Positions 1 through 64,000 of a stretch of DNA of 64,000 nucleotides are shown here, in pieces. The DNA is taken from assembly GCF_026626745.1 (NCBI RefSeq), contig NZ_JAPNJW010000002.1, positions 1,190,151 to 1,254,150 on the forward strand, in the 5' to 3' direction. The notes under the pieces were generated by a model. That model saw only the letters and a list, made by a program, of their open reading frames with translations, did no database searches and was not told where the DNA came from. The translations under genes and the position numbers were made by a program. Positions within the stretch are counted from its first letter, which is position 1. Each line of letters begins with the position of its first letter. The DNA is from Nannocystis sp. RBIL2 (lineage in GTDB: Bacteria > Myxococcota_A > Polyangia > Nannocystales > Nannocystaceae).

Positions 1-134
1 GTGTGACCGCAATGGTTGCAGCGCAGCTGGTCCGAGCCGGGCGAGTACTCGAGGGCCGAGCCGCACTGCTCGCAGGGGAACGTCAGCTTGCCCTCACCGA
101 GGGCCACGTTGGTTTCGGGGTCGCGCTCGGCCAT
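1..134 (-). CDS. zinc-ribbon domain protein, N-terminal fragment (continues beyond window start)
   Basis: Reverse-strand ATG near 132-134 reads MAERDPETNVALGEGKLTFPCEQCGSALEYSPGSDQLRCNHCGH with two CxxC pairs; truncated by the window edge and too short for the ORF track. Confidence 0.3.
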   Translation of the reverse strand, partial: MAERDPETNVALGEGKLTFPCEQCGSALEYSPGSDQLRCNHCGH

Positions 135-214
135 CCGGCGCGAGTGTACCCGAGCGCCCGGGTCGCTTGCGACGGACCGCACCGCACCGCTCGGCGGTGC
201 GCTATCGTGCCTCC

Positions 215-1858
215 ATGACCCGCCTCCGGCAGGCCCTTGCCTCGCTCGCGCTGCTCGTGCCTGCGGCCTCCGCCCGCGCCGCCGAGACCGTCCAGGAGCT
301 CAAGGGACAGGTCCCGATGGACAGCCTCGACCACTTCTTCGTCGCCTTCGACGTCCCGGCCGGCACGCGCGAGATCGAGATCGCCCACGACGACCTCTCG
401 GACGACAACATCCTCGACTGGGGCCTCGTCGACCCGCAGGGTGTGTTCCGCGGCTGGGGCGGCGGCAACGACGAGAACGCAGTCGTCGGCGAGGCCGCCG
501 CCTCGCGCTCCTACGTCCCCGGCCCGATCGCCGCCGGCACGTGGAGCGTCGTCGTCGGCAAGGCCAAGCTCGCCGCGCCGCCCGGCGAGTACCTGATCAC
601 CATCACCCTGCGCGACGCCCCGACCTTGCCGGCCCAGCCCGAGCGCGCGCCCTATCAGCCGGTCACGCTCGGCGGCGGCCCGCGCTGGTACGCCGGCGAC
701 TTCCACGTCCACTCGCGCGAGAGCGGCGACGCCTCGCCGACCCTCGACGCCATCGCCGAGTTCGCGCGCGGCCGCGGCCTCGACTTCGTGGTCGTCACCG
801 ACCACAACACCACCTCGCACCTCGACTTCTTCGCCGACGCCCAGGCCCGTCACCCTGACCTCCTGTTCGTCCCCGGCTGCGAGTTCACCACCTACGCCGG
901 CCACATGAACGCCATCGGCGCGACCGCCTGGGTCGACCACAAGCTCGGCCAGCCCGGCGTCAGCATCACCGCCGCGGCCGACGCCTACGACCTGCAGGGC
1001 GCCGTGCTCAGCGCCAATCACCCCGCCCTCGCGCTCGGCGATCTGTGCATCGGCTGCGCCTGGCAGCTCGACCTCGACCCTGCCCGCCTCGGCGCCGTCG
1101 AGATCGCGACCGGCGGCCTCGACAAGGCCGGCATGTTCTTCACCGACGACGCCATGCGCTTCTGGGACGACCTGTGCGACCAGGGCCATCGCCCGGCCCC
1201 GATCGGCGGCAGCGACGATCACAAGGCCGGCCTCGACCTCGGCGGCTTCGACAGCCCGATCGGCGACCCCACCACCCTCGTGTACGCCGACTCCCTCGGC
1301 GTCGACGCGATCCTCGCCGGACTCCGCGCCGGCCGCACCGTCGTCAAGCTGCAGGGCCCGGCCGATCCGATGCTCGAGCTGTCCTCCGGGACACACGTCC
1401 CCGGGGACAGCCTCGAAGCGAGCCAGGCCGTCGTCAGCGTGCGGGTCGCCGGCGCCCCTGCGGGCGCGAGCGTCCGTCTGGTCCGCGACCGCAAGCCCCT
1501 GGAGGCGGTGCCCGTCGCCGGCGACCCTTTCACCCACGAATTCCTCGTCGAGCCGCCCGCCGCCGGCTACACGCGCGTCCGCGCCGAGGTCCTCGTCGAC
1601 GGCAAGCCGCGCACCGTCACCAACCACCTGTGGATCGCCGCGCCGCCGGCCGAAGCCCCAACCACCGGCCCCGAGACCACCGGCGACCCGACCACCGGCC
1701 CCGAGCCCACCACGAACACCGGCAGCTCCGAGCCCGGCACCGCCAGCGACTCGGCCGGCGCGAGCCCGCCCGAGACCGGCTGCGGCTGCCGCAACGACGG
1801 CCCGCTCTCACCTGTCCTCGCGGCCAGCCTGCTCGCGCTCCGCCGCCGCCGCCGCTGA
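215..1858 (+). CDS. secreted PHP-domain metal-dependent phosphoesterase with MYXO-CTERM tail
   Basis: ORF 167..1858, Met at 215 begins signal peptide MTRLRQALASLALLVPAASARA; PHP motifs GDFHVHS and VVVTDHN; C-terminus GCGC followed by a hydrophobic helix and RRRRR matches the Myxococcales MYXO-CTERM pattern. Confidence 0.75.
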   Translation: MTRLRQALASLALLVPAASARAAETVQELKGQVPMDSLDHFFVAFDVPAGTREIEIAHDDLSDDNILDWGLVDPQGVFRGWGGGNDENAVVGEAAASRSYVPGPIAAGTWSVVVGKAKLAAPPGEYLITITLRDAPTLPAQPERAPYQPVTLGGGPRWYAGDFHVHSRESGDASPTLDAIAEFARGRGLDFVVVTDHNTTSHLDFFADAQARHPDLLFVPGCEFTTYAGHMNAIGATAWVDHKLGQPGVSITAAADAYDLQGAVLSANHPALALGDLCIGCAWQLDLDPARLGAVEIATGGLDKAGMFFTDDAMRFWDDLCDQGHRPAPIGGSDDHKAGLDLGGFDSPIGDPTTLVYADSLGVDAILAGLRAGRTVVKLQGPADPMLELSSGTHVPGDSLEASQAVVSVRVAGAPAGASVRLVRDRKPLEAVPVAGDPFTHEFLVEPPAAGYTRVRAEVLVDGKPRTVTNHLWIAAPPAEAPTTGPETTGDPTTGPEPTTNTGSSEPGTASDSAGASPPETGCGCRNDGPLSPVLAASLLALRRRRR

Positions 1859-1886
1859 CGCTCCACAGACCAAACGAGCATCTCAA

Positions 1887-1909
1887 GACATGTCCTTCAG
1901 GGCATGTCC
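1887..1909. repeat. GGACATGYCC-family palindromic element
   Basis: AGACATGTCC ... GGGCATGTCC between the PHP gene and the methyltransferase. Confidence 0.7.
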
Positions 1910-1935
1910 TTTCAATCACACTTAGCACCCGCCCG

Positions 1936-2697
1936 TCACACCGCCCGCAGCACGTAGAACGAGTACCCGTAGTCCTCGGCGTGCGCGCGGAACATCGCCA
2001 CCTCCGCCTCCGTCTCGCGGATGGCCGCTCGCATCGCAGCGTCCGCCGTCTCACGGACCTCGTCCACCCGGCGCAGGCGCGGCCCGTAGTAGTTGTCCCA
2101 CCACGCTCGCGCCGGCAGCCGATGCACGCTCAGCACCGCGAACCCTGCCTCACGCGCCCGCGCGGCGTTCGTCGCCTCGGTCCCCATCGTCGGATAACCG
2201 GCCGCCCAGTACTCGCGCGCCGCCGCGGCCGGCGTCTCGGTCCACCAGCTCGCCTCCGAGATCACCGCGACCCCGCCCTGCGCCACCAGCGGTCGCCAGC
2301 GCTGCACCGCGCCCGCGAACGTCAGGTGGTACGCAGCCCCCTCCGACCACAGCAAGTCGATCGATCCCGCCGGCCAGTCGAGCGCTGCGAAGTCGGCCTC
2401 CACCGCGCGCACGAGCGACGCGAGCCCGCGCTCGTGCGCCCGCGCCTCGAGCTGGTCGAGGAACGCCCGCAGGCCATCGACCGCGATCACCGGCACCCCG
2501 AACGTCTCCGCCAGGAGCAGCGCCCCGGCCCCCGCGCCGCAGCCGAGGTCGGCGATCCGCGGCGCCTCCGGCAGCGCCGGCAAGCCCGCCAGGATCTCCC
2601 GGCTGAACTGCGGGTCTCCCGGCCCCATGCGCTCGAGCCCGCGGTGCAGCTCGATGAGCGCGGCCATCATCTCGTCTGGTGTCGGCTCGTCGGCCAT
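1936..2697 (-). CDS. class I SAM-dependent methyltransferase
   Basis: ORF 1936..2955, internal Met MADEPTPDE at 2697; glycine-rich SAM motif LGCGAGAGALLLA; the upstream part of the ORF is Arg-rich frame noise. Confidence 0.8.
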   Translation of the reverse strand: MADEPTPDEMMAALIELHRGLERMGPGDPQFSREILAGLPALPEAPRIADLGCGAGAGALLLAETFGVPVIAVDGLRAFLDQLEARAHERGLASLVRAVEADFAALDWPAGSIDLLWSEGAAYHLTFAGAVQRWRPLVAQGGVAVISEASWWTETPAAAAREYWAAGYPTMGTEATNAARAREAGFAVLSVHRLPARAWWDNYYGPRLRRVDEVRETADAAMRAAIRETEAEVAMFRAHAEDYGYSFYVLRAV

Positions 2698-2830
2698 GCC
2701 GCCACGATACCACCCTTCACCGCCGTCGTCCCGCCAGCGACCGGCCGTCTCATCGCCTGTCTCTTCCATCATGTCCCTTCGGACATGCCCATCCTCCCGC
2801 CGCTCCGCCCCGCGGTGTATGCTCGCGCGC

Positions 2831-3616
2831 ATGTCCACGGACCGCCGGATCTCGACCCAGACACACGGCCACGTGCGGATGATCGGCCTCGACCGCGCCG
2901 CCAAGCGCAACGCCTTCGACCTCGCCATGCTGCGGCAGCTGGCGGAGGCCTTCACCGAATTCGAGGACGATCCGCAGCTGCGCTGCGCCGTCGTGTTCGC
3001 CCACGGCGATCACTTCACCGCCGGCCTCGACCTCGCCGAGGTCGGCCCCGCCGTCGCGCGCGGCGAGCCGCTGTTCCCCGAGGGCGCAGTCGATCCGCTC
3101 GGCCTCCACGGCCGCGTCCGCAGCAAGCCGGTCGTGCTGGCCGTCCAGGGCTTCTGCCTGACCCTCGGCATCGAGTTGATGCTGGCCGCCGACATCCGGA
3201 TCGCCGCCAGCGACGCGCGCTTCGGCCAGATCGAGATCCGGCGCGGGATCTTCCCGTTCGGCGGGGCGACCTTGCGGCTGCCGCAGGTCGCCGGGTGGGG
3301 CAACGCGATGCGCTGGCTCCTCACCGGCGACATGTTCGACGCCGCCGAGGCGCTGCGGATCGGCCTCGCGCAGGAAGTGGTCGAGCCCGGCAAGCAGGTC
3401 GAGCGGGCCGCCGAGATCGCGGCCACGATCGCCGCCCAGGCCCCGCTCGGCGTGCGGGCCACCCTCGCCACCGCCCGCACCACCGTGGAGCGCGGCCCCG
3501 AGGCCGCCCTCGCCGGCATGATGGCCGAGGTCCGCGCGATCATGGGCTCGGACGACGCGCGTGAGGGCATGCAGTCGTTCGTCGAGCGCCGGGCGGCGAA
3601 GTTCACCGGCGCCTGA
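2831..3616 (+). CDS. enoyl-CoA hydratase/isomerase (crotonase) family protein
   Basis: ORF 2627..3616, start MSTDRR at 2831; crotonase fold signatures (FTAGLDL, oxyanion-hole region GFCLTLGIELMLAADIRIAA). Confidence 0.85.
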   Translation: MSTDRRISTQTHGHVRMIGLDRAAKRNAFDLAMLRQLAEAFTEFEDDPQLRCAVVFAHGDHFTAGLDLAEVGPAVARGEPLFPEGAVDPLGLHGRVRSKPVVLAVQGFCLTLGIELMLAADIRIAASDARFGQIEIRRGIFPFGGATLRLPQVAGWGNAMRWLLTGDMFDAAEALRIGLAQEVVEPGKQVERAAEIAATIAAQAPLGVRATLATARTTVERGPEAALAGMMAEVRAIMGSDDAREGMQSFVERRAAKFTGA

Positions 3617-3748
3617 CCTTTGGGCCAGGCCCCGCGGTGAGTCCGCGCAGGACGCCCGTCCGCCGCCGCGCCGGTTCGTGGCGACCCGCGAGGACGGGGT
3701 TATACTCGCGCGGCACGGCGCGGCGACCGCGCCACGAAGGAGACAGCG

Positions 3749-4036
3749 ATGAAGATCGACCTGGAGAAGTTCCTCGCGGCCACCATGCTGCTCGCCACTG
3801 CCACCACCCCGGCCTGCGGCAGCAAGGACGCCAAGAAAGTCGAGACCAAGGCCGACACCAAGACCGCGGCCCCGCCGCCCGCTCAACCCCAGCCGACGCC
3901 GGCGCCGGTCGCCGCTCCGCCCGCCGCGCCCGAGGCTGCCCCGCCGGCGACCCCGCCCGCGCCCGACGCCGCCGACAAGCCCTCCGGCGCCGCCAAGCCC
4001 GACCCGGGCCCCGAGGAAGAGAAGCCGTCCTGGTGA
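3749..4036 (+). CDS. small secreted Pro/Ala-rich protein
   Basis: AAGGAG-like RBS aaggagacagcgATG; N-terminal hydrophobic signal MKIDLEKFLAATMLLATATTPACGS; (A/P)-rich low-complexity body. Confidence 0.55.
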   Translation: MKIDLEKFLAATMLLATATTPACGSKDAKKVETKADTKTAAPPPAQPQPTPAPVAAPPAAPEAAPPATPPAPDAADKPSGAAKPDPGPEEEKPSW

Positions 4037-4042
4037 CCTTTC

Positions 4043-4160
4043 GGGCATGTCCTCTGCGACATGCCCCATCGAACCTGACCTTTTTGCCATGCCCCGAGAG
4101 CCATCCGCGCTCTCGGGGTATTGCTATCTGTCCCGCAGGCCATGTCCCGCGGGACAGCGG
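4043..4160. repeat. cluster of GGACATGYCC-family elements plus palindrome CCGAGAGC-N7-GCTCTCGG
   Basis: GGGCATGTCC, GCGACATGCCCC, CCATGCCCC and TGTCCCGCGGGACA fill the whole 3'-3' intergenic space. Confidence 0.75.
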
Positions 4161-4161
4161 C

Positions 4162-5187
4162 TTAGATCCGCGTCTCGCTGCTCGCCAGGCGCTTCTTGCC
4201 GAGCATCCCCGCGGCGTCGAACCACTCGTAGATGTCGCGCACGCTGTCCGCGAACGGCCGGACCGTGTAGCCGAGCGCGCGCTCGGCCTTGCCGTGGTCG
4301 AAGCGCGCGCGCGTGGCCAGCACCGACAGCGACTCGTGGGTGTAGAGCGGCTCCTGCCGCATCACCGCGCCGGCGACCCCGAACAGCGGCACCCCGACGC
4401 GCGCGAACCAGATCGGCGCCACCAGCCGCGGCGGCTTCACGCCGGTGATCGCCTCGGCGATAGCTCCGATGTCGCGCACGTGCACCGTGTGCCCCGTCAG
4501 CAGGTAGTTCTCGCCGTTCTCGCCGCGGGCCTGCGCGGCCAGCATCCCGGCCACCACGTCGCGCACGTCGACGAAGTCGAACGCCCCGTCGATCAGGCTC
4601 GGCAGCGACCGCCGGTACAGCTGCAGGAACATCCGGCCCATGCGCGACGGTCCGAAGTCGTACGGCCCGATCACGCCCGAGGGATGCACGATCACAGCGT
4701 CGAGGCCGCGACCCATCACCTCGCGGAGCGCCCGCTCGCCGGCCGCCTTCGAGCGGTCGTAGGCGAAGTGGCTCGGCTCGTCGGGCACCCGCGGCCAGCG
4801 CTCGTCGACCTCCACGCCGCTCGTGCCCTCGCGGTAGAGGTCGAACGCGTGGACCGAGCTGCAGTGGACCAGCCGGCGCACGCCCGCGGCCAGCGCCGCC
4901 TCGGCGATCGAGCGCACGCCGTCGACGTTGACCGCGCGCACCAGCCCCCGCGGGTCGCCCGAGATCGAGATCTGGGCCGCGAGGTGATACACGACGTCGA
5001 CTCCCGCGGTCGCGCGGCGCGCCGCGTCCGGATCGCGCACGTCGCCGGTGACGCGTTCGACGTCGAGCCCCGCGAGCGCGCGCTGGGAATTGCGGACGAG
5101 CACGCGGACGCGCTCGCCGCGAGACAGCAACGTACGGACTAGATTCGCGCCGATGTGACCCGCGGCGCCGGTGACGAGGACGGTCAT
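4162..5187 (-). CDS. NAD-dependent epimerase/dehydratase (extended SDR) family protein
   Basis: ORF 4162..5373, Met at 5187 MTVLVTGAAGHIGANLV (Rossmann GxxGxxG); YxxxK region HFAYDRSK. Confidence 0.85.
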   Translation of the reverse strand: MTVLVTGAAGHIGANLVRTLLSRGERVRVLVRNSQRALAGLDVERVTGDVRDPDAARRATAGVDVVYHLAAQISISGDPRGLVRAVNVDGVRSIAEAALAAGVRRLVHCSSVHAFDLYREGTSGVEVDERWPRVPDEPSHFAYDRSKAAGERALREVMGRGLDAVIVHPSGVIGPYDFGPSRMGRMFLQLYRRSLPSLIDGAFDFVDVRDVVAGMLAAQARGENGENYLLTGHTVHVRDIGAIAEAITGVKPPRLVAPIWFARVGVPLFGVAGAVMRQEPLYTHESLSVLATRARFDHGKAERALGYTVRPFADSVRDIYEWFDAAGMLGKKRLASSETRI

Positions 5188-5275
5188 GCGATCGGCGGGA
5201 TGATACAGGCGCGCGGCATTGCGCCTCAAGCCCGACACGACAGCGCAGCACCGTCGGGATAACCTGGACCCGCAG

Positions 5276-8200
5276 ATGTCGCGCGCCGGCGGTGATCCCA
5301 CCCCGCGGTCCTCCGGGCCGGACCCCGATCTCACGCTTGTCGGCGACCCTCCTCCGCGGCCGGATTTCGCCACCGACGAGACTCTGGCCGGAGATCTGTC
5401 GCCCCGCCCGCGGCCCCCCGCGAGCCCGCCGATCCCGCCGCTGGCCCTCGACCGCTCCTCGCTGTCGCAGCGCGAGCGCGCGCTTCAGCTCACCCGCTAC
5501 GTCCTCATGCGTCGCCTCGGCGCCGGCGGCATGGGTGTCGTCTACCTCGCCTACGACCCCAGCCTCGATCGCAAGGTAGCGATCAAGCTGCTGCGCGTGG
5601 CCCCCGGCGACGGCCCGGCCCAGGCCGCGCACGCCCGCCTGCTGCGCGAGGCCCAGGCGCTGGCCCGGCTGTCGCACGGCAACGTCGTCGCGGTCCACGA
5701 CGTCGGCAGCTACGACGCCGACGCCCTCACCACCATGCGGATCGGCCCACACCGCACGGAACCTGTCCCGAAGGACAGGATACCGCAGGCCGCCGGCGTG
5801 TTCCTGGTGATGGAGTACGTCCCCGGCATCACCCTCGCCCAGTGGCTCGACGACCGCGTCCGCGGCGTGCGCGAGGTCCTCGACGTGTTCCTCGCCGCCG
5901 GCCGCGGCCTGGTCGCCGCCCACGCCGTCGGCATCATCCACCGCGACTTCAAGCCCGGCAACGTCCTGGTCGGAGAGACAGGTCGGATCTGCGTGTTCGA
6001 CTTCGGCCTGGCGCGGCCCGCCGGCGAGGTCGAGCCGACGAGCCCCGCTGCTGCGCCCGACCCCGGCGCCCCGATCGATCCGCTGTCCTCGTCGCTGGTG
6101 TCCGGCCCGCTCACCCGCGTCGGCACCCTCGTCGGCACGCCGGCCTACATGGCCCCGGAGCAGCGGGGCGGCGCCGCGATCGACGAGCGCGCCGATCAGT
6201 TCAGCTTCTGCGTCGCGCTCTACGAGGGCCTGTACGGCAACCGCCCGTTCAGCGGCGACAACCTGTTCGCGCTCGAGGCGGCCAAGGCCCGCGGCCGCGT
6301 CGATCCGCCGCGGCGCCCCGCCAAGGTCCCGCCGGCGATCCACCGCGCCATCCTCCGCGGCCTCTCGGCTGAACCCGGGGACAGGTGGCCGTCGATGCAG
6401 GCGCTGCTCGACGCGCTCGAGCGGACGCTGCGGCGCGATCGCAGGCGCTGGGCCCTCGCCGGCGGCGGCGCGCTGCTCGTCGGCGGCGCCGTCGCCTTCG
6501 CTCTCGCCGGTGAAGCGCCCGCGCTGTGCACCGGGGCCGCCGAGGCGCTCGCGCCGACGTGGAACCCCGAGCGCCGCGCCGCCCTCGACGCCGCCTTCGC
6601 GGCCACCGGCCTGCCCTACGCCCCCGACGCGGCCGCGCGCGCCGGCGCGCGCGTCGACGCCTGGGCCGAGGCGTGGATCGCCGGCCACACCGACGCGTGC
6701 GCGGCGGCCAACATCCGCGGCGAACAATCACATGACCTTTTGGACAGGCGCATGCACTGCCTCGAGGATCGCCGCCACGAGCTCGACGCCCTGCTCGGCG
6801 TGCTCGCCGGGGCCGACGCCGACGCAGTCGCGCACGCCCACGACGCCGTCGAGGCCTTGCCGCCCCCGGCCCGCTGCGCCGACCTCGACGCCCTGCGCGC
6901 CGACGTCGCCCCGCCCGCGCCCGCGCTCGTCGAAGCGGTGCAGGGCCTGCGCGACCAGCTCTCGCTCGCCAGCGCCGAGGCTGCGACGGGCCACCCGGGC
7001 GCCGGTCTCAACCTGCTCGAGGCCGCCGAGCAGCGCTCGCGCGACCTCGGCTATCGACCGCTGCGCGCCGAGGTGCTGGCGCAGCTCGCCGACCAGCTGT
7101 TCGTCGCCAGCAAGTACGACGACTGCGTCCGCGTCTACGGCGAGGCCTACTGGGAGGCGCTCGCCGCCGGTCACGATCGCCTGGCCTTCGAGACAGCCAG
7201 CGGCTTCGCCGGCCGCCTGGCGCAGACCCTCGGCCACCCCGACGACGCCCAGCCGTGGCTGCGCCACGCCGAGGCCCTGCACGAGCGCCTCGGTCGCCCG
7301 CCCCGCCTCGGCGGTGACCTCGAGTTCCGCCGCGGCCAGATCGCCGAGGCCCGCCGCGAGTACGGCACCGCCATCGACCACTACCGCCGCTCGCTCGCCG
7401 ACCTGCCCGAGCGCTCGGTCCCCTCCGTCACCACCCGCCAGAACCTCGCCAACGTCCACCTCAGCCTCGGTCAGCTCGAGCCGGCGCAGATCATCTTCGA
7501 GGACCTGCTGGCCCTGCGCCGCGACATCTACGGCGAGGGTCACCCGAACAACGCCTTCTCGCTGGCCGACCTCGGCAACGTCGCCACCCTGCGCGGCGAC
7601 TTCGACACCGCCGAGAAGCACCAGCGCGCCGCCCTGACGATCCTCCGCGCCGCCCTGCCGCCGCGCCACGAGCGGCTCGCGTACCCGCTGTCGGCGCTGG
7701 CCGACATCGCCGCCCAGCGCGGCGACTTCGGCGAGGCCCTCGACGCCTACGAGGAGGCGCGGGCGATCTGGGAGCACAACTTCGGCCCGCTGAGCACCCG
7801 CGTGGCCGCCATGCTCGAGCGCCTCGCTTCGGTCCAGCAGGTGCGCGGCGAGCTCGGTCTGGCCGAGCAGCACGCCACCCGCGCGCTCGCCATCTGGAGC
7901 GCCGCGCAGAGCCCCGACCCCCAGGGCATCGTGCTGGCCCACCTCGCCCTGGCGCAGATCGAGCTCGCCCGCGACAACTACGCCGCCGCCCGCGACCACA
8001 CCGACAAGGCCTTGCCCCTGTCCGTCTCGGTGCTCGGCGAAGACAACCTCTATACCGCCGTCAGCCGGGCGATCCGGGGGGTCGCGCTCGCGGGCCTCGG
8101 CGATCTGTCGGCGGCCGAGCGCGAGGCCGACGCCGCAGTCGCGGCGATCGAGCGCAACTACGGCGGCGACTCGCTGTGGATGTCCGAGGTCCTGACCCCT

Positions 8201-8464
8201 CGCGCCAAGGTGCGGCAGTCGCAAGGTCGCCTCGACGACGCGCGCCGCGACCTCGAGCGCAGCATTTCCTTGCTCGATCCGCGCAACGCCCCCATCCAGC
8301 GCGCCCAGGCCGAATTCCAGCTCGCACAGGTCCTCTGGGACTCTCGCGGAGATCGCGCACAGGCACGTGCCCTCGCTGTTTCGGCGCAGACCCTATTCCG
8401 GAAGGCAGGGGCGAAGCACTACCGGGCCGAGGTCGACGCCTGGCTCGAGCGTCACCCGGCCTGA
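5276..8464 (+). CDS. serine/threonine protein kinase with C-terminal TPR repeats
   Basis: ORF 5219..8464 (TTG); first ATG at 5276; kinase subdomains LGAGGMGVVYLA, VAIK, HRDFKPGNVLV, DFGLAR, GTPAYMAPE; long TPR-like C-terminal half. Confidence 0.9.
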   Translation: MSRAGGDPTPRSSGPDPDLTLVGDPPPRPDFATDETLAGDLSPRPRPPASPPIPPLALDRSSLSQRERALQLTRYVLMRRLGAGGMGVVYLAYDPSLDRKVAIKLLRVAPGDGPAQAAHARLLREAQALARLSHGNVVAVHDVGSYDADALTTMRIGPHRTEPVPKDRIPQAAGVFLVMEYVPGITLAQWLDDRVRGVREVLDVFLAAGRGLVAAHAVGIIHRDFKPGNVLVGETGRICVFDFGLARPAGEVEPTSPAAAPDPGAPIDPLSSSLVSGPLTRVGTLVGTPAYMAPEQRGGAAIDERADQFSFCVALYEGLYGNRPFSGDNLFALEAAKARGRVDPPRRPAKVPPAIHRAILRGLSAEPGDRWPSMQALLDALERTLRRDRRRWALAGGGALLVGGAVAFALAGEAPALCTGAAEALAPTWNPERRAALDAAFAATGLPYAPDAAARAGARVDAWAEAWIAGHTDACAAANIRGEQSHDLLDRRMHCLEDRRHELDALLGVLAGADADAVAHAHDAVEALPPPARCADLDALRADVAPPAPALVEAVQGLRDQLSLASAEAATGHPGAGLNLLEAAEQRSRDLGYRPLRAEVLAQLADQLFVASKYDDCVRVYGEAYWEALAAGHDRLAFETASGFAGRLAQTLGHPDDAQPWLRHAEALHERLGRPPRLGGDLEFRRGQIAEARREYGTAIDHYRRSLADLPERSVPSVTTRQNLANVHLSLGQLEPAQIIFEDLLALRRDIYGEGHPNNAFSLADLGNVATLRGDFDTAEKHQRAALTILRAALPPRHERLAYPLSALADIAAQRGDFGEALDAYEEARAIWEHNFGPLSTRVAAMLERLASVQQVRGELGLAEQHATRALAIWSAAQSPDPQGIVLAHLALAQIELARDNYAAARDHTDKALPLSVSVLGEDNLYTAVSRAIRGVALAGLGDLSAAEREADAAVAAIERNYGGDSLWMSEVLTPRAKVRQSQGRLDDARRDLERSISLLDPRNAPIQRAQAEFQLAQVLWDSRGDRAQARALAVSAQTLFRKAGAKHYRAEVDAWLERHPA
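5762..5779. repeat. perfect 7-bp inverted repeat CCTGTCC-cgaa-GGACAGG inside the kinase catalytic domain (in-frame)
   Basis: Encodes part of an about 20-aa insert (TTMRIGPHRTEPVPKDRIPQAAG) between kinase subdomains IV and V. Confidence 0.7.
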
Positions 8465-8698
8465 TCTTCGCATGTCCTTTCCGCCATGTCGCAATCGACA
8501 TCCGGCGGAAGCCCTAGGGGTTCGAGCGGGGCACCGGAGGCGTGACCGCGGCGACGCCTCGCCCCAGGAAGGTCGCGCCGCGGACCTACCTTGTGCGCCG
8601 GATCGCGGGCCGTCCGCTCGTCGGTCTTGCGACCACGTCACAGAAATTTCGTCGGTCGGCGCTGGCGCATCGGCGAACGTCGTGGGAAAGATCAGCGT

Positions 8699-10783
8699 AT
8701 GTTGTCCTGCTCTGGCCTGGTCTCGCGCGCGTGCCTCACGGTCACGTGGCTCGCCCTCGCCGGCTGTTACAGCGGCCCCTCGGGCGCCATCCCTGACGAC
8801 CAGACGCCCCCGACGCGCCCGCCCGTCAGCCAGGGCCCGCTGGGCGGCCCTCAGCTCTCGCCTCTCGAGCTCGACGCGCTCTCGCCCGACCCTGCGCCGG
8901 GCGGCGTCGCCTTCGACCTCCACGTCACCGGCGCCGGCTTCACGCGCTCCAGCGTCGTCGTCGTCGCCGGCCAGGAGCTGCCGACCACCTTCGTCTCGGG
9001 CGGCGAGTTGCACGCTCACAGCGGCCCGCGCAAGCGCGGCGATTACGAGGTGCTGGTCCGCCGCGACGACGAGGAGTCGCGCCCGCTGACCCTCGCCGTC
9101 GAACGCTCGGCCCCGCGGATCCTCGTCCCCGCCGAGGTCGGGGTCGACGAGGACACCGAGGTCGGCCTCGTCGTCGACGTCGTCGACGTCGCCGATCCCG
9201 CGGCCCTGCGCGTCCACGTGCTCGGCCTGCCGCCGGGCGCCACCTGGGACGAGCCGACCCGCACCTTCCGCTTCACCCCCGACTTCACCCAGGGCGGCGA
9301 TCGCTGGACCGTCACGGTGCTCGCCCACGACCACGAGTCGCGCGTCGAGGCCACCTTCGACGTCGTCGTCCGCGACACCATCCAGCCGCCGTGGCCCGAG
9401 GTCGTCGACACCGAGTTCCTCGACGCCAGCGGATATGTCCGTTACATCCTGTCCCAAAAGACAGATGAGTACCTCGACAGCCCGGGCTACGCCGGCCGCG
9501 AGTTCGTCGCCAAGGTCATGGTCCCGCTCGAGGTCCCGCTCGAGGGCGTGCCGGTGCGGATCGGCCTGCACGGCTTCGCCACCGCCAACCCCGGCGGCAC
9601 CGGCTCGGCCAACGAGATCCGGATCTCCCCGCACGACCCCGACAACACCTACTGGTGGGGCTACGCCGATTCGCTGCCCGACGTCGATCCCGCGGCCGGC
9701 GGCGCCGCGCCCGACTACACCATGCGCCGCGTGCTCCACCTCGTCGAGTACGTCCTGCGCCACCACCCCGAGGCCGACCCGCAGCGCGTCTACGTCTACG
9801 GCAGCTCGATGGGCGGCGCCGGGGCGATGCTGCTCGGCCTCCTGCGCGGGCGTCACTTCGCCTACATCGACGCGCGCCTCGGCCAGGCGATCGCGCGCAA
9901 TCACCGGCCGTCGCGGATCACCCAGCTGTCCGGCTGGTGGGGCGCGCCGGAGCTCGACCTCGACGGCGGCGGCGGCCTGTCGGCCTGGGATCACATGGAT
10001 CTGACGCGCGCCCTCGCCGAGTCAGTCGAGGCCCGCGACCAGTTCCTGTTCCTCAAGCACGGCAAGGACGACCCGACCATCCACTTCGGCGCCACCGTCC
10101 TGCCGAGCCCGCGCACCGGCGAGAGCTTCTATCAGGCGCTGCAGAGCCGCGGCGTCGGTCACTTCGCCATCTGGGACGAGGGCGGCCACGGCGTCGCCGA
10201 TCCTGTCCTCGGGGACAGCTGGTGGGCCGGCTCGTGGGCGCCGATCAGCGGCGACGAAGCCACGCTGCGCCGCGACCGGGCGTTCCCCGCCTTCTCGTAC
10301 TCCTCGCTCGACGACGACCCCGGCGTCGGCGTCGGCAACGGCAAGCAGGACTGGAGCGCCAACGCGGGCTTCGCCGGCGAGGTCGCCATCGCCGGCGACA
10401 CCGGCTGGGACGGCGCCATCGCCGGCGCGCTCGGCCGGTTCCTCCGCTGGGACGGCGCCTCGGTGGTCGACACCGTCGATCGCCTGCAATTCGCCCTGCG
10501 CGTCCACGCAGGCGACGGCGCCGACCCGCCGGCCCCCGGCTACCCGAGCGAGGGCGACCGCGTGATGGCAGAGCTGCCCGCGTTCGTCGACGTGACCCCG
10601 CGCCGCGCCCAGGCCTTCCGCTGTCACCCCGGCGAGCGCGTCGCCTGGTCCTTCGGCCAGGTCCACGGCGAGGTGGTCGCCGGCCCCGACGGCAGCGTCA
10701 CGATCCCCGCCCTGCCGCTGACCGACACCTGGACAAATCTGGTCCTGCGCCGCACGCTCACGGTGATCGCCGCCTCGCACTGA
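8699..10783 (+). CDS. lipoprotein, alpha/beta-hydrolase fold (esterase/peptidase-like)
   Basis: ORF 8591..10783; Met at 8699 MLSCSGLVSRACLTVTWLALAGC (lipobox LAGC); nucleophile elbow GSSMGGAGA. Confidence 0.7.
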   Translation: MLSCSGLVSRACLTVTWLALAGCYSGPSGAIPDDQTPPTRPPVSQGPLGGPQLSPLELDALSPDPAPGGVAFDLHVTGAGFTRSSVVVVAGQELPTTFVSGGELHAHSGPRKRGDYEVLVRRDDEESRPLTLAVERSAPRILVPAEVGVDEDTEVGLVVDVVDVADPAALRVHVLGLPPGATWDEPTRTFRFTPDFTQGGDRWTVTVLAHDHESRVEATFDVVVRDTIQPPWPEVVDTEFLDASGYVRYILSQKTDEYLDSPGYAGREFVAKVMVPLEVPLEGVPVRIGLHGFATANPGGTGSANEIRISPHDPDNTYWWGYADSLPDVDPAAGGAAPDYTMRRVLHLVEYVLRHHPEADPQRVYVYGSSMGGAGAMLLGLLRGRHFAYIDARLGQAIARNHRPSRITQLSGWWGAPELDLDGGGGLSAWDHMDLTRALAESVEARDQFLFLKHGKDDPTIHFGATVLPSPRTGESFYQALQSRGVGHFAIWDEGGHGVADPVLGDSWWAGSWAPISGDEATLRRDRAFPAFSYSSLDDDPGVGVGNGKQDWSANAGFAGEVAIAGDTGWDGAIAGALGRFLRWDGASVVDTVDRLQFALRVHAGDGADPPAPGYPSEGDRVMAELPAFVDVTPRRAQAFRCHPGERVAWSFGQVHGEVVAGPDGSVTIPALPLTDTWTNLVLRRTLTVIAASH

Positions 10784-10797
10784 CCTGGCCATCCGGC

Positions 10798-10860
10798 CAT
10801 GTCCTCTCCGACATTTTTAAGAGGACATGCTCCACCGAGCATGTCCTTTTAAACCTGTCC
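10798..10860. repeat. cluster of GGACATGYCC-family elements
   Basis: CCATGTCCTC, GAGGACATGCTC-cacc-GAGCATGTCC and CCTGTCC between genes; local GC drop (tttttaa, ttttaaa). Confidence 0.75.
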
Positions 10861-11100
10861 TCGTGGGCACCGGGCCGCGAGGGCGACAGCTCGTGGACCC
10901 GCCCAGCGAGCGCGCTCGTCGGACTTCCGCGATGCGACTTCAGGTCGCCATCGCCGGCAGCTCCACCGAGACCCTCGCCTCGGACCGCGCGATCGCCTGC
11001 GTCGCTTCGGGGCTCACTGGCTCGCGCGGCTCCGAGCAACCCGGCGCTCCCGGCCACCCGTCCCGCCGGCACCTCGACGAAGGCCGCCGGCCGCGGTTAG

Positions 11101-12120
11101 ATGCCTCCCGTGCGCGACCCGCGGGTGCTCACGGCTGGCCTGGCGGCCGCTCTCGCCTGCGGGGAGCCGGCGCCCGCTGCTGCGCCCGAGGAGGACGCGC
11201 CCGCACCGACCTCGCGCCCCGCCCCGCGCCCACTCGTCCACCTCGATCCGCTCGGCCCCCGCGACCTCGACCCCGCGCGCGGGTCCTCGCCTCGCCTCAC
11301 CGTCCACCTCGAGCCGGTCGACGCCCGCGACCTCGACCTCCTGGCGCGCTGGCCCTCGCTCGCGCACTACCCCCGTGTCCCGCAGGTGCTCGCCGCCGGC
11401 CTGCGCGCGCGCGACCCCGCCGCGATCTTCCGCGGCATGGAGCTCGCCTTCGAGCCCGATCGCTGGGCCGAGATCGACGCCTGGGAGCGCCTCGGCCACA
11501 TCCGCCTCGGCGATCCCGCCGGCTTCTGCCGCACCGACGCCGGCAGCCCCGTGCGGCTGTCCCCTGGGACATACGACCTCGGCTGCCTCGGCGGCTTCCT
11601 CGAGGGCGTCCGCCTGCTGTGGTTGCCGCGACTCGAGCTCGCGGACCTCGTGCCCTGCGATCCGCCCGCCGGCTTCGAGTCGTGCCAGGACGGCGCCCAC
11701 GCCGGCCGCGCCGCCCTCCTGCAGATAGCGGCGCGCCTGCCCGCCGATGACCTCCCCCACGGCCTCGAGCTGCTCGAGCTGCGCCTCGCCGAGCTCGGCC
11801 CCGACGCCTTGATCGCCGCCCTCGTCCCCGACGCGCTCAACCTCTGCAGCGTCTCGCACCGGGCCCGCGCCCGCGGCGGCGAGCGCATGTACCATCACAT
11901 GATGATCGTCGACCCCGCCCGCGATCGCCTCGGCCGCGTGCGCGTGTTCGACACCACCGGCGCCGCCGGCGTCGCCTGGCGGTCGATGCGACCCGAGCGC
12001 CTGCACGGCTACGCGCGCCGCCTCCTGGCCCTCCACGACACCTTCCGCTACGACCCCGAGTCCGCCCGGCTCACCTGCCTCCCCGTGCGCCCGCCGGACG
12101 GCGAAATCACAGGTCCTTGA
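11101..12120 (+). CDS. hypothetical protein, probable lipoprotein
   Basis: Strong GC3 codon bias in the + frame; N-terminus MPPVRDPRVLTAGLAAALACG; the overlapping minus-strand ORF 11014..12036 is a low-complexity shadow. Confidence 0.55.
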   Translation: MPPVRDPRVLTAGLAAALACGEPAPAAAPEEDAPAPTSRPAPRPLVHLDPLGPRDLDPARGSSPRLTVHLEPVDARDLDLLARWPSLAHYPRVPQVLAAGLRARDPAAIFRGMELAFEPDRWAEIDAWERLGHIRLGDPAGFCRTDAGSPVRLSPGTYDLGCLGGFLEGVRLLWLPRLELADLVPCDPPAGFESCQDGAHAGRAALLQIAARLPADDLPHGLELLELRLAELGPDALIAALVPDALNLCSVSHRARARGGERMYHHMMIVDPARDRLGRVRVFDTTGAAGVAWRSMRPERLHGYARRLLALHDTFRYDPESARLTCLPVRPPDGEITGP

Positions 12121-12131
12121 GGACAGGTCCC

Positions 12132-12716
12132 ATGCGCCAGGTGCGAAAGTACATCCTCCGCCTCCTCGCCGTCCTGTGCGTCTGGGGCCTCGTCCATCTG
12201 CTCGTCATCGCCGTCGACGGCTGCACTGACGAGGGCCGCCCCGCCGACGTCGCGGTCGTCCTCGGCAACCACGTCAGCCCCGCCGGCGAGCCCGCGCGCC
12301 GCCTCCAGCTGCGGCTCGATCGCGCCGCCGCCCTGTACGCCGCAGGCCTCGTCCCGCGCCTCATCGTCAGCGGCGGCCAGGATCCCGGCAGCCCGCACGA
12401 GGCCGACGTCATGCGCGACTACCTGGTCGCCCGCGGCGTCCCGGCCGAGCGGATCGCCGTCGACCGCGGCGGCATCAACACCCACGCCACCGCCCGCTTC
12501 GTCGCCGCCGACCTGCGCGCCCGCGGCGAGCGCTCCGCCATCGCCGTCAGCCAGTACTACCACGTCACCCGCACCAAGCTGGCGCTGCGCCGCTTCGGCG
12601 TCGAGGCCACCGGCGCGCACGCCGACCTCGAGCTCGAGCTGCGCGAGCCGTGGTCGTTGCTGCGCGAGGTCATCGGCTTCTACGCCTACCTGTTCAAGGA
12701 CTACCGCCTCGAATAA
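12132..12716 (+). CDS. YdcF/ElyC-like DUF218 family protein
   Basis: ORF 12117..12716; Met MRQVRKY at 12132; DUF218-like AVVLGNHVSPAG...RLIVSGGQ. Confidence 0.7.
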   Translation: MRQVRKYILRLLAVLCVWGLVHLLVIAVDGCTDEGRPADVAVVLGNHVSPAGEPARRLQLRLDRAAALYAAGLVPRLIVSGGQDPGSPHEADVMRDYLVARGVPAERIAVDRGGINTHATARFVAADLRARGERSAIAVSQYYHVTRTKLALRRFGVEATGAHADLELELREPWSLLREVIGFYAYLFKDYRLE

Positions 12717-12719
12717 ACG

Positions 12720-12752
12720 GAGAGGACATGTCCGTATGAACATGCCCTCTCG
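12720..12752. repeat. GGACATGYCC-family element
   Basis: AGAGGACATGtccgtatgaaCATGCCCTCT inverted repeat between convergent genes. Confidence 0.7.
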
Positions 12753-12769
12753 AACAGCCCGAGGGTGAC

Positions 12770-13858
12770 TCAGAACTCGTCGAGGCCCTGGCCGAGCTCG
12801 ACCCCGAGCGCCTCCTGGGCGGCGGTCGGGCACGGCGACGCGAAGCGCGACTCGTAGCGGGCCGTGAACTCGGCGTTGGCGACCATCGCCTGGTCGTCGG
12901 CCTGCAGCTCGGGCAGCAGGCCGCGGACCGCGAACACCTCGATCTCGCCGACGCTGCGGGTCACCGTCGTCTGCAGGAACTCGAGCGAGAAGAACGGCTC
13001 GATGAGCTGACGGACCGCCCCGGACACGCACACCGAGTCGGGCTGTCCGACGCGCTCGACGTGGCTGGCGACGCTGACGGTGTCGCCCCACAGGTCGTAG
13101 ACCGGCTTCTTCGAGCCGAGCACGCCGGAGATGCAGGGCCCCGAGTGGAGGCCGATGCGGAAGCTCCAGTCCCACTCGTCGACGATCGGCGTCAGCCCCG
13201 ACGCCACCACCTGGGCGCAGCGCAGCGCGGCGAACGTCGCGTCGACGGCGTGCGACAGGCGGCGGTGGGGGATGCCCGAGACCGCCACGTACGTGTCGCC
13301 GGCGGTGCGCAGCTTCTCGACGCCGAACGCCGTCGTGATCTGGTCGAAGGCCGAGAAGAAGAAGTCGAGCTGCTTGAGGCAGGTGACCGGGTCGACGCGG
13401 GCGGCCAGGCGCGAGAACTGGACCGCGTCGATGAACATCACCGTCGACTCGCGGTACGCCTTGGGCTGGAGCCGCTCGCCGAGCGGCGCCGCCGACTCAC
13501 GCGGCAACACCGCCAGCGCCAGGCTCTTGTCGAGCAGGGTCGCGGTCGCCAGCTGCGACGCCAGCGCCCGCGGCGAGCGGATCGCGACGCCCACCGCCAG
13601 CACCCCGTCGGATGGCTCCAAGGACAGGTCCCATGCGACAGGTCCTTCGGGCCAGGGGTTCTCGGGCACCGCCTTGCCGCTGCTCTCGGCCAGGCTGCGC
13701 AGGAACGCCGGCGACGCGGCGCCGAACAGCGCGCCGAGGCTGGGCGCGCCGGGGCGGGCGGCCAGCCAGCGGGCCGCCGCCGGCGACACCGGGGTCACCT
13801 TGCCGTCGGCATCGACGCGCAGCGCGATCGACTCCACCAGCTCGAGGATGGCCACCAT
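12770..13858 (-). CDS. class III adenylate/guanylate cyclase with N-terminal domain of unknown function
   Basis: C-terminal CYCc domain VMFIDAVQFSRLAARVD...LRTAGDTYVAVSGIP...RIGLHSGPCISGVLG; start ATG lies 1 nt after the stop of the upstream gene. Confidence 0.85.
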   Translation of the reverse strand: MVAILELVESIALRVDADGKVTPVSPAAARWLAARPGAPSLGALFGAASPAFLRSLAESSGKAVPENPWPEGPVAWDLSLEPSDGVLAVGVAIRSPRALASQLATATLLDKSLALAVLPRESAAPLGERLQPKAYRESTVMFIDAVQFSRLAARVDPVTCLKQLDFFFSAFDQITTAFGVEKLRTAGDTYVAVSGIPHRRLSHAVDATFAALRCAQVVASGLTPIVDEWDWSFRIGLHSGPCISGVLGSKKPVYDLWGDTVSVASHVERVGQPDSVCVSGAVRQLIEPFFSLEFLQTTVTRSVGEIEVFAVRGLLPELQADDQAMVANAEFTARYESRFASPCPTAAQEALGVELGQGLDEF

Positions 13859-13859
13859 G

Positions 13860-14267
13860 TCAGAACTCTCGCACGTCCTCGAAGGTCGTCCGGGCGGCGA
13901 TGGTTTCCTCGTCGAGGTTGAGCAGGATCGGCAGCGTCTCCTGCTGCCAGTCGTCCTCCTGCAGGCGGCGGACCAGCACCGGCCCGGGCAGCAGCAGGTA
14001 CACCAGCTCGACGATGTCCATGATCACGTAGAAGCCGTTGGAGTTGCAGAACTCGAGCTCGGTGAAGTCGAGCACGCTGCGCTGGATCTCGCGCTTCGGC
14101 AAGATCTCGCGCAGGTCCTGCAGCAGGGCCGACAGATAGCGATAGGGGTTGTCGATGCGGACCACGCCCGAGAACGTGAGGGAGAAGTTCCCCTCGTCCT
14201 CGCGGGCGACGCAGTGGAACACACTGACGCCGCCGTCCATGATCTCGCCGTAGGTGAGGACGTTCAT
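13860..14267 (-). CDS. SiaC-like DUF1987 partner-switch protein
   Basis: ORF 13860..14627 trimmed to Met MNVLTYGEIMDGG (the upstream part is R-rich noise); about 135 aa; RIDNPYRYLSALLQDL and LEFCNSNGFYVIMDIVELV resemble the SiaC/DUF1987 SYPEN...LNTSS pattern. Confidence 0.55.
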   Translation of the reverse strand: MNVLTYGEIMDGGVSVFHCVAREDEGNFSLTFSGVVRIDNPYRYLSALLQDLREILPKREIQRSVLDFTELEFCNSNGFYVIMDIVELVYLLLPGPVLVRRLQEDDWQQETLPILLNLDEETIAARTTFEDVREF

Positions 14268-14779
14268 TGCGCACCTCGCAAAGGAAACACCGCCTGCATC
14301 GTCAAGTTCTCGCCCGAGTACGTCGCGGACAAGCGGAAGCGGTTCTCGGACACCAGGCGGATGAGGCCGAGCCCGCCGCGCAGCCGCTGCATGCGGCGGG
14401 CGCGGAGCGTGTCGGCGAACAGGCGCTTGGGATCCGTCGCGGTCGTCAGCCGCTCGACGCGGTCCTTGACGTCCTGGTACTGCTCGAAGGTCGCCTTGTT
14501 GGTGACCTGGACCTGCAGCGCGTCGCCGTCGATGCGCAGGTCGACGCGCATCTGGCTGCCCGGATCGCTGACGTTGTCGATCACGTTCTGGACCAGCTCG
14601 GTGATGACCACGTTGGCCTTCTTGCACAGCGCCTGCGGGTAGAACACCGTCAGCATCGCCAGCAGCGACTCGCCGACGGTCGTCGCCAGGTTGCCACGCG
14701 CGTCGCCCATCGGCGCGACCGTCAGCGTCAGGCCGACGCTGGTCGTGATCGGTTCATCGTCGAACTCGTGCTCGCTCAC
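14264..14779 (-). CDS. RsbW/SiaB-like serine kinase (HATPase_c anti-sigma-factor-type)
   Basis: GTG start (VSEHEFDD) overlaps the upstream stop as GTGA; N-box-like ELVQNVIDN and G-box RGGLGLIRL. Confidence 0.55.
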   Translation of the reverse strand: MSEHEFDDEPITTSVGLTLTVAPMGDARGNLATTVGESLLAMLTVFYPQALCKKANVVITELVQNVIDNVSDPGSQMRVDLRIDGDALQVQVTNKATFEQYQDVKDRVERLTTATDPKRLFADTLRARRMQRLRGGLGLIRLVSENRFRLSATYSGENLTMQAVFPLRGAQ

Positions 14780-15702
14780 GCCGCCCGCCTCCGCAGCACG
14801 ATGAGGGTGATGTCGTCGGCGTCGACGCGACGGAACTGCCCGTAGTCGTCGAGGCACCGCTGAAGGATCTGATTGGCCGGCAGCTCCGAGTTGGTGCGCA
14901 CGAGCTCGTGCAGCCGGCGGGTGCTGTAGTCGGCGCCCGCGCTGTCCTGCGCCTCGACCATGCCGTCCGTGTACAGCGCCAGCACGTCACCTGTCTCGAA
15001 GGGCAGCTCGTACTCGCTGTACGCGCGGCGGCGCAGGCCGATGAACGGGTCGCCCTTGTTGAACGTGTGGACCTCTCCGCCGCGGACCAGCACCCCGTAG
15101 CCGCCGCCGCACACGTAGCGGAACGTGCGCTCGCCGAACGCGACGAAGTTGACGGTGGCGTAGCGGCGGACCTCGCGGAGGAACCCGACGGTCGCGTTGT
15201 TGAGGTACTCGACGATGTCGCGCGGGCGCGACACCTGCTCCATCGTCTGGACCAGCTGGGCCTTGAGGTAGGCCATGATCAGCGCCGCCGACACCCCGTG
15301 GCCGGAGATGTCGAACACGCCGATCGCGTGGCTGCCGTCGCGCAGGCGGTAGAAGTCGTAGTAGTCGCCGCCGACCTCGGTCATCTGCTTGTGGTAGACC
15401 GAGAACTCGAAGCGCGCGAGCATCTCCGGGTGGTCCTTCGGCAGCAGCGCGTGCTGGACCTGCTGGGCGATCTCGAGGTCCTGGCGGATGGTCTGGTAGG
15501 CGCGGGCCAGCTCGCGCTCCTGCTCGTCGAGCCGCTCGTACGCGGTGCGCAGGTTGTCGTTGGTCGCCTGCCAGTAGGCGGTGTCGCGCTCGACCCGCTT
15601 GAGCAGGCCCTTGTACATCCAGAACAGCCTGCGCATGTCCTCGCGCGACAGCTCGGACAGGCGGTCGGGGTCTCGCCCCTCGAGGATCTCGTCGAGCGTC
15701 AT
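14776..15702 (-). CDS. PP2C-family protein serine/threonine phosphatase (SpoIIE/RsbU/SiaA-like) with N-terminal coiled coil
   Basis: PP2C/SpoIIE signatures GGDYYDFY, DISGHGVSAALIMA, LYTDGMVEA; stop overlaps the next start. Confidence 0.85.
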   Translation of the reverse strand: MTLDEILEGRDPDRLSELSREDMRRLFWMYKGLLKRVERDTAYWQATNDNLRTAYERLDEQERELARAYQTIRQDLEIAQQVQHALLPKDHPEMLARFEFSVYHKQMTEVGGDYYDFYRLRDGSHAIGVFDISGHGVSAALIMAYLKAQLVQTMEQVSRPRDIVEYLNNATVGFLREVRRYATVNFVAFGERTFRYVCGGGYGVLVRGGEVHTFNKGDPFIGLRRRAYSEYELPFETGDVLALYTDGMVEAQDSAGADYSTRRLHELVRTNSELPANQILQRCLDDYGQFRRVDADDITLIVLRRRAA

Positions 15703-15703
15703 C

Positions 15704-16246
15704 TCAGTGGAACTCCACCACGAGCCGGTTGGGGTCGCCGTCGTTCGTCACGTCGACGTAGTAGAGGTCGCCGGGCGCCATCACCCCGCCGATCAGCACG
15801 CCGCGCTCGATCGTCTTGTCGAACGGCGTGGACGAGCGGATCACGGCGTGGCCGCGGTCCGAGTCGAACTCGGCGAGGTCGAACGAGCCGACCACCTCGC
15901 GCGGGCCACGGATGACGCTGGCGATGCCGTGGCTGCCGGTCTGAAAGTGCAGGAAGTCGGCGCCGCGGTGGATGAGCGCCTTGCCGGGCCCGCCGTGGTA
16001 CCACAGCCGCATCATCTCGATGCCGAGCTTGAGCCGGATCGGCTCCACGTTGGCGTACGACTCGCCGACCATCCGCTCGATCTCCATCCACTTCGACAGC
16101 GGGAACCACCGCCCCATGTCGATGTCGGCCAGCAGCGCGGTGGCTCGTCGACCGGCGACGATGTTGAGGTTGACGCACGCCTGGGCGAAGCCGCCCATGA
16201 GCGCCCCGTGGACCACCGGCTCGCTCGGCTCGCTCTCGCCGCTCAT
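15704..16246 (-). CDS. hypothetical 180-aa sensor-like protein (tentatively H-NOX/V4R-like fold)
   Basis: ORF 15704..17299 trimmed to MSGESEPSEP (upstream part is frame noise overlapping the real GRAS gene); ATG overlaps the upstream stop (ATGA); spacing of hydrophobic residues and an IRSST segment are reminiscent of H-NOX YxSxR proteins, but this is not proven. Confidence 0.45.
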   Translation of the reverse strand: MSGESEPSEPVVHGALMGGFAQACVNLNIVAGRRATALLADIDMGRWFPLSKWMEIERMVGESYANVEPIRLKLGIEMMRLWYHGGPGKALIHRGADFLHFQTGSHGIASVIRGPREVVGSFDLAEFDSDRGHAVIRSSTPFDKTIERGVLIGGVMAPGDLYYVDVTNDGDPNRLVVEFH

Positions 16247-17337
16247 CCCGCCTCCCCCGAGAACGCGAACACCGCGATGATCGGCACCCCGCGGTAGGAC
16301 AGCCGCACGAGCCCGGAGCTGACCGAGGAGCGGCAGTACTCGGGCAGATCGACGTCGAGGTCGATCGCCGGGTACGGCACGAAGCCCGACTTCTTCAGCC
16401 GGAGCAGCCACGACTCGAGCGTCTCGTGACGCTCGGTGCGGAAGGCGTCGCTGGTGCCGAGGATGTCGCGGACCTCGCGGCCGAAGAAGCCCTCCTTGAT
16501 GGCGAACTTCTCGTCCGGGGACGCGTCGCTGCGGTCGACCAGATCGAACACCGTCGCGAAGTGCTGCCAACAGTGATGCATGCGCCGGGTCAGGTGCTCG
16601 GTGTCGTGGTCCGAGCTCGGCTCCACCAGCGTGAACACCCGCGGCCTCAGGGCCCGCAGCCGCCGCAGCAGGCGGGTGCGCGCGTCGCTGTCGGGGCCCG
16701 TGGTGTGGTGCAGCGTGTAGGCCGCGTTGATCGACAAGCTCCCCTCGGCGAGCGCCTCGAAGTGCGCGTAGTCGGCATCCTCGCAGACCTCGATCAGCTT
16801 GACCAGCGGATAGATCTCGATGTCGAACGGCAGCTCGGCGCGGACCTCGTCGATCGCGGCCACGCCCTCGTTCAGGGCGGTGCGGTTCGGCTCCAGCGCG
16901 ATCACGCGGAGGCGCTCGATCTTGCCGGGATCGCGCGCGAGCGCCCGCAGCAGCGCGACGATCTGCAGGCCCTTGCCGATCCCGATCTCGAGCAGCGCCG
17001 GCGTGCTCGACTGCCGCATCGCGTGAACGAGGTACTGGTTGGCCAGCGCGTAGCCCTGCGGCACCGCCGGGATCGCCCGCTGCAGCAGCGTGAACAGGTC
17101 GATCTGCGGCCGCTTCTCGGCTTGCAGGTACAAGTTCCGCCCCGACAGCAGGTTGCGGTCGATCCGTCGCAACAGCGACTCGGCGACGATGTGGGACAAC
17201 AGCGCGTCGCTCGGGACATCGACGTCGAGGGCGTCGAGGAGCTGGCTCGCTATCACCGTCTTGGCGACCTGCTCGCGATGCCGGCGAATGTCCTGGCACG
17301 CGGCCAAAATCAGCTTGTAGCGGTCCTCGTAGAGCAT
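16243..17337 (-). CDS. bacterial GRAS-family protein (Rossmann methyltransferase-like fold)
   Basis: ORF 16243..17484 trimmed to ATG MLYEDRYKLIL at 17337; LEIGIGKGLQ nucleotide-binding-like motif; C-terminal RTERHETLESWLLRLKKSGF resembles the GRAS RVER/SAW region. Confidence 0.55.
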   Translation of the reverse strand: MLYEDRYKLILAACQDIRRHREQVAKTVIASQLLDALDVDVPSDALLSHIVAESLLRRIDRNLLSGRNLYLQAEKRPQIDLFTLLQRAIPAVPQGYALANQYLVHAMRQSSTPALLEIGIGKGLQIVALLRALARDPGKIERLRVIALEPNRTALNEGVAAIDEVRAELPFDIEIYPLVKLIEVCEDADYAHFEALAEGSLSINAAYTLHHTTGPDSDARTRLLRRLRALRPRVFTLVEPSSDHDTEHLTRRMHHCWQHFATVFDLVDRSDASPDEKFAIKEGFFGREVRDILGTSDAFRTERHETLESWLLRLKKSGFVPYPAIDLDVDLPEYCRSSVSSGLVRLSYRGVPIIAVFAFSGEAG

Positions 17338-17631
17338 GCGCCGCAGACTGAAGGTCACACAGGGGATCCGCCTTGGCAAGCTGATGCGCACCCGATCGTG
17401 GCCGAGAAGATTATCTCGGCCCTCGCGCGGAAACGCGCCGCGTAGCCTGGCGCAGGCCCCGTCGGCCTCTGTCTCAAAGACCACCCAGCGGCGCTACCGG
17501 ACCGCGGGCCACTGCGCAGGTCGCGTGCGGCAGAGGACCGCGACGGCGTGCGACGGACTGCATCTTGAGACATGGTCCGAAAACCATGACGCGGCGCGGC
17601 GAACCGGGCCAAAGTGGCACGAAAGCAGGCC

Positions 17632-18159
17632 TCACGCGGCGGCGGCGCCGCCAGCCATCTGCACCTCTGCAGCGGCGCTCGCCAGCGATCGCAGCTCGAG
17701 CCCGACCTCGAAGCTCAGCGCGGTCGCGCCGACGCGGCCGCGTTGGCTCTCGCGGTGAACTTCTACGGCGAGCGTCACGTGCGTCGCATTCGGTACTCTG
17801 CCGCTGCGGAAGCGCACCGTCGCGATCGCAGTCAGCGGCTCCCCCACCAGCACCTCACCGAAGCGCCGCACGCGGCTGATGCTGCGCAGCGTGAGCGCGA
17901 CGTCGCGGAACGGCTCGCTGTGGGCCAGGGCCGACAGCGCCCGACCGAATGCGACCGGCAGCGGACAAACTCGACCCCACGGCTCCGGCGCGCCGCCGCC
18001 GGACACGCTCCCGGTCGACAGCATCTCCTCTCCGCAACCCACTACCTGTCCCAAGAAGCTGGACTCCACATGCGCAGTCAGATCGGCCGGCTTCACCGTG
18101 AAGGTAGAAGTCGTCAAGACCGTTCCGACGCTGAGAGATCCGAGATCGTGTGCGAGCAT
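17632..18159 (-). CDS. hypothetical protein, possibly hotdog-fold (thioesterase/MaoC-like); atypical codon usage
   Basis: AGGAGG 8 nt upstream of ATG; many rare codons for this genome (gca, gga, tct, ttg, act, gta, aga); lies in a lower-GC island 17340-18440. Confidence 0.4.
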   Translation of the reverse strand: MLAHDLGSLSVGTVLTTSTFTVKPADLTAHVESSFLGQVVGCGEEMLSTGSVSGGGAPEPWGRVCPLPVAFGRALSALAHSEPFRDVALTLRSISRVRRFGEVLVGEPLTAIATVRFRSGRVPNATHVTLAVEVHRESQRGRVGATALSFEVGLELRSLASAAAEVQMAGGAAAA

Positions 18160-18438
18160 GACGCGGCCTCCTTGGAATTAGCGTGCCGCCCACTGCCGCG
18201 ATTTGCACGCCAGATCACGCCCAGCGACGATGTGTGCGTCTTCCTCCGCCGTGGATCGCGAGCATCGCCGCAGATCCGGCGAATTTCTCGGCGTCGGCGC
18301 CGATCGTGCGCATGACCGCCTGCTTGCATCGCACGGCGAAATGATCTTCACACGCCTCTTGCGCTGCGAATTCGACGCGATCTCCAGCGCGATCTCTTGC
18401 GCGTGCAACAACGACGGCGGTTCGCACGACCTCTCCGT

Positions 18439-19077
18439 GTGCTCCTCGACTTCCTCGCACCGCCGGTGTGCATCGCCTGTCGTCACCTCCTCCGGGCCCC
18501 GCCCACCGGGGGCATGCCGCCCCTGTGCAGTCGCTGCGCTCCCGAGCTCGCGCTGCTCGACCCGGCCGCGCGGCGCGTCGGCGACGTGGAGGCCTGCTTC
18601 CTTTATGACGGCCCGCTCGCCGCGGCCGTCCGGCGGCTCAAATTCGTCGGCGAGCTCGAGCTCGCCGGGCCGCTGGGCCGGCTCCTCGCCCACGCGTCGG
18701 TGTGGCGCGAGGGCTGGGATCTCGTCGCGCCGGTGCCCCTGCACTGGCGCCGCGCCCTCGCCCGCGGCTTCAACCAGGCCGCCTTGCTGGCTCGCTGGGC
18801 CGCCCGCGAGCACCCGACCGGCGCCCGCCTCGACCCGCGGCTCCTGCAGCGCACGCGCGCCACGCCGCCGCAGAGCGAGCTCGACGGTCCGGCGCGCCGC
18901 GACAACCTGGCGGGCGCGATCGTCGTGCGGGCCGGGCGGTCGCTCGTCGGCCGGCGCGTCCTCGTGGTCGACGACGTGACCACCACCGGCGCCACCCTGA
19001 CCGCCTGCCTCGCCGCCATACGGGCCGCAGGGGCCGCCCGCGCCGCCGGGCTTGCCCTCCTGCGGTCCGCTTTGTAG
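18439..19077 (+). CDS. comF: ComF-family phosphoribosyltransferase-domain protein
   Basis: ORF 18397..19077; likely GTG start at about 18439 (VLLDFLAPPVCIAC); two CxxC pairs then PRTase motif VLVVDDVTTTGATL. Confidence 0.75.
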   Translation: MLLDFLAPPVCIACRHLLRAPPTGGMPPLCSRCAPELALLDPAARRVGDVEACFLYDGPLAAAVRRLKFVGELELAGPLGRLLAHASVWREGWDLVAPVPLHWRRALARGFNQAALLARWAAREHPTGARLDPRLLQRTRATPPQSELDGPARRDNLAGAIVVRAGRSLVGRRVLVVDDVTTTGATLTACLAAIRAAGAARAAGLALLRSAL

Positions 19078-19092
19078 CTTTCCACCCCCGCC

Positions 19093-19569
19093 GTGAAGAA
19101 GACCGACAAGACCGCGACGAAGGACGGCCACATCTTCGTCCAGAACCGCCGAGCCACCTTCGAGTACGAGGTCCTCGAGCGCTACGAGGCCGGCCTCGCG
19201 CTCATGGGCAGCGAGGTCAAGTCGATCCGCGACGGCCGCGCCAGCCTGGGCGAGTCGTACTGCCAGTTCCAGGGCGACCAGCTCTTCCTCTATCAATCGC
19301 ACATCGGCGAGTACACGCAGGCGCACGACCGCAACCACCTGCCGCTGCGCCCGCGCAAGCTGCTGCTGCACCGCAAGGAGCTCGACCACCTGACCGAGGC
19401 GGTCGACCAGGCCGGGCTCACGCTGATCCCGCTCGCGCTGCTGGCCCGCAACGGCCGGATCAAGCTCGAGATGGCGCTGTGCCGCGGCAAGAAGACCTAC
19501 GACAAGCGGGCCTCGATCAAGGAGCGCGAGCAGAAGCGCGAGATCGACAGGGCCATGCGGGAGCGGTGA
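19093..19569 (+). CDS. smpB: SsrA-binding protein SmpB
   Basis: GTG start; HIFVQNRRATFEYEVLERYEAGLALMGSEVKSIR...LLLHRKELDHL is the canonical SmpB sequence. Confidence 0.95.
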   Translation: MKKTDKTATKDGHIFVQNRRATFEYEVLERYEAGLALMGSEVKSIRDGRASLGESYCQFQGDQLFLYQSHIGEYTQAHDRNHLPLRPRKLLLHRKELDHLTEAVDQAGLTLIPLALLARNGRIKLEMALCRGKKTYDKRASIKEREQKREIDRAMRER

Positions 19570-19570
19570 C

Positions 19571-20314
19571 GTGAGCGGCCGGCGCTCGGACGGACCTGTC
19601 CCATCGGACACCCTCGCGGCCCTCGACCGCGCCCGCGACCAGGCCGGCCCGCACCTCTGGTTGGTCCCCACTCCGCCCGCCACCGGCGACGCCGACGACG
19701 CCCTGCGCGAGCTCGACGACCTGCTCGCCCGCGGCGAGTTCGACGAGCCCGCCGTCGCCCGCCTGGTGGCCCTGGCGCCGCGCGCCCCGGGCCGCCTGCG
19801 GGCCGTCGTGGCCGCCCTCGCGGCCGCAGGCAGCCCCGCCGCGGTGGCCGGCCTGCTCACCCTGCCGCAGGTCCCCGGCGCGCTCGAGGCGGCCGCCCGG
19901 GCCCTCGCCCGCGGCCTCACCCGCGCCCTGCCCGGCTCCGCCGCGGCGCCGGTGTTCTTCGCCCTCGACTTCCGCGGCTCGCGAGCGCGGCCGTTCCCGG
20001 ACCTGCTGCGGCGCGCCCAGCTGGTCGCCGCCGATCCGAGCGGCGCCCTCCGGCTCGACGTCCTCCGCGTCGACGGCAAGCCCGCCTACCGCCTGTCCTT
20101 TTGGCCAGACACGATCCCGCCGCGCCCGCGCGCCGAGCTCGCCCGCGCCTGCGCCGCCGACCTCGCGCTGCTCCACGGCCGCCTCGCGCGCCTCCGCGGC
20201 GCCCGCCTGTGGCTGAACGGCTTCTGCTTCCCTGACGACGGCCCGGTGTCGGTCGCCGCTCAGGGCCACCTGCTGGTCGCGTGGCTGACATGGTCTGAGG
20301 GACATGCCCCGTGA
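19571..20314 (+). CDS. hypothetical protein
   Basis: GTG start 1 nt after the smpB stop; high GC3; no recognisable motif. Confidence 0.5.
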   Translation: MSGRRSDGPVPSDTLAALDRARDQAGPHLWLVPTPPATGDADDALRELDDLLARGEFDEPAVARLVALAPRAPGRLRAVVAALAAAGSPAAVAGLLTLPQVPGALEAAARALARGLTRALPGSAAAPVFFALDFRGSRARPFPDLLRRAQLVAADPSGALRLDVLRVDGKPAYRLSFWPDTIPPRPRAELARACAADLALLHGRLARLRGARLWLNGFCFPDDGPVSVAAQGHLLVAWLTWSEGHAP

Positions 20315-21807
20315 GACATGACCCGAAAGACACTCCGTTCGCGCGCGCGCGCACCCGCCTGCGCGAGGCGCTGCAGGCCGGCGCCCGCGGCCTCGGCCTG
20401 CGCGCGGTCGACGAGGCGCGGGCGCTGCGGCTGTGCGAGGACACAGGCGAGCGGCTCGACTGGCCCGTCCACACCTGGAGCGCCGCCGGCGGGCGCGACG
20501 GCCTCGGCGCGCCCGAGCCGCTGCTCGACCTCCTGCGCGGCCTCCTGCGCGACCCCGATCCCGGTCTGTGGGTGCTGCTCGATCCGCCCCCGCTCGAGCC
20601 CGTCGCCCTGCGGGCCCTCCGCGAGCTCGCGCAGCGCAGCGTCGGTCCCGCGGTCGTCGTCGTCGGCGACCTCGCGCCTGCGCTCGTCGCCATCCCCGAG
20701 CTCGAGCTGCTGGAGCTCGAGCTGCCCGACACCGACGAGCTCACCGGCCTCGCGGCCGACCTCGTCGACGAGCTGCGGATCGCCGGCCGCCCCGGCCCCG
20801 CCGCCGCGCTCGACCGTCGCGCGCCGCAGCTCGCCCACGCCGCTCTCGGCCTGTCCGAGCACCAGGCCCGTCGACTGCTGCGCCGCGCCGCCCACGTCCC
20901 CGCCGACGACGCCGCGCTCGCCGAGCTGGGCGCCGGCAAGGCCGAGCTGCTGCGCCGCGGCGGCCTGCTCGAGCGCGTCGAACCTGTCTCTTCAGACATG
21001 CTCGGCGGCCTCGCGCAGCTCAAGCAGTGGCTGGCCCGCCGCGCGCTCGCCCTCCGCCCCGAGGCCCGCGCCGCGGCGATCCCCGACCCCCGCGGCGTCC
21101 TGCTCGTCGGCGTGCAGGGCTGCGGCAAGAGCCTGGCCGCCCGCGTCTGCGCCCACGCGCTCGGCCTCGGCCTCCTGCGGCTGGAGCCGGGCCGGCTCTA
21201 CGGCGGCACGCTCGGCGAGAGCGAGGCCAACCTGCGCCGCGTCACCGCGACGGTCGAGCGCATCGCTCCGGTCGCGCTGTGGATCGACGAGCTCGACAAG
21301 GGCCTGGCCGGCAGCGAGGGCCCGGCGAGCGACGGCGGCACCGCGGCGCGAGTGCTGGGCGGGCTGCTGACGTGGCTGCAGGAGCGCCGACGTCCGGTGT
21401 TCGTGGTCGCCACCGCCAATCAGGTCACGCGCCTGCCGCCCGAGCTGACACGTCGGGGCCGTCTCGACGAGATCTTCTTCGTCGACCTGCCCGACGCGGA
21501 CGAACGCGCTGCCATCGCGGAGATCCATCTCGAGCATGCGCCCCGCTCGCACATGGGCGCCGCCCCGGTCCTCGCTGATCCGTTGCCCGACCTCGTCGAC
21601 CTCGTACGCGCGGCCGACGGACTCTCGGGCGCCGAGATCGAGGGCGCGATCGTGGAAGCTCGCCTCGACGCGTTCGCCGAGTCGCGACCGCTCGCGCGCC
21701 GCGACCTCGCTCGCGCGCTCACCGCGACCATCCCGTTGAGTCGCAGTCGTGCCGGCGAAATCACGGCCCTGCGTGCGTGGGCGAGCGCTGCGGCCCGCAG
21801 GGCTTGA
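20311..21807 (+). CDS. classic-clade AAA+ ATPase with N-terminal domain of unknown function
   Basis: GTG start overlaps the upstream stop (GTGA); Walker A GVQGCGKS, Walker B ALWIDELD, second region of homology TRRGRLDEIFFVDLP; no GAFTGA motif, so not a sigma54 activator. Confidence 0.85.
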   Translation: MRHDPKDTPFARARTRLREALQAGARGLGLRAVDEARALRLCEDTGERLDWPVHTWSAAGGRDGLGAPEPLLDLLRGLLRDPDPGLWVLLDPPPLEPVALRALRELAQRSVGPAVVVVGDLAPALVAIPELELLELELPDTDELTGLAADLVDELRIAGRPGPAAALDRRAPQLAHAALGLSEHQARRLLRRAAHVPADDAALAELGAGKAELLRRGGLLERVEPVSSDMLGGLAQLKQWLARRALALRPEARAAAIPDPRGVLLVGVQGCGKSLAARVCAHALGLGLLRLEPGRLYGGTLGESEANLRRVTATVERIAPVALWIDELDKGLAGSEGPASDGGTAARVLGGLLTWLQERRRPVFVVATANQVTRLPPELTRRGRLDEIFFVDLPDADERAAIAEIHLEHAPRSHMGAAPVLADPLPDLVDLVRAADGLSGAEIEGAIVEARLDAFAESRPLARRDLARALTATIPLSRSRAGEITALRAWASAAARRA

Positions 21808-22086
21808 AGAACCTGTCTTAAAGTTTCAATACGGTGCGTGGCCCGCGGTCGCGCAATGTCTGCACAACCGCGCCAATCGCCCGAGGATGGCCGGCGAACA
21901 GCGGTTCGCACGGTGTGCTGTTGAACACAATTCAAGTGAGCACGATGTCGCGAGCGAACGTGACTCGCACCGCCAAACCTGCTGCGAGCCTTGTGGGAAT
22001 TTGCGTGCTCACGTCCCACCCATCCTGCGAACTCCAGGTGCGTGACACTGCGATCACGGCTATGGGATATTGTACGAGCGCTCATT

Positions 22087-22818
22087 ATGACCGTGCAGCC
22101 GCCGATCACTCCCCTGTCTCAAGGAACAGGACCCGCGGACCAGCCCTCGTCGCCGGCGCGGGTCCTCCTCGTCGACGATCACCCGATCTTCCGCCTCGGC
22201 CTGTCGCAGCTCCTCGGAGCCGAGGCCGACCTGGAGATCGTCGGTGAGGCCGAGGACGCCGAGGCCGCCCTGGCGATCCTGCGCGAGAAGCCCGTCGACC
22301 TCGCGGTCGTCGACCTCTCGCTCAAGACCGGCAGCGGCATCGATCTGATCAAGCAGATCCGCGCCGCCTGGCCCGAGCTCAAGCTGCTGGTGCTGTCGAT
22401 GCACGACGAGCAGCTGTTCGGCGAGCGGGTGCTGCGGGCCGGCGCGCACGGCTACCTGATGAAGCACGTGCCGGCCGAGCGGATCGTCGGCGCCATCCGC
22501 AAGTCGCTGAAGGGCGAGCTGGCGGTGAGCGAGCAGCTGGCCGAGACGATGCTCAACGCCATGGTCTCGCGCCCGCGGGCCGGCACCGGCATCGAGAACC
22601 TCAGCGACCGCGAGCTCGAGGTGTTCGAGCTGCTCGGCCGCGGGCACGACACCCGCAACATCGCCGAGTCGCTCAAGATCTCGATCAAGACCGTCGAGAC
22701 CCATCAGTCCAACCTCAAGCTCAAGCTCGGGGCCCACAGCGCGCACCAGCTGCGCCGCCTCGCCGTCCTGTGGGCGACCGAGGGCCTGGCCGGCCAGCCC
22801 GCGGCCGGCCGCACCTGA
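22087..22818 (+). CDS. NarL/FixJ-family response regulator (REC + LuxR HTH)
   Basis: ORF 21991..22818, Met MTVQPPI at 22087; VLLVDDHPIFRLGL receiver; C-terminal LSDRELEVFELLGRGHDTRNIAESLKISIKTVETHQSNLKLKLG. Confidence 0.9.
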   Translation: MTVQPPITPLSQGTGPADQPSSPARVLLVDDHPIFRLGLSQLLGAEADLEIVGEAEDAEAALAILREKPVDLAVVDLSLKTGSGIDLIKQIRAAWPELKLLVLSMHDEQLFGERVLRAGAHGYLMKHVPAERIVGAIRKSLKGELAVSEQLAETMLNAMVSRPRAGTGIENLSDRELEVFELLGRGHDTRNIAESLKISIKTVETHQSNLKLKLGAHSAHQLRRLAVLWATEGLAGQPAAGRT

Positions 22819-22915
22819 GCCGTCCTGCTCGCCCTGAGCGCGCTCCTGCACGGCCCCCGGCGCGCTCATCCGGCGAGAATTTGCCAGGCCGGCCCGCTCG
22901 GGTCAGCCTCTGGCC

Positions 22916-23098
22916 GTGTCCCGCGCGCGCAACCTCGCCCAGCAGCAGCTCGAGCTGCCCGCGCTGGACGAGCCTGTCGCCGTCGCCGACCTGCCCGAGC
23001 CGACCCCCGCGGCCGCCTGCGCGCGCTGCGGCTGGCTGGTGCGCCAGGCCGAAGAGACATGTCCTTTGTGCCATGCCCCGAAGGACAGCAAGCCATGA
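22916..23098 (+). CDS. small zinc-ribbon-like protein (60 aa)
   Basis: GTG start; good GC3; CARCGW...ETCPLCHA; its last 14 codons are supplied by a GGACATGTCC-type palindromic element; stop overlaps the next ATG (ATGA). Confidence 0.35.
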   Translation: MSRARNLAQQQLELPALDEPVAVADLPEPTPAAACARCGWLVRQAEETCPLCHAPKDSKP

Positions 23099-23499
23099 GC
23101 CGCTACGTCCGCCTCGACCTCGGCGCCCGCGAGCTCGCGCGGGCTGATTTGGAGGCCGCGCTGAGCGAGCTGGGGCTTCGCGCCGAGGTCGCGGAGATCC
23201 CCGGCGGCCTCATGCTCGAGGGCAACTTCGAGTGCGCCGGCGAGCCGGTCGACCTGCGCCTGCCCGCCGGCACGCTGACGGCCGTCGCCGATTTCGGCCT
23301 GCGCGCGGCCGGCAGCACCTTCGTCCTGGTGTGCGGCGAGCACGATCGCGCAGTCCTGGCCGAGCGCCTGGTGGCCCCGCTCACCCGGGCGCTGGCGACC
23401 GCCCGCGTGCGCGCCGCGGCGAGCGCCGCCGGCCTGGCCGTCGACACCACCCAGGCGGCCGACGGTACTCTGCGGCTGCGGGTCCGCCCCCCGACGTAA
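23095..23499 (+). CDS. hypothetical protein
   Basis: ORF 23059..23499, Met MSRYVRLDLGA at 23095; high GC3. Confidence 0.5.
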   Translation: MSRYVRLDLGARELARADLEAALSELGLRAEVAEIPGGLMLEGNFECAGEPVDLRLPAGTLTAVADFGLRAAGSTFVLVCGEHDRAVLAERLVAPLTRALATARVRAAASAAGLAVDTTQAADGTLRLRVRPPT

Positions 23500-23542
23500 C
23501 ACTCGCCGGGGCCCCGCGTTGTCCGAGCCGGAAGGTCGAACG

Positions 23543-24265
23543 ATGTCCGCCTCTCGCCCGCTGCCTCCCGCCGTCTCCGCCGCCATGAGCCGGCGCGACT
23601 TCCTCGCCCGCGCCGCCAGCGGCACCGTCGTCGCCGCCATGGGCGGCGGCATGTTGTGGGTCCTGAACGACCGCCTCACGCGCGAGGCCAAGGCCATGAC
23701 CCTCGCCGACGGCCGCCCGCGCCTCCCGCCCGGCCAGCGCGTGCTCGAGGCGCTGCGGCCGATGGGCGGCGTGCCAGGCTCGCCGAGCCCCGCCGACGTC
23801 AAGATCAAGATCTACGGCGAGGTCGAGAAGCCGTTCGAGCTCGACTGGAACGGCCTGCTCGCCGAGCCGCAGACCGAGGTCGAAGCCGACGTCCACTGCG
23901 TCACCGGCTGGTCGCTGCTCGGCGCGGCGTGGAAGGGCGTGCGCGTCAGTCACCTGGCTGAAAAGGCAGGCCTCAAGAAGACCGCGCGCCACGTCGTGTT
24001 CGAGGGCGCCCACGGCTACACCGCCAACGTCCTGCTCGCCGAGGCGCTCGCGCCCGATGTCCTGGTCGCCCACCGCCACGCCGGCAAGCCGCTCGCGCGC
24101 CCGCACGGCAGCCCGGTGCGCGCCATGGTGCCGGGCCTCTACTTCTGGAAGAGCACCAAGTGGCTGACCGGCATCAAGTTCGTCGCCCGCGACGAGCCCG
24201 GCTACTGGGAGACCCGCGGCTATCACAACCACGCCGACCCGTGGAAGGAAGAGCGCTATGCCTGA
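23543..24265 (+). CDS. msrP: sulfite-oxidase-like molybdopterin oxidoreductase (MsrP/YedY family), Tat-secreted
   Basis: ORF 23519..24265, Met at 23543; twin-arginine signal SRRDFLARAASG; Mo-binding-region similarity HCVTGWS...WKGVRV. Confidence 0.75.
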   Translation: MSASRPLPPAVSAAMSRRDFLARAASGTVVAAMGGGMLWVLNDRLTREAKAMTLADGRPRLPPGQRVLEALRPMGGVPGSPSPADVKIKIYGEVEKPFELDWNGLLAEPQTEVEADVHCVTGWSLLGAAWKGVRVSHLAEKAGLKKTARHVVFEGAHGYTANVLLAEALAPDVLVAHRHAGKPLARPHGSPVRAMVPGLYFWKSTKWLTGIKFVARDEPGYWETRGYHNHADPWKEERYA

Positions 24266-24839
24266 GCCCGAGCGCCGGCGCCCGGTCCGCTGGCGGCCCT
24301 GGCTGCGCGCCCTCCACCGCGACATAGGCTACGTCGCCGTCGGCCTCACCTTCGTCTACGCGCTGTCGGGCCTCGCGGTCAATCACATCGCCGACTGGGA
24401 CCCGAACTTCGACAACTACGAGGCGCGCCACCAGGTCGCCGTGCCGCTGCCCGAGGACGACCGCGCCGCCGCCGACAAGGTCCTCGCCGAGCTCTCCATC
24501 CAAGACCCGCCGACCGAGGTCTACCGCAGCGACGCGCGCGAGCTGTCGATCCTCCTCGACGGCAGCACCCTCCACGTCGACCTCGACAGCGGCGTCGTCC
24601 TCGAGGACGGCCAGCGCCCGCGCCTCTTGCTGCGCGTCGCCAACTGGCTGCACCTGAACCGCGGCAAGAAGGCCTGGACCTACATCGCCGACGGCTACGC
24701 CGTGTTCCTGCTGTTCCTCGCCGCCTCGGGCCTGTTCATGTTGCCCGGCCGCAAGGGCCTGGTCGGCCGCGGCGGCGTGCTCGTGCTGCTCGGGATCGCC
24801 GTCCCCGTGCTGTACGTGACCCTGTCCGGCGGGCCATGA
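24258..24839 (+). CDS. PepSY-associated TM-helix membrane protein (partner of the MsrP-like gene)
   Basis: ATG overlaps the upstream stop; WLRALHRDIGYVAVGLTFVYALSGL is a typical PepSY_TM helix; second TM near the C-terminus. Confidence 0.65.
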   Translation: MPEPERRRPVRWRPWLRALHRDIGYVAVGLTFVYALSGLAVNHIADWDPNFDNYEARHQVAVPLPEDDRAAADKVLAELSIQDPPTEVYRSDARELSILLDGSTLHVDLDSGVVLEDGQRPRLLLRVANWLHLNRGKKAWTYIADGYAVFLLFLAASGLFMLPGRKGLVGRGGVLVLLGIAVPVLYVTLSGGP

Positions 24840-24845
24840 CCCCAA

Positions 24846-24898
24846 GGACATGCCCCTTCGGGCATGTTCAAGAGGGCATGCCCTTACGGACATGCCCT
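24846..24898. repeat. cluster of four GGACATGCCC / GGGCATG half-sites
   Basis: AAGGACATGCCCcttcGGGCATGTTCaAGAGGGCATGCCCttacGGACATGCCCTCT. Confidence 0.75.
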
Positions 24899-24920
24899 CT
24901 TGTTCATTCCCCTCCGCGGT

Positions 24921-25703
24921 CTACTGCAGCCGCTCGCGCAGGAACGACAGCGTGCGCTGCAGCGCCTGCTCGGTCGGGTGGCCGGTCTCGCGCACGAGGT
25001 CGACGGTCAGCACGCTGTGGGCCGACGGCTTGATCCCGTGGGCGTTGCCCGGGCCGGAGTCGATCTCGATCGCCTCGAAGCCCTCCTTGAGCTCGCGCTT
25101 CAGCGTCTCGAACCGCTCGCGCGGGACCTTGCCGTCGTGGGTGAAGCACAGGCCGAGCACCTTGAGGCCCTCGTCCTTGACCCGCCGCTTCACCGTGGCG
25201 AGCTCGTCCGGCGCGATCGCCAGCTGACCGCGGCGCGCCTTGCCGACCGGCAGCGGCAGCGCCGGCTGCGACATCACCGGCGCCATCAGCGACGGCTCGA
25301 CCGCCATCGACAGCGCGAAGTTCCCCGTCAGGCACATGCCGATCGCGCCGACGCCCTTGCCGCCGAGCTCCTTGTGCAGCGCGCGGGCCAGGCCCCGCAG
25401 CCAGTTCGTGATCGGGCTCGACTCTTGGCCGGCGAGCAGCTTGAACTCTTTGCTCACGCACAGCTTGAGCATCGTGCTGGCGAGGTAGCCGCCGGACACC
25501 GGCTTCATCGGCTCGCCGAACAGGTCGGGCAAGACCACGGTGAAGCCCGCGTCCGCCACCAGGTTGGCGAACGTGACCACCGCCTCGTGGATGCCGGGGA
25601 CCTCGGTGATGATGACGACCCCCGGGCCACGCCCGCGCCGATAGACCGTCTTGGTGACGCCCTCGTGGGTGAACTCCGATGCGCTGTAGCCCTGGATCGA
25701 CAT
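24921..25703 (-). CDS. dienelactone hydrolase family protein
   Basis: DLH-like alpha/beta hydrolase: GAIGMCLTGNFAL nucleophile region and overall length and fold pattern. Confidence 0.8.
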   Translation of the reverse strand: MSIQGYSASEFTHEGVTKTVYRRGRGPGVVIITEVPGIHEAVVTFANLVADAGFTVVLPDLFGEPMKPVSGGYLASTMLKLCVSKEFKLLAGQESSPITNWLRGLARALHKELGGKGVGAIGMCLTGNFALSMAVEPSLMAPVMSQPALPLPVGKARRGQLAIAPDELATVKRRVKDEGLKVLGLCFTHDGKVPRERFETLKRELKEGFEAIEIDSGPGNAHGIKPSAHSVLTVDLVRETGHPTEQALQRTLSFLRERLQ

Positions 25704-25779
25704 CGCCGCGAGTGTATCAGCCTTCGGGCCGGCGCGAGCTTGTCAAATCGCGCAGAGGCGTGCGAGGCTCGGCGCCGCC

Positions 25780-26142
25780 GTGTCCTACGAGCTCTTCCTG
25801 GTCCTCCACATCTTCGGCATCGTCCTCCTCTTTATGGGCCTCGGCGGCCTCGCGTTCCACGGCATCGCCGGTGGCACTCGTGAGACCAACCCCGCGCGTG
25901 GGCTGGTCGCTGCCACGCACGGCGTGGGAACGTTGCTCATCGTCGCGGCCGGCTTCGGCATGCTCGGGGTGAAGTACGGCGGCGCCATGCCTGGCTGGGT
26001 TCACCCCAAGTTGCTCGCGTGGATCTGCCTTGCGGCCGCCCCCGCGTTGGTGGCTCGCAAGCCCGGCGCCGGTCGCGTGCTGTGGTTCGTCGCGCCGCTG
26101 CTCGGCCTCCTCGCCGCGTACTTCGGCCTCAACCACAAGTAG
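25780..26142 (+). CDS. small integral membrane protein (4 predicted TM)
   Basis: GTG start; alternating hydrophobic helices LFLVLHIFGIVLLFMGLGGLAF... Confidence 0.55.
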   Translation: MSYELFLVLHIFGIVLLFMGLGGLAFHGIAGGTRETNPARGLVAATHGVGTLLIVAAGFGMLGVKYGGAMPGWVHPKLLAWICLAAAPALVARKPGAGRVLWFVAPLLGLLAAYFGLNHK

Positions 26143-26144
26143 CG

Positions 26145-27707
26145 CTAGAACCAGCGCGCTGCGTAGGCCCGCAGCACCTCGATGCGAGCCAGCGGCGCTC
26201 GCACTGCGATGTGGCCGTCGGGCCTGAGCAGCACGAGCTCAGGCGCGCGCACTCTCCACCCGCGGACCACTGCGCCCGAAGGATCGCCGAGAGTCTCCGC
26301 GTCGCCTGTACCCAGGACCAGGTCGCGAACTACCAGCGATCGGCCCCACTTCTCCGCCAGCTCCCGACCCGCGATCGCCAGCGCCTGCGAGCGCGACGAT
26401 CCGTGCATGAGCAAGAGCGTCATCTTCGCCTCGCTCGCCACCAGCGCGTGAAGTGACACCGTCGCATCGCCCGCGCGCAGCATCGCCGCCGGCGCTCGAT
26501 CACCGGCCTTCGGCGAGCGCCGCGGCCAGCTGCGAGCGTCGATCACCGCCGGCGACTCGCGATACGACACGCCCGTCTGCGACATGCGCCGCGCCATCCG
26601 TTGCTGCAGCGCGCGTGATCGCAGCCCCGCCCTGACGATCAGCTTGCGCAGCATCATCGTCCGTCGGCTCGTCGCGCCGCGGAACAGGCGGTCCGTCATC
26701 TCGAGCGTCCTTCTCGCCACCGGCAATCGCTCCGCGTCGTACGTCGCCAGCAGCTCGGGGCGAGCCGCGCCACGGGCCACCATCGCCAGCTTCCACGCCA
26801 GGTTGAAGGCGTCCTGGATCCCCGTGTTCATCCCCTGGCCGCCGGCGGGGCTGTGGATGTGCGCCGCGTCGCCGGCGAGGAACACCGAGCCCACGCCCAT
26901 CTTCGGCACCATGCGGTGGTGCAGGCGGAACCGCAGGATCCACTCCGGGTCGTACAGCACCGCTCCGGGTACCAGCTCGTCGGCCAGCTTCTGGAACATC
27001 TCGAGCGTCGGCTCGGGCCCGTGACCGTCGCCGCCCATGGCGATGATGCGATAGCGACCGCGCGGCAACGGAGCGAACACCACCAGCCCCGCGGGCCGCA
27101 GAAACCCGCAGCCGAGCCCTGGCGGGCGGTCCCAGCGGATCTTCAGATCTGCCTGATCGAACATGTCCTCATAGGCAGAACCTTCGAACGGCAGACCCAG
27201 GCCGTGACGCACCGCGCTGTGGGAACCATCGCAGCCGACCAGCCAGCGCGCAGTCACCGACTCGGTGCGACCCTCGTCGCCACCGATCGTCGCCACCACC
27301 TGCGAGCCCTCGTCGCGGAACGACAGCAGCCGCAGCCCGCGATCGACCGCGCCGCCGAGGTGCCCCAGGTGCTCGGCCAGGATCCGCTCCGTCGCGCTCT
27401 GATCGAGGAACACCGGCCGCGGCACGTCGGGCCCGAACCGCGCGACGTCCAGCGTCCCCAGCAGCTGCGTCTCGAAGTACAGCTGCACCGCCATCAGCGC
27501 CTCGGCCTCGGCCTCGACCGCCGCGCGCAGCCCCATCGCCTCGAACACCTCGCGCGTGCGCGCGTGGACGACCAGCGCCTTGGAGTGCTCGGTCGTGCGC
27601 GGCGCGGGATCGACCACCCGCACCGTCAGCCCGAACCGCCGCAGCTCGCACGCCATCGTCAAGCCCGTGGGCCCCGCTCCTGCCACCAGCACATCTATCG
27701 ACGCCAT
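26145..27707 (-). CDS. FAD-dependent aromatic-ring monooxygenase (PheA/TfdB family)
   Basis: N-terminal DVLVAGAGPTGLTMACEL (GxGxxG); GDAAHIHSPAGGQGMNTGIQDAFNLAWKL FAD-binding fingerprint. Confidence 0.9.
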   Translation of the reverse strand: MASIDVLVAGAGPTGLTMACELRRFGLTVRVVDPAPRTTEHSKALVVHARTREVFEAMGLRAAVEAEAEALMAVQLYFETQLLGTLDVARFGPDVPRPVFLDQSATERILAEHLGHLGGAVDRGLRLLSFRDEGSQVVATIGGDEGRTESVTARWLVGCDGSHSAVRHGLGLPFEGSAYEDMFDQADLKIRWDRPPGLGCGFLRPAGLVVFAPLPRGRYRIIAMGGDGHGPEPTLEMFQKLADELVPGAVLYDPEWILRFRLHHRMVPKMGVGSVFLAGDAAHIHSPAGGQGMNTGIQDAFNLAWKLAMVARGAARPELLATYDAERLPVARRTLEMTDRLFRGATSRRTMMLRKLIVRAGLRSRALQQRMARRMSQTGVSYRESPAVIDARSWPRRSPKAGDRAPAAMLRAGDATVSLHALVASEAKMTLLLMHGSSRSQALAIAGRELAEKWGRSLVVRDLVLGTGDAETLGDPSGAVVRGWRVRAPELVLLRPDGHIAVRAPLARIEVLRAYAARWF

Positions 27708-27717
27708 CGCTCCGCTC

Positions 27718-27783
27718 CTGCAAGTGAGTGCTCACTCACCGTGCCACGGCTCCAGGACGGTTGCAAGTGAGTGCTCACTCAGG
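27718..27783. promoter_or_regulatory. putative TetR operator pair in the divergent promoter region
   Basis: Two identical copies of CTGCAAGTGAGTGCTCACTCA (27718-27740 and 27761-27783), each with dyad AGTGAG-TG-CTCACT, located between the monooxygenase start (27707) and the tetR start (27800). Confidence 0.5.
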
Positions 27784-27799
27784 CCAAGCTCTCGGGGTC

Positions 27800-28423
27800 A
27801 TGGCCACGCGCGAAGACGATCCAGGGCCGGTGCGCGGCGTCGAGCGCATCGTCCGCGCCGCGATCGAAGTGATCGCGGAGCGCGGCTTTCGAGGCGCCGC
27901 GACCAGCGAGATCGCTAGGCGGGCGGGCGTCGCCGAGGGCACGATCTTCCGCCACTTCAAGACCAAGCAGCTGCTGCTCGACCACATCCTCGAGCCGTTC
28001 GTCGAGCGGGTGCTCGCGCCCATCGCCTTCCGCGACCTGCACCGGCTGATCGACACCGACTACCCGGACTTCGCCGAATTCCTGCGGGAGTTCGCGCGCA
28101 ACCGCCTCGCGGTCGCGCGCGAGCACGTGCCGGCGCTGCGGATCTTCTTACAAGAAGTCCCGCTCAGCCCGGAGCTGCGGACGATGGTGTTCCGCCACAT
28201 CGGCCGCCACGTCATCCCCGAGCTGCTGGCAGTCATCCGCAAGTACCAGGCGCGCGGACAGATCCGGAACGACCCCCCGGAGACCGTCCTGCGGCTCCTC
28301 ATGAGCGCCCTGGGCGGCTACATCATCACGCGCCTGGCCATCCTGCCCGACTACCCGTGGGACGACGACCGCGAGATCGAGCTCACCATCGGCGCGATGT
28401 CCCGCGGCCTGCGCCCCGACTGA
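27800..28423 (+). CDS. TetR/AcrR-family transcriptional regulator
   Basis: ORF 27728..28423, Met MATRED at 27800; HTH GFRGAATSEIARRAGVAEGTIFRHFKTKQ. Confidence 0.85.
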   Translation: MATREDDPGPVRGVERIVRAAIEVIAERGFRGAATSEIARRAGVAEGTIFRHFKTKQLLLDHILEPFVERVLAPIAFRDLHRLIDTDYPDFAEFLREFARNRLAVAREHVPALRIFLQEVPLSPELRTMVFRHIGRHVIPELLAVIRKYQARGQIRNDPPETVLRLLMSALGGYIITRLAILPDYPWDDDREIELTIGAMSRGLRPD

Positions 28424-29000
28424 CCTGTCCTCTCGGGCCAGCCTCAGACGCGCGCCCTCAGGACGTCGCCTCACCTGTTCCTGAGGTCCTGTCCTTTCGA
28501 ACAGCCTCTCGCGCGTTCTAGCGACGTCATCTCGCGGAACCCGGAGTCTGCCGACACAGCGCCTGTCCTTTCGACCAGCCTCACGAGCTCTCGAGACCGC
28601 CGAGGTACCGGTCGCATCGCTATCTCACTCGGAGCTCGGACTCTGCCCGGCACCCTTCTGTCCTCTCGACCAGCCTCACGCGCGATCCTCGGACGTCACC
28701 TCACTCGGAACTCGGACTCTGCCCGGCACCCTCCTGTCCTCTCGACCAGCCTCACGCGCGCTCCTCGGACGTCACCTCACTGGGCACTCGGACTCTGCCC
28801 GAAGCACACCTGTCCTTTCGACCATCACGCGCGTGCTGCAGGCGTCATCTCACGCGGAACTCGGAGCCTGCACGTCGAGCTCCTGTCCTTTCGACCAGCC
28901 TCCCGCGCGCGCCCCCGAGATGTCCGCCGCACGCCTGAGCCTGCCTGACGACGTCCTGCCCTTCTCACAGTCTCACGTACGCACCCGCCGGACGTCGCCT
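28424..29000. repeat. degenerate intergenic tandem array, about 8 units of 65-95 nt, each beginning CCTGTCCTYTCGAMCAGCCTC
   Basis: Read directly: units start at about 28424, 28488, 28562, 28657, 28733, 28809, 28883, 28956; units 4 and 5 are about 90% identical; no ORF with coding-like codon usage. Confidence 0.8.
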
Positions 29001-29073
29001 TGTTCCTGCTCCTGCCCCTCAGCAGCTGGTTCGGCCTCCTGCGCCCGCGCGCCGCGGTGCTACTCTGGCGCAC

Positions 29074-30780
29074 GTGTTCGGCTCGCTCCCGCCGCCGCCG
29101 CGGCGCTACTTGCCCGCGCGCGTGCGCCTCGATCGGCTCGCCGATCTCGAGGCCTGCTACGGCGAGCTCGGCGCGCGACCGTTGCCGGCCGACGATCCAT
29201 GGATCCTCGAGCAATGGCTACGCGACTGGTCCGAGCTCGAGAGCCACCTCGCCGAGGCCCAGGCGCGGCGACAGATCGCCACCAGCTGCAGCGCCGACGA
29301 GCCCGAGGCTGCGCGCGCCTGGCTCGTCCACGTCGACGTCCTCGGCCCCGCCTGCAAACCGCTGCGCCACGGCCTCACGCGGCGGCTCGTCGAGCACCCG
29401 GCGGCAGCTCGCCTCCCGCCCGGCCACGCCTGCGCCCTCGCGGTGCTGCGCAACCAGGCCGACCTCCACCGCCCCGCCCTCGTCCCGCTCGAGGCCGCCG
29501 AGCAGCACCTGTGCGCTGCCTACGGCCAGCTGCGGGCCGGCATGCGGTTCCCCTGGGACGGCGCCGACACTCCGCTGGCCCACGTCGAGCGCAGCGAGGA
29601 CGACCCTGACCGTTCGCGGCGCGAGGCCGCCTGGCGCACCGTCGCGGCCGAGTTCCGCGCAGTGAAGCCCGAGCTCGACCACCTGTTCGACCGCCTCCTC
29701 GACAACCGCAGGGCCCAGGCCGCCGCCGCCGAGCTGCCCGAGTACCGCGCCTATCGCTTCCGCCGCCTCGACCGCCTCGCCTACGGCCCCGCAGACTGCC
29801 TCGCGCTGCACGAGGCCATCGCCGCCGAGTTCGTCCCCCTCGCCGGCCTCGTCCTCCGTCGCCGCGCCGCCGCCCTCGGCCTCGACGTCCTGCGCCCGTG
29901 GGACCTCGGGGCCCTGCCCGGCGGCCCGCTCGTCCCGTTCACCCGCGAGGAGGCGCTGATCGCCGGCTGCGCCCGCGCCTTCGAGGCCGTCGACCCCGAG
30001 TTCGCCCGCCAGTTCTCGCGCCTCGCCGAACATGGCCTTTTGGACCTGATGTCGAGGCCAGGCAAGGCCGCCGGCGCCTTCCAGGTCCACCTCCACGCCA
30101 GCGGCCTCCCCTTCGTGTTCGCCGGCGCCGTCGGCCGCCACGAGGACGTGCTCACCGTCTTGCACGAGTCCGGCCACGCCTTCCACGCCCTCGCCTGCGC
30201 CGGCGATGCGCTGATCTGGAACCGCCAACCCCCGATCGAATTCTGCGAGGTCGCCGGCATGGGCATGGAGCTGCTCGCCGCCGCTCACCTGGGCGCCTTC
30301 TACGACGCCGACACCTGCACCCGCGCGGCGCGCCACCAGCTCGAGCAGCTCGTCCTGTTCCTCCCGCACGCCGCCGCCATCGACGCCTTCCAGCACTGGG
30401 TCTACACCCGCCCCGACGAGGCCAGCGACCGTGTGGCTCGCGACGCCGCCTGGCTCGCGCAGCACGGGCGGCTGTGCCCCGGCGTCGACTGGAGCGGCCT
30501 CGAGGCCGACCGCGCCGCCCTGTGGGGGCGTCGCCTGCACGTGTTCGAGCTGCCCTTCTACTACATCGAGTACGCGATCGCCGGCCTCGGCGCAGTGCAA
30601 CTCCACCGCCGCGCCCTCGCCGAGCCCGCCGCCGCCGTCGCCGACCTCCGCCGCGCCCTCGCCCTCGGCGCCCGCGCCCGCCTGCCCGACCTGTTCGCCG
30701 CCGCCGGTCTGAACTTCGGGACAGATCGCAGCACCGTGCGCCGGGCCGCCGCCGCCTGCCGCGAGCTCCTCGACCTGTGA
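29074..30780 (+). CDS. pepF: M3-family oligoendopeptidase F
   Basis: GTG start; zinc-binding HESGHAFH (HExxH) and overall PepF-like length and pattern. Confidence 0.8.
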   Translation: MFGSLPPPPRRYLPARVRLDRLADLEACYGELGARPLPADDPWILEQWLRDWSELESHLAEAQARRQIATSCSADEPEAARAWLVHVDVLGPACKPLRHGLTRRLVEHPAAARLPPGHACALAVLRNQADLHRPALVPLEAAEQHLCAAYGQLRAGMRFPWDGADTPLAHVERSEDDPDRSRREAAWRTVAAEFRAVKPELDHLFDRLLDNRRAQAAAAELPEYRAYRFRRLDRLAYGPADCLALHEAIAAEFVPLAGLVLRRRAAALGLDVLRPWDLGALPGGPLVPFTREEALIAGCARAFEAVDPEFARQFSRLAEHGLLDLMSRPGKAAGAFQVHLHASGLPFVFAGAVGRHEDVLTVLHESGHAFHALACAGDALIWNRQPPIEFCEVAGMGMELLAAAHLGAFYDADTCTRAARHQLEQLVLFLPHAAAIDAFQHWVYTRPDEASDRVARDAAWLAQHGRLCPGVDWSGLEADRAALWGRRLHVFELPFYYIEYAIAGLGAVQLHRRALAEPAAAVADLRRALALGARARLPDLFAAAGLNFGTDRSTVRRAAAACRELLDL

Positions 30781-30995
30781 CGATATCTGTCCCTCAGGAC
30801 ATCTCGCTGCGGCGTCGGCCCTGCGATGTCAGATGTCCCGAAGGGCATTTCGCTGCGGCGTCAGCCCTGCGATGTCAGATGTCCCGAAGGGCATTTCGCT
30901 GCGGCGTCAGCCATGCCGCTGACGGCCCCACGCGACCTGTCCTTCGAGCCAGCTCGCGGCAGCCGGCCGGCCTGCCGCGAGCTCCTCGACCTGTG
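30755..30995. repeat. 25-bp direct repeat (CCTGCCGCGAGCTCCTCGACCTGTG) flanking a 191-bp insert with an internal 48-bp tandem duplication
   Basis: Copy 1 at 30755-30779 is the last codons of pepF; copy 2 at 30971-30995; the insert carries GGACA/TGTCC palindromes and two copies of CGCTGCGGCGTCAGCCCTGCGATGTCAGATGTCCCGAAGGGCATTT. Confidence 0.8.
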
Positions 30996-30997
30996 GC

Positions 30998-32233
30998 TCA
31001 CTCGTACGCCGTCACGTACATGTGATAGGTCTCGAAGTCGACCGCGCCGGACGCGAAGATCGTCCCCGCGTCGTCGATCGCCACGTCGACCTCCCATGAC
31101 CCGCTGTCGCAGCGGTGCGCCGCCAGCGTCGCGCCGGACGGGTCGAGCCGCGCCACCATCCCGCGGAACGGCGTGTCGTTGTTGTGGTGGCCGCCGACCG
31201 CGATCTCGCCGCTCGCGTTGACCGCGAGGTCGCCGAAGCTCCACATGTCCTCGACATGCGTGTCCCACAGCGGCGTCCCGTCGGCCGCGAACTTCTCGAT
31301 CCTCACTCCCGACGACCCGATCTGAGCCCCGACCACCACCGCGCCCGCGCCGTCGATCGCCGCCGTGCTGAGCACCGAGAGCTCCCACGGGCGCGTCCAC
31401 AGCTCCTCGCCGGACGGGTCGAGCAGCCGGACGCCCTCGTTCCACACCAACGCCACCATCGTGCCCGCCGACCCGATCGCCGCCACCTCGAGTTGGTCCG
31501 CGACCTCGAGGTCCCACAGCAGCGTCCCGTCGGCCGCGTGCTTGACCATCCGCGTCCCGTCGCCGACGGCAGCGCGGTCGCTGTACACCGTCGTCCCGTC
31601 GGCCGCGATCGCTACGCCGTAGCCCGACCAGAAGCCCTGATCGCTCGGTCCCAGGTCGCTCTCCCACAGCATCGTCCCCGCCGGGTCGAACTTGCGCAGC
31701 CACTTCCGCGGCGACACGCCGCCCTCGTCGCGGAACATCGCGTAGCCGTTGCCCGCCGCGTCGATGTCCCAGTAGATCGCACCCGACGGGATCGGCAATG
31801 TCGCCACCAGCGTCCCTGCCGCGTCGAACTCGCGCGTCAGACCGTCGCTGAACACCCGCGCCCGCCCGTCGGCCGCGAGCGACACCTTGCCCGCGCCGCT
31901 GGTCTCCGGATTGACGAACAGCCACGCGCCGCCCTCGCACGCGAAGTCCTCCGGCGTCGACCCCGAGTCGGTGTCGTGCCCTCCCGATGTCGTCTCGGTC
32001 GTCGCGTCGCCCGGATCGTCGGTCGTCTCGTCCGGTCCGCCGGTCGTCTCCGGCACGCCGGTCGTCCCCTCGCTGTCAGTCCCGCCGCCCCCCGACGTCC
32101 CGTCGCTGTCGCTCCCGCCCGTGGTCGTCCCCGCGCTGAGCGTCCCGCCCGTGACCCCCGGGTCCTTCGGATCGCAACCTGTCACAACAGCCATGAATCC
32201 AAGGACATGTCCAATATACCATGTTCTAAGCAT
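30998..32233 (-). CDS. lipoprotein with beta-propeller-like repeats
   Basis: ORF 30998..32272, Met MLRTWYIGHVLGFMAVVTGC at 32233 (lipobox VTGC) preceded by GAGGAG RBS; Thr/Gly-rich linker, then repeated WD/PQQ-like blades. Confidence 0.7.
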   Translation of the reverse strand: MLRTWYIGHVLGFMAVVTGCDPKDPGVTGGTLSAGTTTGGSDSDGTSGGGGTDSEGTTGVPETTGGPDETTDDPGDATTETTSGGHDTDSGSTPEDFACEGGAWLFVNPETSGAGKVSLAADGRARVFSDGLTREFDAAGTLVATLPIPSGAIYWDIDAAGNGYAMFRDEGGVSPRKWLRKFDPAGTMLWESDLGPSDQGFWSGYGVAIAADGTTVYSDRAAVGDGTRMVKHAADGTLLWDLEVADQLEVAAIGSAGTMVALVWNEGVRLLDPSGEELWTRPWELSVLSTAAIDGAGAVVVGAQIGSSGVRIEKFAADGTPLWDTHVEDMWSFGDLAVNASGEIAVGGHHNNDTPFRGMVARLDPSGATLAAHRCDSGSWEVDVAIDDAGTIFASGAVDFETYHMYVTAYE

Positions 32234-32758
32234 ACTTTTCTCCTCGCTCGCGGCCGCCGAGGCCGTCCGCAATTCCTGGTTCGTCGCCCCATGACGGTGC
32301 AGCGCCGGCCGGCCCCAGACCGGTCCTGTCGGCTGCCCACGAGCGGGCCCGCGCGTCGCCCCGGAGCATCTTCGGGCCGATCCGACCTGAACCTGCCTCT
32401 TCGGTCAGCCTCGGCCTCGCGGAGCCCGCCGTCGTGCGCGCCTGCCTCCTCGGCAGCGAACTCCCGGCGACCCTCTCCGCGCGGAGACTCGTCACCGTGA
32501 ATCGCAGCCCGGAGCGACGCCGCATCTGCCGCTTCCGCAAGCAATTCCCGCACCTCCCGATCCTCACGAAAATCCCTAATCCTCTCGAAGATCGTTCGTG
32601 CGCGCGTAAGTCCCATCACGACCGCCGCGTCCGACCCAGCCGGCGCCGCGCCCGTCGCGAGTCCGGAGGGTCATGTCTCCGAGGACAGCTCGTGGGCGCC
32701 GCCGGCCCCGGTCCCCACCTCTTGCGCCGCTCGCCCGCGCTCGCGCATCCTTCGCCCC

Positions 32759-34573
32759 ATGTCGTCGTCCCGCGCCTCCTGGCTCCTCCTCGCCTCCTTG
32801 CTCGCCTGCCGGCCCGAGCAGTCCACGCAGGCCCCGACGAGCCAGCCCACCGCGAACGACGCCCCGCGCTCCGCCTCGCAGGACCCGCCGCCGGTCGAGC
32901 CGGGGCGCCTGCGCGGGCACCTCGCCTTCCTCGCCGACGACGCCCAGGAGGGCCGCCCGCCCGGCACCGCCGCCGACCAGCGGGTCGAGGAGCACATCGA
33001 GCAGGCCTTCCGCCAGCTCGGACTCCAACCTGGCTTTGGGGACAGCTTCCGTCAGAGCTTCGAGTTCACCGACGGCGTCGCCCTCCGCTCCGGCGAGCAG
33101 AGCGTCCTCCAGCTGGGCGGCAAGCCGGTCGTGCACACCCTCGTCCCCTTCGCCGCCGCCTCGTCCGCCCCCGTCAGCGCCAAGATCGTCTACGTCGGCC
33201 ACGGCATCCCCGGCGACACCCCCGACAGCGGCGACTACGCCAAGCTGCTCGACAAGGTGAAGGGCGCCATCGTCGTCGCGCGCAGCGGCGCCCCGGCCGA
33301 TCCTCACCTCGACCCGGCCAAGACCCGCGTGCAGTCGAAGGTCATCGCCGCCCGCGATCGCGGCGCCGTCGGCTTCATCCTGTGGGAGCCCGACGCCACC
33401 GTCCCGTACCCCAACCACGGCGAGGCCAACGACCTCCAGCTGCCCGCGCTCGCCGTGTCCGCCGCCGGCACCCCCGACCTCCTCAAGGCCTTCGGCAAGA
33501 AGGGCCCCGTCACCGCCGACAACCCGCACGGCGGCCTCAAGCCCGGCGCCGTCGCCAAGGGCTCGCTGCACAGCCCCGTCCAGCGCGTCACCGCCACCAC
33601 CGCCAACGTCGCCGGCCTGCTCAAAGGGACAGGTACGAAGCGAATCGTCCTCGGCGCGCACATGGACCACCTCGGCCGCGGCAGCAGCTCCTCGCTCGCG
33701 CCCGGCGTCGACGCCATCCACAACGGCGCCGACGACAACGCCTCCGGCGTCGCGGCTCTGCTCGGCGTCGCCGCGGCGCTCGCCGAGTTGCCGCCCGAGG
33801 CGCGGCCCTTCGACCTCCAGTTCGTCGCCTTCGCCGCCGAGGAGATGGGCCTCCTGGGCAGCAAGCGCGTCGTCGAATCGCTCTCGCCCGAGGCGCGCAA
33901 GGACATCGTCGCCATGCTCAACTTCGACATGGTCGGGCGCGTGCGCGACAACACCGTCGTCGTCGTCGGCACCGGCACCAGCAGCGCCTGGCCGGGCCTG
34001 CTCGACCGCGCCAAGGTCGACCCGCGGGACGCCGCGCGGACCCTCGTCATCAAGCCGAGCGAGGACGGCTTCGGCGCCTCCGACCAGGCCAGCTACTACG
34101 CCGTCGACATCCCGGTCCTCCACTTCTTCAGCGGCGCCCACGACGACTACCACCGGCCGACCGACGACTTCGACAAGATCAACCTCGACGGCGCCGTCGC
34201 GATCGCCGACCTCAGCGTCCGCCTGGTCGCCTTGATGCAGCGCGAGCAGCCTGTCCTCGACTTCAAGAAGATCGCGACCGCGGCCCCGCGCGGCGGCGGC
34301 TTCCGCGTCTCGCTCGGCACCGTCCCCGACTACGCCGCCAACGTCGACGGCATGAAGCTGACGGGCGTCCGCCCGCAGAGCCCCGCCGAGGCCGCCGGGC
34401 TCAAGGCCGGCGACATCATCGTCAAGATCGGCAAGCGCGAGATCCACAACATCGACGACTACATGGCCTGCTTCGGCGAGCTGCAGCCGGGCGTCGCCGT
34501 CCCGGTGGTCGTCGATCGCGAGGGGGCGAAGGTCGAGCTGACCATCACGCCGGCGGCTCCCACGCGTCGGTAG
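32759..34573 (+). CDS. M28-family aminopeptidase lipoprotein with PA and C-terminal PDZ domains
   Basis: Lipobox LLAC; M28 zinc ligands HMDHLGRG...DDNASG...EEMGLLGS...DMVG; C-terminal PDZ-like [16 protein letters not shown]. Confidence 0.85.
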
Positions 34574-34751
34574 TCGGCGGGTCCGATTCGGCGTCGGTCG
34601 TCCGTCCGGAACCGGCGCGATCCCGCACTTTTGGCGGAGATTCGCGGAGGAGCGCGAGATCAGCGTTCATCGGCCGCTCCGCCGCCGTTGCTCCGATGCC
34701 TCCGCGGCTGGTATATGCAGCGCGGACCTCCTAGGGGGAAAGATCTCGCAC

Positions 34752-35716
34752 ATGTCACGTCGCAACAAGATCACGATCGTGGGAGCCGGCAACGTCGGGG
34801 CGACGGCCGCGCACTGGGCCGCCCAGAAGCACCTCGGCGACATCGTCCTCGTCGACATCGCCCAGGGCGTACCGCAGGGCAAGGCCCTCGACCTCGCCGA
34901 GGCCGCGCCCGTCATGGGCTTCGACCTCAAGATCGTCGGCACCAACGGCTACGACGAGACGGCCGACAGCGATGTCGTCGTGATCACCGCCGGCGTGCCG
35001 CGCAAGAAGGACCCGGTCACCGGCAAGTTCACCAGCCGCGACGAGCTCGTCGAGATCAACCGCAAGATCGTCGGCGGCGTGACCCGCGAGATCGCCAGCC
35101 GCTCGCCGAACGCGGTGCTGATCTGCGTCTCGAACCCGCTCGACGCCATGTGCCACGTCATGTACGCCGAGTCGGGCTTCCCCAAGGAGCGCGTGATCGG
35201 CATGGCCGGCGTGCTCGACACGGCGCGCTACAAGTACTTCATCTCCGAGGCGCTGAACGTCAGCGTCGACGACATCCACGGCATGGTCCTCGGCGGCCAC
35301 GGCGACACCATGGTCCCGCTGCCGAGCCACACCTCGGTGGCCGGCATCCCGCTGACCGAGCTGCTGCCGCAGGACAAGATCGACGCCATCATCCAGCGCA
35401 CCCGCGGCGGCGGCGGCGAGATCGTCGGCCTGCTCGGCTACTCCGGCTACTACGCGCCGGCGGCGGCCTCGGTGGCGATGGTCGAGTCGATCGTCCGCGA
35501 CCGCAAGCGCGTGCTCCCGTGCGCCGCGCTGCTGGGTGGCGAGTACGGCTACAGCGACCTCTTCATCGGCGTCCCGTGCGTGCTCGGCAAGGGCGGCGTC
35601 GAGAAGGTCATCGAGATGAAGCTCGGCGACAAGGAGAAGGGCATGCTCGAGGTCTCGGCCAACGCCGTGCGCGAGCTGGTGGCCCTCCTGCCCTACGGGA
35701 AAGGCCAGGCGACCTG

Positions 35717-35717
<1 letters not shown>
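34752..35717 (+). CDS. mdh: malate dehydrogenase (LDH-like type)
   Basis: [13 protein letters not shown] Rossmann motif; [25 protein letters not shown]; catalytic region GGHGDTMVP. Confidence 0.95.
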
Positions 35718-36912
<1,195 letters not shown>

Positions 36913-36916
<4 letters not shown>

Positions 36917-37806
36917 GCGTCCTCGTCGACAAGAACACCCGCCTCATCGTCCAGGGCATCACCGGCAAGGTCGGCCTCTTCCACGCCGAGCAGTCGCTCG
37001 CCTACGGCACTCAAGTCGTCGGCGGCGTCACGCCCGGCAAGGGCGGCGAGACCGTGCTGAACGGCCGCGTCCCGGTGTTCCACACCGTGCGCGACGCCGT
37101 CGAGAAGACCGGCGCCAACGCCAGCGTCATCTTCGTGCCGCCGCCGTTCGCCGCCGACGCGATCATGGAGGCCGCGGACGCCGGCGTGCCGCTGATCGTC
37201 TGCATCACCGAGGGCATCCCGGTGGCCGACATGGTCAAGGCCAAGCGGTTCCTGCAGGACAAGCCCGGCTCGCGCCTGCTCGGCCCCAACTGCCCCGGCA
37301 TCATCACGCCGAAGCAGTGCCGGATCGGCATCATGCCCGGCTACATCCACACCCCCGGCCGCGTCGGCGTCGTCTCGCGCTCCGGCACCCTCACCTACGA
37401 GGCCGTGCATCAGCTGACCACGCTCGGCCTCGGCCAGAGCACCGCCATCGGCATCGGCGGTGATCCGGTCAACGGCACCAACTTCGTCGACTGCCTCAAG
37501 TTGTTCCAGGACGACCCGGAGACCGAGGGCATCATCATGATCGGCGAGATCGGCGGCTCGGCCGAAGAGGACGGCGCGGCCTTCATTCGCGAGCACGTCA
37601 CCAAGCCGGTGGTCGGCTTCATCGCCGGCGTCACCGCCCCGCCGGGCAAGCGCATGGGCCACGCGGGCGCCATCATCTCGGGCGGCAAGGGCACCGCCGA
37701 CGCCAAGCTGGCCGCGCTGCGCGAGGCTGGCGTGACGATCGCCGACACGCCCTCCGACCTCGGCTCGACCATGGCTCGCGTGCTCGGGGCCAAGACCAGC
37801 GCGTAA
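36913..37806 (+). CDS. sucD: succinyl-CoA synthetase alpha subunit
   Basis: [19 protein letters not shown]...; phosphohistidine loop GHAGAII; ATGA overlap with sucC. Confidence 0.95.
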
Positions 37807-37960
37807 GCATCGACACCGTGCGCGCGCGGGCCCGCGATGTCCTGGCGACATCCGGGCCTTTCGTGTTTGTTCGGCGCGGAGTTGCGCTCGATCGACGTTC
37901 GCATCGACGCGCGCGGCAAACACGCTTGCAAACGCGCAGTGGCCGGCCTAACGTTCGGAT

Positions 37961-39058
37961 ATGCGCAGATTGGGATGGATGCTGGCGCTCGCGGCCTGCA
38001 CACCGACGCAGAACATGATGACCACCGGGTCACCGACGTCGACCACCGGCTCGACCACCGAGGACGAGGACACCGGCATCCAGACCGTCACCGGCCATCC
38101 GACCACCGTCGACACCGACGGCACCGCGACCACCGATCCCACCGACACCGGCGTCACCTCGCAAGGTCCCACCAGCGAGCCCACCACCTCCACCACCGAG
38201 CCCGTCGGCGAGTGCGGCAATGGCGTCCAGGAGGGCGACGAGCTGTGCGACGACGGCAACGCCGACGACCTCGACAGCTGCACCTCGAAGTGTCGGCCGC
38301 CCGAGTGCGGCGACGGCATCATGCACGAGGGTGAGGACTGCGACGACGGCAACCAGGACAGCACCGACGACTGCACCGCCGAGTGTCTGTTCCCGGTGTG
38401 CGGCGACGGCTGGGCCCAGCCCGGCGAAGAGTGCGACGACGGCAACACCAAGGACAACGACGCCTGCCTCGATGGTTGTGTCGCCGCCGCCTGCGGCGAC
38501 GGACTGATCTGGGACGGCGTCGAGGCCTGCGACGACGGCTTCAACGACAACAGCTACAACGGCTGCGCGCCCGGCTGCGGCAAGCTCGGCCCGCACTGCG
38601 GCGACGGCATCGTCGACAAGGTCGACATCAATCAGCCCAAGGGCTTCGAGTACTGCGACGACAAAGATCCGTTCGCCGGCGTCGGCTGCACCGAGGACTG
38701 CATCTACGACTTCTCGTCGGTCCCGCAGCTGTACTGCGCCGGCACCTGCTCGTGGGGCGGCGCGTCGGGCTGCGACCAGGCCGACGCCGACGTGTTCTGC
38801 AAGCTGCGCACCGGCGACCCCGCCGCGAAGGCCACCGCCTTCACGCTCGGGATGCCGCTCGAGGCCGGCGGCTTCCCGTGTTCGAACATCGGCGTCCCCA
38901 TCGAACTCGACGGCAAGGACCCCCGCATCTCGCTCGGTCCGCTCCCCGACTTCAACATCGCCAAGACCGTTTATTATCAGGTCGCCCAGATCAAGACCTC
39001 GCACGGCGGCAACGCCAGCTCGACCATCATCGGCGCCACGCTGAAGTGCTCGCCCTAG
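37961..39058 (+). CDS. lipoprotein with Myxococcus cysteine-rich repeats
   Basis: Lipobox LAAC; Thr-rich linker; at least 5 repeats of [16 protein letters not shown] (TIGR02232-type pattern). Confidence 0.8.
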
Positions 39059-39274
39059 CCTCGCCCCGGGGTTGCTTCGCGTCGCCCTCGCGCCGGAGCC
39101 CGGGCGCGCGAGGGCATGGGAGCGCCGCTCGAAATGCCGCAGCCGCGGCAGTGGTACCGCCCCGGCGCGCGGTCCGGACCGCAGCGTCCTGAGCCATGCA
39201 GAACCTCGCTCGCCGCGGCTTCTCGCGTGCGACTTGCTTCAGGACCCGCGCCGCCTGAGACTTCTTCGAGCCGG

Positions 39275-40195
39275 ATGGGACCGTTCCGCCTCGAGACTCT
39301 CACCAGCCGCGACGTCCGGGACCGCCTCGAACGTCTCGAGCTACCGTTCAATCAATACGGCATGGATCCGTTCGGGATCTCCAAGAAGCACCTCGGCGTC
39401 TTCTATTCGATGCTCGAGGTCTTCTACAAAAATTACTTCCGGGTGAAGTGTTTCGGCATCGACAACGTGCCGGAGCGCGGCGGCGCGATGCTCGTCGGCA
39501 ACCACTCGGGCGGCCTGCCGGTCGACGGCGGCATGGTGCTCGCCTCGCTGTTCTTCGGCCGCGACCTCCCGCGCCACGCCACCGGCATGGTCGAGAAGTT
39601 CGCCGGCAACTGGCCCTTCGTCTCGGAGTGGTTCTCGCGCGTCGGTCAGCTCCCCGGCCTGCCCGAGCACGCCTTGCGGCTGCTGCAGGACGGCCGCCTG
39701 CTGATGATCTTCCCCGAGGGCGCGCGCGGCACCGGCAAGCTCTTCAAGGATCGCTACCGCCTGGTCCAGTTCGGCACCGGCTTCATGCGGATCGCCCTGC
39801 AGACCGGCGCGCCGATCGTCCCCTTCGCCTTCATCGGCGGCGAGGAAGCGCTCCCCACCATCTACCACGCCAAGACTCTGGCCAAGATCGTCGGCGCGCC
39901 CTACTGGCCGGTCCCTCCGTACCTCGTCCCGTTCCCGCTGCCGCTCGGCTGCGAGATCCACTACGGCAAGCCGATGCACTTCCCCGGCACCGGCCGCGAG
40001 CCCGACGAGGTCATCGAGGGCTACGTCGAGCAGGTCAAGAGCGTCGTCGAGCTGCTGGTCCTCCGCGGCTGCGCGCTCCACCGCCAGCGCACCGACGGAA
40101 CTTTCGCACAGGAACCCGAGGACAGCTCGTCCGGCTCGTCCTCCGCCGCGCCCGCCTCGACCTCCGGCCCGACCGACCCCGACTCCGAACCATGA
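39275..40195 (+). CDS. lysophospholipid (1-acyl-sn-glycerol-3-phosphate) acyltransferase family protein
   Basis: ORF 39116..40195, Met MGPFRLE at 39275; acyltransferase motifs VGNHSGGLPVDG and IFPEGARG. Confidence 0.75.
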   Translation: MGPFRLETLTSRDVRDRLERLELPFNQYGMDPFGISKKHLGVFYSMLEVFYKNYFRVKCFGIDNVPERGGAMLVGNHSGGLPVDGGMVLASLFFGRDLPRHATGMVEKFAGNWPFVSEWFSRVGQLPGLPEHALRLLQDGRLLMIFPEGARGTGKLFKDRYRLVQFGTGFMRIALQTGAPIVPFAFIGGEEALPTIYHAKTLAKIVGAPYWPVPPYLVPFPLPLGCEIHYGKPMHFPGTGREPDEVIEGYVEQVKSVVELLVLRGCALHRQRTDGTFAQEPEDSSSGSSSAAPASTSGPTDPDSEP

Positions 40196-41103
40196 AGATC
40201 CTGATCACCGGCATCAACGGCGCCCACGCGCGCATGGTCGCCCTGCGCCTGCGCGCCCGCGGCGACGAGATCCTCGGCATCGACCGCCGCCCCTGGCCCG
40301 ACGCGCCCGAGGGCGTGCACGTGTTCCAGACCGACGTGCGCAAGCGGCCGGCCGCCGACGTGTTCCGCCAGCACCGGCCCGACGTCGTCATCCACATGGC
40401 GACGATCACTCACTTCACCGCCAGCGCCGAGGAGCGGCTGCGCATCAACCTCCACGGCACGCGCCTCGTGTTCGAGTACTGCCACGAGTTCGGCGTCAAG
40501 CAGGCCGTGTTCGTCGGCCGCCACACGATCTACGGCGCCGCCCCCGACGCGCCGCTGTACCGCACCGAGGAGGAGCCGCCGCTGGCCGTCTCGACCTTCC
40601 CCGAGCTGGCCGACCTCGTCGCCGCCGACCTGTTCGCCGCCGCCGCGCTGTGGCGCTGGCCCGGGCTCAAGACCGCCGTCCTGCGCATGGTCTACATGCT
40701 CGGCCCGACGCACCGCGGCACCCTCGCCAGCTTCCTCGCCGGCCCGCGGGTGCCGATGATCCTCGGCTTCGATCCGCTCTACCACTTCATGCACGACGAG
40801 GACGGCGTCGAGGCGATCGTGCGCGCCGTCGATCACCAGCTCAACGGGATCTACAACGTCGCCGGCCCGCCGCCCGTCCCGCTGTCGACGCTGGCCCGCG
40901 GCACCGGCCGCCAGCCGATCCCGATCCCCGAGCCGCTCTTCAAGTACAGCGCCGGCCGCTTCGGCCTGCCCTACCTGCCGCCCGGCGCCGTCGCCCACAT
41001 CAAGCACCCGATCGTCGTCGACGCCACCGCCTTCCGCCGCGCCACCAACTTCGAGCACAAGCACGACGCCCACGCCGTCATGGTCAGCTTCCGCGAGTCC
41101 TGA
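40192..41103 (+). CDS. NAD-dependent epimerase/dehydratase family protein
   Basis: ATGA overlap with the upstream gene; MKILITGINGAHARMVALRL Rossmann start; SDR-like body. Confidence 0.75.
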   Translation: MKILITGINGAHARMVALRLRARGDEILGIDRRPWPDAPEGVHVFQTDVRKRPAADVFRQHRPDVVIHMATITHFTASAEERLRINLHGTRLVFEYCHEFGVKQAVFVGRHTIYGAAPDAPLYRTEEEPPLAVSTFPELADLVAADLFAAAALWRWPGLKTAVLRMVYMLGPTHRGTLASFLAGPRVPMILGFDPLYHFMHDEDGVEAIVRAVDHQLNGIYNVAGPPPVPLSTLARGTGRQPIPIPEPLFKYSAGRFGLPYLPPGAVAHIKHPIVVDATAFRRATNFEHKHDAHAVMVSFRES

Positions 41104-41150
41104 AGGACATGTCGCGGTGGACATGTCGTGACAGACATGTCCCTCAGGAC
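41104..41150. repeat. cluster of GGACATGTC elements
   Basis: AGGACATGTCgcggtGGACATGTCgtgacAGACATGTCCCTCAGGAC. Confidence 0.75.
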
Positions 41151-41878
41151 CCGCGGTAGGTCCCCGGCCGGTAGCGCAGCAGCGCCACCTCGAACGCCTC
41201 GAAGTGCTCGGCCAGCAGCTCGACCCGGCGCACCAGCACCGCCAATTCGACCGGTGCCAGCCGCGGACCCCGTCCCGCCGCGCGCCTGGCCGGCAGCGCG
41301 GGGTTGTCCACGGGGCCGTCCGCCGGGCCGGCGTCGAGCGCCTCGCCGAGCAGCACCGCCTCGACGTCATGGGTCGAGATCCCGACGTGGGCGATCAGCT
41401 CGCGCTCCTCGGGCCCGAGCTCGCGGACGCTGCGGATCCAGCTCCACACCCAGGCGTCGATCGCCGCGTCGGCCGGGTCGGCGGCCTCGACCGCGAGCCG
41501 CAGCGCGCGTGTCTCTCGGGCCAGCTCGGCCACGCGAGGCGGCAGGTGGTCGAGGGCCAGCGCCGCGTCTGCGCCCGCCAGCGCTTGCCGCTCCATCATC
41601 GGCAGCGGGCGAGCGAGCACCCCGGAGAACGACGCGAACGCGATCGTCCCCAGCGTGCTCGCGAAAAACACCAGCTCGAGCGGGTCAAACACCCCACGGA
41701 TGAGCGCGGTGACGACGACCGCGATCGTCGACACGACCGCCCAGATCGCCAGGATCTTCGCTCGCCGGCGGCGCTCGAGCCGACGCGTCTCGATCGCCGC
41801 AGCGAGCCGCTGGTGGCGAGCGGTGCGCGTCTGCGCACGAATGCTAATCGCCGCCTCGTCGCCTCGATCACCTGGCAC
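41144..41878 (-). CDS. hypothetical membrane protein (two N-terminal TM helices)
   Basis: GTG start; TM segments ILAIWAVVSTIAVVVTALI and LVFFASTLGTIAFASF; the plus-strand ORFs here are Arg/Pro-rich shadows. Confidence 0.5.
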   Translation of the reverse strand: MPGDRGDEAAISIRAQTRTARHQRLAAAIETRRLERRRRAKILAIWAVVSTIAVVVTALIRGVFDPLELVFFASTLGTIAFASFSGVLARPLPMMERQALAGADAALALDHLPPRVAELARETRALRLAVEAADPADAAIDAWVWSWIRSVRELGPEERELIAHVGISTHDVEAVLLGEALDAGPADGPVDNPALPARRAAGRGPRLAPVELAVLVRRVELLAEHFEAFEVALLRYRPGTYRGS

Positions 41879-42049
41879 CGACCGCAGCGTAGATCACACT
41901 CGCGTCGGCGGCAGTGCCTTGGGTGCCTTCACCCCCGGGAGTTTCTCCGAGCAACCCCGAACTTCCGTGCTCGCCGCAAGACACGTTAGAATCACCGCGC
42001 GCGCCCCGGTCTACGGAGCGTGCCCCTTCCCTCGCTCGCAGGAGTCCCC

Positions 42050-42802
42050 ATGACCCAGGCCACCACCTCGGACCGTCCCCTGCCTGTCACTACTGGTCGT
42101 CGCCGACGTCGCTTCGGCCTCGCCACCGCGGCGCTCGGCGCCGCCCTCCTCGGCAGCACGGTCGCCCCCTCGAACGCTGAAGCGGCCGTTCCTCGAGTGC
42201 TGCGACCAGGCACCCGCCCGATGCAGTTCCTGTTCGGCCTCGGCCCCTCGTGGGGCATCGGCGGTTCGTCGCACTACTACGACGCCGGCTACTACGGCCC
42301 CGGCTGCGGAGCACCCGGCTTCCCGTGTCGCTACGGCGGCTTCGGCTACTGGGGCTCGTTCAAGCTGACCCAGGAGTTCAGCGGCCACTTCAGCGGCAAC
42401 GCCTCCGGCCCGGCGCTGGGCGTCCTCCTCAACGAGGAGTTCGGCTACCGCCGCTTCGGCTTCGTCATCGCGCCCAAGTTCACCTACGACATCCAGGTCA
42501 AGCGCGACCTCGGCCTCTACATCTCGCCGAACGTCTCGCTGGGCTACCAGCTGCTGTCGGACCGCTGGAACTACTACAACGGCGCCTACTACCACTACAC
42601 GAACCACGCCGCGAACCTGCAGTTCGGCGTCGGTCTCAAGCTCATGCTCGACGACCGCTGGATCGTGTGGCTGCAGTTCCCGCAGTTCGACATGAGCTTC
42701 GGCCCGCGCTACGGCTACGGCTGCGGCGCCGCCCCAGGCGCCTGCCCGGCCTTCTTCATCGCCCGCCTGAACCTCCTGCTCGGCGGCGGCGTGTCGTTCT
42801 GA
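42050..42802 (+). CDS. secreted Gly/Tyr-rich protein, possible outer-membrane beta-barrel
   Basis: ORF 42020..42802, Met at 42050 after GGAG; signal peptide ending SNAEAAVP; aromatic and Gly-rich alternating pattern; terminal ...GVSF. Confidence 0.55.
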   Translation: MTQATTSDRPLPVTTGRRRRRFGLATAALGAALLGSTVAPSNAEAAVPRVLRPGTRPMQFLFGLGPSWGIGGSSHYYDAGYYGPGCGAPGFPCRYGGFGYWGSFKLTQEFSGHFSGNASGPALGVLLNEEFGYRRFGFVIAPKFTYDIQVKRDLGLYISPNVSLGYQLLSDRWNYYNGAYYHYTNHAANLQFGVGLKLMLDDRWIVWLQFPQFDMSFGPRYGYGCGAAPGACPAFFIARLNLLLGGGVSF

Positions 42803-42813
42803 GCGAGCCGCGC

Positions 42814-43695
42814 GTGCCCAGCGGCGCGTCTCCCCTCGCTCGCCCGGTCGCCGTCGTCGGCGCCGGCTTCCTCGGCGCCCCCGTCGCTGCCGCGCTCGCG
42901 GCGACCGGGGGCGCTGGCGATCCGCCTGTCCTTGCGACCACGCGCTCCGGGACATGGCCCAACGGACATGTCCCGGAGGGCATCGAGCTCCGCCCGCTCG
43001 ACGTCGCCGCGCTCACCCCTGCCGACATCGCCGCGGTCCTCGCCGACGCGCGTGCGCTGGTCGTCTGCTACGCCCCCGGCCAGCAGCAGGACCGCCGCGA
43101 GCTCTACGTCGAGGGCACCCGTCGGCTGCTCGCGGCCGCAGTCACCCTCCCGCTCACCCGCCTCGTCTACGTCTCATCCACCTCGGCCCTGCCCGACCGC
43201 GATGGCTGGCTCGACGACGACTGCCTCGAGTGGCCCGAAGAGCCGCGGGGCCGCGTGCAGCGCGAGGCCGAGGAGCTGGTGCGCGACACCTGCACGCGCC
43301 ATGCGGTGCCGTGGACGATCCTCCGTCTCGGCGGCCTCTACGGTCCGGGTCGCGAGCTGTTCCGCCTCTACCGCGGCGCCGGCGACGACGCAGTCCTGGC
43401 GGGCGACGGCATGCAGCCGACCAACCTCATCCACTGCGAGGACGCAGTGCAGGCCGTCCTCGCCGCCTTGACCCTCGCGCCGGACGAGCGCGGCGTCATC
43501 AACGTCGTCGACGACGACCACACCCCGCGGCGTGAGATCTTCGCTCGCCTCGCCGCCCTCGCCGGACGGCCGCCCCCCCGATGGGAGCGGCCCGCGGGTC
43601 CGGCCGCGATCGGCAAGCGGGTCGGCAACGCGCGCCTGAAGACGCTGCTGCGCGTGGCCCTCCGGCATCCCTCTCACACCCCGGCGAGCCCCTGA
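42814..43695 (+). CDS. NAD(P)-binding Rossmann-fold protein (SDR/epimerase-like)
   Basis: GTG start at 42814 in the frame of ORF 42250..43695; VAVVGAGFLG motif; carries an in-frame hairpin element at 42947-42976. Confidence 0.6.
   Translation: MPSGASPLARPVAVVGAGFLGAPVAAALAATGGAGDPPVLATTRSGTWPNGHVPEGIELRPLDVAALTPADIAAVLADARALVVCYAPGQQQDRRELYVEGTRRLLAAAVTLPLTRLVYVSSTSALPDRDGWLDDDCLEWPEEPRGRVQREAEELVRDTCTRHAVPWTILRLGGLYGPGRELFRLYRGAGDDAVLAGDGMQPTNLIHCEDAVQAVLAALTLAPDERGVINVVDDDHTPRREIFARLAALAGRPPPRWERPAGPAAIGKRVGNARLKTLLRVALRHPSHTPASP
42947..42976. repeat. perfect 10-bp stem hairpin CCGGGACATG-N10-CATGTCCCGG inside a CDS (in-frame)
   Basis: Encodes SGTWPNGHVPEG within the NAD(P)-binding protein. 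Confidence 0.75.
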
Positions 43696-43737
43696 TCTTG
43701 CGTGCCTCGGGCGGGTGGTTAAACCCCTGAGCACGCC

Positions 43738-44637
43738 ATGAACGTCGCCGCCGCCGTCACCCACCTCCTTCCTCTCCCGGCCGGTGGCGGCGTCGCCGCC
43801 CCTCTTGATGTGGTGGAGCTCCAGTCCGAGCTCGACGTCCTCGCCGACGAGGCCCTGCGCGCGCGCCGCCAGGGCCTTTCTTTGTTGACCGCGGTCCGCG
43901 ACCCGCGTTTCCCGGCCCTCCAGGGCTTCCACCAGGGCCTGCGCGACGCCCTCTTCCTCGAGATACCGGAAGAGCTGGAGCCGTGGGCCCGGCTCGCCGC
44001 CAACGGAGCCGGCAATCCGCCGCTGCAGCACATGCTCTTCGACTTCGCCCGCGGCGGCGACGAGGACGACCGGCGCAGCGCCCTCCAGGCTGCCCTGGCC
44101 GAGCTGCTGGTGTTCGAGGCCATCCGCCTGCGCCTGTTCGTCACCGCCTTCCGCGGCGAGGAGTTCGAGGTCGTCGGCGGCGAGGAGTCCGACGTCGACG
44201 CGATCGCCTACACCGAGGTCGCGACGCTCCTCCACCGCCCCGAGCTCGCCGATCCCGAGGTCCGCCCGCTGACCGTCCTGCTCGCGTCCGCCTCGGTCTC
44301 GCTCGCCCGCGACGCCCAGTCGCGCGCCGAGGAGCTGCGCGACACCGGCGAGGACACCCGCGAGGAGCTGCGCATGCGCGCCCGCCTCCGCGCCGCCCTC
44401 CGCGAGCTCCGCCTGCCCGAGGCCGTCCTGCTGGAGAACGCCCTGGCCGCGCTGCTGGGCGAGGAGCGGCGCGAGCTCACCGAACTGCAGGCCGAGCGGC
44501 CCGTCGCCCTCGACGGCATGACTCGCCAGGCCATGGACCAGCGGGTCTCTCGCGGTCGGCGAGCGCTCGCCCACCCGCGCTCGACGTGGCCCCGCCGCCG
44601 CCGCCCGGCCCTGTTCGATCTGCTCCAGCGCGCCTGA
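43738..44637 (+). CDS. hypothetical protein
   Basis: High GC3 in the + frame; the 466-aa minus-strand ORF 43174..44574 is a G/R/A-rich shadow. Confidence 0.5.
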   Translation: MNVAAAVTHLLPLPAGGGVAAPLDVVELQSELDVLADEALRARRQGLSLLTAVRDPRFPALQGFHQGLRDALFLEIPEELEPWARLAANGAGNPPLQHMLFDFARGGDEDDRRSALQAALAELLVFEAIRLRLFVTAFRGEEFEVVGGEESDVDAIAYTEVATLLHRPELADPEVRPLTVLLASASVSLARDAQSRAEELRDTGEDTREELRMRARLRAALRELRLPEAVLLENALAALLGEERRELTELQAERPVALDGMTRQAMDQRVSRGRRALAHPRSTWPRRRRPALFDLLQRA

Positions 44638-45125
44638 GCCAAACGAAAGCGCGACGGCTCAGCGGCGCCAGCGCCTGTAAATCAAGATTAGAAGCTCTGC
44701 TTCGAGTCGCACCGCTGTTCGAAGCAGAGTTGACCTACTGCGCCCGAGACGATCGAGGGCGCAGCAGACCCGACAGCAGGCCAGCGGCTTCGCGTCGAGC
44801 TATCCGCTCCGTGAGGCTCACGTGCGCCTCGTTGGACGGCCCCTGGCCTGACTGCCTCCCTGCGTCGTTCGAAGCATCCTCGCTCCGGCAACACGCGTTC
44901 GCTGTGGCGCTCGCCGGTCCGCGCGCAGCGGAGCATCGCCTGTACCTCCCGGGATCGCCACCGAGCCGGCGCGAACCGACGAACCGCCGCTGACGACGAG
45001 CGCCGGCCTCGAGGCCCTGGAGCCGCGGCTTCAGGGGCGCGTCGTGCGTGCGAGGTCGACGTCACGGATCTCGCCTCGCGAACGGGTTCACGGCGGGCGC
45101 GACCCTGGTATGCTCCGCGCCCGCC

Positions 45126-45662
45126 ATGGCCGCCCCACCCGAACCCACACGCGGACCGCGGATCGCCCTCGCAGCGGTGATCGCCGGTCTCAGCCTCGGC
45201 CTCGACCTTTGGAGTAAGGCGTGGGTCTGGAACAATTTGCGGGACCAGGCCGCCTGGAAGGTCAGCGACAAGCTGCTGCACTTCGACTTCGCCTGCAATC
45301 CCGGCTCTGCCTTCGGCTTCCTCAACGACGTCGACTGGGCGCGCTACTTCTTCATCGTCATCACCCTGGCCGCGGTCGGCTACCTCGTCCACCTCGCGCG
45401 GACCTTGCCGACCACCAGCCGGGCCGCCTTCATCGCCATCGGCCTGATCGCCGGCGGCGCCCTCGGCAACCTGCACGACCGCCTGGTCCGGGTCTACGCC
45501 GGCGACTACTGCGTGGTCGACTTCATCGTCGTCTACCTGTGGGGCGGCAAGACCTGGCCGGCCTTCAACATCGCCGACGCCGTCCTGGTCGCGGGCGTGC
45601 TGTTGTTCCTGCTCGTGCTGCCGCGCACCGAGGCCGCCGCCGACAATCGGACCGCCGCCTGA
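45126..45662 (+). CDS. lspA: lipoprotein signal peptidase II, copy 1
   Basis: ORF 45048..45662, Met MAAPPEP at 45126; LspA signatures NPGSAFGF, GGALGNLHDRL, FNIADA; 4 TM segments. Confidence 0.85.
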   Translation: MAAPPEPTRGPRIALAAVIAGLSLGLDLWSKAWVWNNLRDQAAWKVSDKLLHFDFACNPGSAFGFLNDVDWARYFFIVITLAAVGYLVHLARTLPTTSRAAFIAIGLIAGGALGNLHDRLVRVYAGDYCVVDFIVVYLWGGKTWPAFNIADAVLVAGVLLFLLVLPRTEAAADNRTAA

Positions 45663-45985
45663 GCCTCGTGCGGCCCCAAGCGTCGAGGCAACCATCTGCC
45701 TGAGTCTCTTGCGGCCACCCCCGACAATCGGACCTCCGCCTGAGCCGCGAGCTCTCGCGCCGCGAGGCAGCCGTCATCGGACCTTCGCCCGGACCCTCGA
45801 GCTGCCCCTCAGGGCACCGAGGCGGCGCCCGACAATCGGGCCTCAGCCTGAGCCATGAGCTCTCGCCCCGAGGCAGCCGTCATCGGACCTTCGCCCGAAC
45901 CATCGAGCTCCCGCCCCAGGGCACCGCGGCCACCCCCGGACCTCCCCTCAGCCTCGAGCTCCCGCTCCGGACCTGCCTCGTCCTG
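45636..45985. repeat. tandem repeat (about 110 nt x2 plus partial copies) seeded from the 3' end of lspA copy 1
   Basis: CCGACAATCGGACC(G/T)CCGCCTGAGCC occurs at 45643 (last codons of lspA), 45722 and 45836; full units 45717-45828 and 45829-45934. Confidence 0.8.
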
Positions 45986-46160
45986 CTGCGCCCCGGGCCG
46001 CCGCCGGTCGAACCCGCCAGAGCACCGCGGCAACCGCGCTACCGAACCCGCAACCCTGCCCGGCAGCCCTTCGGACCGTCTCTGCGGCCCGCGGCGCAGC
46101 GGTGGCTGCGCTTGCTCGCCCTGGTGCCTCGGGTACACTGGCCAGGTTTTTCGGCCCTAC

Positions 46161-46745
46161 ATGAGCGACACGCCAGCATCGAACCGGCTCCGGCCGATCC
46201 TCGTCACCGCGTCCGCAGCCGCGGTGTTTCTGATCCTCGATCTCGTGACCAAGAGCTGGGCCTGGGACAACCTCCGGCCGCCGAACCGGCAGATTGCCGC
46301 GATCGGCAACTGGTTCCACTGGTCCTACAGCTTCAACACCGGCTCCGCCTTCGGCTTCCTGCGCGGCCAGGACTTCTCGCGTCCCCTGTTCATCGTCGTC
46401 ACCCTCGTGACGGTGGTCTACATGGCCGCCCTCGTCCGCAAGCTGCCGACCGACCGCCTCTACGGCTTCTTCGCCATCGGCTGCATCATCGGCGGCGCCC
46501 TCGGCAACATGCACGACCGCCTGCTGCGCCAGGACTCCGACCCCCACGGCAACCTCACCCACGGCGTGGTCGACTTCATCCGCGTCTGCTCCCCGTGGAA
46601 CCCTCGCGGTCTGTGCTGGCCGAACTTCAACGTCGCCGACATCGCCCTCGTCGTCGGCGTCCTGCTGCTCATCCCTTACTTGATGTTCCACGCGCAACCG
46701 CCGGAAATCAAAGAAAATACGCCCGATGCAAAGCCCGCCAGCTGA
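46161..46745 (+). CDS. lspA: lipoprotein signal peptidase II, copy 2 (paralogue)
   Basis: ORF 45855..46745 trimmed to Met MSDTPASNRL at 46161 (the upstream part runs through the tandem repeats); NTGSAFGF, GGALGNMHDRL, FNVADIA. Confidence 0.85.
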   Translation: MSDTPASNRLRPILVTASAAAVFLILDLVTKSWAWDNLRPPNRQIAAIGNWFHWSYSFNTGSAFGFLRGQDFSRPLFIVVTLVTVVYMAALVRKLPTDRLYGFFAIGCIIGGALGNMHDRLLRQDSDPHGNLTHGVVDFIRVCSPWNPRGLCWPNFNVADIALVVGVLLLIPYLMFHAQPPEIKENTPDAKPAS

Positions 46746-47008
46746 GCCGCGGTCGGGGCCCCGACTTCTCGAAGCGAAGCGCCCCCCAGTCGCTCTTGAA
46801 CCCAGGGCAAGGCCCTCCCACCGGAGCCGCAGTCGCGCCGCCGGCTCCGGGCAAGGCGACACCTGAACCTCGTCGGCCGCCCAATCCGCAGGCGGCAGCG
46901 CTGCGGGCGGCGATTTGATGAGCCCCCCGTTCCTCGCCCCGGAAGCTCCGCGGCTCACCGAGCACTCGCCACCGCCTGTGGAGTCCGCCCAGCCCTGAAG
47001 CCGGCCGC

Positions 47009-48274
47009 TCAGGCTCGCTCGAACGCGCGCACCTTGTCCCAGGACTCGCGGCGTTCGGCCTCCGGGTCGGAGTCGATCACGATCCCCCCGCCACTCTGCA
47101 GCCACAGCCCGGCCGCGTCCGCCACCCCGGTGCGGATCGGGATGCTGCAGCGCAGACCGTCGGGCAGCAGCGCCACGATCGCCCCGCAGTAGATCCCGCG
47201 AGCGCGCTGCTCGAGCCGCTCGATGTGCTCGGCCGTGCGCCGCTTGGGGGCTCCTGTCACGCTGCCGCCGGGGAACACCGCCGCCATCACCTCCGCCAGC
47301 GTCCATCCCTGGCGCAGCGTGCAGCGGACCTCCGACACCAGGTGATGCACCGTCGGCAGCGTCACCAGCTCGGGCCGGGCCGGCGCGCGGACCGAACCCG
47401 GACGCGCGAGCCGGCCGAGATCGTTGCGCACAAGATCAACGATCATCACGTGTTCAGCGAGATCTTTGATGCTCTGCTGCAACTCTTCTTGGGCCGCCCG
47501 ATCGCCCTCCGGATCGGCCCCTCGCGGGCGCGTCCCCTTGATCGGCCACGAGCGCGCCAGGTCGCCCCCGTCCTCTCCTGCCCCCAGCTCGATCGCCAGC
47601 AGCGTCTCCGGCGAATTGGAGATCGCCCAGCGTCCGCACGGCCGGCCGGGCTCGATCGCCAGCAGGCCTCCCATGCTCGCCGGCGTCGCCGCCTGCACCG
47701 CGGCATACACGGCCGCCGCCCTGGCCGCCACCGGCCGACTCGCCCATTCCGGCAGCCACCGCGCCACGAACGGCTGCGTCAGGTTGATCTGGTACGTCTC
47801 CCCGGCCGCGATGAATTCCTGCGCCCGGCGCACGCGCGCCCGGTAGTCCTCGGCAGCGACCAGCGCCTCGACCGGACCCAGCGGCCAGTCCTGTCCCCAG
47901 AGCCAGGTGGCGGTCGCCAGCCGCGCCAGCAGTTCCGCCCCGGCGCGAGCGTCCCCATGGATCTGCTCGCGCGCCCCGAGCTCGAGCGCCGCCCGGTAAC
48001 GGCGGAGCACCAGCCCCGGCAAACTCGCCGCCGTCCGCGGGCGGCCGAGCAGCGCCGCAGTGCCCACCTCGTACGTCAGCCAGCCGAACCACGGCAGCCT
48101 CGGCTCCGCCCGCCAGAGCGCCTCGATCGTCGGCAACGCCGTCAGATCGTCGGCCACCACCTCGAGGTCGGGCTCGAGCGCCACGAACCCGCGGCCCGCT
48201 CCGCCGTCGAGCCACGCCAACGCGCCGCCCGGCTCCGACGCGGCCAGCGCCGCGATCTGGCGCGCCCGGCTCAC
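47009..48274 (-). CDS. pabB: aminodeoxychorismate/anthranilate synthase component I family (chorismate-binding enzyme)
   Basis: GTG start overlaps the pgsA stop; C-terminal chorismate-binding signature PGGSVTGAPKRRTAEHIERLE...GIYCGAIV. Confidence 0.8.
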   Translation of the reverse strand: MSRARQIAALAASEPGGALAWLDGGAGRGFVALEPDLEVVADDLTALPTIEALWRAEPRLPWFGWLTYEVGTAALLGRPRTAASLPGLVLRRYRAALELGAREQIHGDARAGAELLARLATATWLWGQDWPLGPVEALVAAEDYRARVRRAQEFIAAGETYQINLTQPFVARWLPEWASRPVAARAAAVYAAVQAATPASMGGLLAIEPGRPCGRWAISNSPETLLAIELGAGEDGGDLARSWPIKGTRPRGADPEGDRAAQEELQQSIKDLAEHVMIVDLVRNDLGRLARPGSVRAPARPELVTLPTVHHLVSEVRCTLRQGWTLAEVMAAVFPGGSVTGAPKRRTAEHIERLEQRARGIYCGAIVALLPDGLRCSIPIRTGVADAAGLWLQSGGGIVIDSDPEAERRESWDKVRAFERA

Positions 48275-48822
48275 TCGGCGTTCTTCTGCGCCAGCGCCTC
48301 GCGGAAGCCGAACGTGTAGTCGACCGCGCTCTTGATCGACACGAACACCGACAGCCCGAGCAGCACCAGGCCGACTCGATGGAAGTCGAGCGCCTCCTCG
48401 ATGCCCGGCAGGCGGTAGCGGTAGTGCATCAGCAGGAACGAGATGCCCGTCAGCTGGAACGCCGTCTTCGCCTTACCGCCGGCGCTGGCGGCGATGATGA
48501 TGTTCTCCGAGCTGGCGAGCGAGCGCAGGCCGTTGATGTAGAACTCGCGGGTCAACAACAGCACCACCAGCCAGGCGGGCGCGCGGTCGTCCATCACCAA
48601 GTAGATGAGCACCGCCGACACCATGATCTTGTCGGCGAGCGGGTCGACGAACTTGCCGAACACCGTCACCAGGCCGGAGCGGCGGGCCAGCCAGCCGTCG
48701 ATCAGGTCGAGCAGCGACGCGACCGTGAACAGCAGCGACGCGAGCACGCAGCGCCACGGATCGGTCTTGTCGATCAGCATGAGCACCGGCGGGATGAGGA
48801 ACACCCGGCCGATGGTGATCAT
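48271..48822 (-). CDS. pgsA: CDP-diacylglycerol--glycerol-3-phosphate 3-phosphatidyltransferase
   Basis: ORF 48271..48918, ATG MITIGRVFLIPP at 48822 (start uncertain); CDP-alcohol phosphatidyltransferase motif DLIDGWLARR...GKFVDPLADK. Confidence 0.8.
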   Translation of the reverse strand: MITIGRVFLIPPVLMLIDKTDPWRCVLASLLFTVASLLDLIDGWLARRSGLVTVFGKFVDPLADKIMVSAVLIYLVMDDRAPAWLVVLLLTREFYINGLRSLASSENIIIAASAGGKAKTAFQLTGISFLLMHYRYRLPGIEEALDFHRVGLVLLGLSVFVSIKSAVDYTFGFREALAQKNAE

Positions 48823-48948
48823 GTTGGGGAGATTCAGGATCTCCCGGCGGAAGCCTTCGTACCTCTTCACAGAAAGCCGCGGGAGCCTACCGCGAAGCCA
48901 GGGCCACGTCCAAGACAAGACGCGAGGCCCTGCGAGATCGGCGTCGGC

Positions 48949-49692
48949 TCACGGACTGGCGATCGCCCGCGCGGGGCTCGCCCCGCCGGCCCCGTCCTGA
49001 AGCAGCCGCTCGTACGCATAAAACCGGCGCAGGACCGCCTTCACGTACGCACGCACCCCCGGGTGTGGCGGTACCCCGCCGTACTTCTGCACCGCGCCGG
49101 CGCCCGAGAAGTAACCGGCCGCCACCAGCACCATGTCGCCGCCGAACCGGTTGGCCAGGAGGCGCAGGAACTTGGCCCCGCCGTAGATGCTCTGGCGTGG
49201 GTCGAACGCCTGCTGGACCCCGAGGAAGCGCGCGGTCGACGGCATCAGCTGCATCAGCCCCATCGCCCCCGTGCTGCTGACCGCCCCGGGATAGTAGTTG
49301 CTCTCGGTGTGAATCACCGCGCGCACCAGCGACTCCGGCAGCTGATACAGCCGCGCCGCCCCGCGGATGTGCGTCTCCCAGCGGCGCGAGCGTTCGTCGG
49401 CCAGCGCCTCGGCGACCTCGACCTGCGGATCGCGGCGCGGCGCCGACGGTTCCGCCTCGGCCGCCGCAGTCTTCGGCGCCCCGCCTTCGCCGCCGCTGCC
49501 CGGCATCTCCTCGACCTCGCGCCGTCCCGCGCCGACAGCGCGCACGGGCGTCACGTGGACCACCCCCTGCGCGTCCGTGTAGCGGCGGTAGGTCGGTTCG
49601 GCTGCCCCCGCAGGGCCCGGAAGCGTGATCGAGATCGCCGCCAACACCGCTGCGCAGCCGCGCCGCGTCTGCCAGGTCCGCCGCAGCGGCAT
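48949..49692 (-). CDS. lytic transglycosylase (SLT domain), secreted
   Basis: ORF 48949..49710, Met MPLRR at 49692; signal peptide; SLT catalytic motif ESNYYPGAVSSTGAMGLMQLMPSTA. Confidence 0.8.
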   Translation of the reverse strand: MPLRRTWQTRRGCAAVLAAISITLPGPAGAAEPTYRRYTDAQGVVHVTPVRAVGAGRREVEEMPGSGGEGGAPKTAAAEAEPSAPRRDPQVEVAEALADERSRRWETHIRGAARLYQLPESLVRAVIHTESNYYPGAVSSTGAMGLMQLMPSTARFLGVQQAFDPRQSIYGGAKFLRLLANRFGGDMVLVAAGYFSGAGAVQKYGGVPPHPGVRAYVKAVLRRFYAYERLLQDGAGGASPARAIASP

Positions 49693-49781
49693 GGGCCGAT
49701 CCGCTCCCACGGGCCCAGCCTATCGCCGCCGCGGACCCTTGTCGACCGGCCCCGCCGCTCTGCTACTTTCGCCCCACCACC

Positions 49782-51395
49782 ATGACCGCCAGCACGCCGA
49801 TCCACCACGCGCGCTACCTCGTGCTCGGCAGCGGGCTCGCGGGCCTCTACTTCGCCCTCGAGGTCGCGGATCGCGGACCGGTGGTGATCCTCACCAAGCA
49901 CCGCGCCGAGTCGAGCAACACCCGCTGGGCCCAGGGCGGGATCTCGGCCGTGTTCGCGGGCGACGACTCGCTCGAGGAGCACATCGAGGACACGCTGACC
50001 GTCGGCGCCGGCCTGTGCAACCGCGACATGGTCACCTACGCCGTCCAGCGCGGACCCACCCTCGTGCGGCGCCTGGCCGAGCGCTACGGCGTCCGCTTCG
50101 ACCGCGTCGGCGGCGACGAGCACGCCCCCTTCGAGCTCGGGCGGGAAGGCGGCCACTCGCGCCGGCGCGTCGTGCATCACCGCGACACCACCGGCTACGA
50201 GATCGAGCACGCCCTGCTGGCGGCCGCGCACGCCCACCCGAACATCACGATCCACGAGCACCACACCGTCATCGACCTCCTGAGCTGGACCAAGGTCGAC
50301 GGCAGCCGCGGCTGCTTCGGCGTATACGCGCTGAACAACGCCGCCGATCGCGTCGAGGCATTCGTCGCCCCGATCACCGTCCTCGCCACCGGCGGGGCCG
50401 GCCGCGTCTACCGCTATACGACCAACCCGGCGGTCGCCACCTCCGACGGCGTCGCGGTCGCCTACCGGATCGGCGCCTCGGTCGGCAACCTCGAGTTCAT
50501 GCAGTTCCACCCGACCTGCCTGCACCACCCCGATGCCAACACCTTCCTGATCTCGGAGGCGCTGCGCGGCGAGGGCGGCATTTTGCGGCGGGCCGACAGC
50601 AGCGACCTCATGGCCGAGCGGCACCCGATGGGCTCGCTCGCCCCGCGCGACGTGGTCGCCCGCGAGATCGACGCCGAGCTCAAGCGGTCGGGCGAGCGCT
50701 GCGTGTTCCTCGACATGACGCACCTCGATCCCGACTACGTGGTCAGCCGCTTCCCGGCGATTCACGCCCGCTGCATGTCGGTCGGCATCGACATGCGCAA
50801 GGACCCGATCCCCGTGGTCCCCGCGGCCCATTACATGTGCGGCGGCGTCGTCGTCGATCGCCACGGCCGCACCGACATCCCCGGCCTGATGGCGATCGGC
50901 GAGGTCGCTATGAGCGGCCTCCACGGCGCCTGCCGCCTGGCCTCCAACAGTTTGCTCGAGGCGGTCGTCCTCGCCGACGGCGCCGCCCAGGCCTGCGACG
51001 ACTTCGGCCGCGGCCCGCCCGATCAGGTCAGCCCGTGGAACGAGGGCGCCGCCCGCGATTCGGACGAGGCGGTCATGGTCTCGGCCAACTGGGAGGAGGT
51101 GCGCGCCGCCATGTGGAACTTCGTCGGCATCGTCCGCTCGGACAAGCGCCTCGAGCGCGGGCGGCGGCGGCTCGACCTCATCCGCGAGGAGATCCTCGAG
51201 TACTACTGGAAATTCCGCGTCACCCGCGACGTGCTCGAGCTGCGCAACATCTCTCTGGTCGGCAGCCTCATCATCGAGTGCGCCCGCCAGCGCAAGGAGT
51301 CGCGCGGCCTCCACTACACGATCGACTACCCGACCACGCGCGACGAGTACGCGCACGACATCATCCTCGACAAGCGCAGCGGGCCCAGGGCCTGA
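49782..51395 (+). CDS. nadB: L-aspartate oxidase
   Basis: YLVLGSGLAGLYFALE FAD motif; RWAQGGISAV; flavoprotein fumarate-reductase family architecture; length 537 aa. Confidence 0.9.
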   Translation: MTASTPIHHARYLVLGSGLAGLYFALEVADRGPVVILTKHRAESSNTRWAQGGISAVFAGDDSLEEHIEDTLTVGAGLCNRDMVTYAVQRGPTLVRRLAERYGVRFDRVGGDEHAPFELGREGGHSRRRVVHHRDTTGYEIEHALLAAAHAHPNITIHEHHTVIDLLSWTKVDGSRGCFGVYALNNAADRVEAFVAPITVLATGGAGRVYRYTTNPAVATSDGVAVAYRIGASVGNLEFMQFHPTCLHHPDANTFLISEALRGEGGILRRADSSDLMAERHPMGSLAPRDVVAREIDAELKRSGERCVFLDMTHLDPDYVVSRFPAIHARCMSVGIDMRKDPIPVVPAAHYMCGGVVVDRHGRTDIPGLMAIGEVAMSGLHGACRLASNSLLEAVVLADGAAQACDDFGRGPPDQVSPWNEGAARDSDEAVMVSANWEEVRAAMWNFVGIVRSDKRLERGRRRLDLIREEILEYYWKFRVTRDVLELRNISLVGSLIIECARQRKESRGLHYTIDYPTTRDEYAHDIILDKRSGPRA

Positions 51396-51467
51396 GCCGA
51401 CCTGGCCTTTGTGACAGGAATTAATCGAGCTGTGCCCACGCTCCGCGAACCCGGCATTCGCCCGCCG

Positions 51468-52109
51468 ATGCGTCGCCGCCGGTCCTTGTTGCTCGCCGGT
51501 CTGTTGCTGATGGCCTGTCGCGGCGGCGGCGGCGCGCGCAGCCCCGAAGCGTTGCGCGAGGCTTATGCCCGGGCTCTGGCCGCCGACGATCCGGCCGCCG
51601 CGTACGCCTTGCTCAGCCCGGAGCTGCGCGCGGCGACCTCGAAGGAGGCGTTCACGGCGCGCTGGAAGGCGCAGGCGGCCGAGCGCTCGGCGGCCAAGGC
51701 CGCGCTCGACACGCTGCCGCCCGCGCTCAAGACGCCGGTGCGCGGCGGCGAGACCGTCCACGACGGCGCCGTGCTCGCATGGGCGCAAACCGGCGGCCAT
51801 TACCAGGTCGTGAGCGGCCTGCCGGGCTTGCCGGACCTCTCGACCCCGGCTAGCGCGATTCGGGCCTTTCTGACCGCCGTCCGGCGGGCCGATCTCGGCG
51901 CGCTTTCCACGCTGCTCGCAGACGATCTCTCTTCGCGCCTCCGCGACGACTGGAACCGCCGGGCGGACCTTCTGGAGCAACTCCTGAAGCAACCTGGGGC
52001 AATTGAGTTCACGCCGGGGATGGAACGCGCGATCCTGCGCTACGAGCCCGGGCGCGCCCTGACGCTCGAGCAGACTCCTCAGGGATGGCGGATCGTGGCC
52101 CTGCAGTGA
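51468..52109 (+). CDS. hypothetical lipoprotein
   Basis: ORF 51411..52109, Met MRRRRSLLLAGLLLMAC at 51468 (lipobox LMAC). Confidence 0.55.
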   Translation: MRRRRSLLLAGLLLMACRGGGGARSPEALREAYARALAADDPAAAYALLSPELRAATSKEAFTARWKAQAAERSAAKAALDTLPPALKTPVRGGETVHDGAVLAWAQTGGHYQVVSGLPGLPDLSTPASAIRAFLTAVRRADLGALSTLLADDLSSRLRDDWNRRADLLEQLLKQPGAIEFTPGMERAILRYEPGRALTLEQTPQGWRIVALQ

Positions 52110-52393
52110 GATATGCCAGGTTCACACCGTTCTTTTCACTGGACGCGCCTTACCCGGCTGCTATCTACTTTGCCCGACAGGCGGGCAAACCCGCTCGTCC
52201 GGGGTGGCTACAATCGTAGCCACTCGCAGTAGCCCCCTGACTGCTGGCCTCGCGATGGCCGGCAAGTGGCCGACCGGTGTCCGGGCGGCCGTCCGATACC
52301 GACCCCCTTGGCTTGTCGCTGCTTCTTCGCCCTTTCCGCCGCGCCATCCACCGGCGGCGCCGTCACCTGCAGGATTGCCCCGATCGGCCCCCT

Positions 52394-52412
52394 GGGCCTT
52401 TTTTCCGCTTAA
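52394..52412 (+). terminator. possible intrinsic terminator (GGCCC-cct-GGGCC + T6)
   Basis: GC stem followed by TTTTTT at 52407-52412, about 290 nt downstream of the lipoprotein gene and 160 nt upstream of cdnL. Confidence 0.35.
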
Positions 52413-52571
52413 GGAGCACCCTGCGCCGACGCGCCGAGCCCGACTGCACCGGGCCCAACTGTCCCGAACTACTTTGAAGGTGGGGGATTTCGTCCCCACG
52501 ACGCCCGTCGACGAGTCGGCGGCACAAGAGGTGCAGAGGGGCGCGCGCAAACGCCTGGAGACGAACTGCCG

Positions 52572-53063
52572 ATGCAACCCCGATTCAACGTTGGTGAGAA
52601 GGCCGTTTACCCGACTCACGGTGTCGCCGAGGTCATGGCCCTCGAGACGAAAATCATCGAGTCGCGCCCCTTCCAGTTCTATCACCTGCGCGTCTTCGGC
52701 TCCGGCCTGAAGATCATCGTGCCGGTGGCCAAGGCCGAAGAGAACGGCATGCGTCCCCTCGCCGACGGCGAGATGATCGACGAGCTCTACGATCTGCTGC
52801 GCGACCACGAGGTCCCGTGCGATCGCCAGACCTGGAACCGGCGTTACCGCGGCTTCATGGAGAAGATCCGCACGGGTTCGCTGTTCGAGGTCGGCGAGGT
52901 GTACCGCGATCTGAGCCTCCTCAAGCACACCAAGAATCTTTCGCACGGCGAGCGGCAGATGCTGCAGACCGCCCGGAACCTGGTCATTCGCGAGCTCTCG
53001 ACCGTCCGCAACGAGCCCGAGTCCGCGATCGCCGCTGAGCTGGACTCGATGCTGCAGGCTTGA
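52572..53063 (+). CDS. cdnL: CarD-family transcription regulator CdnL
   Basis: FNVGEKAVYPTHGVAEVMALE...TWNRRYRGFMEKIRTGSLFEVGEVYRDLSLLK... aligns closely with Myxococcus xanthus CdnL. Confidence 0.9.
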   Translation: MQPRFNVGEKAVYPTHGVAEVMALETKIIESRPFQFYHLRVFGSGLKIIVPVAKAEENGMRPLADGEMIDELYDLLRDHEVPCDRQTWNRRYRGFMEKIRTGSLFEVGEVYRDLSLLKHTKNLSHGERQMLQTARNLVIRELSTVRNEPESAIAAELDSMLQA

Positions 53064-53076
53064 GTAAGGTCCGCGC

Positions 53077-53604
53077 GTGGCCACCGACATCAATGAGTCC
53101 GTCGAGATCCAGATCTCGACCTTGCCCTGGGAGCAGATCGCGGTCGACGCCTTCGTCTGTCCGACCAACTCCGAGGGCGTGATGAGTCACTTCCCGGCCA
53201 ACAAGATCCGCGACCTGGCCGGCCGCGAGATCGAGGCGATGGTGAAGGAGCACACCCCGCTGGCGATCGGCGCCGCGTTCGTGACGCCCGCGGGCAAGAT
53301 GAAGGCGAAGTACCTCATCCACGTGCCCAACACCGATCGCCCCGGCGGTCGCGTCCAGGTCGAGGACGTCCTGCGCGCCACCGCGGCGGTGCTGGTGGCC
53401 TGCAAGGTCAAGGGCTTCACGAGCGTCGCCGTCCCGTTGATGGGTGCGTTCGAGCTCGGGATCCCTGCCGAGGAAGCCGCTCGCGCGATCCACAGCGAGC
53501 TCAAGGTCTACCGCGGCGAGCGCCCGCTCCGCGCCTTCCTCATGGCCAAGGACGCCGACGACGTCGAGGTGTTCGAGTTGGCCATGGAAGGGAACATCCC
53601 GTAG
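53077..53604 (+). CDS. macro-domain protein (ADP-ribose/O-acetyl-ADP-ribose processing family)
   Basis: GTG start; IAVDAFVCPTNSEG...YLIHVPNTDRPGG...VAVPLMGAFELGIP macro-domain pattern. Confidence 0.75.
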   Translation: MATDINESVEIQISTLPWEQIAVDAFVCPTNSEGVMSHFPANKIRDLAGREIEAMVKEHTPLAIGAAFVTPAGKMKAKYLIHVPNTDRPGGRVQVEDVLRATAAVLVACKVKGFTSVAVPLMGAFELGIPAEEAARAIHSELKVYRGERPLRAFLMAKDADDVEVFELAMEGNIP

Positions 53605-53952
53605 ATGAGCCCCCTGCTCGACTACCTGCCTCTCGTCGCAGCCGTCGGGCTCATCGGGGTCCTCGCCGGCCTGGTCCGCGCGCGTGCGAGGCAGCAGGCC
53701 GCGCCCGACGCCGGCGAGAGCCTGGTTCAGCTGCGCCCGCGTCAGCCCGTCGACACCGGCGGCCTCCTCGCGCTGGCCGGCCTCGGCTTCGCGCTCGCGC
53801 TGGCCCTGGTCCTGTTCGCGCCGACCGCCGCGGTCTGCCTGTCCAGCACGACATGTCCGGAAGGACCTGCCCTTTGGGTCAGCGCCGCCGGCCTGGGTCT
53901 GCTGGGTCTGGCGACCGCGATCGCGTGGCCCTCGCTGACCCGCGCGCCATGA
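53605..53952 (+). CDS. small membrane protein
   Basis: ATG directly after the macro-gene stop; three hydrophobic segments; contains an in-frame GGACATGTCC-type element (STTCPEGPALW). Confidence 0.45.
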   Translation: MSPLLDYLPLVAAVGLIGVLAGLVRARARQQAAPDAGESLVQLRPRQPVDTGGLLALAGLGFALALALVLFAPTAAVCLSSTTCPEGPALWVSAAGLGLLGLATAIAWPSLTRAP

Positions 53953-56105
53953 TCCGCCCGCGCGCCGCCGCCTCGCCTGCGCCCGCGTCGGCGAGCGGCG
54001 TCGTCGCGCTGGGTGTCTCGGCGAGTAACCTGGCCCAAAGCGCCTGCGACGGCCCGGCGCTGGACGTCGTGTCGCGCGAGCTGGCGTCGCCGCTTCGCGG
54101 CTTCAGGGTCCGTGCGAGCTCCTCGCTCGAGCTCGCGGGGCAGGACTTCCCGCTGCACCCGCCCGCTTCGGCCATGCCAGGCGTCGACGAGATGTCTGCG
54201 AGCTCCTCGCTCGCGGTCGTCTCGCCGCCTCTACTTCTTCGCGGCTTCGAAGCAAGCACTTGCACTGGGCTTGAGGTCGCGTCGCTGCGCTCGTCCGCTT
54301 CGGTCGACGAGACGCCGACGAGTTCGCCGCGCGAGGCCGCGTCGCCGCTTCCACTTCTCTGCCGCTTCGAAGCAAGCGCGAGCACTCGGCTCGAGGTCGC
54401 GTCGCTGCGGTCGACCGCCTCGGTCATGCAAGTTGTCGGCGAGACGCTGGCGAGCTCCTCGCGCGAGGCCGCGTCACCGCTTCCACTTCCTCGCGACTTC
54501 GAGGCAAGCGCGAGCACCCGGCCCGAGGTCGCGTCGCCGCTTCCGCCCGCTTCGGTCATGCGTGGTGTCGACGAGACGCTGGCGAGCTCCTCGCCCGAGG
54601 CCGCGTCACCGCTTCCACTTCCTCGCGACTTCGAGGCAAGCGCGAGCACCCGGCCCGAGGTCGCGTCGCCGCTTCCGCCCGCTTCGGTCATGCGTGGTGT
54701 CGACGAGACGCCGGTGAGCTCCGCGCCCGAGATCGCATCGCCGCTTCTTCGCAATTTCGACGCGAGCGCGAGCTCCTCGCCCGAGTCCCTGTCGCAGGAC
54801 GTCGCCCTGCGGCTGTCCACTTCGGTCGTCTCGCCGCTCCCACTCGCCCGCGTCGCGCACGCGAGCTCGCCGCTCCCTCGTCGCAACTTCCTCCGCGCCG
54901 CGCTCTCGCCCGCAGCGCCTTGCGTCCTCTTCTTCGCGCTCGGGCTCGGCTGCGGGGCCCCTCCGACGGGAGTGCGCGCCGAACCGGGGACGCTGGTGTT
55001 CACGCCGGCGGCGCAGCGTCTCGAGCTGCGACTCGTGAATCACGGCGCGGCGCCCGTCCCGTTGACGCGGATCCGCTTCGACACCCGCACCCCCGACTGG
55101 GGCGCCTTCTCGATCGAGAACCGCGAGTACCCGCGGGAGATCGCTGCTGGCGGAGCCGTGAGCCTGCGCCTCCGCGTCGACCGCGACCACTTCGATCGCA
55201 CCGGCGCCTCCGGCTCCGGCAGCGCGCGCCTCCTCTTCGCGGCGGGAGAGGCGCCCCAGATCGTCGAGCTCCGCTGGGAGCCACCCGATCTCGCGAGCGA
55301 TCTGCGGCGCACGGCGATCCGCACCGCCCTGGCGCTCGCGCTCGTCGCGCTGGCGTGGATCTCGACGCGCCGCACCCGGCTGAACTGGACCGCCTGGCTG
55401 CCGGTGGTGGCCGTCCTGGCGCTGTTCCCGTTCGGTCCGGGCCTGTGCTTCGACGGCCTCGGCAGCAGCCTTTCCGCCGCGGACGTCGAGCAGTGCGCCG
55501 CGGGACGGGGAGGTGCTTCGCTGTCGCTGATCGCCGTCGGCGAAGGCTGGCTCGTCTATCTCGTCGCCCTCGTGCTCGCCGGTCTCGGTCGCCTCGTCGA
55601 CCGGGCTGCGCTGGCCCGCCGCCTGGCGTCGCGCGACCTCGCCCTCGCCGCCGCATTCGCCGGCCCTTTGCTGGCCTTTGGCACCCTCGATCCACGGCAG
55701 CTCGTGGGGGAGCAAGCAGCGGGGCTCGTCGGCGGTGCTGCGATCCCCCCCGCCTGGGGAATCTTCGTGCAACCGATCGCCGCTGCCGTCGCCCTCGCGG
55801 TCGCGGCCGCGCCGCCGGCAGGACGGCTCGAGCGGCTCGTCTTCGCGGCGGCGTTCGTCGCCTGTTTCCTCGGCGGTGGTGTGCCCGCGACGGTACTCGC
55901 CGGCAGCGGCCACGGCCTCGTGCTGTTCATCGGCGCAGTCGTGGCGGCGGCGAAGATCGCTGCGGTCGTGTGGTTCGTGCAGCGGCTGCACGCGTCGGCC
56001 ACCGGCTCGCGTGCGCGCGCCGCTCTCTTCTTTCTCGAGCGGGCCGCGATGCCCCTGGCGATCGCCAATCTGCTGGCGACGTCGGTCTACGCCCTGCTGT
56101 GGTGA
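53949..56105 (+). CDS. repeat-containing protein with Tat/lipobox-like internal signal and a multi-TM C-terminal domain (start uncertain)
   Basis: ATGA overlap with the upstream gene; frame open through the 120-bp repeat array; PRRNFLRAALSPAAPCVLFFALGLGC looks like a twin-arginine lipoprotein signal; C-terminal 300 aa has at least 6 hydrophobic helices; the true start may lie downstream of the repeats. Confidence 0.45.
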   Translation: MIRPRAAASPAPASASGVVALGVSASNLAQSACDGPALDVVSRELASPLRGFRVRASSSLELAGQDFPLHPPASAMPGVDEMSASSSLAVVSPPLLLRGFEASTCTGLEVASLRSSASVDETPTSSPREAASPLPLLCRFEASASTRLEVASLRSTASVMQVVGETLASSSREAASPLPLPRDFEASASTRPEVASPLPPASVMRGVDETLASSSPEAASPLPLPRDFEASASTRPEVASPLPPASVMRGVDETPVSSAPEIASPLLRNFDASASSSPESLSQDVALRLSTSVVSPLPLARVAHASSPLPRRNFLRAALSPAAPCVLFFALGLGCGAPPTGVRAEPGTLVFTPAAQRLELRLVNHGAAPVPLTRIRFDTRTPDWGAFSIENREYPREIAAGGAVSLRLRVDRDHFDRTGASGSGSARLLFAAGEAPQIVELRWEPPDLASDLRRTAIRTALALALVALAWISTRRTRLNWTAWLPVVAVLALFPFGPGLCFDGLGSSLSAADVEQCAAGRGGASLSLIAVGEGWLVYLVALVLAGLGRLVDRAALARRLASRDLALAAAFAGPLLAFGTLDPRQLVGEQAAGLVGGAAIPPAWGIFVQPIAAAVALAVAAAPPAGRLERLVFAAAFVACFLGGGVPATVLAGSGHGLVLFIGAVVAAAKIAAVVWFVQRLHASATGSRARAALFFLERAAMPLAIANLLATSVYALLW
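54060..54900. repeat. tandem array of about 7 units of about 120 nt (two adjacent near-identical copies at about 54453-54572 and 54573-54692)
   Basis: Unit GAGACGCTGGCGAGCTCCTCGCNCGAGGCCGCGTCACCGCTTCCACTTCCTCGCGACTTCGAGGCAAGCGCGAGCACCCGGCCCGAGGTCGCGTCGCCGCTTCCGCCCGCTTCGGTCATGCGTGGTGTCGAC; all six frames stay open across it. Confidence 0.85.
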
Positions 56106-56490
56106 CGCGGGATGCGAGCAGGGCCGGGCGGCCAGGTCCCGAGAGACGGGTGCGGCGCTGCGCACTCAGCGCGCAGCGTGTCCGGTGTCTCCAACGTAGC
56201 TTTTTTCCGAAGCTGGTGTTAGCGTGGCCGGCGAAAAGCCTTGACCGCAGGCTTGCCCGGCGAGCGCGGATGCTAGTTCGGACGCCAAACCTCGTAATCC
56301 GAGTGAGACGGGACACACGCGACGCCGTTACGGCCCCACGGACCTGGGCTGAGATGGCGTCGCCGCAGGCTCGCGTGAAGAACCTGTCCCAAAGATATGA
56401 GCAGGCGCGGTATTGTACCCAGACCAACATCGGTGGGAGCTGCCCCTCCGATCGCGGTCGCGGCCCACGTGGGCCACGGGGAGGCGAATA

Positions 56491-57420
56491 ATGGCAACCA
56501 CGATCGCCCAGATCGGTGGATTTGAACTTTGGGACATCCTGCAACTTGCGCAGACATCGCGCATGTCGATCAAGCTGTCCGTCGAGTCGCCGCATGGCGT
56601 CGGCGCGATGTTTTTCCAGGGCGGCAACCTCGTCCACGCCGAGACCGGCGCGGCCCAGGGTGACGACGCCGTCAACACGATCCTCGACTGGCGCGAGGGC
56701 AGCGTCTCGTCTTCGCAGTTGCCCGAGAACTGCCCGCAGACGGTACGACACACCTCGATCGTCGCGTTGTTGATGGACCGAGCTCGTCAGCGCGACGAGG
56801 CTTCGCGCAACGAGCCGCCGCCACGCAGCGAGCCGCCGCGTAGCGAGCCACCGCCGCGAAGCGAGCCACCGCCACGCGCCGCGACGCCGCCCTCCCCTCC
56901 GCCGGTGCCGGTGATCGAGAAGCCGCAGCGAGCTGCGCCGGTCACCGTCCCGCCACTTCCGCCGCTGCCCGTCTCTACACCGACGCCGGCCTACGCGGCC
57001 GCCCCCAACGTTGCAGCGCGCGACAAGGAGCTGTCAGACATGGACCTCAAGGTCGTGAAGGCCATCCTCGAGGAGCTCGACGACCACCTCATGGGCGGCC
57101 TCATCAGCGTCGACATCATCAGCAAAGCCTCGGGCATGTCGCTCGCGGGCATCAACTCGGCGCCGAAGGCGTGCGCCATGTTCAACCGCCTCTCCGAGCA
57201 GCTGCACAACGCGCTGACCCGCTCGGAGGATGCCCTCGCCAAGGGCATCAACAAGTTCATCATCGAAGGCGACAATGGCCTCCTGATCTTCGTCATCGAG
57301 CTCGACGACCGTCACCGCTGGGCGATCCTCGTCGACGGCGTCAAGGCGCAGCTCGGGTGGGTGTTCGTCATCATCCCCGAGCTCCAGCCGCGCCTGATCG
57401 CCGCGCTGAAGGGTCGCTGA
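56491..57420 (+). CDS. DUF4388-domain protein fused to a Roadblock/LC7 (MglB-like) domain via a Pro-rich linker
   Basis: ORF 56413..57420, Met MATTIAQIGG at 56491 after GGGGAGG; N-terminal DUF4388-like IGGFELWDILQLAQTSRMSIKL; PPRSEPP repeats; C-terminal roadblock-like segment GLLIFVIELDDRHRWAILVD. Confidence 0.65.
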   Translation: MATTIAQIGGFELWDILQLAQTSRMSIKLSVESPHGVGAMFFQGGNLVHAETGAAQGDDAVNTILDWREGSVSSSQLPENCPQTVRHTSIVALLMDRARQRDEASRNEPPPRSEPPRSEPPPRSEPPPRAATPPSPPPVPVIEKPQRAAPVTVPPLPPLPVSTPTPAYAAAPNVAARDKELSDMDLKVVKAILEELDDHLMGGLISVDIISKASGMSLAGINSAPKACAMFNRLSEQLHNALTRSEDALAKGINKFIIEGDNGLLIFVIELDDRHRWAILVDGVKAQLGWVFVIIPELQPRLIAALKGR

Positions 57421-57426
57421 GTCGGC

Positions 57427-57465
57427 TGTCCTGAGGGACATGTCCTCACGGGCATGTCCCTCGGC
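57427..57465. repeat. GGACATGYCC-family element
   Basis: CTGTCCtgaGGGACATGTCCtcacGGGCATGTCCC downstream of the DUF4388 gene. Confidence 0.75.
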
Positions 57466-57515
57466 ACCTGCTCCCGAGCACCTGGCCGAACAAACCTGGC
57501 CGATCGGACAGCCCC

Positions 57516-58121
57516 GTGGTCTACATCAGCAAGGTCTACACGAAGTTCGGCGACCGCGGCGACACGATGCTCGCCAGTGGCGACACCGTCGGCAAGGACG
57601 CCCCGCGGGTCGCCGCCTACGGCGAGGTCGACGAGCTCAACGCGGTGCTCGGCGTGCTGCGCGTCGAGCTCTCCCGCATCGGCGAGCCCGGCGAGCGCCG
57701 CGAGTTCCTGGCCGCGCTCGACGCCTCGCTCGCGCGGATCCAGCAAGAGCTGTTCGACCTCGGGGCCGAGCTGGCGACGCCCGGCGCGACCGAAGGCAAG
57801 GCGCCGCTCAAGGTCGAGGAGGCCGACGTCACGCGCCTCGAGCACGAGCTCGACGCATGGAACGCCGACCTGCCGCCGCTGCGCAGCTTCATCCTGCCGG
57901 GCGGCGGGCCGCTCGGTGCGTGGGCCCACCTCGCACGCACCGTGTGCCGCCGCGCCGAGCGCAGCGTCGTCGCGCTCGCCCGCGTCGAGCCGGTCCGCGG
58001 CGAGGCCGTCCGCTACATCAACCGCCTGAGCGACTGGTTCTTCGTCGTCGCCCGCGCCGCGGCCCATGCCTTCGCCGTCCCCGAGGTGCTGTGGGATACC
58101 CACCGGAAGCCCGCCCCGTGA
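57516..58121 (+). CDS. PduO-type ATP:cob(I)alamin adenosyltransferase
   Basis: GTG start; IYTKxGDxGxT pattern (VYTKFGDRGDTML), then RVAAYGEVDELNAVLG. Confidence 0.8.
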   Translation: MVYISKVYTKFGDRGDTMLASGDTVGKDAPRVAAYGEVDELNAVLGVLRVELSRIGEPGERREFLAALDASLARIQQELFDLGAELATPGATEGKAPLKVEEADVTRLEHELDAWNADLPPLRSFILPGGGPLGAWAHLARTVCRRAERSVVALARVEPVRGEAVRYINRLSDWFFVVARAAAHAFAVPEVLWDTHRKPAP

Positions 58122-58345
58122 CCCCGCCCCTCCTGAAGTTCCGCTACGAGTACCCGCCCGGCGAGGCGCACTTCCTCGAGGCGCCGACAGCCGAGGCCGC
58201 GGTGCTGTTCCTGCGCCGCACGTACCCGCACAACCCCGTCGACGTGCTGCCGACGCTGCGCGAGATCTCGCGCTGGCCCGCGTTTTGGAAGACCGTCGAC
58301 ACGCAGGGGCTCGTCCTCCCCGACAACGCCAAGCCGCGCTCCTGA
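58118..58345 (+). CDS. small hypothetical protein (75 aa)
   Basis: GTG overlaps the upstream stop (GTGA); strong GC3 bias. Confidence 0.45.
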   Translation: MTPPLLKFRYEYPPGEAHFLEAPTAEAAVLFLRRTYPHNPVDVLPTLREISRWPAFWKTVDTQGLVLPDNAKPRS

Positions 58346-58408
58346 GCGGTTTCTGCAGCGCCGGGGCTCGCTTGACAGGGCCCGAGGCCCCGCCCACCCT
58401 CCGAGGCG

Positions 58409-59212
58409 ATGGCCGACGACGATCCGATCACCGAGGGAACTCTCGATCGCCACCTCCATCGGCCGCTCGCAGCGTGGGTCCTCGAGCGGGTGCGACCGGC
58501 GCCGAGCGTCGAGCTGCTCACCCTCGCCGGACTGGTGGTCGGCCTCACCGGCGCCGTCGCCGTGCTGCTGGCCGCGCCGAGCGGCGTCGACTGGATCTTC
58601 CCCGCCTGGCTGTTGTTCGCGTTCACCGTCGCCAGCCGTTGTCGCCGCCTCGTCGCCGGCGCCGCGGAGGCCGAGGCCGGCACGCTCGAGTTTGCGATCG
58701 GCGCCGCCTTCTGGGTCGCGCTGACGCTGCGAGCCGCGCCCGCCAACCCGTGGGCCTGCACCCTCGCGTCGGTGGCGCTCGTCAGCGCGCTGATCCACGT
58801 CGGGCTCCACGCCGAGCTGCGTCGCCGGTTCCGCGACCTGACCGGCGGTGGCAGCGACGCAGCGCCGCCCTCGCCGCGGCCCTCGGTGACCGCGCTGTCC
58901 CGCGGGCTCGGCCCCGCTGTGTTCCACGACATCGCCGCCGCGCTGCTCGGACCGGAGCACACCGGCCCCCGTCCCACCCCCGGCGCTGCCCGCTCCCTGC
59001 TGGCCCCGCCCCTGCGCATGGCCGCACCGCTGAGCCACGACACTCACCTCGCGCTGCTCTACGTCGCCACCGCCGCCGCGGCGGTCCGGCTCGACCTGTC
59101 CTTCTGGACAGCCGCACTCGCGGTCGCGCTCGGGCTCAACGTGTGGGCGCTCCTGGTCGTGTCGGCCTGGCGCCGCGCCGAGGCGTTGGTCTGCCGACTT
59201 CCGCCCGCCTGA
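58409..59212 (+). CDS. hypothetical integral membrane protein
   Basis: Several hydrophobic helices (LLTLAGLVVGLTGAVAVLLAA, WLLFAFTVA, LALLYVATAAAAV). Confidence 0.5.
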   Translation: MADDDPITEGTLDRHLHRPLAAWVLERVRPAPSVELLTLAGLVVGLTGAVAVLLAAPSGVDWIFPAWLLFAFTVASRCRRLVAGAAEAEAGTLEFAIGAAFWVALTLRAAPANPWACTLASVALVSALIHVGLHAELRRRFRDLTGGGSDAAPPSPRPSVTALSRGLGPAVFHDIAAALLGPEHTGPRPTPGAARSLLAPPLRMAAPLSHDTHLALLYVATAAAAVRLDLSFWTAALAVALGLNVWALLVVSAWRRAEALVCRLPPA

Positions 59213-59581
59213 GCTGCAAGCGTGGTGTGACTGGGTGCCGACGCGCGGGCTCAACCGAGCCGCGTACCTGGCCCAAAGGTCAGACGCATCCTCGCCGCAG
59301 CGCTGGCCCGCCCGAAGTCCGCACCTGCCCCTCGGGCAAAGTGTGACCGCGCGTTTTCCGCCCGAAGTCCGCACCTGCCCCGAAGGCCAGGCGCGTCACG
59401 TGGCTCGCCCAGCTACCAGCGCCGCGCACGACTCCGCTCGAGCCACGCGGCTGAACGACGCGCGAGGTCCAGGTACGACGAGCGCGCCCGGGCTGCGGCG
59501 AGCGCAGCGCGGGCGCGAATGTGTCTGGCCGATCGCGCATGTCCCCGGGACCCTGTCCGCGGGGACACACGCCGACGGCGC

Positions 59582-59848
59582 TCAGGACGCGGCGGCCTGC
59601 TTCTCTTGCACCGTCTTGTGCAGCAGGTCGACGAGCTCGTCGATGTTCGTCAACTTGTTGAGCTCGGCGCGGGGGACCTTCACCTTGAGCTCGCGCATGC
59701 TGCAGGAGACGACCTCGACGATGTCGAGGCTGTTGGCGCCGAGGTCCTTCATCGACTTGGCGGGGTCGACCTGGGCCGCATCGATCCCTTCGACGGTGTC
59801 CACGAGGTGGCGCTTGACGACGGCCAAGACATCATCGCGGGTGCTCAT
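59582..59848 (-). CDS. acyl carrier protein
   Basis: AAGGAG RBS 7 nt upstream; phosphopantetheine site DLGANSLDIVEVV; 88 aa. Confidence 0.85.
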   Translation of the reverse strand: MSTRDDVLAVVKRHLVDTVEGIDAAQVDPAKSMKDLGANSLDIVEVVSCSMRELKVKVPRAELNKLTNIDELVDLLHKTVQEKQAAAS

Positions 59849-59911
59849 TCTCGGTTCTCCTTGGTGGGCGCGGTGCAGGTTGCCCGCAGCGAATCTCGCA
59901 GGAAGCGAAGG

Positions 59912-60727
59912 TCAAAAACTCAGCCCGTGACGCTCGCGCGCCGAAAACAGGCGAACGACGTTGTCGGCGAAACCGAGGCCCCTGTCCAGTAGCAGAATCT
60001 GCCCCTTGACGCCGTCCATGAGGCCGCTGCAGAGGGCCAGCGCCGCGGCCGCGACCTCGTCGGGGTCGATGAACCAGCCTTCCGAGTAGTACTTCTTGCA
60101 GAACGGCACGAAGTCGGGCCCGAAGGTGGCCTCCAGCGATGCAGTCTCGACCGGGTTCGCGCGCAGGATGTTGATGCGAACATCCTCACTGAGCAGATCT
60201 GCCGTGAGGTAGCGACAGAAGGTCTCCATCACGGTCTTGCTCGCGGCCACGAAGTCGTAGCCCGGGAGGAAGTACTCGGGCCCGCGCGACGACATTCCCA
60301 CCGCGTAGCGCGGCCAGCGACCGAAGGTCTCGCGGATGGCCTGCAGGTAGCCGACGAACGGCCACGCGCTGTAGCCGAGGCTGCGCAGGAAGCTCTTCTT
60401 GTCGAGGTCCTCGTGCGACTTGCTGACGTGGGCGAACGACACGTTGCTGATCAGCGCGAACACGGCGTCGTGGTCGCGCTTGACCGCCTCCATCAGCGCC
60501 TCGGTGTCCTCGTCCTGCGACGCGTCGGCCTCGACGATCGTCGGCGCCGGCGCGCCCGCGGCTTCGAAGCGAGCCCGCAGCTCGTCCTCGTCGGCCGAGC
60601 CCCAGCGGTGCGTCAGGTACACGTGTGCGCCGTACTTGCCGAACAACAGGCCGGTCGCCAGGCCGATGCCCGCCGTCCCGCCGGTGACGATGACGGCCTT
60701 GCCCTTGAGGTCGTTGCGGAGGATCAC
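59912..60727 (-). CDS. SDR-family enoyl reductase-like protein (FabL-type TGxxxGxG with Y-x6-K)
   Basis: GTG start (VILRNDLKGKAVIVTGGTAGIG) preceded by GGAAGGAG and overlapping the upstream stop (GTGA); YDFVAASK active-site spacing as in FabI/FabL; paralogue of the upstream gene. Confidence 0.75.
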   Translation of the reverse strand: MILRNDLKGKAVIVTGGTAGIGLATGLLFGKYGAHVYLTHRWGSADEDELRARFEAAGAPAPTIVEADASQDEDTEALMEAVKRDHDAVFALISNVSFAHVSKSHEDLDKKSFLRSLGYSAWPFVGYLQAIRETFGRWPRYAVGMSSRGPEYFLPGYDFVAASKTVMETFCRYLTADLLSEDVRINILRANPVETASLEATFGPDFVPFCKKYYSEGWFIDPDEVAAAALALCSGLMDGVKGQILLLDRGLGFADNVVRLFSARERHGLSF

Positions 60728-61539
60728 GCCGGAGCTCCTTCCTTGTCGCTGCCGCCGACGAGCCGCGGCCCGAGCGTGGCGACGTTGTCGACGAACGCCG
60801 CGCCGCGGTCGAGCGTCAGCACCTGCCCGCCCATCGCGTCGAACAGCCCGCTGCACAGCGCGAGGGTCGTGTCGGCGACCTCGTCGACGGTGCACGCGAA
60901 CTCGGGGAACTTGCCCGCCAGCTCGCGCTGCTGGGCGGCGAACATCTGCTCGTAGCTCTCGGTCATCACCTGGCGGGTGCGCAGGGCGTTGACGATGCAG
61001 CCGTGCTCGTACAGGTGCGTGCTCATGTAGCGCACGAACGTCTCCAGCACCGCCTTGGCCACCGCCACGTAGTCGTAGCCGGGGTAGTGCGTGTCGGGCC
61101 CGTCGGACGACATCGCCAGCGCGTAGCGGGGGTAGCGGCCGAACGCGGCGTGCAGCGCCTGCAGGTAGCCGACGAACGGCCAGCTCGAGTACTCGAGGCT
61201 CTTGTACAGCGCGCGCCGGGTGTGCTTCTCCGGCCCTTCGCCGCGCTGGACCACGCAGACGTTGCTGATGAACGCCCACACGCCGTCGCACTCCTCCTTG
61301 AGCCGCGCGGTCAGCTTGTCGGTGTCCTCCTCGCGCGACGCGTCGGCCTCGATCACCAGCGGCGCCGGGGCTCCGGCGGCGATGAAGCGGGCCTTGAGCT
61401 CGTCCTCGTCGGCCGAGCCCCAGCGGTGCGTCAGCACCGTGCGCGCACCCTGGCGCCCGAACGCGAGCGCGCACGCGAGGCCGATGCCGCGCGTCCCGCC
61501 CGTGATCAAGACGACCCTGTCCTTGAAGTCATTGAGCAA
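60724..61539 (-). CDS. SDR-family enoyl reductase-like protein (paralogue)
   Basis: TTG start after GGGAGG RBS; VVLITGGTRGIG; YDYVAVAK (Y-x6-K). Confidence 0.75.
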   Translation of the reverse strand: MLNDFKDRVVLITGGTRGIGLACALAFGRQGARTVLTHRWGSADEDELKARFIAAGAPAPLVIEADASREEDTDKLTARLKEECDGVWAFISNVCVVQRGEGPEKHTRRALYKSLEYSSWPFVGYLQALHAAFGRYPRYALAMSSDGPDTHYPGYDYVAVAKAVLETFVRYMSTHLYEHGCIVNALRTRQVMTESYEQMFAAQQRELAGKFPEFACTVDEVADTTLALCSGLFDAMGGQVLTLDRGAAFVDNVATLGPRLVGGSDKEGAPA

Positions 61540-61542
61540 GCG

Positions 61543-62319
61543 TCATCCTCCCTGGCCTGGCCCGTAGTTCGTGCGGATCCGCGCCACCGTCTCCGGGTCG
61601 GCGAAGCATACCTCGTGCATCATCGACTCGACCGTGCGCGCCTCCTCGAAGGCCCGTCGGCGCGGCAACGCCAGCGCACGTTTGAGCAACAGCAGCGCAG
61701 CCCGCGGCTTGTCGGCGATCCGCGCCGCCATGTCGAGGGCCCGCGGCAGCACCTCGACGCGCGGCACGACCGCGTTGACCTGGCCGCGCCCCGCCAGCTG
61801 CTCGCCGCGGAAGTACTGCGAGCCGTACAGCATCTCGGCCCCGACGTACTCGCCGAACGCGAACTGCACGAGGCGCGTCGCGCCCATCCCCGGCGTGAAG
61901 CCGAGGTCCATGAAGTTGGCGCCGTAGCGGCTCTCGCGGGCCATCACGACCATGTCGCAGGCGAGGCCGAACACCAGGCCGCCGCCGACCGCGGGCCCCG
62001 CCATCGCGGCGATCGTCGGCACCGGCACCTCGAGCAGCGCCCGCGTCAGCAGCAGGTCGTACGGGGCGATCGTGCCGTCGGCGAGGCCGAGCAGGACGTC
62101 GCGGTCGCCGCCGGCGGAGAACGCCTCGGGCAAGCCAGCGACCACGCACACGCGCACGTCGGCGCGCCGGCCGAGGTCCTCGAGCGCGCGCGTCAACGCG
62201 GCCGCGAACGCCCGGCTGAACGCGTTCTTACCGGCCGCGTCGCGCATGGTCAGCACTGCCACGCCGTCGCGCTCGAGCGTCACCTCGACGAGGCTGTCTG
62301 TTGGGACATGCGCGTTCAT
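61543..62319 (-). CDS. enoyl-CoA hydratase/isomerase family protein (ECH2-like position in a beta-branching cassette)
   Basis: ORF 61543..62730 trimmed to Met MNAHVPTDSLVEVTLERDGVAVLTM at 62319; crotonase fold; ATGA overlap with the upstream ECH. Confidence 0.75.
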   Translation of the reverse strand: MNAHVPTDSLVEVTLERDGVAVLTMRDAAGKNAFSRAFAAALTRALEDLGRRADVRVCVVAGLPEAFSAGGDRDVLLGLADGTIAPYDLLLTRALLEVPVPTIAAMAGPAVGGGLVFGLACDMVVMARESRYGANFMDLGFTPGMGATRLVQFAFGEYVGAEMLYGSQYFRGEQLAGRGQVNAVVPRVEVLPRALDMAARIADKPRAALLLLKRALALPRRRAFEEARTVESMMHEVCFADPETVARIRTNYGPGQGG

Positions 62320-63071
62320 TCCTGTCCTTTCAGCCTGGCGAACCACGGCGGCGCCTGCCCCTCGGCCAGCAGGGCCGCCAGCGCCGCCCGCAGCTCGGGG
62401 TCTTCGAGGTCGGCCGCGGTCTGGGCCACCCCGCCCTGCCCCGCCGGCCCGGTGATCCGCTTGAGCGTCGCTACCGCCTGCGGCCGCGCGCGCAGCAACG
62501 AGCGCAAGAGGCCGCGCAGCGCCTTGTCCGGGTCGTCCGCGACCACGTCCACGAGACCCCACGGCTCGGCCTGGGCGGCAGTCACCAGCTCGCCGGTCAG
62601 CGCCAGCCGCCGGGTCCGCCGCGCGCCGATCCGGGCCTCGAGCGCCGGGAAGATCACCGCCGGCACCAGCCCGTAGCGCAGCTCCGGCAGCGCGAACGTG
62701 GCGGTCGGCGCCGCCACCACCAGGTCGCACGCGGCCGCCAGGCCGACCCCGCCGCCGCTGGCCGCGCCGGTGACCACCGCGAGGGTCGCCAGCTTCGCGC
62801 TCGCCAGCAGCTCGAGGCAGCCGGCGAAGCGCTGCATCGCCTCGCGCATCTGCGCCGACGGGGTCCGCAGCGCCGCCGCCAGGTCCATGCCGGCGCAGAA
62901 CTCGGGGCCCTCGCTGGCGATCACCAGCGCGCGCGCCGGGCCGGCGACCGCCTGCTCGACCGCGTCGGCCAGCGCGGCGATCCCGTCGGTGTCCAATGCG
63001 ACATGTCCTCCGGGACCTGCCCCGAGGAACAGCCGATGGATCAGCTCGCCCTCTTCGCAGCGGACGCGCAC
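62316..63071 (-). CDS. enoyl-CoA hydratase/isomerase family protein (ECH1-like position)
   Basis: GTG start; crotonase-fold pattern ...ALVIASEGPEFCAGMDL...; directly follows the HMGS homologue. Confidence 0.75.
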   Translation of the reverse strand: MRVRCEEGELIHRLFLGAGPGGHVALDTDGIAALADAVEQAVAGPARALVIASEGPEFCAGMDLAAALRTPSAQMREAMQRFAGCLELLASAKLATLAVVTGAASGGGVGLAAACDLVVAAPTATFALPELRYGLVPAVIFPALEARIGARRTRRLALTGELVTAAQAEPWGLVDVVADDPDKALRGLLRSLLRARPQAVATLKRITGPAGQGGVAQTAADLEDPELRAALAALLAEGQAPPWFARLKGQE

Positions 63072-63179
63072 GCGATCACCTCCGAAGTGCAGAAACGAGG
63101 GGACGAGCGGCCGGGCCGCACGACGCCGAGAGGCGGCGCGGCCGGCGTGGCGAGGGACATGCGCGGCATGGTCGGAGCC

Positions 63180-64000
63180 TCAGGACAGGCGGTACTCCCG
63201 CTGGAAGCCGCGCACCGCGTCGAGCACGAGGCGGCCCTTGCCGGCGTAGGCGCGCTCGTAGAGCCCGCGCAGGCCCGACTGGTCGACCTCGTAGTCGCTC
63301 TGGTCGATGAAGGCGGCGCGCTGGCGCTCGAGCGCCTCGTACTCCTCGATGGTCAGCGGCATGCGGCGATCGAGGCCGGCGCCGACGCGCTGGCTCGCGA
63401 CCTGCTCGCGCGCGCGCTCGCCGACGGTCGCGCGGTAGAACTCGGCGCAGGAGCCCGAGCCGTAGGAGAAGATCGAGACCTTGTCGCCCGCGCGCAGCTC
63501 GGGGTCGGCGTCGATGAGGCCGAGCATGGCGATGAAGGTCGCCGAGGTATAGGTGCCGCCGAAGCGCGAGTTGTAGCGCAGCGCCTGCTTCGACTTGCGC
63601 TCGAAGTGCGCCTTGGCCTCGCGCAGCGACATCTCGTGCGGACCGCGGCGCAGCAGCGCCCGGTGGGCCCTGAAGGTCATGCCGCCGAACGGCACGTGGT
63701 AGATGTGGCGCGCGAACTCGGCGTCGTAGTCGACCATGCCCGAGCGGGCGACGAAGTGGTCGTAGGCGCCCTCGAGCGCGTCGAGGTAGCCGTACAGGCT
63801 GGTGTCGGCGTGGCCGACCTCCTTCGTCGAGGTCGGGCGGTAGGTGTCGAAGATCTCCTGCGTCCAGTAGCCGCAGGTGTCGAGGTCGAGCTCGAGCACG
63901 TCGGGCTGGGCGCTGACCAGCATCGCAGTGGCCGCCGCGCCGAGCACGTACTCCCACGGCTGGCCGAGGTGCACGCGGCTCTGATCGGTGCAGACCACCA
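63180..64000 (-). CDS. HMG-CoA synthase family protein (polyketide beta-branching HCS-type), C-terminal part; continues beyond window
   Basis: FSYGSGSCAEFY signature and the overall HMGS C-terminal pattern; the N-terminus lies past 64000. Confidence 0.85.
   Translation of the reverse strand, partial: VVCTDQSRVHLGQPWEYVLGAAATAMLVSAQPDVLELDLDTCGYWTQEIFDTYRPTSTKEVGHADTSLYGYLDALEGAYDHFVARSGMVDYDAEFARHIYHVPFGGMTFRAHRALLRRGPHEMSLREAKAHFERKSKQALRYNSRFGGTYTSATFIAMLGLIDADPELRAGDKVSIFSYGSGSCAEFYRATVGERAREQVASQRVGAGLDRRMPLTIEEYEALERQRAAFIDQSDYEVDQSGLRGLYERAYAGKGRLVLDAVRGFQREYRLS

Follow-up and report, generated by a model that had tools for sequence, protein, structure and literature searches.

Phased 14-bp palindromic modules at gene ends in Nannocystis are best explained as genus-wide REP-like short palindromic repeats

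Introduction

Short palindromes built on GGACATGTCC recur in a 64,000-nucleotide stretch of DNA from Nannocystis sp. RBIL2 (hereafter the window) and raise the question of what kind of element they represent and what they might do for the genes beside which they lie. A sequence-only reading had taken them for a REP/MITE-like hairpin family that it did not recognise as described, and no description of such repeats was found in the literature searched for Sorangium, Nannocystis or myxobacteria in general. Searched as a known motif, GGACATGTCC leads mainly to p53 response elements, a sequence coincidence, and the window has no Rfam match.

Results

Chance and base composition are ruled out as an explanation by dinucleotide and codon shuffles. 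Against dinucleotide shuffles, the window contains 12 copies of GGRCATGYCC (0.24 expected), 70 of GGACATGTCC with up to two mismatches (26 expected) and 21 of TGYCC-N4-GGRCA (0.33 expected). As a position-weight scan yielded 52 units compared with about 16 in shuffled sequence, about 36 units are real, approximately one per 1.8 kb; the excess over chance reported earlier thus stands, while the estimate of about 50 copies, one per 1.3 kb, was somewhat too high. The locally lower GC content noted earlier was also found, the arrays being AT-enriched with 58% GC versus 72% (71.6% for the window, 69% for all non-coding DNA).

The basic module of the family is a 14-bp inverted repeat, TGYCC-N4-GGRCA, and modules abut head to tail with a period of exactly 14 bp in arrays of two to seven units, so that each junction reads GGRCA|TGYCC, that is, the decamer GGRCATGYCC. 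Adjacent junction decamers are reverse complements of one another and, as each module is symmetric, the orientation of units within an array is undefinable. The distances between CATG tetranucleotides in the window have maxima at 14, 28 and 42 bp (20, 8 and 11 pairs), and across 722 kb of Nannocystis genome sequence the counts at 14, 28, 42 and 56 bp are 383, 213, 149 and 72 pairs. The consensus, nnnnGGACATGTCCnnnnGGACATGTCCnnnn, has near-invariant half-sites and junction, free spacers and no conserved tetranucleotide in the flanks. The arm spacing, described before as varying between 0, 4 and 10 nt, is rigid, with 289 copies at exactly 4 nt and at most 10 at any other spacing from 0 to 14 nt; the apparent spacings of 0 and 10 nt result from the 14-bp head-to-tail phasing, which had been overlooked. 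The argument for a hairpin family drawn from variable spacing was therefore wrong, and hairpins with variable loops are ruled out by the fixed spacer.

Rigid spacing is what a sequence-specific reader would require. One such reader, whose existence we consider unlikely but deserving of weight, would be a dimeric protein that binds TGYCC-N4-GGRCA in double-stranded DNA and coats abutting sites every 14 bp; at convergent junctions it would act as an insulator or a roadblock to transcription, or else as an element of topology or the nucleoid, with hairpin potential as a by-product. The exact spacer and phasing and the near-invariant half-sites and junction around free spacers fit such a protein, as does the 5-N4-5 layout, which is typical of helix-turn-helix dimers; spacer composition, moreover, is symmetric between the strands and without strand bias.

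A covariance model of the family was built and used to score the arrays of the window. The convergent gap 1859-1935 holds the two-unit array AGACATGTCC-ttca-GGGCATGTCC (1886-1909; RNA fold −13.6 kcal/mol, z −4.7; covariance-model match of 30.5 bits). Further matches in convergent gaps are a two-unit hairpin with the extended stem GAGAGG…CCTCTC (12720-12751), an array of five to six units with two hairpins (24822-24901; RNA fold −43.1 kcal/mol), the first unit of which holds the stop codon (CCATGA) of gene 24258-24839, a 46-bp tandem repeat with one TGTCC-N4-GGRCA module per copy (30788-30916), and three full units with flanking half-sites (41094-41150), which fill an entire 40-bp gap and carry both stop codons (41101-41103 and 41144-41146) within their spacers.

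Arrays lie at other gene ends as well. The covariance model matches about six units in 14-bp register at 4032-4110, where the stop TGA (4034-4036) lies within the first, degenerate module TGACC-TTTC-GGGCA, and a separate inverted repeat, CTGTCCCGC…GCGGGACAG with the module TGTCC-CGCG-GGACA (4124-4160), adjoins the stop of the epimerase gene 4162-5238 on the minus strand. Three degenerate units (8468-8503) begin 4 nt past the stop codon at 8464. Immediately 3' of a stop codon, an array of five to six units (10781-10872; position-weight and covariance-model matches; RNA fold −44.8 kcal/mol, z −8) carries a 17-bp hairpin (10815-10852), and its middle unit (GACATTTTTAAG) is AT-rich. Where two co-directional genes meet, the upstream ORF continues through three units (20286-20323; covariance-model match) to a TGA within a spacer, and a module followed by a two-unit hairpin (57422-57465; RNA fold −30.8 kcal/mol) begins 2 nt past the stop codon at 57420 and is the top covariance-model match with 39.6 bits. 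Degenerate units in register, including TGTCC-GCGG-GGACA, lie at 59535-59568, 14 nt from the stop of the minus-strand gene 59582-59848, and the position-weight scan located two degenerate units in a gap between two minus-strand genes (62999-63022) and others (63155-63190) that adjoin the stop codon (63180-63182) of gene 63180-63998, likewise on the minus strand. Two units and one module (42946-42982; covariance-model match) lie about 150 nt past the gene end at 42802 and precede the portion of the next ORF that looks coding.

Divergent gaps hold a two-unit array with a 7-bp stem and the loop CTTC (2767-2790; covariance-model match), which overlaps the start codon of the minus-strand methyltransferase gene 1936-2772, and a weak member of three AT-rich units (32189-32226), which matches the covariance model and has an RNA fold no better than that of shuffled sequence. 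Degenerate relatives, CCTGTCC-TYTC-GRMCAGCC, occur within a 76-bp tandem repeat on the plus strand (28421-28909). The segment 23052-23092, listed earlier as an example, is not a member, since it shows synonymous changes in N. punicea; it belongs to the coding sequence, at the 3' end of an ORF (ending in TCPLCHAPKDSKP and a stop).

The arrays thus mark many gene ends, above all convergent junctions, rather than filling almost every intergenic gap as had been stated: CATG pairs 14 bp apart occur in 13 of the 61 gaps called in the window (5 of 9 convergent, 5 of 43 co-directional and 3 of 9 divergent), and 11 of the 12 exact decamers lie outside the interiors of coding sequences. Among 208 arrays, 102 are in convergent, 58 in co-directional and 13 in divergent gaps, 19 inside genes and 16 at locus edges. 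After removal of ascertained gaps, an array is present in 44% of convergent gaps and about 10% of others, the convergent occupancy ranging from 44 to 56%. Arrays between co-directional genes lie a median of 14 nt past the upstream stop and a median of 175 nt before the next start. That the palindromes are not the operator of one regulator, as the sequence-only reading had held, agrees with this position at gene 3' ends rather than in promoter regions, with arrays adjoining stop codons and present in only about 10% of divergent gaps. A TetR operator pair at 27719-27781 offers a contrasting case, as it sits in a promoter region.

Single modules also occur inside genes, such as TGTCC-CGAA-GGACA at 5764-5777 in the Ser/Thr kinase gene 5219-8464 and others at 1380, 10204, 11558, 19597 and 59097. 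Four of these six, including 5764-5777, have coding-type GC3 on either side in one and the same frame, those at 19597 and 59097 being too near a gene end for this test. A codon-preserving null, as proposed earlier, does not account for the counts, with 6 module copies inside coding sequence in the window versus 0.16 expected and 45 versus 1.2 in a further codon-shuffle count. Intragenic modules are thus about 40-fold over expectation and occupy all three reading frames, as sites for a DNA-binding dimer would. Intragenic enrichment in three frames would also be expected of a DNA uptake signal, built up genome-wide via biased uptake and recombination and co-opted into terminators, with precedent in Neisseria and Pasteurellaceae; the genus-specific motif and the post-gene hairpins made by paired copies would suit this origin as well. 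We nevertheless think it improbable, since module density in coding DNA is about 10-fold below that in non-coding DNA, known uptake signals are asymmetric single motifs and not fixed-spacer palindromes in phased tandem arrays, and we are aware of no reported case of sequence-specific uptake among myxobacteria.

The family extends beyond the window, to which confinement would have spoken against it. The window shares 95% identity with N. pusilla, at least five species of Nannocystis carry the same arrays, and a scan of a genome collection gave, among the matches listed, almost only Nannocystis loci; the few others among them were isolated single hairpins, several with a T run behind them like ordinary terminators. 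Phage association was set aside, with only four matches in a viral collection. Arrays keep orthologous positions across species, with no clear presence/absence insertions, and differ in length by whole 14-bp units: 24822-24901 is 14 bp longer in N. punicea and 56 bp longer in N. pusilla Na p29, and 20286-20323 is two units (28 bp) longer in N. punicea, where the stop codon also differs. Neither terminal repeats nor target duplications were seen at the arrays, and MITEs were rejected on account of the orthologous sites and whole-unit differences, so that of the earlier REP/MITE-like designation the high-copy, dispersed, REP-like character with hairpin potential is retained and nothing MITE-like remains.

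Copy number shifts in 14-bp steps and fast spacer turnover, with 34% divergence between orthologues, could equally mark a functionless, slippage-prone palindromic minisatellite tolerated where harmless, mainly between gene ends. We regard this as very improbable: the CATG junction diverges between orthologues by 3%, compared with 10.6% at third codon positions, and is thus constrained like non-synonymous sites, about half of the convergent gaps are occupied in several species, and single modules are kept within genes. The strand-specific G·U bias and flank covariation described below likewise argue against it.

Predicted array folds range from −13 to −45 kcal/mol (z −4 to −8), with hairpins of 24-32 nt. 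Selection for hairpins is indicated between adjacent decamers, as 46 of 100 pairs are complementary at all variable R/Y positions (27.7 expected), while single decamers show no enrichment for self-complementarity; independent 10-bp palindromes are ruled out, as self-complementarity of positions 3/8 within units is depleted (odds ratio 0.41). For the isolated module, Y3-R12 covariation is not significant (odds ratio 1.66). Within arrays of five units, the match is good for unit pairs 1-2 and 4-5 (4.0-4.3 of 6 variable positions) but not for pairs 2-3 and 3-4 (2.8; null 3.37). Four unconserved flank positions covary as well (0.328 versus 0.208; reached by 0 of 500 shuffles; slid controls at most 0.19), partially in that about half of the flank cells pair. 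Read on the upstream gene's sense strand, stem mismatches are G·U in 87 and A·C in 41 cases (p = 6e-5). A dimer site in double-stranded DNA predicts neither complementarity between different modules or unconserved flanks nor this excess of G·U over A·C; the sites, in addition, avoid promoter regions, and no candidate protein was found.

Canonical U-tract terminators are not supported, as the 8 nt downstream of the hairpins hold no U-tract excess on the sense strand (T 262, A 316) and a terminator consensus scan of 20 kb returned only one array-derived site. Selection for stable RNA tetraloops was not detected either, the loops having no orientation bias towards them (GNRA 15 versus 18; UUCG 6 versus 7).

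Discussion

The repeats are best explained as a genus-wide family of REP-like short palindromic repeats in Nannocystis, which on balance probably act as hairpins at transcript 3' ends, as bidirectional terminators or stabilisers. When an upstream gene is transcribed, a decamer pair just past the stop would form a hairpin with a 10-14-bp stem and a 4-nt loop, and the common five-unit array would provide one hairpin for each converging transcript, with the degenerate AT-rich middle unit in between. These hairpins most likely end or protect transcripts, as do REP/BIME elements and the DNA-uptake-sequence pairs in terminators of other bacteria. Growth and shrinkage of the arrays in 14-bp units would likely be caused by slippage. 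A role at RNA 3' ends leaves the exact 4-nt spacer and the intragenic modules in three frames unaccounted for, and as a hairpin alone needs neither a rigid spacer nor a near-invariant sequence, we infer a sequence-specific protein which recognises or copies the module, such as a REP-type nuclease or transposase or another reader.

REP sequences are known for downstream location, supply of stop codons, intragenic copies and G·T pairing, and G·T pairs in their stems suggest transcription (PMC3733652). Like REP/BIME elements, the Nannocystis repeats are short stem-loops of high copy number, genus- or species-specific, dispersed and mainly intergenic at 3' ends, downstream of ORFs in convergent and co-directional gaps, often supplying the stop and occasionally intragenic. 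They differ in that the GTAG or CGTC tetranucleotide tag is absent, that the stem itself is built from the palindromic junction decamer, and that up to seven units run head to tail in exact 14-bp phase instead of in the BIME layout of alternating orientation and variable linkers.

All positional traits agree with published REP behaviour (PMC3733652), and the modules could be true REP/REPIN sequences, non-autonomous elements that a REP-associated tyrosine transposase from elsewhere in the genome cuts and copies in the form of single-stranded DNA hairpins, with effects on RNA being secondary. Hairpin covariation together with conserved sequence, rigid loop length and vertical inheritance across a genus would all follow, and the G·T bias would also fit hairpins on the lagging-strand template. 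Yet the missing tag, the exact head-to-tail phase and the same orthologous positions without clear presence/absence insertions make this fairly unlikely, somewhat more so than the DNA-bound dimer. Moreover, no RAYT homologue was encountered in the sampled loci, a tblastn search with E. coli RayT giving no match in 720 kb, a sample too small to indicate absence. RAYT genes usually have their repeats on either side; a gene flanked by two arrays was rejected as a candidate transposase, as it encodes an EamA transporter.

Of the other known systems, the DUS/USS of Neisseria and Pasteurellaceae likewise use a motif of about 10 nt, genus-shared and also intragenic, as the stem of many post-gene hairpins, and in Neisseria the uptake sequence is present in about 55% of high-confidence terminators (PMC1852404); the Nannocystis motif, in contrast, is palindromic with a symmetric 5-N4-5 layout, forms phased tandem arrays and is far rarer in coding DNA. 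With bidirectional intrinsic terminators the arrays share a stable, symmetric GC-rich hairpin directly past both stops, some copies having A/T-rich flanks (for example 10815-10852), whereas a general U-tract is absent and the arrays have one sequence and a fixed loop length in common, which ordinary terminators do not. MetJ met-boxes are tandem operator arrays of short palindromic sites that abut at a fixed period; unlike these, which lie at promoters of one regulon, the Nannocystis arrays are found at gene 3' ends genome-wide and show base-pair covariation.

It is possible, though we consider it doubtful, that a genus-specific protein reads the arrays as DNA at nearly every convergent junction, or that they are the first DNA uptake signal of Myxococcota; under either, the exact 4-nt spacer and the intragenic modules in three frames would be accounted for as well. 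A DNA-reading protein, if real, would imply a protein-based bidirectional terminator or insulator, or a system for handling supercoils, with side-by-side binding every 14 bp.

Nannocystis genomes (11-13 Mb) would hold thousands of modules, extrapolation from the window giving about 4,000 per 12.7-Mb genome. A large proportion of transcription units are marked at their ends by such modules, which would constitute a REP-type family beyond the GTAG and CGTC super-families. They could serve as markers for operon ends and, through array length, for strain typing, and would offer a test case for what keeps a conserved sequence in terminator-like hairpins, be it a transposase, an RNA- or DNA-binding factor or an uptake bias. 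The arrays are also candidates for compact bidirectional terminators with which to engineer myxobacteria, a group important for the production of natural products.

Results

The short palindromic elements form a family that is real, genus-wide and strongly non-random. The decamer GGRCATGYCC occurs 12 times in the window as opposed to 0.24 expected, the consensus decamer 70 times as opposed to 26 when up to two mismatches are allowed, and a position-weight scan recovers 52 units compared with about 16 in shuffled sequence, upholding the sequence-only reading of an abundance well above chance; the locally low GC content of the copies is equally borne out (58% in arrays, 71.6% for the window). 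Distances between CATG cores in the window peak at 14, 28 and 42 bp (20, 8 and 11 pairs), while most other distances are represented by 0-3 pairs; the units therefore stand in a strict 14-bp register. The inverted repeat TGYCC-N4-GGRCA is found 21 times in the window with 0.33 expected, and across 722 kb of Nannocystis sequence 289 spacers measure 4 nt, with every other length from 0 to 14 nt seen at most 10 times. The true module is thus a 14-bp inverted repeat, and the CATG junction (GGRCA/TGYCC) is created where modules abut. Consequently, the split form initially described as a variant of the palindrome does exist, not as a separate form but as the same phased family viewed half a unit off, and the loops of 0 and 10 nt taken as variable spacing are by-products of 14-bp phasing around a fixed 4-nt spacer. 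Run on the window, a covariance model trained on hairpins from other genomes identified 10 clear two-unit hairpins (E < 1e-4) besides weaker matches.

One of the originally listed examples, 23052-23092, was rejected as a family member, as it belongs to the coding 3' part of an ORF and shows synonymous changes in N. punicea. This end of a small ORF, which bears a CxxC motif (…TCPLCHAPKDSKP*) and runs into the start of the next gene (ATGA), resembles the repeat by chance.

When a collection with one genome per species was scanned with GGRCATGYCC-N4-GGRCATGYCC, at least 96 stretches matched, and about 80% of the matches listed belong to N. pusilla, N. exedens, N. punicea, N. bainbridge, N. radixulma and Nannocystis metagenome-assembled genomes. 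The few listed matches outside the genus are single isolated hairpins, several followed by a T run like ordinary terminators. Only four matches were obtained in a viral collection, none in Rfam, and no published description of the family was found in the literature searched. Throughout the Nannocystis loci, 383, 213, 149 and 72 CATG pairs are spaced at 14, 28, 42 and 56 bp, and arrays comprise 2-7 units with a local peak at five.

Close relatives of the window (GC 72%) were available for comparison. The SpoIIE-family protein encoded at 14776-15702 is identical in assembly GCA_049060185.1, on a 12.69-Mb contig, and this locus (L001) shares 97% identity with window 4540-25713; among overlapping loci, that of N. 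pusilla Na p29 (L009) is 95.5% identical and that of N. punicea FL3 (L084) 91%. These matches assign the window to Nannocystis, here a myxobacterium whose genome measures about 12 Mb. Two genes from this SpoIIE-type phosphatase a bacterial GRAS-domain protein is encoded (16243-17358), both within a single gene cluster on the minus strand.

Genes were called from codon usage, by a log-odds scan for which the window itself served as training set, and the calls are backed by Pfam matches on genes flanking arrays. Among 208 arrays, 102 are located between convergent, 58 between co-directional and 13 between divergent genes, 19 are intragenic and 16 are at locus edges. After removal of the gaps that had brought each fetched locus in, arrays occupy 44% of convergent gaps (23 of 52), 26 of 273 co-directional gaps and 8 of 80 divergent ones; the corresponding fractions in the unbiased window are 5/9, 5/43 and 3/9. 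Arrays in co-directional gaps lie a median of 14 nt past the upstream stop and 175 nt before the next start, and the terminal module or spacer often contains the stop codon itself, for example at 4034, 24837, 41101 and 41144.

Structure and sequence both leave a signal in the arrays, for which strong RNA folds are predicted. Of 100 pairs of adjacent strict decamers, 46 show full complementarity at their variable R/Y positions (27.7 expected), and self-complementarity within single decamers is not enriched (odds ratio 0.41). In five-unit arrays, pairs 1-2 and 4-5 agree at 4.0-4.3 of six variable positions, above the null of 3.37, whereas the pairs that involve the degenerate, AT-rich middle unit (2-3 and 3-4) reach just 2.8. 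Four positions on each side of the hairpins, unconserved and without any part in hairpin selection, show 49.4% paired cells versus 40.3 ± 2.2 and a covariation score of 0.328 versus 0.208, matched in none of 500 shuffles, with slid controls at or below 0.19. Once every hairpin had been given the orientation of the closest gene upstream, G·U mismatches in the stems numbered 87 and A·C mismatches 41 (p = 6e-5), a bias present in convergent and single-gene contexts, and no G+T bias able to explain the G·U excess was found in the hairpin flanks. Other features point to reading of the sequence itself: the spacer is rigid in length, and neither a U-tract after the hairpins nor a strand preference for stable tetraloops was found. 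Divergence among orthologous arrays, a further sign of sequence reading, is 3.1% at the CATG junction, 13% at the other six decamer positions and 34% in the spacers, compared with 10.6% at third codon positions and 14.9% in other intergenic DNA. The main rival explanation, a protein which reads the double-stranded module array, accounts better than a hairpin does for the rigid spacing, but less well for the covariation and for the G·U bias tied to strand. The 4-nt spacers change at about three times the rate of third codon positions (e.g. 24846-24897 versus L001, L009 and L084), which hints at hypermutable loops or unit reshuffling between arrays.

Orthologous arrays stay in place, and their lengths differ by complete units. 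Relative to the window, the array at 24832 has an extra 14 bp in N. punicea and an extra 56 bp in N. pusilla Na p29. At 20286, N. punicea carries 28 bp more, by which the stop codon of the gene upstream is shifted; in other species pairs, array positions are likewise kept as units turn over. A 205-bp stretch (10816-11020) is missing from the 97%-identical L001, one breakpoint lying within the AT-rich unit at the middle of the array 10795-10860.

Single modules also occur inside true coding regions, about 40-fold more often than expected, and are present in each of the three frames (1380, 5764, 10204, 11558, 19597 and 59097 in the window, with 36 more in other loci), encoding peptides that include xVPxD, LSxGT and CPxGQ. 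Imperfect copies, counted by hand on the sense strand, carry 10 C·A versus 2 U·G mismatches; a wider count gave 16 versus 10, which is not significant. An RNA 3'-end role does not account for these intragenic modules, which a protein recognizing double-stranded DNA explains better than the hairpin reading.

Other repeats occur in the window. Each 76-bp copy of a tandem repeat at 28424-28909 (about 3.8 clear copies, older ones upstream), which precedes an M3 peptidase gene (29074-30780), holds a degenerate module CCTGTCC-TYTC-GACCAGCC. Each copy of a 46-bp repeat in the convergent gap 30788-30916 (2.8 copies, 92% matches) has a TGTCC-N4-GGRCA module, and longer repeats can therefore carry modules along. 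Further tandem repeats are located at 45720-45930 (106-bp period), 54303-54747 (132-bp period, 3.4 copies with 89% matches) and 11227-11368 (66-bp period), the second of them in a region not confidently called coding or non-coding. Two identical 20-mers TGCAAGTGAGTGCTCACTCA (27719-27738 and 27762-27781), each containing a palindrome, are positioned in the divergent gap that precedes a TetR-family gene (27830-28423) and resemble a common pair of operators with no relation to the arrays.

Discussion

In published surveys, REP elements lie downstream of ORFs, donate stop codons, have some copies within genes and contain G·T pairs (PMC3733652), a set of traits also found in the Nannocystis arrays. 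A second precedent for one motif making most terminator stems is provided by Neisseria, where uptake-sequence pairs reside in terminators (PMC1852404). On the other hand, REP/RAYT elements carry a GTAG or CGTC tag, whereas the arrays possess neither; clusters of the BIME type alternate in orientation, whereas the modules are phased exactly head to tail; and no gene for a REP-associated tyrosine transposase (RAYT) was found in 720 kb of Nannocystis loci. Of the REP/MITE-like hairpin family originally proposed, the likeness to REP stands, while membership of the REP/RAYT family is not established. The elements fit the known class of REP-like 3'-end palindromes, their unusual part being the phased-array anatomy. 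Best read as a REP-like family whose predicted hairpins act on the transcripts of upstream genes, they would function as bidirectional terminators or 3' stabilisers, with modules maintained by a putative sequence-specific factor and array length that may change through slippage.

Follow-up and report, generated by a model that had tools for sequence, protein, structure and literature searches.

Does a short palindromic repeat create the stop and start codons at the joints of closely packed genes, or was it laid over codons that already existed? The question was raised by a stretch of 64,000 nucleotides from Nannocystis (G+C about 72%), analysed as a whole and called the window below, in which copies of one repeat were predicted to supply the punctuation of translationally coupled junctions. 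Nannocystis genomes exceed 12 Mb. To our knowledge, their regulatory grammar is essentially unstudied.

Repeat unit and copy number

The element is a 14-bp palindromic unit, TGYCC-N4-GGRCA, in which two fixed arms of 5 bp each flank a spacer of four free positions. Units often occur in tandem, and their joint reads GGRCA followed by TGYCC (CATG). The family is far above chance. Measured against dinucleotide shuffles of the window, exact TGTCC-N4-GGACA was found 11 times (0.03 expected), the same word with at most one mismatch 45 times (1.7 expected) and the exact 10-mer GGACATGTCC four times (0.03 expected). The window holds 21 in-phase arrays of at least two units (0.31 in the shuffles) and 12 of at least three (0 in the shuffles). 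Chance alone would give about nine lone 9/10 units per window. Isolated 14-mers are common, isolated 10-mers are rare, and the motif profile is fully symmetric without strand signal. The motif is restricted to the genus Nannocystis, with a density of 0.3-0.7 per kb.

The spacers vary from unit to unit within arrays, and for this reason TRF is blind to the 14-bp arrays. Some units are embedded in longer tandem repeats of 46 bp and 76 bp. A generic inverted-repeat search of the window gave too noisy an output. No match was obtained in the window with an Rfam scan at the gathering threshold or with tRNA and tmRNA scans, nor in viral contigs scanned for the two-unit pattern. A search of the literature brought up nothing relevant on this motif or on REP-like elements of myxobacteria, Nannocystis included. 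Genes were taken from a home-made model of the window based on a codon score, in which at least one start is wrong (ECH1 starts at 63071); the public gene calls for the region, taken from an assembly of 97% identity in which indels are numerous and genes broken up, helped only to a limited extent.

Five sites at gene junctions

All five sequences quoted in the original prediction were found where it had placed them. In terms of units, the sites read as follows.

12112..12139, + strand: junction 1, unit GGTCCttgaGGACA (9/10) and degenerate unit GGTCCcatgCGCCA (7/10)
20291..20332, + strand: junction 2, three in-phase units TGGTCtgagGGACA, TGCCCcgtgAGACA and TGACCcgaaAGACA, scoring 8, 9 and 8 of 10
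23046..23087, + strand: junction 3, three units (7, 8 and 10 of 10) inside the 3' end of a zinc-ribbon ORF
62295..62327, - strand: junction 4, lone 9/10 unit at 62295-62308 (TGTCTgttgGGACA on the + strand) and half-site TGTCC at 62323-62327
32203..32212, - strand: junction 5, exact 10-mer GGACATGTCC in the signal peptide of the lipoprotein gene 30998-32233(-)

The predicted overlap with the units was partly confirmed: it is real at sites 1, 2 and 5; for site 3 it is confined to coding sequence, and for site 4 it is weak. At junction 1, where 12112-12135 was said to give the stop of a lipoprotein gene and the ATG of a DUF218 gene, both codons do overlap units, but only in the free spacers: the stop TGA (12118-12120) lies inside the N4 spacer of the first unit and the ATG (12132-12134) inside that of the degenerate second one. 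Furthermore, the stop shares bases with a TTG in frame at 12117 (TTGA), at the position of GTGA or ATGA in relatives; thus the start of this gene is ambiguous. The arm at 12112 departs from the consensus.

For 20287-20314, predicted to give a stop and the GTG of an AAA ATPase, both codons were located within unit 2, as a GTGA overlap of GTG (20311-20313) and TGA (20312-20314); they lie in its spacer, and TGA ends in an A that does not fit the consensus of the arm. The overlap is older than the element (see below). The units of this junction encode the end ..WSEGHAP (stop) of a 247-aa protein and (V/M)RHDPKDT of the AAA ATPase.

At 23052-23098 the element was thought to encode the last 14 codons of a small zinc-ribbon ORF together with an ATGA overlap. 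The coding part of this claim stands, as the units encode ETCPLCHAPKDS in the C-terminal part of a real 60-aa zinc-ribbon ORF (22916-23098, C-terminus ..ETCPLCHAPKDSKP before the stop). The ATGA overlap (23095-23098), in contrast, lies outside the units, 8 nt past the last one.

At 62300-62335, said to give the stop of ECH1 and the start of ECH2, the case is weak. The ATGA overlap (62316-62319, - strand) is outside any recognisable unit, in a non-matching stretch (5/10, counted by eye) between the 9/10 unit, which falls within codons 4-8 of ECH2, and the half-site 14 nt away. The "AT-rich copy" at 32203-32233 shrinks to the exact 10-mer at 32203-32212, which is codons 8-11 (IGHV) of the signal peptide MLRTWYIGHVLGFMAVVTGC; the remainder scores poorly.

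At all four junctions the purine-rich end of a spacer runs into the GGA of the right arm, and together they resemble a Shine-Dalgarno sequence 5-9 nt upstream of the start: GAGGA, GAGGGA or AAGGA (GAGGA at 12119-12123, GAGGGA at 20297-20302, AAGGA at 23081-23085). The junction copies are the weakest members of the family. They fold no better than shuffles (z -0.7, +0.3, -1.5 and -0.2), and their orthologues behave similarly. For annotation it matters that stop and start codons and protein termini of Nannocystis often lie inside a repeat, and start calling needs care at such sites (TTG 12117 versus ATG 12132; GTG 20311).

Age of the stop and start codons

Junctions 2, 3 and 4 are ordinary 4-base overlaps, as is junction 1 if TTG 12117 is used, and they do not differ from those of translationally coupled genes with an ATGA or GTGA overlap. 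At junction 2, a GTGA or ATGA overlap was also found in the loci L005-L007, L017 and L019 of Nannocystaceae and Polyangia, which are free of the element. At junction 3 a GTGA overlap is present in the element-free loci L005, L007, L010, L012, L015 and L018, and the CPxC motif of the zinc ribbon likewise occurs in Nannocystaceae and Polyangia loci without the element. For junction 1, ATGA was seen in the outgroups L092 and L095, with no element-free relative among those compared. For junction 4, L103 has ATGA, and the sole outgroup, Pseudenhygromyxa, has TAG and a 10-nt spacer without overlap. Judged from these comparisons, the stop and start codons are demonstrably older than the element at 20.3 and 23.1 kb, the two junctions with element-free outgroups.

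Element-free relatives have protein ends homologous to the ones encoded here at junctions 2 and 3. At junction 2 the C-terminus is AWLTWSEGHAP here and AWLRHAEQAP in L006, each followed by the stop; the zinc-ribbon CPxC codons are TGT CCT TTG here and TGC CCG CTG in L012. Comparison with orthologues shows that the element at 20.3 and 23.1 kb arose by substitution, often to rare codons, and not by insertion. The junction copies are kept in all six close genomes. A repeat that creates operon punctuation would have been notable, but this claim fails. In N. punicea and N. bainbridge, units are duplicated together with their spacers, which leaves spare ATGA copies and the in-frame start in one of them. 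The duplicated spacers of N. punicea read (C)ATGA, and one must now be the start.

Stop-codon ends, convergent gaps and hairpins

The main habitat of the element was shown to be the first bases after, or over, stop codons, and convergent gaps above all. Arrays were found in 7 of 9 convergent, 2 of 8 divergent and 11 of 43 tandem gaps of the window. An array lies at most 20 nt after a stop or over it in 18 of 61 genes and before a start in 6 of 61, and four of these six start-proximal arrays are also stop-proximal. In long tandem gaps the array adjoins the upstream stop. Of the 4-base overlaps, 2 of 10 carry a unit (4 of 12 on generous counting). Examples from the window are listed here.

4034..4156: arrays of five and two units filling a convergent gap; the stop TGA 4034-4036 is the left arm TGAcc
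10786..10869, + strand: six-unit array beginning 3 nt past the stop of an S9-peptidase-like gene, 241 nt before the next gene (z -7.1)
12720..12751: hairpin made of the element, in the gap where the DUF218 and adenylate-cyclase genes converge
24823..24906: six-unit array filling the convergent gap of a PepSY-like and a DLH gene, with a 14-bp-stem hairpin at 24869-24902 (z -5.4/-5.8)
41096..41151: convergent gap of 40 nt bridged by an array of four units, both stops in spacers (cTGAa; cTGAg on the - strand)
57427..57482, + strand: four-unit array 7 nt past a stop, with a 12-bp-stem hairpin at 57433-57462

The stop of the PepSY-like gene (TGA 24837-39) forms an arm TGAcc of its array, and the array at 10786..10869 holds a 16-bp-stem hairpin (10816-10853) with an A-tract and a T-tract. 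The 3' bias could mark places that tolerate such DNA, not sites of action.

Non-coding arrays form predicted stems of 10-16 bp with dG of -14 to -25 kcal/mol and z of -5 to -7, and six of the nine intergenic hairpins with at least ten pairs are built from the element. The outer N4 spacers are complementary at a mean of 2.0 of 4 positions, compared with 1.17 in shuffles (P about 0.0006). In the PepSY/DLH gap the excess structure is kept in 7 of 7 genomes despite sequence turnover. A G+C-rich hairpin shortly past the stop, as in intrinsic terminators, is a feature of the window. A scan of the window for hairpins with a T-tail gave a total no higher than in shuffles, and 12751-12720(-) was the sole element hairpin to pass it. 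In several other hairpins the spacer that follows is a short T run (TGTCCTTTT, TGTCCTTTC); most have none. No sense-strand excess of G-U over A-C, the signature of an RNA hairpin, was detected; A-C was, if anything, the more frequent of the two, probably as a result of strand composition. The rate at which the arms of non-coding arrays diverge is about that of intergenic DNA elsewhere.

The reading that we favour, and to which we give roughly an even chance, is a Nannocystis-specific iterated palindrome of the REP/HIP1 kind that forms a putative 3'-end hairpin and was laid over pre-existing codons at packed junctions. Two or more units with complementary outer spacers would fold into the stems of 10-16 bp. 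Most likely the hairpins would work at the RNA level: they would terminate transcription (in both directions where genes converge), protect 3' ends, or do both; REP/BIME elements or paired uptake sequences elsewhere serve as the model for such action. Among tightly packed co-directional genes the word overlies coding ends and overlapping NTGA stop and start codons. These codons survive because N4, where they fall, is free to vary, or because the arm tolerates the variant TGAcc. The junction copies are degenerate and form no stable hairpins, in line with what a coupled junction tolerates. The purine-rich spacer end and the right-arm GGA may double as the Shine-Dalgarno sequence of the downstream gene.

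Copies in coding sequences

Inside CDS, five exact copies were counted, where 0.01 are expected under amino-acid-preserving codon resampling; there are six Y/R copies. Codons ending in A or T make up 21% in the arms and 6.4% overall. Third-position (synonymous) mismatches in the arms amount to 5 of 136, compared with about 11% elsewhere, and the coding copies occupy at least two reading frames. One gene carries a hairpin in its CDS.

42945..42978, + strand: near-perfect 14-bp-stem palindrome in an epimerase CDS (RSGTWPNGHVPEG), with the rare codons ACA, GGA and CAT

The epimerase peptide RSGTWPxGHVPEG is conserved family-wide, down to homologues of 54-58% identity. By this comparison the peptide is ancestral; its palindrome is specific to Nannocystis. 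An in-frame insertion of the RPE type was ruled out for this hairpin, as the peptide is ancestral. The rare codons ACA, GGA and CAT are kept in 6 of 7 Nannocystis-like epimerase genes; L091 has ACC and CCT for ACA and CAT. Covariation, examined with eight sequences on the one alignable hairpin, gave a single compensated pair, a C-G to G-C swap at synonymous sites; 168 of 500 shuffles equalled it, and the result is not significant.

A terminator would be harmful inside a CDS, yet units and a 14-bp-stem hairpin persist there. This points to recognition of the word itself. An abundant palindrome of one genus that is kept at synonymous sites implies a reader or a process. Candidates include a factor that binds or modifies DNA, a role in termination or in the stability of RNA, and mutational drive. 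One explanation is a DNA-level word that is read by a protein, either a dimeric binder or a modification, repair or uptake system. The hairpins would then be a by-product and the tandem arrays abutting sites, and the high copy number would be kept or driven as for HIP1 or DUS/USS. We regard this as possible but rather doubtful. It is in agreement with the excess of coding copies over codon resampling, their A/T-ending codons, conserved synonymous sites and more than one frame, with the symmetric profile, with the scarcity of isolated 10-mers beside common 14-mers and with the genus-specificity of the motif; HIP1 (PMC5861425) and DUS (PMC2397512) offer parallels. However, dimer binding leaves the excess complementarity of the outer N4 spacers unexplained, and equally the marked preference of the arrays for stop codons and for gaps between convergent genes. 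Among the proteins of the window no candidate reader, methyltransferase or competence link was found; the only methyltransferase (1936-2697) has a generic domain of the small-molecule type.

Tentatively, and with less than even confidence, TGYCC-N4-GGRCA could be an undescribed word maintained by selection and written over coding and non-coding DNA via rare codons. It would have a putative genus-specific reader of double-stranded DNA or of the hairpin, arrays that double as bidirectional 3'-end hairpins, and 4-nt spacers with a turnover several times that of synonymous sites or of intergenic sites elsewhere. It would thus be a myxobacterial counterpart of HIP1 and DUS with a new architecture. 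Fast multi-base turnover of spacers beside perfect palindromes would be a possible natural system for quasi-palindrome templated mutation.

Other explanations for the junction copies

The view that coupled operon joints have co-opted the element, or that selection keeps it there, for supplying their stop and start codons is improbable in our judgement. It can draw on the codons inside units at 12.1 and 20.3 kb, on the retention of the junction copies in all six close genomes, on the spare ATGA spacers of N. punicea and N. bainbridge with their in-frame start and on the Shine-Dalgarno-like GAGGA and AAGGA made by spacer and right arm. It does not agree with the distribution of the units, on 2 of 10 four-base overlaps as against 7 of 9 convergent gaps, nor with the weakness of the junction copies. 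Moreover, the overlaps and the CPxC motif are older than the element at both junctions with element-free outgroups, ATGA is outside any unit at 23.1 and 62.3 kb, and the consensus has to be broken both for the stop at 20312 and for the arm at 12112.

A selfish mobile element of the REP/MITE type, mobilised for example by a RAYT/Y1 transposase and inserted at the junctions by chance, is very unlikely. High copy number, palindromic shape and a mostly intergenic position would suit it, as would the differing unit number among species (3 versus 5 units; a 65-bp duplication) and the units embedded in 46-bp and 76-bp tandem repeats. Nevertheless, the arrays have the same orthologous positions in 6 of 6 close genomes, and mobile insertion was set aside, as no presence/absence polymorphism was seen among these six genomes in 20 kb. 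The junction and CDS copies arose on ancestral coding sequence without change of length, the differing spacers show that the units are not copies of one master, and no transposase was found in the window.

Chance look-alikes, in which a Shine-Dalgarno GGA and the start-codon context mimic half-sites, are extremely improbable as a general explanation. The expected number of single 9/10 units would allow them, and junction 4, a lone 9/10 match with its ATGA in non-matching sequence, may be such a case. They were ruled out for junctions 1, 2, 3 and 5: in-phase arrays of at least three units, among which junctions 1-3 were counted, never occur in shuffles, and for the exact 10-mer found at 32203 the expected count is 0.03.

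Comparison with known repeat families

REP/BIME elements of enterobacteria and pseudomonads are short, high-copy, lineage-specific palindromes in tandem at 3' ends, in convergent gaps and between the cistrons of operons, and form stable stem-loops. The Nannocystis arrays resemble them as tandem clustered palindromes with stable stem-loops. They differ in the unit, a 14-bp module, itself fully symmetric, whose 5-bp arms are fixed and whose 4-nt spacer is free, and in positions that are stable across species. Furthermore, REP/BIME elements are strictly extragenic, whereas copies and a 14-bp-stem hairpin lie within CDS here via codon choice. Among the proteins of the window no RAYT (Y1 transposase) was found, and no GTAG-like flank or conserved cleavage tetranucleotide was seen in the profile.

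HIP1 (GCGATCGC) of cyanobacteria is a palindrome over-represented by orders of magnitude and conserved within and between ORFs, for which selection over neutral replenishment has been argued (PMC5861425, PMC4390886). The Nannocystis word is likewise over-represented far past composition and kept in ORFs beyond the needs of the protein. HIP1, however, is an uninterrupted 8-mer linked to orphan methyltransferases, with no tandem hairpin arrays at gene ends reported (PMC5861425, PMC4390886); it is another word in another phylum. The DUS/USS of Neisseriaceae and Pasteurellaceae are genus-specific words of about 1 per kb, in and between genes, whose closely spaced inverted pairs are rho-independent terminators (PMC2397512, PMC3630211). 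The Nannocystis word is restricted to its genus, has a density of 0.3-0.7 per kb and forms arrays at 3' ends. DUS/USS are non-palindromic, serve DNA uptake and have no 14-bp tandem phasing; the Nannocystis word is palindromic, and nothing found in the window links it to competence.

RPE of Rickettsia, as mentioned in PMC1779305 and PMC10969869, are palindromic insertions of about 100-150 bp that add residues to proteins. To judge from these mentions, palindromic repeats are translated as parts of proteins both in Rickettsia and here, but the Nannocystis peptides are ancestral and show no change of length compared with their orthologues.

Repeat unit and genomic position

All five element copies quoted in the original prediction were found at their sites, and the half-sites TGTCC and GGACA are common to them. 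Counting led to a 14-bp palindromic unit, TGYCC-N4-GGRCA, with two 5-bp arms and a spacer (N4). The units often stand head to tail, and their joints (GGRCA:TGYCC) create CATG. The position profile is symmetric and extends to GGAC(A/C):TGYCC-Y..R-GGRCA:(T/G)(G/C)YCC.

Table. Motif counts in the window, with expectation from shuffles
Exact TGTCC-N4-GGACA: 11 observed, 0.03 expected
TGTCC-N4-GGACA with at most one mismatch: 45 observed, 1.7 expected
GGACATGTCC: 4 observed, 0.03 expected
In-phase arrays of at least two units: 21 observed, 0.31 expected
In-phase arrays of at least three units: 12 observed, 0 expected
Lone units with 9/10 arm positions matching: about 9 per window expected

The TGYCC-N4-GGRCA family is real, restricted to the genus and biased towards 3' ends. 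In 20-kb loci around smpB, the density was 5-12 units per 10 kb for Nannocystis genomes and most Nannocystis MAGs, with one low-density MAG (L011) as an exception, and 0-1.6 per 10 kb for Enhygromyxa, other Nannocystaceae and all else. No description of this motif was found in a literature search.

Gene models were self-built from a codon log-odds score with greedy selection; starts are approximate and were checked by homology where important. With this model, arrays lie in seven of nine convergent and two of eight divergent gaps of the window, and at 11 of its 43 co-directional junctions. One of these 11, modelled at a gene start (62990-63031, three units), really lies inside ECH1, whose start is GTG 63071 by homology with a relative (L103, MRVDCGQAEL..). 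For 18 of 61 genes an array begins on the stop codon or at most 20 nt after it; for six of 61 an array is found within the 20 nt upstream of the start, but in four of these cases the gene is simply the one that follows a stop-proximal array. In long co-directional gaps the array adjoins the upstream stop, and about one third of the stop-proximal arrays include the stop codon itself.

10786: array 3 nt past the upstream stop, 241 nt ahead of the next start
57427: array 7 nt past the upstream stop
28412: array overlapping the upstream stop
4034, 24837: stop as arm variant TGAcc
12118, 20312, 41101, and 41144 on the other strand: stop in the spacer, (T)CC-nTGA/TGAr-GGACA

The HMG-CoA synthase stop at 63180 is preceded by CTGTCC; relatives encode the same Leu-Ser with CTCAGC. 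Units were also seen at 53840-53881, where the start of a large ORF (53853/53925-56105) is uncertain.

Hairpins and possible function

The non-coding copies form hairpins. Neighbouring joints pair automatically, because the joint 10-mer is its own reverse complement, and the spacers outside a joint pair have a mean complementarity of 2.0 of 4 positions versus 1.17 in shuffles (P ~0.0006), with at least three complementary positions in six cases versus 1.7 expected. Together this gives stems of 10-16 bp, for example:

10816-10853: element hairpin
12720-12751: element hairpin
24869-24902: element hairpin
57433-57462: element hairpin

Six of the nine intergenic hairpins with at least 10 pairs in the window are element hairpins. 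Non-coding arrays reached folding z values of -5.0 to -7.1 against shuffles, and in the PepSY/DLH gap the excess structure is retained in 7/7 close genomes. A simple terminator scan detected a T-rich tail in only one element hairpin; after several others there are short runs of T.

We favour a reading in which the arrays would act as 3'-end hairpins, terminating transcripts and/or protecting their 3' ends, similarly to REP/BIME elements or to paired DUS terminators (PMC2397512). The main rival is that a protein, or a system for repair or modification, might recognise the word as such, a role proposed for HIP1 (PMC5861425, PMC4390886). This rival is favoured by the copies in coding sequence, which are kept at synonymous sites. 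At distances of more than 30 nt from the gene ends, five exact copies lie within CDSs, versus 0.01 expected from codon resampling with amino-acid sequence and codon usage fixed. Codons ending in A or T make up 21% in the arms versus 6.4% genome-wide. In comparisons with six relatives, which are not independent, 5/136 third positions in arms differ, versus about 11% of other third positions. The hairpin reading, in turn, is favoured by the bias in position and by the complementarity of the spacers.

A peptide motif as source of the coding copies was ruled out, since mainly two reading frames (LSxGT, PVPxD) are used. The clearest coding case is a palindrome with a 14-bp stem at 42945-42978, encoding RSGTWPNGHVPEG in an epimerase. 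Homologues with as little as 54-58% identity still have this peptide; the palindrome and the rare codons ACA, GGA and CAT are retained in 6/7 Nannocystis-like sequences, L091 having ACC and CCT instead. One C-G pair of the stem switched to G-C via two synonymous changes; a formal test of stem covariation was not significant, with three unpaired cases at the switched pair.

Copies at gene junctions

The original prediction stated that several element copies supply stop and start codons at gene junctions, and took this to suggest co-option into, or selection at, operon joints. The copies concerned are:

12112-12139: junction 1, one good and one degenerate unit
20291-20332: junction 2 (P247/AAA), three in-phase units
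23046-23087: junction 3 (zinc-ribbon/P134), units within the 3'-terminal part of a genuine 60-aa ORF
62295-62327: junction 4 (ECH1/ECH2), lone 9/10 unit and a half-site
32203-32212: exact 10-mer within a plausible lipoprotein signal peptide preceded by GGAGAA, at codons 8-11

The copies at junctions 1-4 are the weakest members of the family. They fold no better than shuffles (z -0.7, +0.3, -1.5 and -0.2), and their orthologues fold similarly weakly. The exceptions are junction 2 with its added units in N. punicea and N. bainbridge, and junction 3 of N. punicea, N. bainbridge, N. radixulma and the 97%-identical assembly GCA_049060185.1 (z -2.5 to -4.1).

Stop and start codons do lie in spacers at 12.1 and 20.3 kb; at 23.1 and 62.3 kb the ATGA is outside the units. 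At junction 1 the first spacer contains the stop TGA. This spacer reads TTGA in the window; N. pusilla and the 97%-identical assembly have GTGA, three species have ATGA and one has CTGA. The DUF218 genes of two metagenomic relatives at a greater distance start exactly at this ATGA, and their N-terminus MTTGP.. is homologous to (L)RTGPM.. of the window; the ancestral start is therefore placed at 12117. A second candidate is ATG 12132, which has GAGGA 8 nt before it.

At junction 2 the units encode ..WSEGHAP with its stop and (V)RHDPKDT, with GTGA in the middle spacer. In element-free relatives the equivalent position reads GTGA or ATGA, and the protein ends (..AWLRHAEQAP and ..AWLRWAERGPSA, each before the stop) are homologous. 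Two extra 14-bp units in N. punicea (L004 11197-11270) and a 65-bp duplication in N. bainbridge (L020 11200-11330) separate stop and start; the ancestral 4-base overlap is broken in both, and a duplicated ATGA spacer supplies the in-frame start.

The zinc-ribbon ORF of junction 3 is conserved in Nannocystaceae and Polyangia, as are its second CPxC and a GTGA overlap with the gene that follows; the motif match was gained via codon changes to TGT CCT TTG and a Gly to His change. The ATGA overlap of the window lies 8 nt beyond the last unit. At junction 4 the ATGA stands in non-matching sequence between unit and half-site and is shared with an 81%-identical relative. Around the 10-mer in the lipoprotein signal peptide, about 50 nt (32190-32240), covering the ribosome-binding site and codons 1-12 of the gene, are unusually A+T-rich for a genome of 72% G+C.

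By comparison with element-free relatives, the punctuation at two of the junctions is demonstrably older than the overlapping element. At junction 1 all comparison relatives carry the element, and at junction 4 the sole element-free relative, Pseudenhygromyxa, is without overlap (TAG, a 10-nt spacer, then ATG). A unit is carried by only 2/10 four-base overlaps of the gene model; counting TTGA 12117 and the zinc-ribbon junction as well raises this to 4/12. With these overlaps and the older punctuation, co-option or selection at operon joints is poorly supported. Under the hairpin reading, the junction copies would be weakened overlays that are tolerated and that can provide an SD through their right arm. 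At junctions 1-4 the purine-rich spacer end and the right-arm GGA form GAGGA, GAGGGA, AAGGA or AAAGGA, 5-9 nt before the start.

Evolution and genomic setting

Mobile insertion is a poorly supported origin, as arrays are found at matching orthologous positions throughout six close genomes, and Pfam scans of about 60 predicted window proteins found ordinary chromosomal genes and no transposase. Unit numbers vary between the genomes. Chance is likewise a poorly supported explanation, given the exact units (11 versus 0.03) and the arrays of at least three units (12 versus 0 in shuffles).

The data covered the 64 kb window and about 20 kb per relative. In non-coding arrays (24837-24906, 10786-10869 and 12729-12756, compared with L081 (GCA_049060185.1), L001 and L002, close relatives not independent of each other), 19-31% of spacer positions differ between genomes, often two or three bases together, versus 4-11% at other intergenic sites and 5-11% at third positions. 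For the arms, the rate of change is close to that of intergenic sites; odd arm variants such as TGTTC stay put while spacers diverge. Quasi-palindrome templated mutation (template switching) is a candidate cause, which would explain the multi-base spacer changes and the excess complementarity of outer spacers.

Several longer tandem repeats were noted, some of them with units. After the TetR gene, a 76-bp repeat (28624-28909, 3.8 copies, 83% matches by TRF; earlier copies visible from about 28424) fills part of a 650-nt gap, each copy opening with the degenerate unit CCTGTCCTyTCGACCAGCCTCAC. A 46-bp repeat after the M3 peptidase gene (30788-30916, 2.8 copies, 92% matches) has one unit (TGTCCcgaaGGGCA) per copy. 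Two LspA paralogues (lipoprotein signal peptidase, Peptidase_A8; 45177-46745) are separated by a 498-nt gap with a 106-bp repeat (45720-45930) and one perfect unit at 45803. A 132-bp repeat (54303-54747, 3.4 copies, 89% matches) is contained in the large ORF 53853/53925-56105. The gene after smpB, an orthologue of the 247-aa protein, has at least five in-frame 27-bp repeats (CCTGTCCCCACGGACAGCC.., peptide PVPTDS) in its N-terminal part in two more distantly related Nannocystis MAGs (L005 10500-10640, L007 10500-10630); the window counterpart is a single copy at 19597-19610 (PVPSDT).

G+C is about 72% along the whole window. SmpB (19093-19569) is 97% identical to the N. pusilla and N. exedens proteins, and the ECH protein encoded at 61543-62319 matches one of Nannocystis sp. 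ILAH1 at 100% identity. Aligned with the window over 17 kb, the 97%-identical assembly shows 44 gap openings; its gene calls are fragmented, e.g. a split adenylate cyclase. This points to indel errors in one or the other assembly. A bacterial GRAS-domain protein (16243-17358, minus strand; PF03514, E 1e-35) shares an operon with a SpoIIE-type phosphatase, with 4-base overlaps and joints without elements.

Follow-up and report, generated by a model that had tools for sequence, protein, structure and literature searches.

The closest described relatives of the locus reported here are partner switches. The SiaABCD system of Pseudomonas aeruginosa consists of the PP2C phosphatase SiaA, the kinase SiaB, the DUF1987 protein SiaC and the diguanylate cyclase SiaD. 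SpoIIE/SpoIIAA/SpoIIAB, RsbU/V/W, HsbR/A/D and BgrSTUWV follow the same logic of a PP2C phosphatase, a GHKL kinase and a STAS-fold phosphoprotein; HsbR/A/D and BgrSTUWV control diguanylate cyclases, and there is precedent for partner-switch control of an enzyme instead of a sigma factor (PMC8457831). A barely studied cyanobacterial pair of adjacent genes, slr1658/slr1659 (NF047703, NF047705), is also related; slr1658 is known by its knockout phenotype only, namely iron-starvation recovery and pgr5 de-repression (PMC7555055, PMC6525291). H-NOX sensors occur either alone beside a kinase or GGDEF protein, or as the H-NOX-PAS-CC-cyclase arrangement of soluble guanylate cyclase. The GRAS family includes the plant DELLA, SCARECROW and SCL proteins, and its bacterial members were reportedly predicted by Zhang, Iyer and Aravind in 2012 to keep the SAM motif.

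Here we analyze a six-gene locus in a 64,000-nucleotide stretch of DNA from Nannocystis sp. RBIL2 (the window). The explanation that we favor, with confidence a little better than even for the whole of it, is that the six genes are one transcription unit for a partner-switching pathway that works by phosphorylation and includes a sensor of its own.

Results

Six minus-strand open reading frames lie within 12770-17337 (Table 1), and they follow one another with overlaps or 1-nt gaps, exactly as first described. The GRAS/P2, PP2C/P4 and P4/P5 junctions are ATGA (16246-16243), GTGA (14779-14776) and ATGA (14267-14264), respectively, while P2/PP2C is TGA-g-ATG and P5/cyclase is TGA-c-ATG, with single spacer nucleotides at 15703 and 13859. 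The next gene beyond the cyclase, a convergent DUF218 gene (12117-12716), follows a terminator-like hairpin, the sole such site in 12400-18400; shuffled sequence averages 1.5 such hairpins, and the support for an operon end at this point is therefore weak. Among Nannocystis species dN/dS is 0.0-0.35 across all six genes, indicating purifying selection.

Table 1. Features of the operon, in window coordinates.
Feature	Position	Strand	Remarks
GRAS-family protein, 364 aa	16243-17337	-	Pfam GRAS, E 1.4e-35, 123 bits
P2, 180 aa, stand-alone putative sensor	15704-16246	-	H-NOX/V4R-like fold, no haem ligands
PP2C (SpoIIE-type) Ser/Thr phosphatase, 308 aa	14776-15702	-	Pfam SpoIIE, E 7.8e-28
W-linker, helical PP2C N-terminus, residues 1-95	15418-15702	-	LFWMYKGL...AYWQATNDNLRTAYERL; homologous to post-P2 linker of fusions
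P4, 171 aa, divergent GHKL/HATPase-like, presumed P5 kinase	14264-14779	-	DUF6272/slr1658-like, sub-threshold
P5, 135 aa, putative SiaC-like/STAS-like phosphoprotein	13860-14267	-	Motifs FCNSNGFY and DDWQQETLPILLN invariant
Ser76 codon of P5, predicted phospho-acceptor	14040-14042	-	Aligns with SpoIIAA phospho-Ser
Class III cyclase-homology protein, 362 aa	12770-13858	-	Pfam Guanylate_cyc, E 3.7e-36
Cyclase catalytic domain, residues 131-295	12974-13468	-	Pfam match
Terminator-like hairpin	12720-12751	-	14-bp stem, then CGTTTATTCG; 18 nt past cyclase stop codon

Three family assignments of the preliminary description, GRAS, PP2C and class III cyclase, were upheld by Pfam. The GRAS start given there, ATG at 17337, agrees with the N-termini of orthologues, but GTG at 17358 is possible instead and yields 371 residues, the length in the public gene call. 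The protein matches plant GRAS structures by phmmer (rice SCL7, 5hyz, E 1.9e-15). It resembles Rossmann-type SAM methyltransferases, with motif I reading EIGIGKG, and Gly119, Gly121 and Gly123 of the GxGxG SAM motif are kept in 28 orthologues. Earlier regarded merely as a putative ligand binder, it is better described as a methyltransferase-type protein. In the PP2C translation the metal-binding motifs are complete (GGDYYD, DISGHG, YTDG and DADDIT), and the catalytic residues are intact at every locus. The best NCBIfam match of the phosphatase is SiaA (E 2.3e-20), at a score of 72.7 against a cut-off of 700.

P2 had been proposed to be an H-NOX/V4R-like sensor. Its fold is indeed H-NOX-like, but P2 has no Pfam match or detectable sequence similarity to H-NOX/V4R, and it lacks the proximal His as well as the YxSxR haem-propionate motif. 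Conserved residues of its own are Trp47-Tyr48-Pro49, Trp82-Tyr83, Tyr108, Arg113, Asp128 and Asp160. P2 founds a previously unannotated family of sensor domains for which Pfam has no model. Among 20 proteins scanned, the domain stands at the N-terminus of histidine kinases (11), GGDEF proteins (5) and class III cyclases (2). An HMM of the helical W-linker at the PP2C N-terminus gave matches in 32 of the 148 P2-domain representatives, the best with E 3.9e-13 and all of them immediately C-terminal to the P2 domain, and none in reversed or shuffled controls. What is more, the linker motif is present in 41/41 PP2Cs that have a P2 neighbor, as opposed to 0/31 without one. Given the homology between the post-P2 linker of the fusions and the phosphatase N-terminus, P2 most likely drives the PP2C.

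P4 and P5 had been assigned to the HATPase_c_2 (RsbW/SiaB-type) kinases and to the DUF1987 (SiaC-like) proteins. The profiles did not bear this out: P4 scores 16.8 bits with HATPase_c_2 (curated threshold 27.4) and P5 12.3 bits with SiaC/DUF1987 (threshold 24.5). Both miss the curated cut-offs of every family tested. Better, though also sub-threshold, are the matches of P4 to DUF6272 and slr1658 (E-values: DUF6272 0.002, HATPase_c 0.0025, HATPase_c_2 0.0071, slr1658_superfam 5.7e-9) and of P5 to slr1659 (E 1.6e-5), which all 34 of 34 P5-family members match; within the P4 family DUF6272 is matched by 25/26 and HATPase_c_2 by 14/26. The slr1658/slr1659 superfamilies are thus the nearest sequence relatives, but P4 and P5, scoring 35.6 and 25.2 bits where the cut-offs are 100, form a separate, more distant family. 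The switch would work like a Sia-type one without belonging to the Sia families.

P4 retains the N-box (Glu61, Asn65) and the G2 box (GGLGL, 135-139). The G1-box DxGxG is absent, and the expected Asp is replaced by Asn94, which is nearly invariant in the family; the bona fide slr1658-type domain in X305 has Asn there too. Other GHKL proteins lose ATP binding when the corresponding Asp is mutated. Because this Asp contacts adenine, ATP-dependent kinase activity of P4 is uncertain. By structural comparison the best match of P5 is SiaC, whose extra N-terminal beta-strands it carries. Its FCNSNG aligns with FMDSSG around the phospho-Ser of SpoIIAA, and Ser76, at the N-terminus of a predicted helix (76-92), is kept in 33 of 34 aligned homologues, the remaining one having Asp. 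Thr68 of SiaC is likewise at a helix N-terminus (PMC7647112).

The cyclase was said to have a 230-residue N-terminal domain. Its Pfam match leaves only about 130 residues, which comprise a domain of ~95 residues, possibly PAS-like, and a CTE-like (cyclase-transducer-like) linker; a 65-residue tail follows the catalytic domain. Active-site residues were assigned by alignment to AC5 C1 and C2. The Nannocystis protein keeps the metal ligands Asp144 and Asp188, as well as Asp255, but has Arg184 for Lys, Ser262 (13073-13075) for Asn and His266 (13061-13063) for Arg. These replacements are limited to the Nannocystis clade and L078, while spirochaete and some myxobacterial orthologues retain the canonical Lys/Asp/Asn/Arg adenylate-cyclase set. 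By its sequence the Nannocystis cyclase is probably crippled, yet its dN/dS (0.13-0.29) indicates purifying selection.

A neighborhood survey confirmed that the six-gene order is conserved in relatives: 23 of 64 assessable loci have it in full, in Nannocystis, other Myxococcota and Spirochaetota MAGs, which argues against a chance arrangement. The PP2C-P4-P5 core trio is present in all loci (80/80), the 4-nt ATGA overlap of P4 and P5 is nearly universal, and no genome locus found has a P5 with less than 53% identity. Of 73 assessable loci, 29 have the cyclase immediately after P5 and 44 lack it; in the latter P5 is followed by various genes (hybrid kinase, Ser/Thr kinase, MarR, unrelated enzymes). 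GRAS, present in 39 of 70 assessable loci, is always accompanied by P2, and together they are more widely distributed than the cyclase, which occurs without them in no assessable locus. P2 relatives are also found without GRAS. The GRAS-less clade (Sorangium, Polyangium, Chondromyces, Byssovorax) has a fusion of a class I UbiE/ArsM-like methyltransferase with an slr1659-like (P5-like) domain, located beside slr1658-like proteins. In Sorangium, Polyangium and Chondromyces, true slr1658/slr1659 members adjoin the P4-P5 core, and a fused slr1658-slr1659 protein is among the neighbors in this set. We found no direct sign that P5 contacts the cyclase or GRAS; some P5 residues seem to co-vary with the presence of the cyclase, but phylogeny explains this.

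Discussion

The gene order, conservation, folds, motifs and fusions observed lead us to propose a sensor-controlled partner switch, whose protein-protein and enzymatic steps we infer and hold, as a four-step flow, to be somewhat more probable than not. As input, the stand-alone P2 would sense a small non-haem ligand and act on the helical W-linker of PP2C, as domain fission and fusion suggest; the P2 fold, its fusions, the shared linker and the linker co-occurrence with P2 support this step. For the switch, motifs and analogy with SiaABC and SpoIIE/AA/AB suggest that PP2C dephosphorylates, and the GHKL-type P4 phosphorylates, Ser76 of P5. As output, the phosphorylation state of P5 would select its binding partner. 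The likeliest cis-encoded partner would be the adjacent cyclase-homology protein, which is supported by its position directly after P5, its absence from assessable loci that have no GRAS and P2, and P2-cyclase fusions elsewhere; GRAS would be a second candidate, or else would make or modify the ligand. Finally, lineages differ in sequence: cyclases with the full residue set would produce cAMP in spirochaetes and some myxobacteria, and the protein of the Nannocystis lineage probably has weak cyclase activity, serves as an inactive regulator or scaffold, or is a subunit that needs another cyclase.

The cyclase had been put forward as a cAMP/cGMP output enzyme. With the transition-state Asn and Arg replaced, such output is doubtful in the window's genome, and the extreme conservation of P5, although more than half of related loci have no cyclase, suggests that its main partner is not the cyclase. 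P5 or the whole switch could control the GRAS methyltransferase, the cyclase being an accessory or parallel branch, and GRAS could modify a small molecule, perhaps the ligand of P2. A SAM methyltransferase is tied to the switch in both types of locus, GRAS in one and the UbiE/ArsM-like fusion in the other, and the wider spread of GRAS and P2 and the retained SAM motif fit as well. However, the first position of GRAS, beside the sensor, is equally consistent with an input role, and relatives of P2 occur without it; we consider a methylation output, including modification of a small molecule, unlikely though plausible.

Somewhat more doubtful is a literal Sia system, in which orthologues of SiaA, SiaB and SiaC would govern a class III cyclase that stands in for SiaD, and unphosphorylated P5 would bind the N-domain of that cyclase and so activate cAMP/cGMP synthesis in this organism. 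The top structural match of P5, the top NCBIfam match of PP2C, the siaABCD-like order of phosphatase, phosphoprotein kinase, phosphoprotein and cyclase, and the complete residue set of the spirochaete cyclases all point that way. Against it stand the sub-threshold P4 and P5 scores, the affinity of these proteins to slr1658/slr1659 and DUF6272, the low SiaA score of a PP2C that has no N-terminal sensor and HAMP part, the three active-site replacements in the window cyclase and the 44 cyclase-less loci.

If P4 were a pseudokinase and P5 remained unphosphorylated, the trio would act by stoichiometric sequestration only and PP2C would have another substrate. The absent DxGxG and the nearly invariant Asn94 favor this, as does the loss of ATP binding in GHKL proteins mutated at that Asp. 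On the other hand, P4 conserves Glu and Asn of the N-box together with the G2 box, PP2C is catalytically intact throughout, Ser76 is kept at the canonical phospho-site, with Asp in one homologue, and kinase and substrate are truly paired in the relatives SiaB/SiaC and SpoIIAB/AA (PMC7647112); we regard the pseudokinase as very improbable. That the genes are chance neighbors, or share only a promoter without a common pathway, has a negligible probability and is contradicted by the comparative data: stop and start codons overlap, the order is identical in two phyla, a split sensor-linker unit straddles the P2/PP2C boundary, and P4-like and P5-like domains are found fused.

The sensor-controlled partner switch that we favor can be set against the known systems. 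Our search of the accessible literature turned up neither a class III cyclase nor a methyltransferase as the partner in such a switch. Compared with SiaABCD, sequence scores are all under the family cut-offs, P4 groups with DUF6272/slr1658 and not with SiaB, a separate H-NOX-like protein takes the place of the membrane/HAMP sensor part of the phosphatase, a class III (cAMP-type) cyclase, catalytically degenerate in this genome, replaces the GGDEF enzyme, and a GRAS methyltransferase is added. The adjacent slr1658/slr1659 genes resemble P4-P5 in arrangement and are the top sequence matches. Classical partner switches share the overall logic, but this operon encodes no sigma factor, P5 has the extra SiaC strands and the kinase G1 box is non-canonical. 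While H-NOX is coupled to kinases, GGDEF proteins or cyclases, P2 is coupled to a PP2C, and it differs from both H-NOX and V4R in its characteristic linker, its own conserved residues and its missing haem motifs. The homology to plant GRAS proteins is clear and the SAM motif is retained, as reportedly predicted for bacterial methyltransferase-like members; this one sits in a partner-switch operon, always paired with P2. New, then, are a sensor domain of H-NOX-like fold without haem ligands, a linker that it has in common with PP2C and the residue losses of the Nannocystis cyclase, within a cassette of phosphatase/kinase/phosphoprotein switch, sensor, GRAS and cyclase that spans two bacterial phyla.

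Organization and Conservation of the Operon

The minus strand carries six tandem ORFs at 12770-17337, as the preliminary description had it, and reading of the sequence confirmed exactly each of the five junctions that it had listed. They encode, in order, a GRAS-family protein, a putative sensor of 180 aa (P2), a PP2C phosphatase, a presumed GHKL-type kinase of 171 aa (P4), a SiaC-like or STAS-like putative phosphoprotein of 135 aa (P5), and a protein with homology to cyclases; PP2C, P4 and P5 are referred to as the core. At 12751-12720, 18 nt 3' of the last stop codon, a 14-bp hairpin precedes a T-rich tail, and the next gene, DUF218, is in convergent orientation. Genes of a bacterial operon are recognized by sharing one strand, by overlapping or being spaced by almost nothing, by keeping their order and by a terminator at the end, and judged from sequence the six genes show all of these features. 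No sigma-70-like promoter was detected, a result of little weight for myxobacterial sequence of 70% G+C. N. pusilla, N. punicea and related assemblies contain an identical P5 in the same six-gene context.

Features of the operon (window positions) and of the four-gene layer that precedes the core in Chondromyces (contig positions)
Feature	Position	Strand	Remarks
GRAS	16243-17337	minus	Pfam PF03514
Junction GRAS/P2	16246-16243	minus	ATGA
P2	15704-16246	minus	no Pfam or NCBIfam match
Junction P2/PP2C	around 15703	minus	TGA-g-ATG, 1-nt gap between stop and start
PP2C	14776-15702	minus	SpoIIE-type phosphatase, 308 aa
Junction PP2C/P4	14779-14776	minus	GTGA
P4	14264-14779	minus	putative divergent GHKL protein
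Junction P4/P5	14267-14264	minus	ATGA
P5	13860-14267	minus	extremely conserved; at least 53% identity in every genome locus found
Junction P5/cyclase	around 13859	minus	TGA-c-ATG
Cyclase-homology protein	12770-13858	minus	Pfam Guanylate_cyc, residues 131-295
L087, Chondromyces apiculatus ASRX01000077.1	1220-6435		four-gene second switch layer upstream of core; same genes in Sorangium/Polyangium loci L018-L051
Upstream layer gene			slr1658-like protein, 190 aa
Upstream layer gene			class I SAM methyltransferase (UbiE/ArsM-type) fused to slr1659-like domain, 411 aa
Upstream layer gene			dCache-HAMP-PP2C, 793 aa, SiaA-like architecture
Upstream layer gene			true slr1658-slr1659 fusion (X305), 305 aa; 147 and 146 bits, cut-off 100

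A 175-aa ORF without a family match is situated on the same strand at 17632-18159, about 290 nt upstream of GRAS. We rejected it as a member of the module, since it is restricted to Nannocystis (60-100% identity) and lies outside the conserved cassette. Elsewhere in the window there are tandem repeats at 28624-28910 (76 bp, 3.8 copies), 30788-30916 (46 bp, 2.8 copies, 92% matches), 45720-45930 (106 bp, 2 copies) and 54303-54747 (132-bp unit, 3.4 copies, 89% matches). Neither a tRNA, nor a tmRNA, nor any Rfam family at the gathering threshold was found in the whole window (1-64000), although the public annotation of the same locus places smpB within a few kb of these genes.

Scanning a single genome for each species, we obtained 80 loci encoding a P5 relative, with which the six window proteins were compared by tblastn; all counts refer to assessable loci. 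The six-gene order is conserved in relatives, being present in 23 of 64 loci (7 Nannocystis, 10 Spirochaetota MAGs, 4 other Myxococcota MAGs and 2 others). The core was found in every locus whose contig extends far enough upstream, nearly always with the 4-nt overlap of P4 and P5. The pair of GRAS and P2 is present in 39 of 70 loci and the cyclase is directly 3' of P5 in 29 of 73. Wherever an assessable locus has the cyclase, it has GRAS and P2 too. When the cyclase is missing, the gene after P5 varies and can encode a hybrid histidine kinase, a Ser/Thr kinase, a PAS-GAF-STAS protein, a MarR regulator or unrelated enzymes.

Nannocystis exedens has an intact operon copy on its main contig (L009) as well as partial, frame-disturbed copies at both ends of a 788-kb contig (L011 and L013, NZ_NETK01000002.1). 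The partial copies are probably an assembly overlap and not a true duplication.

P2 and PP2C as a Putative Split Sensor Module

P2 had been suggested to be related to H-NOX sensors. The fold of P2 agrees with this suggestion, but the haem ligands are absent and the sequence gives no match to H-NOX (PF07700) or to any other Pfam or NCBIfam model at E values up to 1. No His is conserved among 37 close or 74 distant homologues, the proximal haem ligand thus being absent, and the strand located where H-NOX proteins have the propionate-binding motif YxSxR reads I-[RH]-S-[ST]-T-P, so that this motif is absent as well. A P2-family profile compared with 1.84 billion representative proteins retrieved 209 relatives, many of which are long and carry the P2 domain at the N-terminus. 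Pfam scans of 20 of these relatives identified 11 as sensor histidine kinases, 5 as GGDEF diguanylate cyclases and 2 as class III cyclases, and in none of the 20 does a Pfam model cover the P2 region. Because P2 is N-terminal in these kinase, GGDEF and cyclase fusions, it appears to serve as an input domain, as H-NOX does.

A distant stand-alone relative of P2 (174 aa, 45% identity) occurs in locus L095 (SRR28154529 contig, 4381-6525), directly 3' of histidine-kinase and response-regulator genes and with no GRAS nearby. This arrangement suggests that P2-type sensors also serve two-component contexts.

The identification of the third gene product as a PP2C phosphatase was borne out by PF07228 (98.2 bits, cut-off 25, E = 7.8e-28), and all metal-binding motifs are present (GGDYYD, DISGHG, YTDG and DADDIT). 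Its score with the SiaA family (NF038263) is 72.7 bits against the 700 needed, with only model positions 351-656 covered. SiaA contains an N-terminal membrane sensor and a HAMP domain, whereas the operon PP2C has a soluble helical N-terminus in their place. An HMM built from this region (residues 1-95, the W-linker) matched 32 of 148 representatives of the P2 domain, with a best E value of 3.9e-13, and every match falls in the linker that directly follows the P2 domain; reversed and shuffled controls gave 0 matches. The motif common to the W-linker and the fusion linkers is LFW.YK.L...R...FW.ATN.NL..AY..L. In the genome loci, FW..TN is present in 41 of 41 PP2Cs with a P2 neighbour and in 0 of 31 without one; the sole apparent exception to this co-occurrence, L052, carries a partial P2. 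The simplest reading of these sequence patterns is that P2 and the N-terminus of PP2C represent a split form of the sensor-linker unit, which would make P2 a regulator of the phosphatase. The most original element of our finding is the sensor domain of H-NOX fold and its split linker.

P4 and P5 Are Related to slr1658 and slr1659

The preliminary description assigned P5 to the SiaC (DUF1987) family. The score with PF09345 is below the threshold (12.3 versus 24.5 bits, E = 0.13), but P5 has the fold of SiaC and a predicted phospho-site: fold comparison shows a SpoIIAA-like core with extra N-terminal strands. PF09345 is matched weakly by 18 of 34 P5 family members (best E = 8e-4) and STAS_2 by 15, and both are weaker than the nearest profile, that of the slr1659 superfamily, which matches all 34 (best E = 2.5e-9). 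All of these scores are below cut-off, the window P5 reaching 25.2 bits with slr1659 (NF047705; cut-off 100). The predicted phospho-site is Ser76, which lies inside the invariant FCNSNGFY and is aligned with the phospho-serine of SpoIIAA. Ser76 is at the start of a predicted helix (residues 76-92), as is T68 of SiaC (PMC7647112).

A single P5 homologue among the 34 aligned, P0114, has Asp in place of this Ser (FCNDNGFY) and, from this substitution, looks like a natural phosphomimetic. An apparent co-variation of two P5 positions with cyclase presence (columns 34 and 73 of the alignment, residues 33 and 72 in the window) was discarded, as a neighbour-joining tree shows that it marks approximately one clade, with several exceptions.

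The proposed membership of P4 in HATPase_c_2 (PF13581) did not hold (16.8 versus 27.4 bits). HATPase_c is also sub-threshold (18.7 versus 26.4 bits), as is DUF6272, and the E values for DUF6272, HATPase_c and HATPase_c_2 are between 0.002 and 0.007. SiaB_fam (NF038262) gave no match to P4, and the slr1658 superfamily (NF047703) gave an E value of 5.7e-9 at 35.6 bits, below its cut-off of 100. Of the 26 members of the P4 family, 25 match DUF6272 and 14 match HATPase_c_2 (best E = 5.4e-7). Glu61 and Asn65 of the N-box are invariant, as is the G2 box GGLGL; the G1 box (DxGxG) is replaced by a near-invariant Asn94, without the glycines. An hhalign comparison of the P4 family with an approximate SpoIIAB sequence aligned only the N-box and the G2 box, at 1.7% probability, too low a value for the G1 box to be located. 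From the strand pattern and spacing, Asn94 is expected to be equivalent to the G1-box Asp. Profiles of the P4 and P5 families found nothing significant among PDB sequences, fold comparison alone being informative.

Sorangium, Polyangium, Chondromyces and Byssovorax form a clade without GRAS and P2, in which four genes forming a second switch layer precede the core. One of these encodes an slr1658-slr1659 fusion, which lends Rosetta-stone support to P4 and P5 as a candidate physical pair. We had considered the 190-aa and 305-aa Chondromyces proteins as divergent versions of P2 or GRAS; hhalign probabilities of at most 0.2% dismissed this, and the proteins are the slr1658-like protein and the slr1658-slr1659 fusion.

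In two Nannocystis sp. MAGs (L014 and L016), homologues of the slr1658-slr1659 fusion, the slr1659-methyltransferase fusion and the slr1658-like protein are encoded on the opposite strand at about 1650-4470, divergent from and upstream of the six-gene operon, so that both types of cassette are adjacent there. No homologues of the slr1658/slr1659-type cassette were found in the 64 kb of the window.

The Cyclase-Homology Protein

The class III cyclase assignment (PF00211) stood, with 124.9 bits versus 21.9 and an E value of 3.7e-36; the full catalytic set of a homodimer did not. In an alignment with mammalian AC5 and 35-36 orthologues from the same operon position, metal-binding D144 and D188 and substrate residue D255 are kept in all orthologues. 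In the Nannocystis clade the substrate Lys is replaced by Arg184, and the transition-state residues Asn and Arg are replaced by Ser262 and His266, respectively; the stretch of AC5 C2 aligned with this degenerate region is TVNVASRM. Of the approximately 36 orthologues, 21 have the Asn, 19 the Arg and 23 the Lys, and none of these belongs to the Nannocystis clade. The Spirochaetota and most other Myxococcota orthologues contain K...D...SVNIA(S/A)RME, the canonical adenylate-cyclase set, and one from a MAG (L078) is without the transition-state Asn and Arg and retains the Lys. In its Ser/His pattern the Nannocystis protein is similar to the C1 half of mammalian cyclases, which is non-catalytic.

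When class III cyclases lose the Asn-Arg pair, their turnover falls by orders of magnitude. Because this pair is lost, the homodimer of the Nannocystis protein is probably a poor cyclase or no cyclase, and no second cyclase able to complement the degenerate one is encoded in the 64-kb window. The Nannocystis gene is under purifying selection (dN/dS 0.13-0.29) and is therefore not decaying. In the alignment the catalytic domain is preceded by a segment reading 'LALAVLP' or 'LLLNILP..IA.EL' that resembles the cyclase-transducer element known from class IIIa/b enzymes, an element mentioned in PMC10622942. The N-terminal domain may be a PAS domain, for which a weak match was obtained in 1 of 14 orthologues only (E = 0.0045).

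GRAS and Methylation

The GRAS assignment is secure (PF03514, 123.4 bits, cut-off 27, E = 1.4e-35), and the window protein directly matches plant GRAS structures such as rice SCL7 (E = 1.9e-15). Its putative SAM motif I, EIGIGKG, follows the pattern GxGxG typical of SAM-dependent Rossmann methyltransferases; in 28 orthologues G119 and G121 are invariant and G123 is at least 90% conserved. A word-index search for homologues gave operon-type orthologues only and is thus uninformative on other bacterial GRAS contexts. One GRAS at 34% identity is in a different neighbourhood, on a short contig.

A cyclase-less Myxococcales MAG locus (L090, JAEUKI010000076.1, 8481-12310) encodes a 740-aa Ser/Thr kinase after P5. 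Behind the kinase gene lies one for another GRAS-domain protein, which is longer (534 aa), and then come genes for an ADP-ribosylglycohydrolase and a spermine-synthase-like protein.

Methylation appears tied to such switches in both types of locus, because the clade without GRAS has the methyltransferase fused to an slr1659-like domain. GRAS may thus be a regulated output instead of, or besides, an input component.

Proposed Mechanism and Relation to Known Systems

We propose that P2 senses a non-haem small molecule and would set the activity of PP2C through the W-linker. PP2C and P4 would jointly determine the phosphorylation state of Ser76 of P5. P5 would then alternate between P4 and at least one effector, for which the cyclase-homology protein and GRAS are the best candidates encoded in cis. 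We infer every binding and catalytic step of this pathway from the genes, folds, motifs, fusions and co-occurrence observed.

A more far-reaching view, which we regard as improbable, is that P2 is a new, widespread non-haem sensor of H-NOX fold that forms with an ancestor-type bacterial GRAS methyltransferase a small-molecule sensing and modifying unit, the cassette being a hormone-like pathway from ligand via methylation and phospho-switch to cAMP. P2 and its own linker would then feed histidine kinases, GGDEF proteins and class III cyclases, and would be split here to act on PP2C. If true, this could reveal a role of GRAS that precedes the DELLA and SCARECROW regulators of plants.

The proposed route from P2 through the core to cis-encoded effectors gives bacterial GRAS proteins a defined context in signalling and is thereby relevant to how the plant GRAS regulators arose. 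The sensor domain, previously unannotated, combines an H-NOX fold with the absence of haem ligands and is represented by about 200 clusters; its ligand is worth finding. Canonical spirochaete and degenerate Nannocystis cyclases in one conserved operon provide a natural comparison for the passage from signalling enzyme to pseudo-enzyme.

In the searchable literature we found no prior description of DUF6272, of the mechanism of slr1658/slr1659, of a partner switch combined with a class III (adenylate) cyclase, or of the P2 domain; the work of Zhang, Iyer and Aravind (2012) on bacterial GRAS proteins is outside that scope and may note the neighbourhood.

The operon system would work like SiaABCD and other enzyme-controlling partner switches (PMC8457831, PMC7647112), although by curated criteria its proteins do not belong to the Sia families. 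Closest to it in sequence are slr1658 and slr1659, known from a mutant phenotype only (PMC7555055, PMC6525291), and the operon offers a testable mechanistic frame for these two proteins beyond the cyanobacterial knockout. Partner switches are known for sigma factors and diguanylate cyclases; here one appears to be connected with a protein of class III cyclase type and with a putative GRAS methyltransferase, a new wiring that is conserved in Myxococcota and Spirochaetota.
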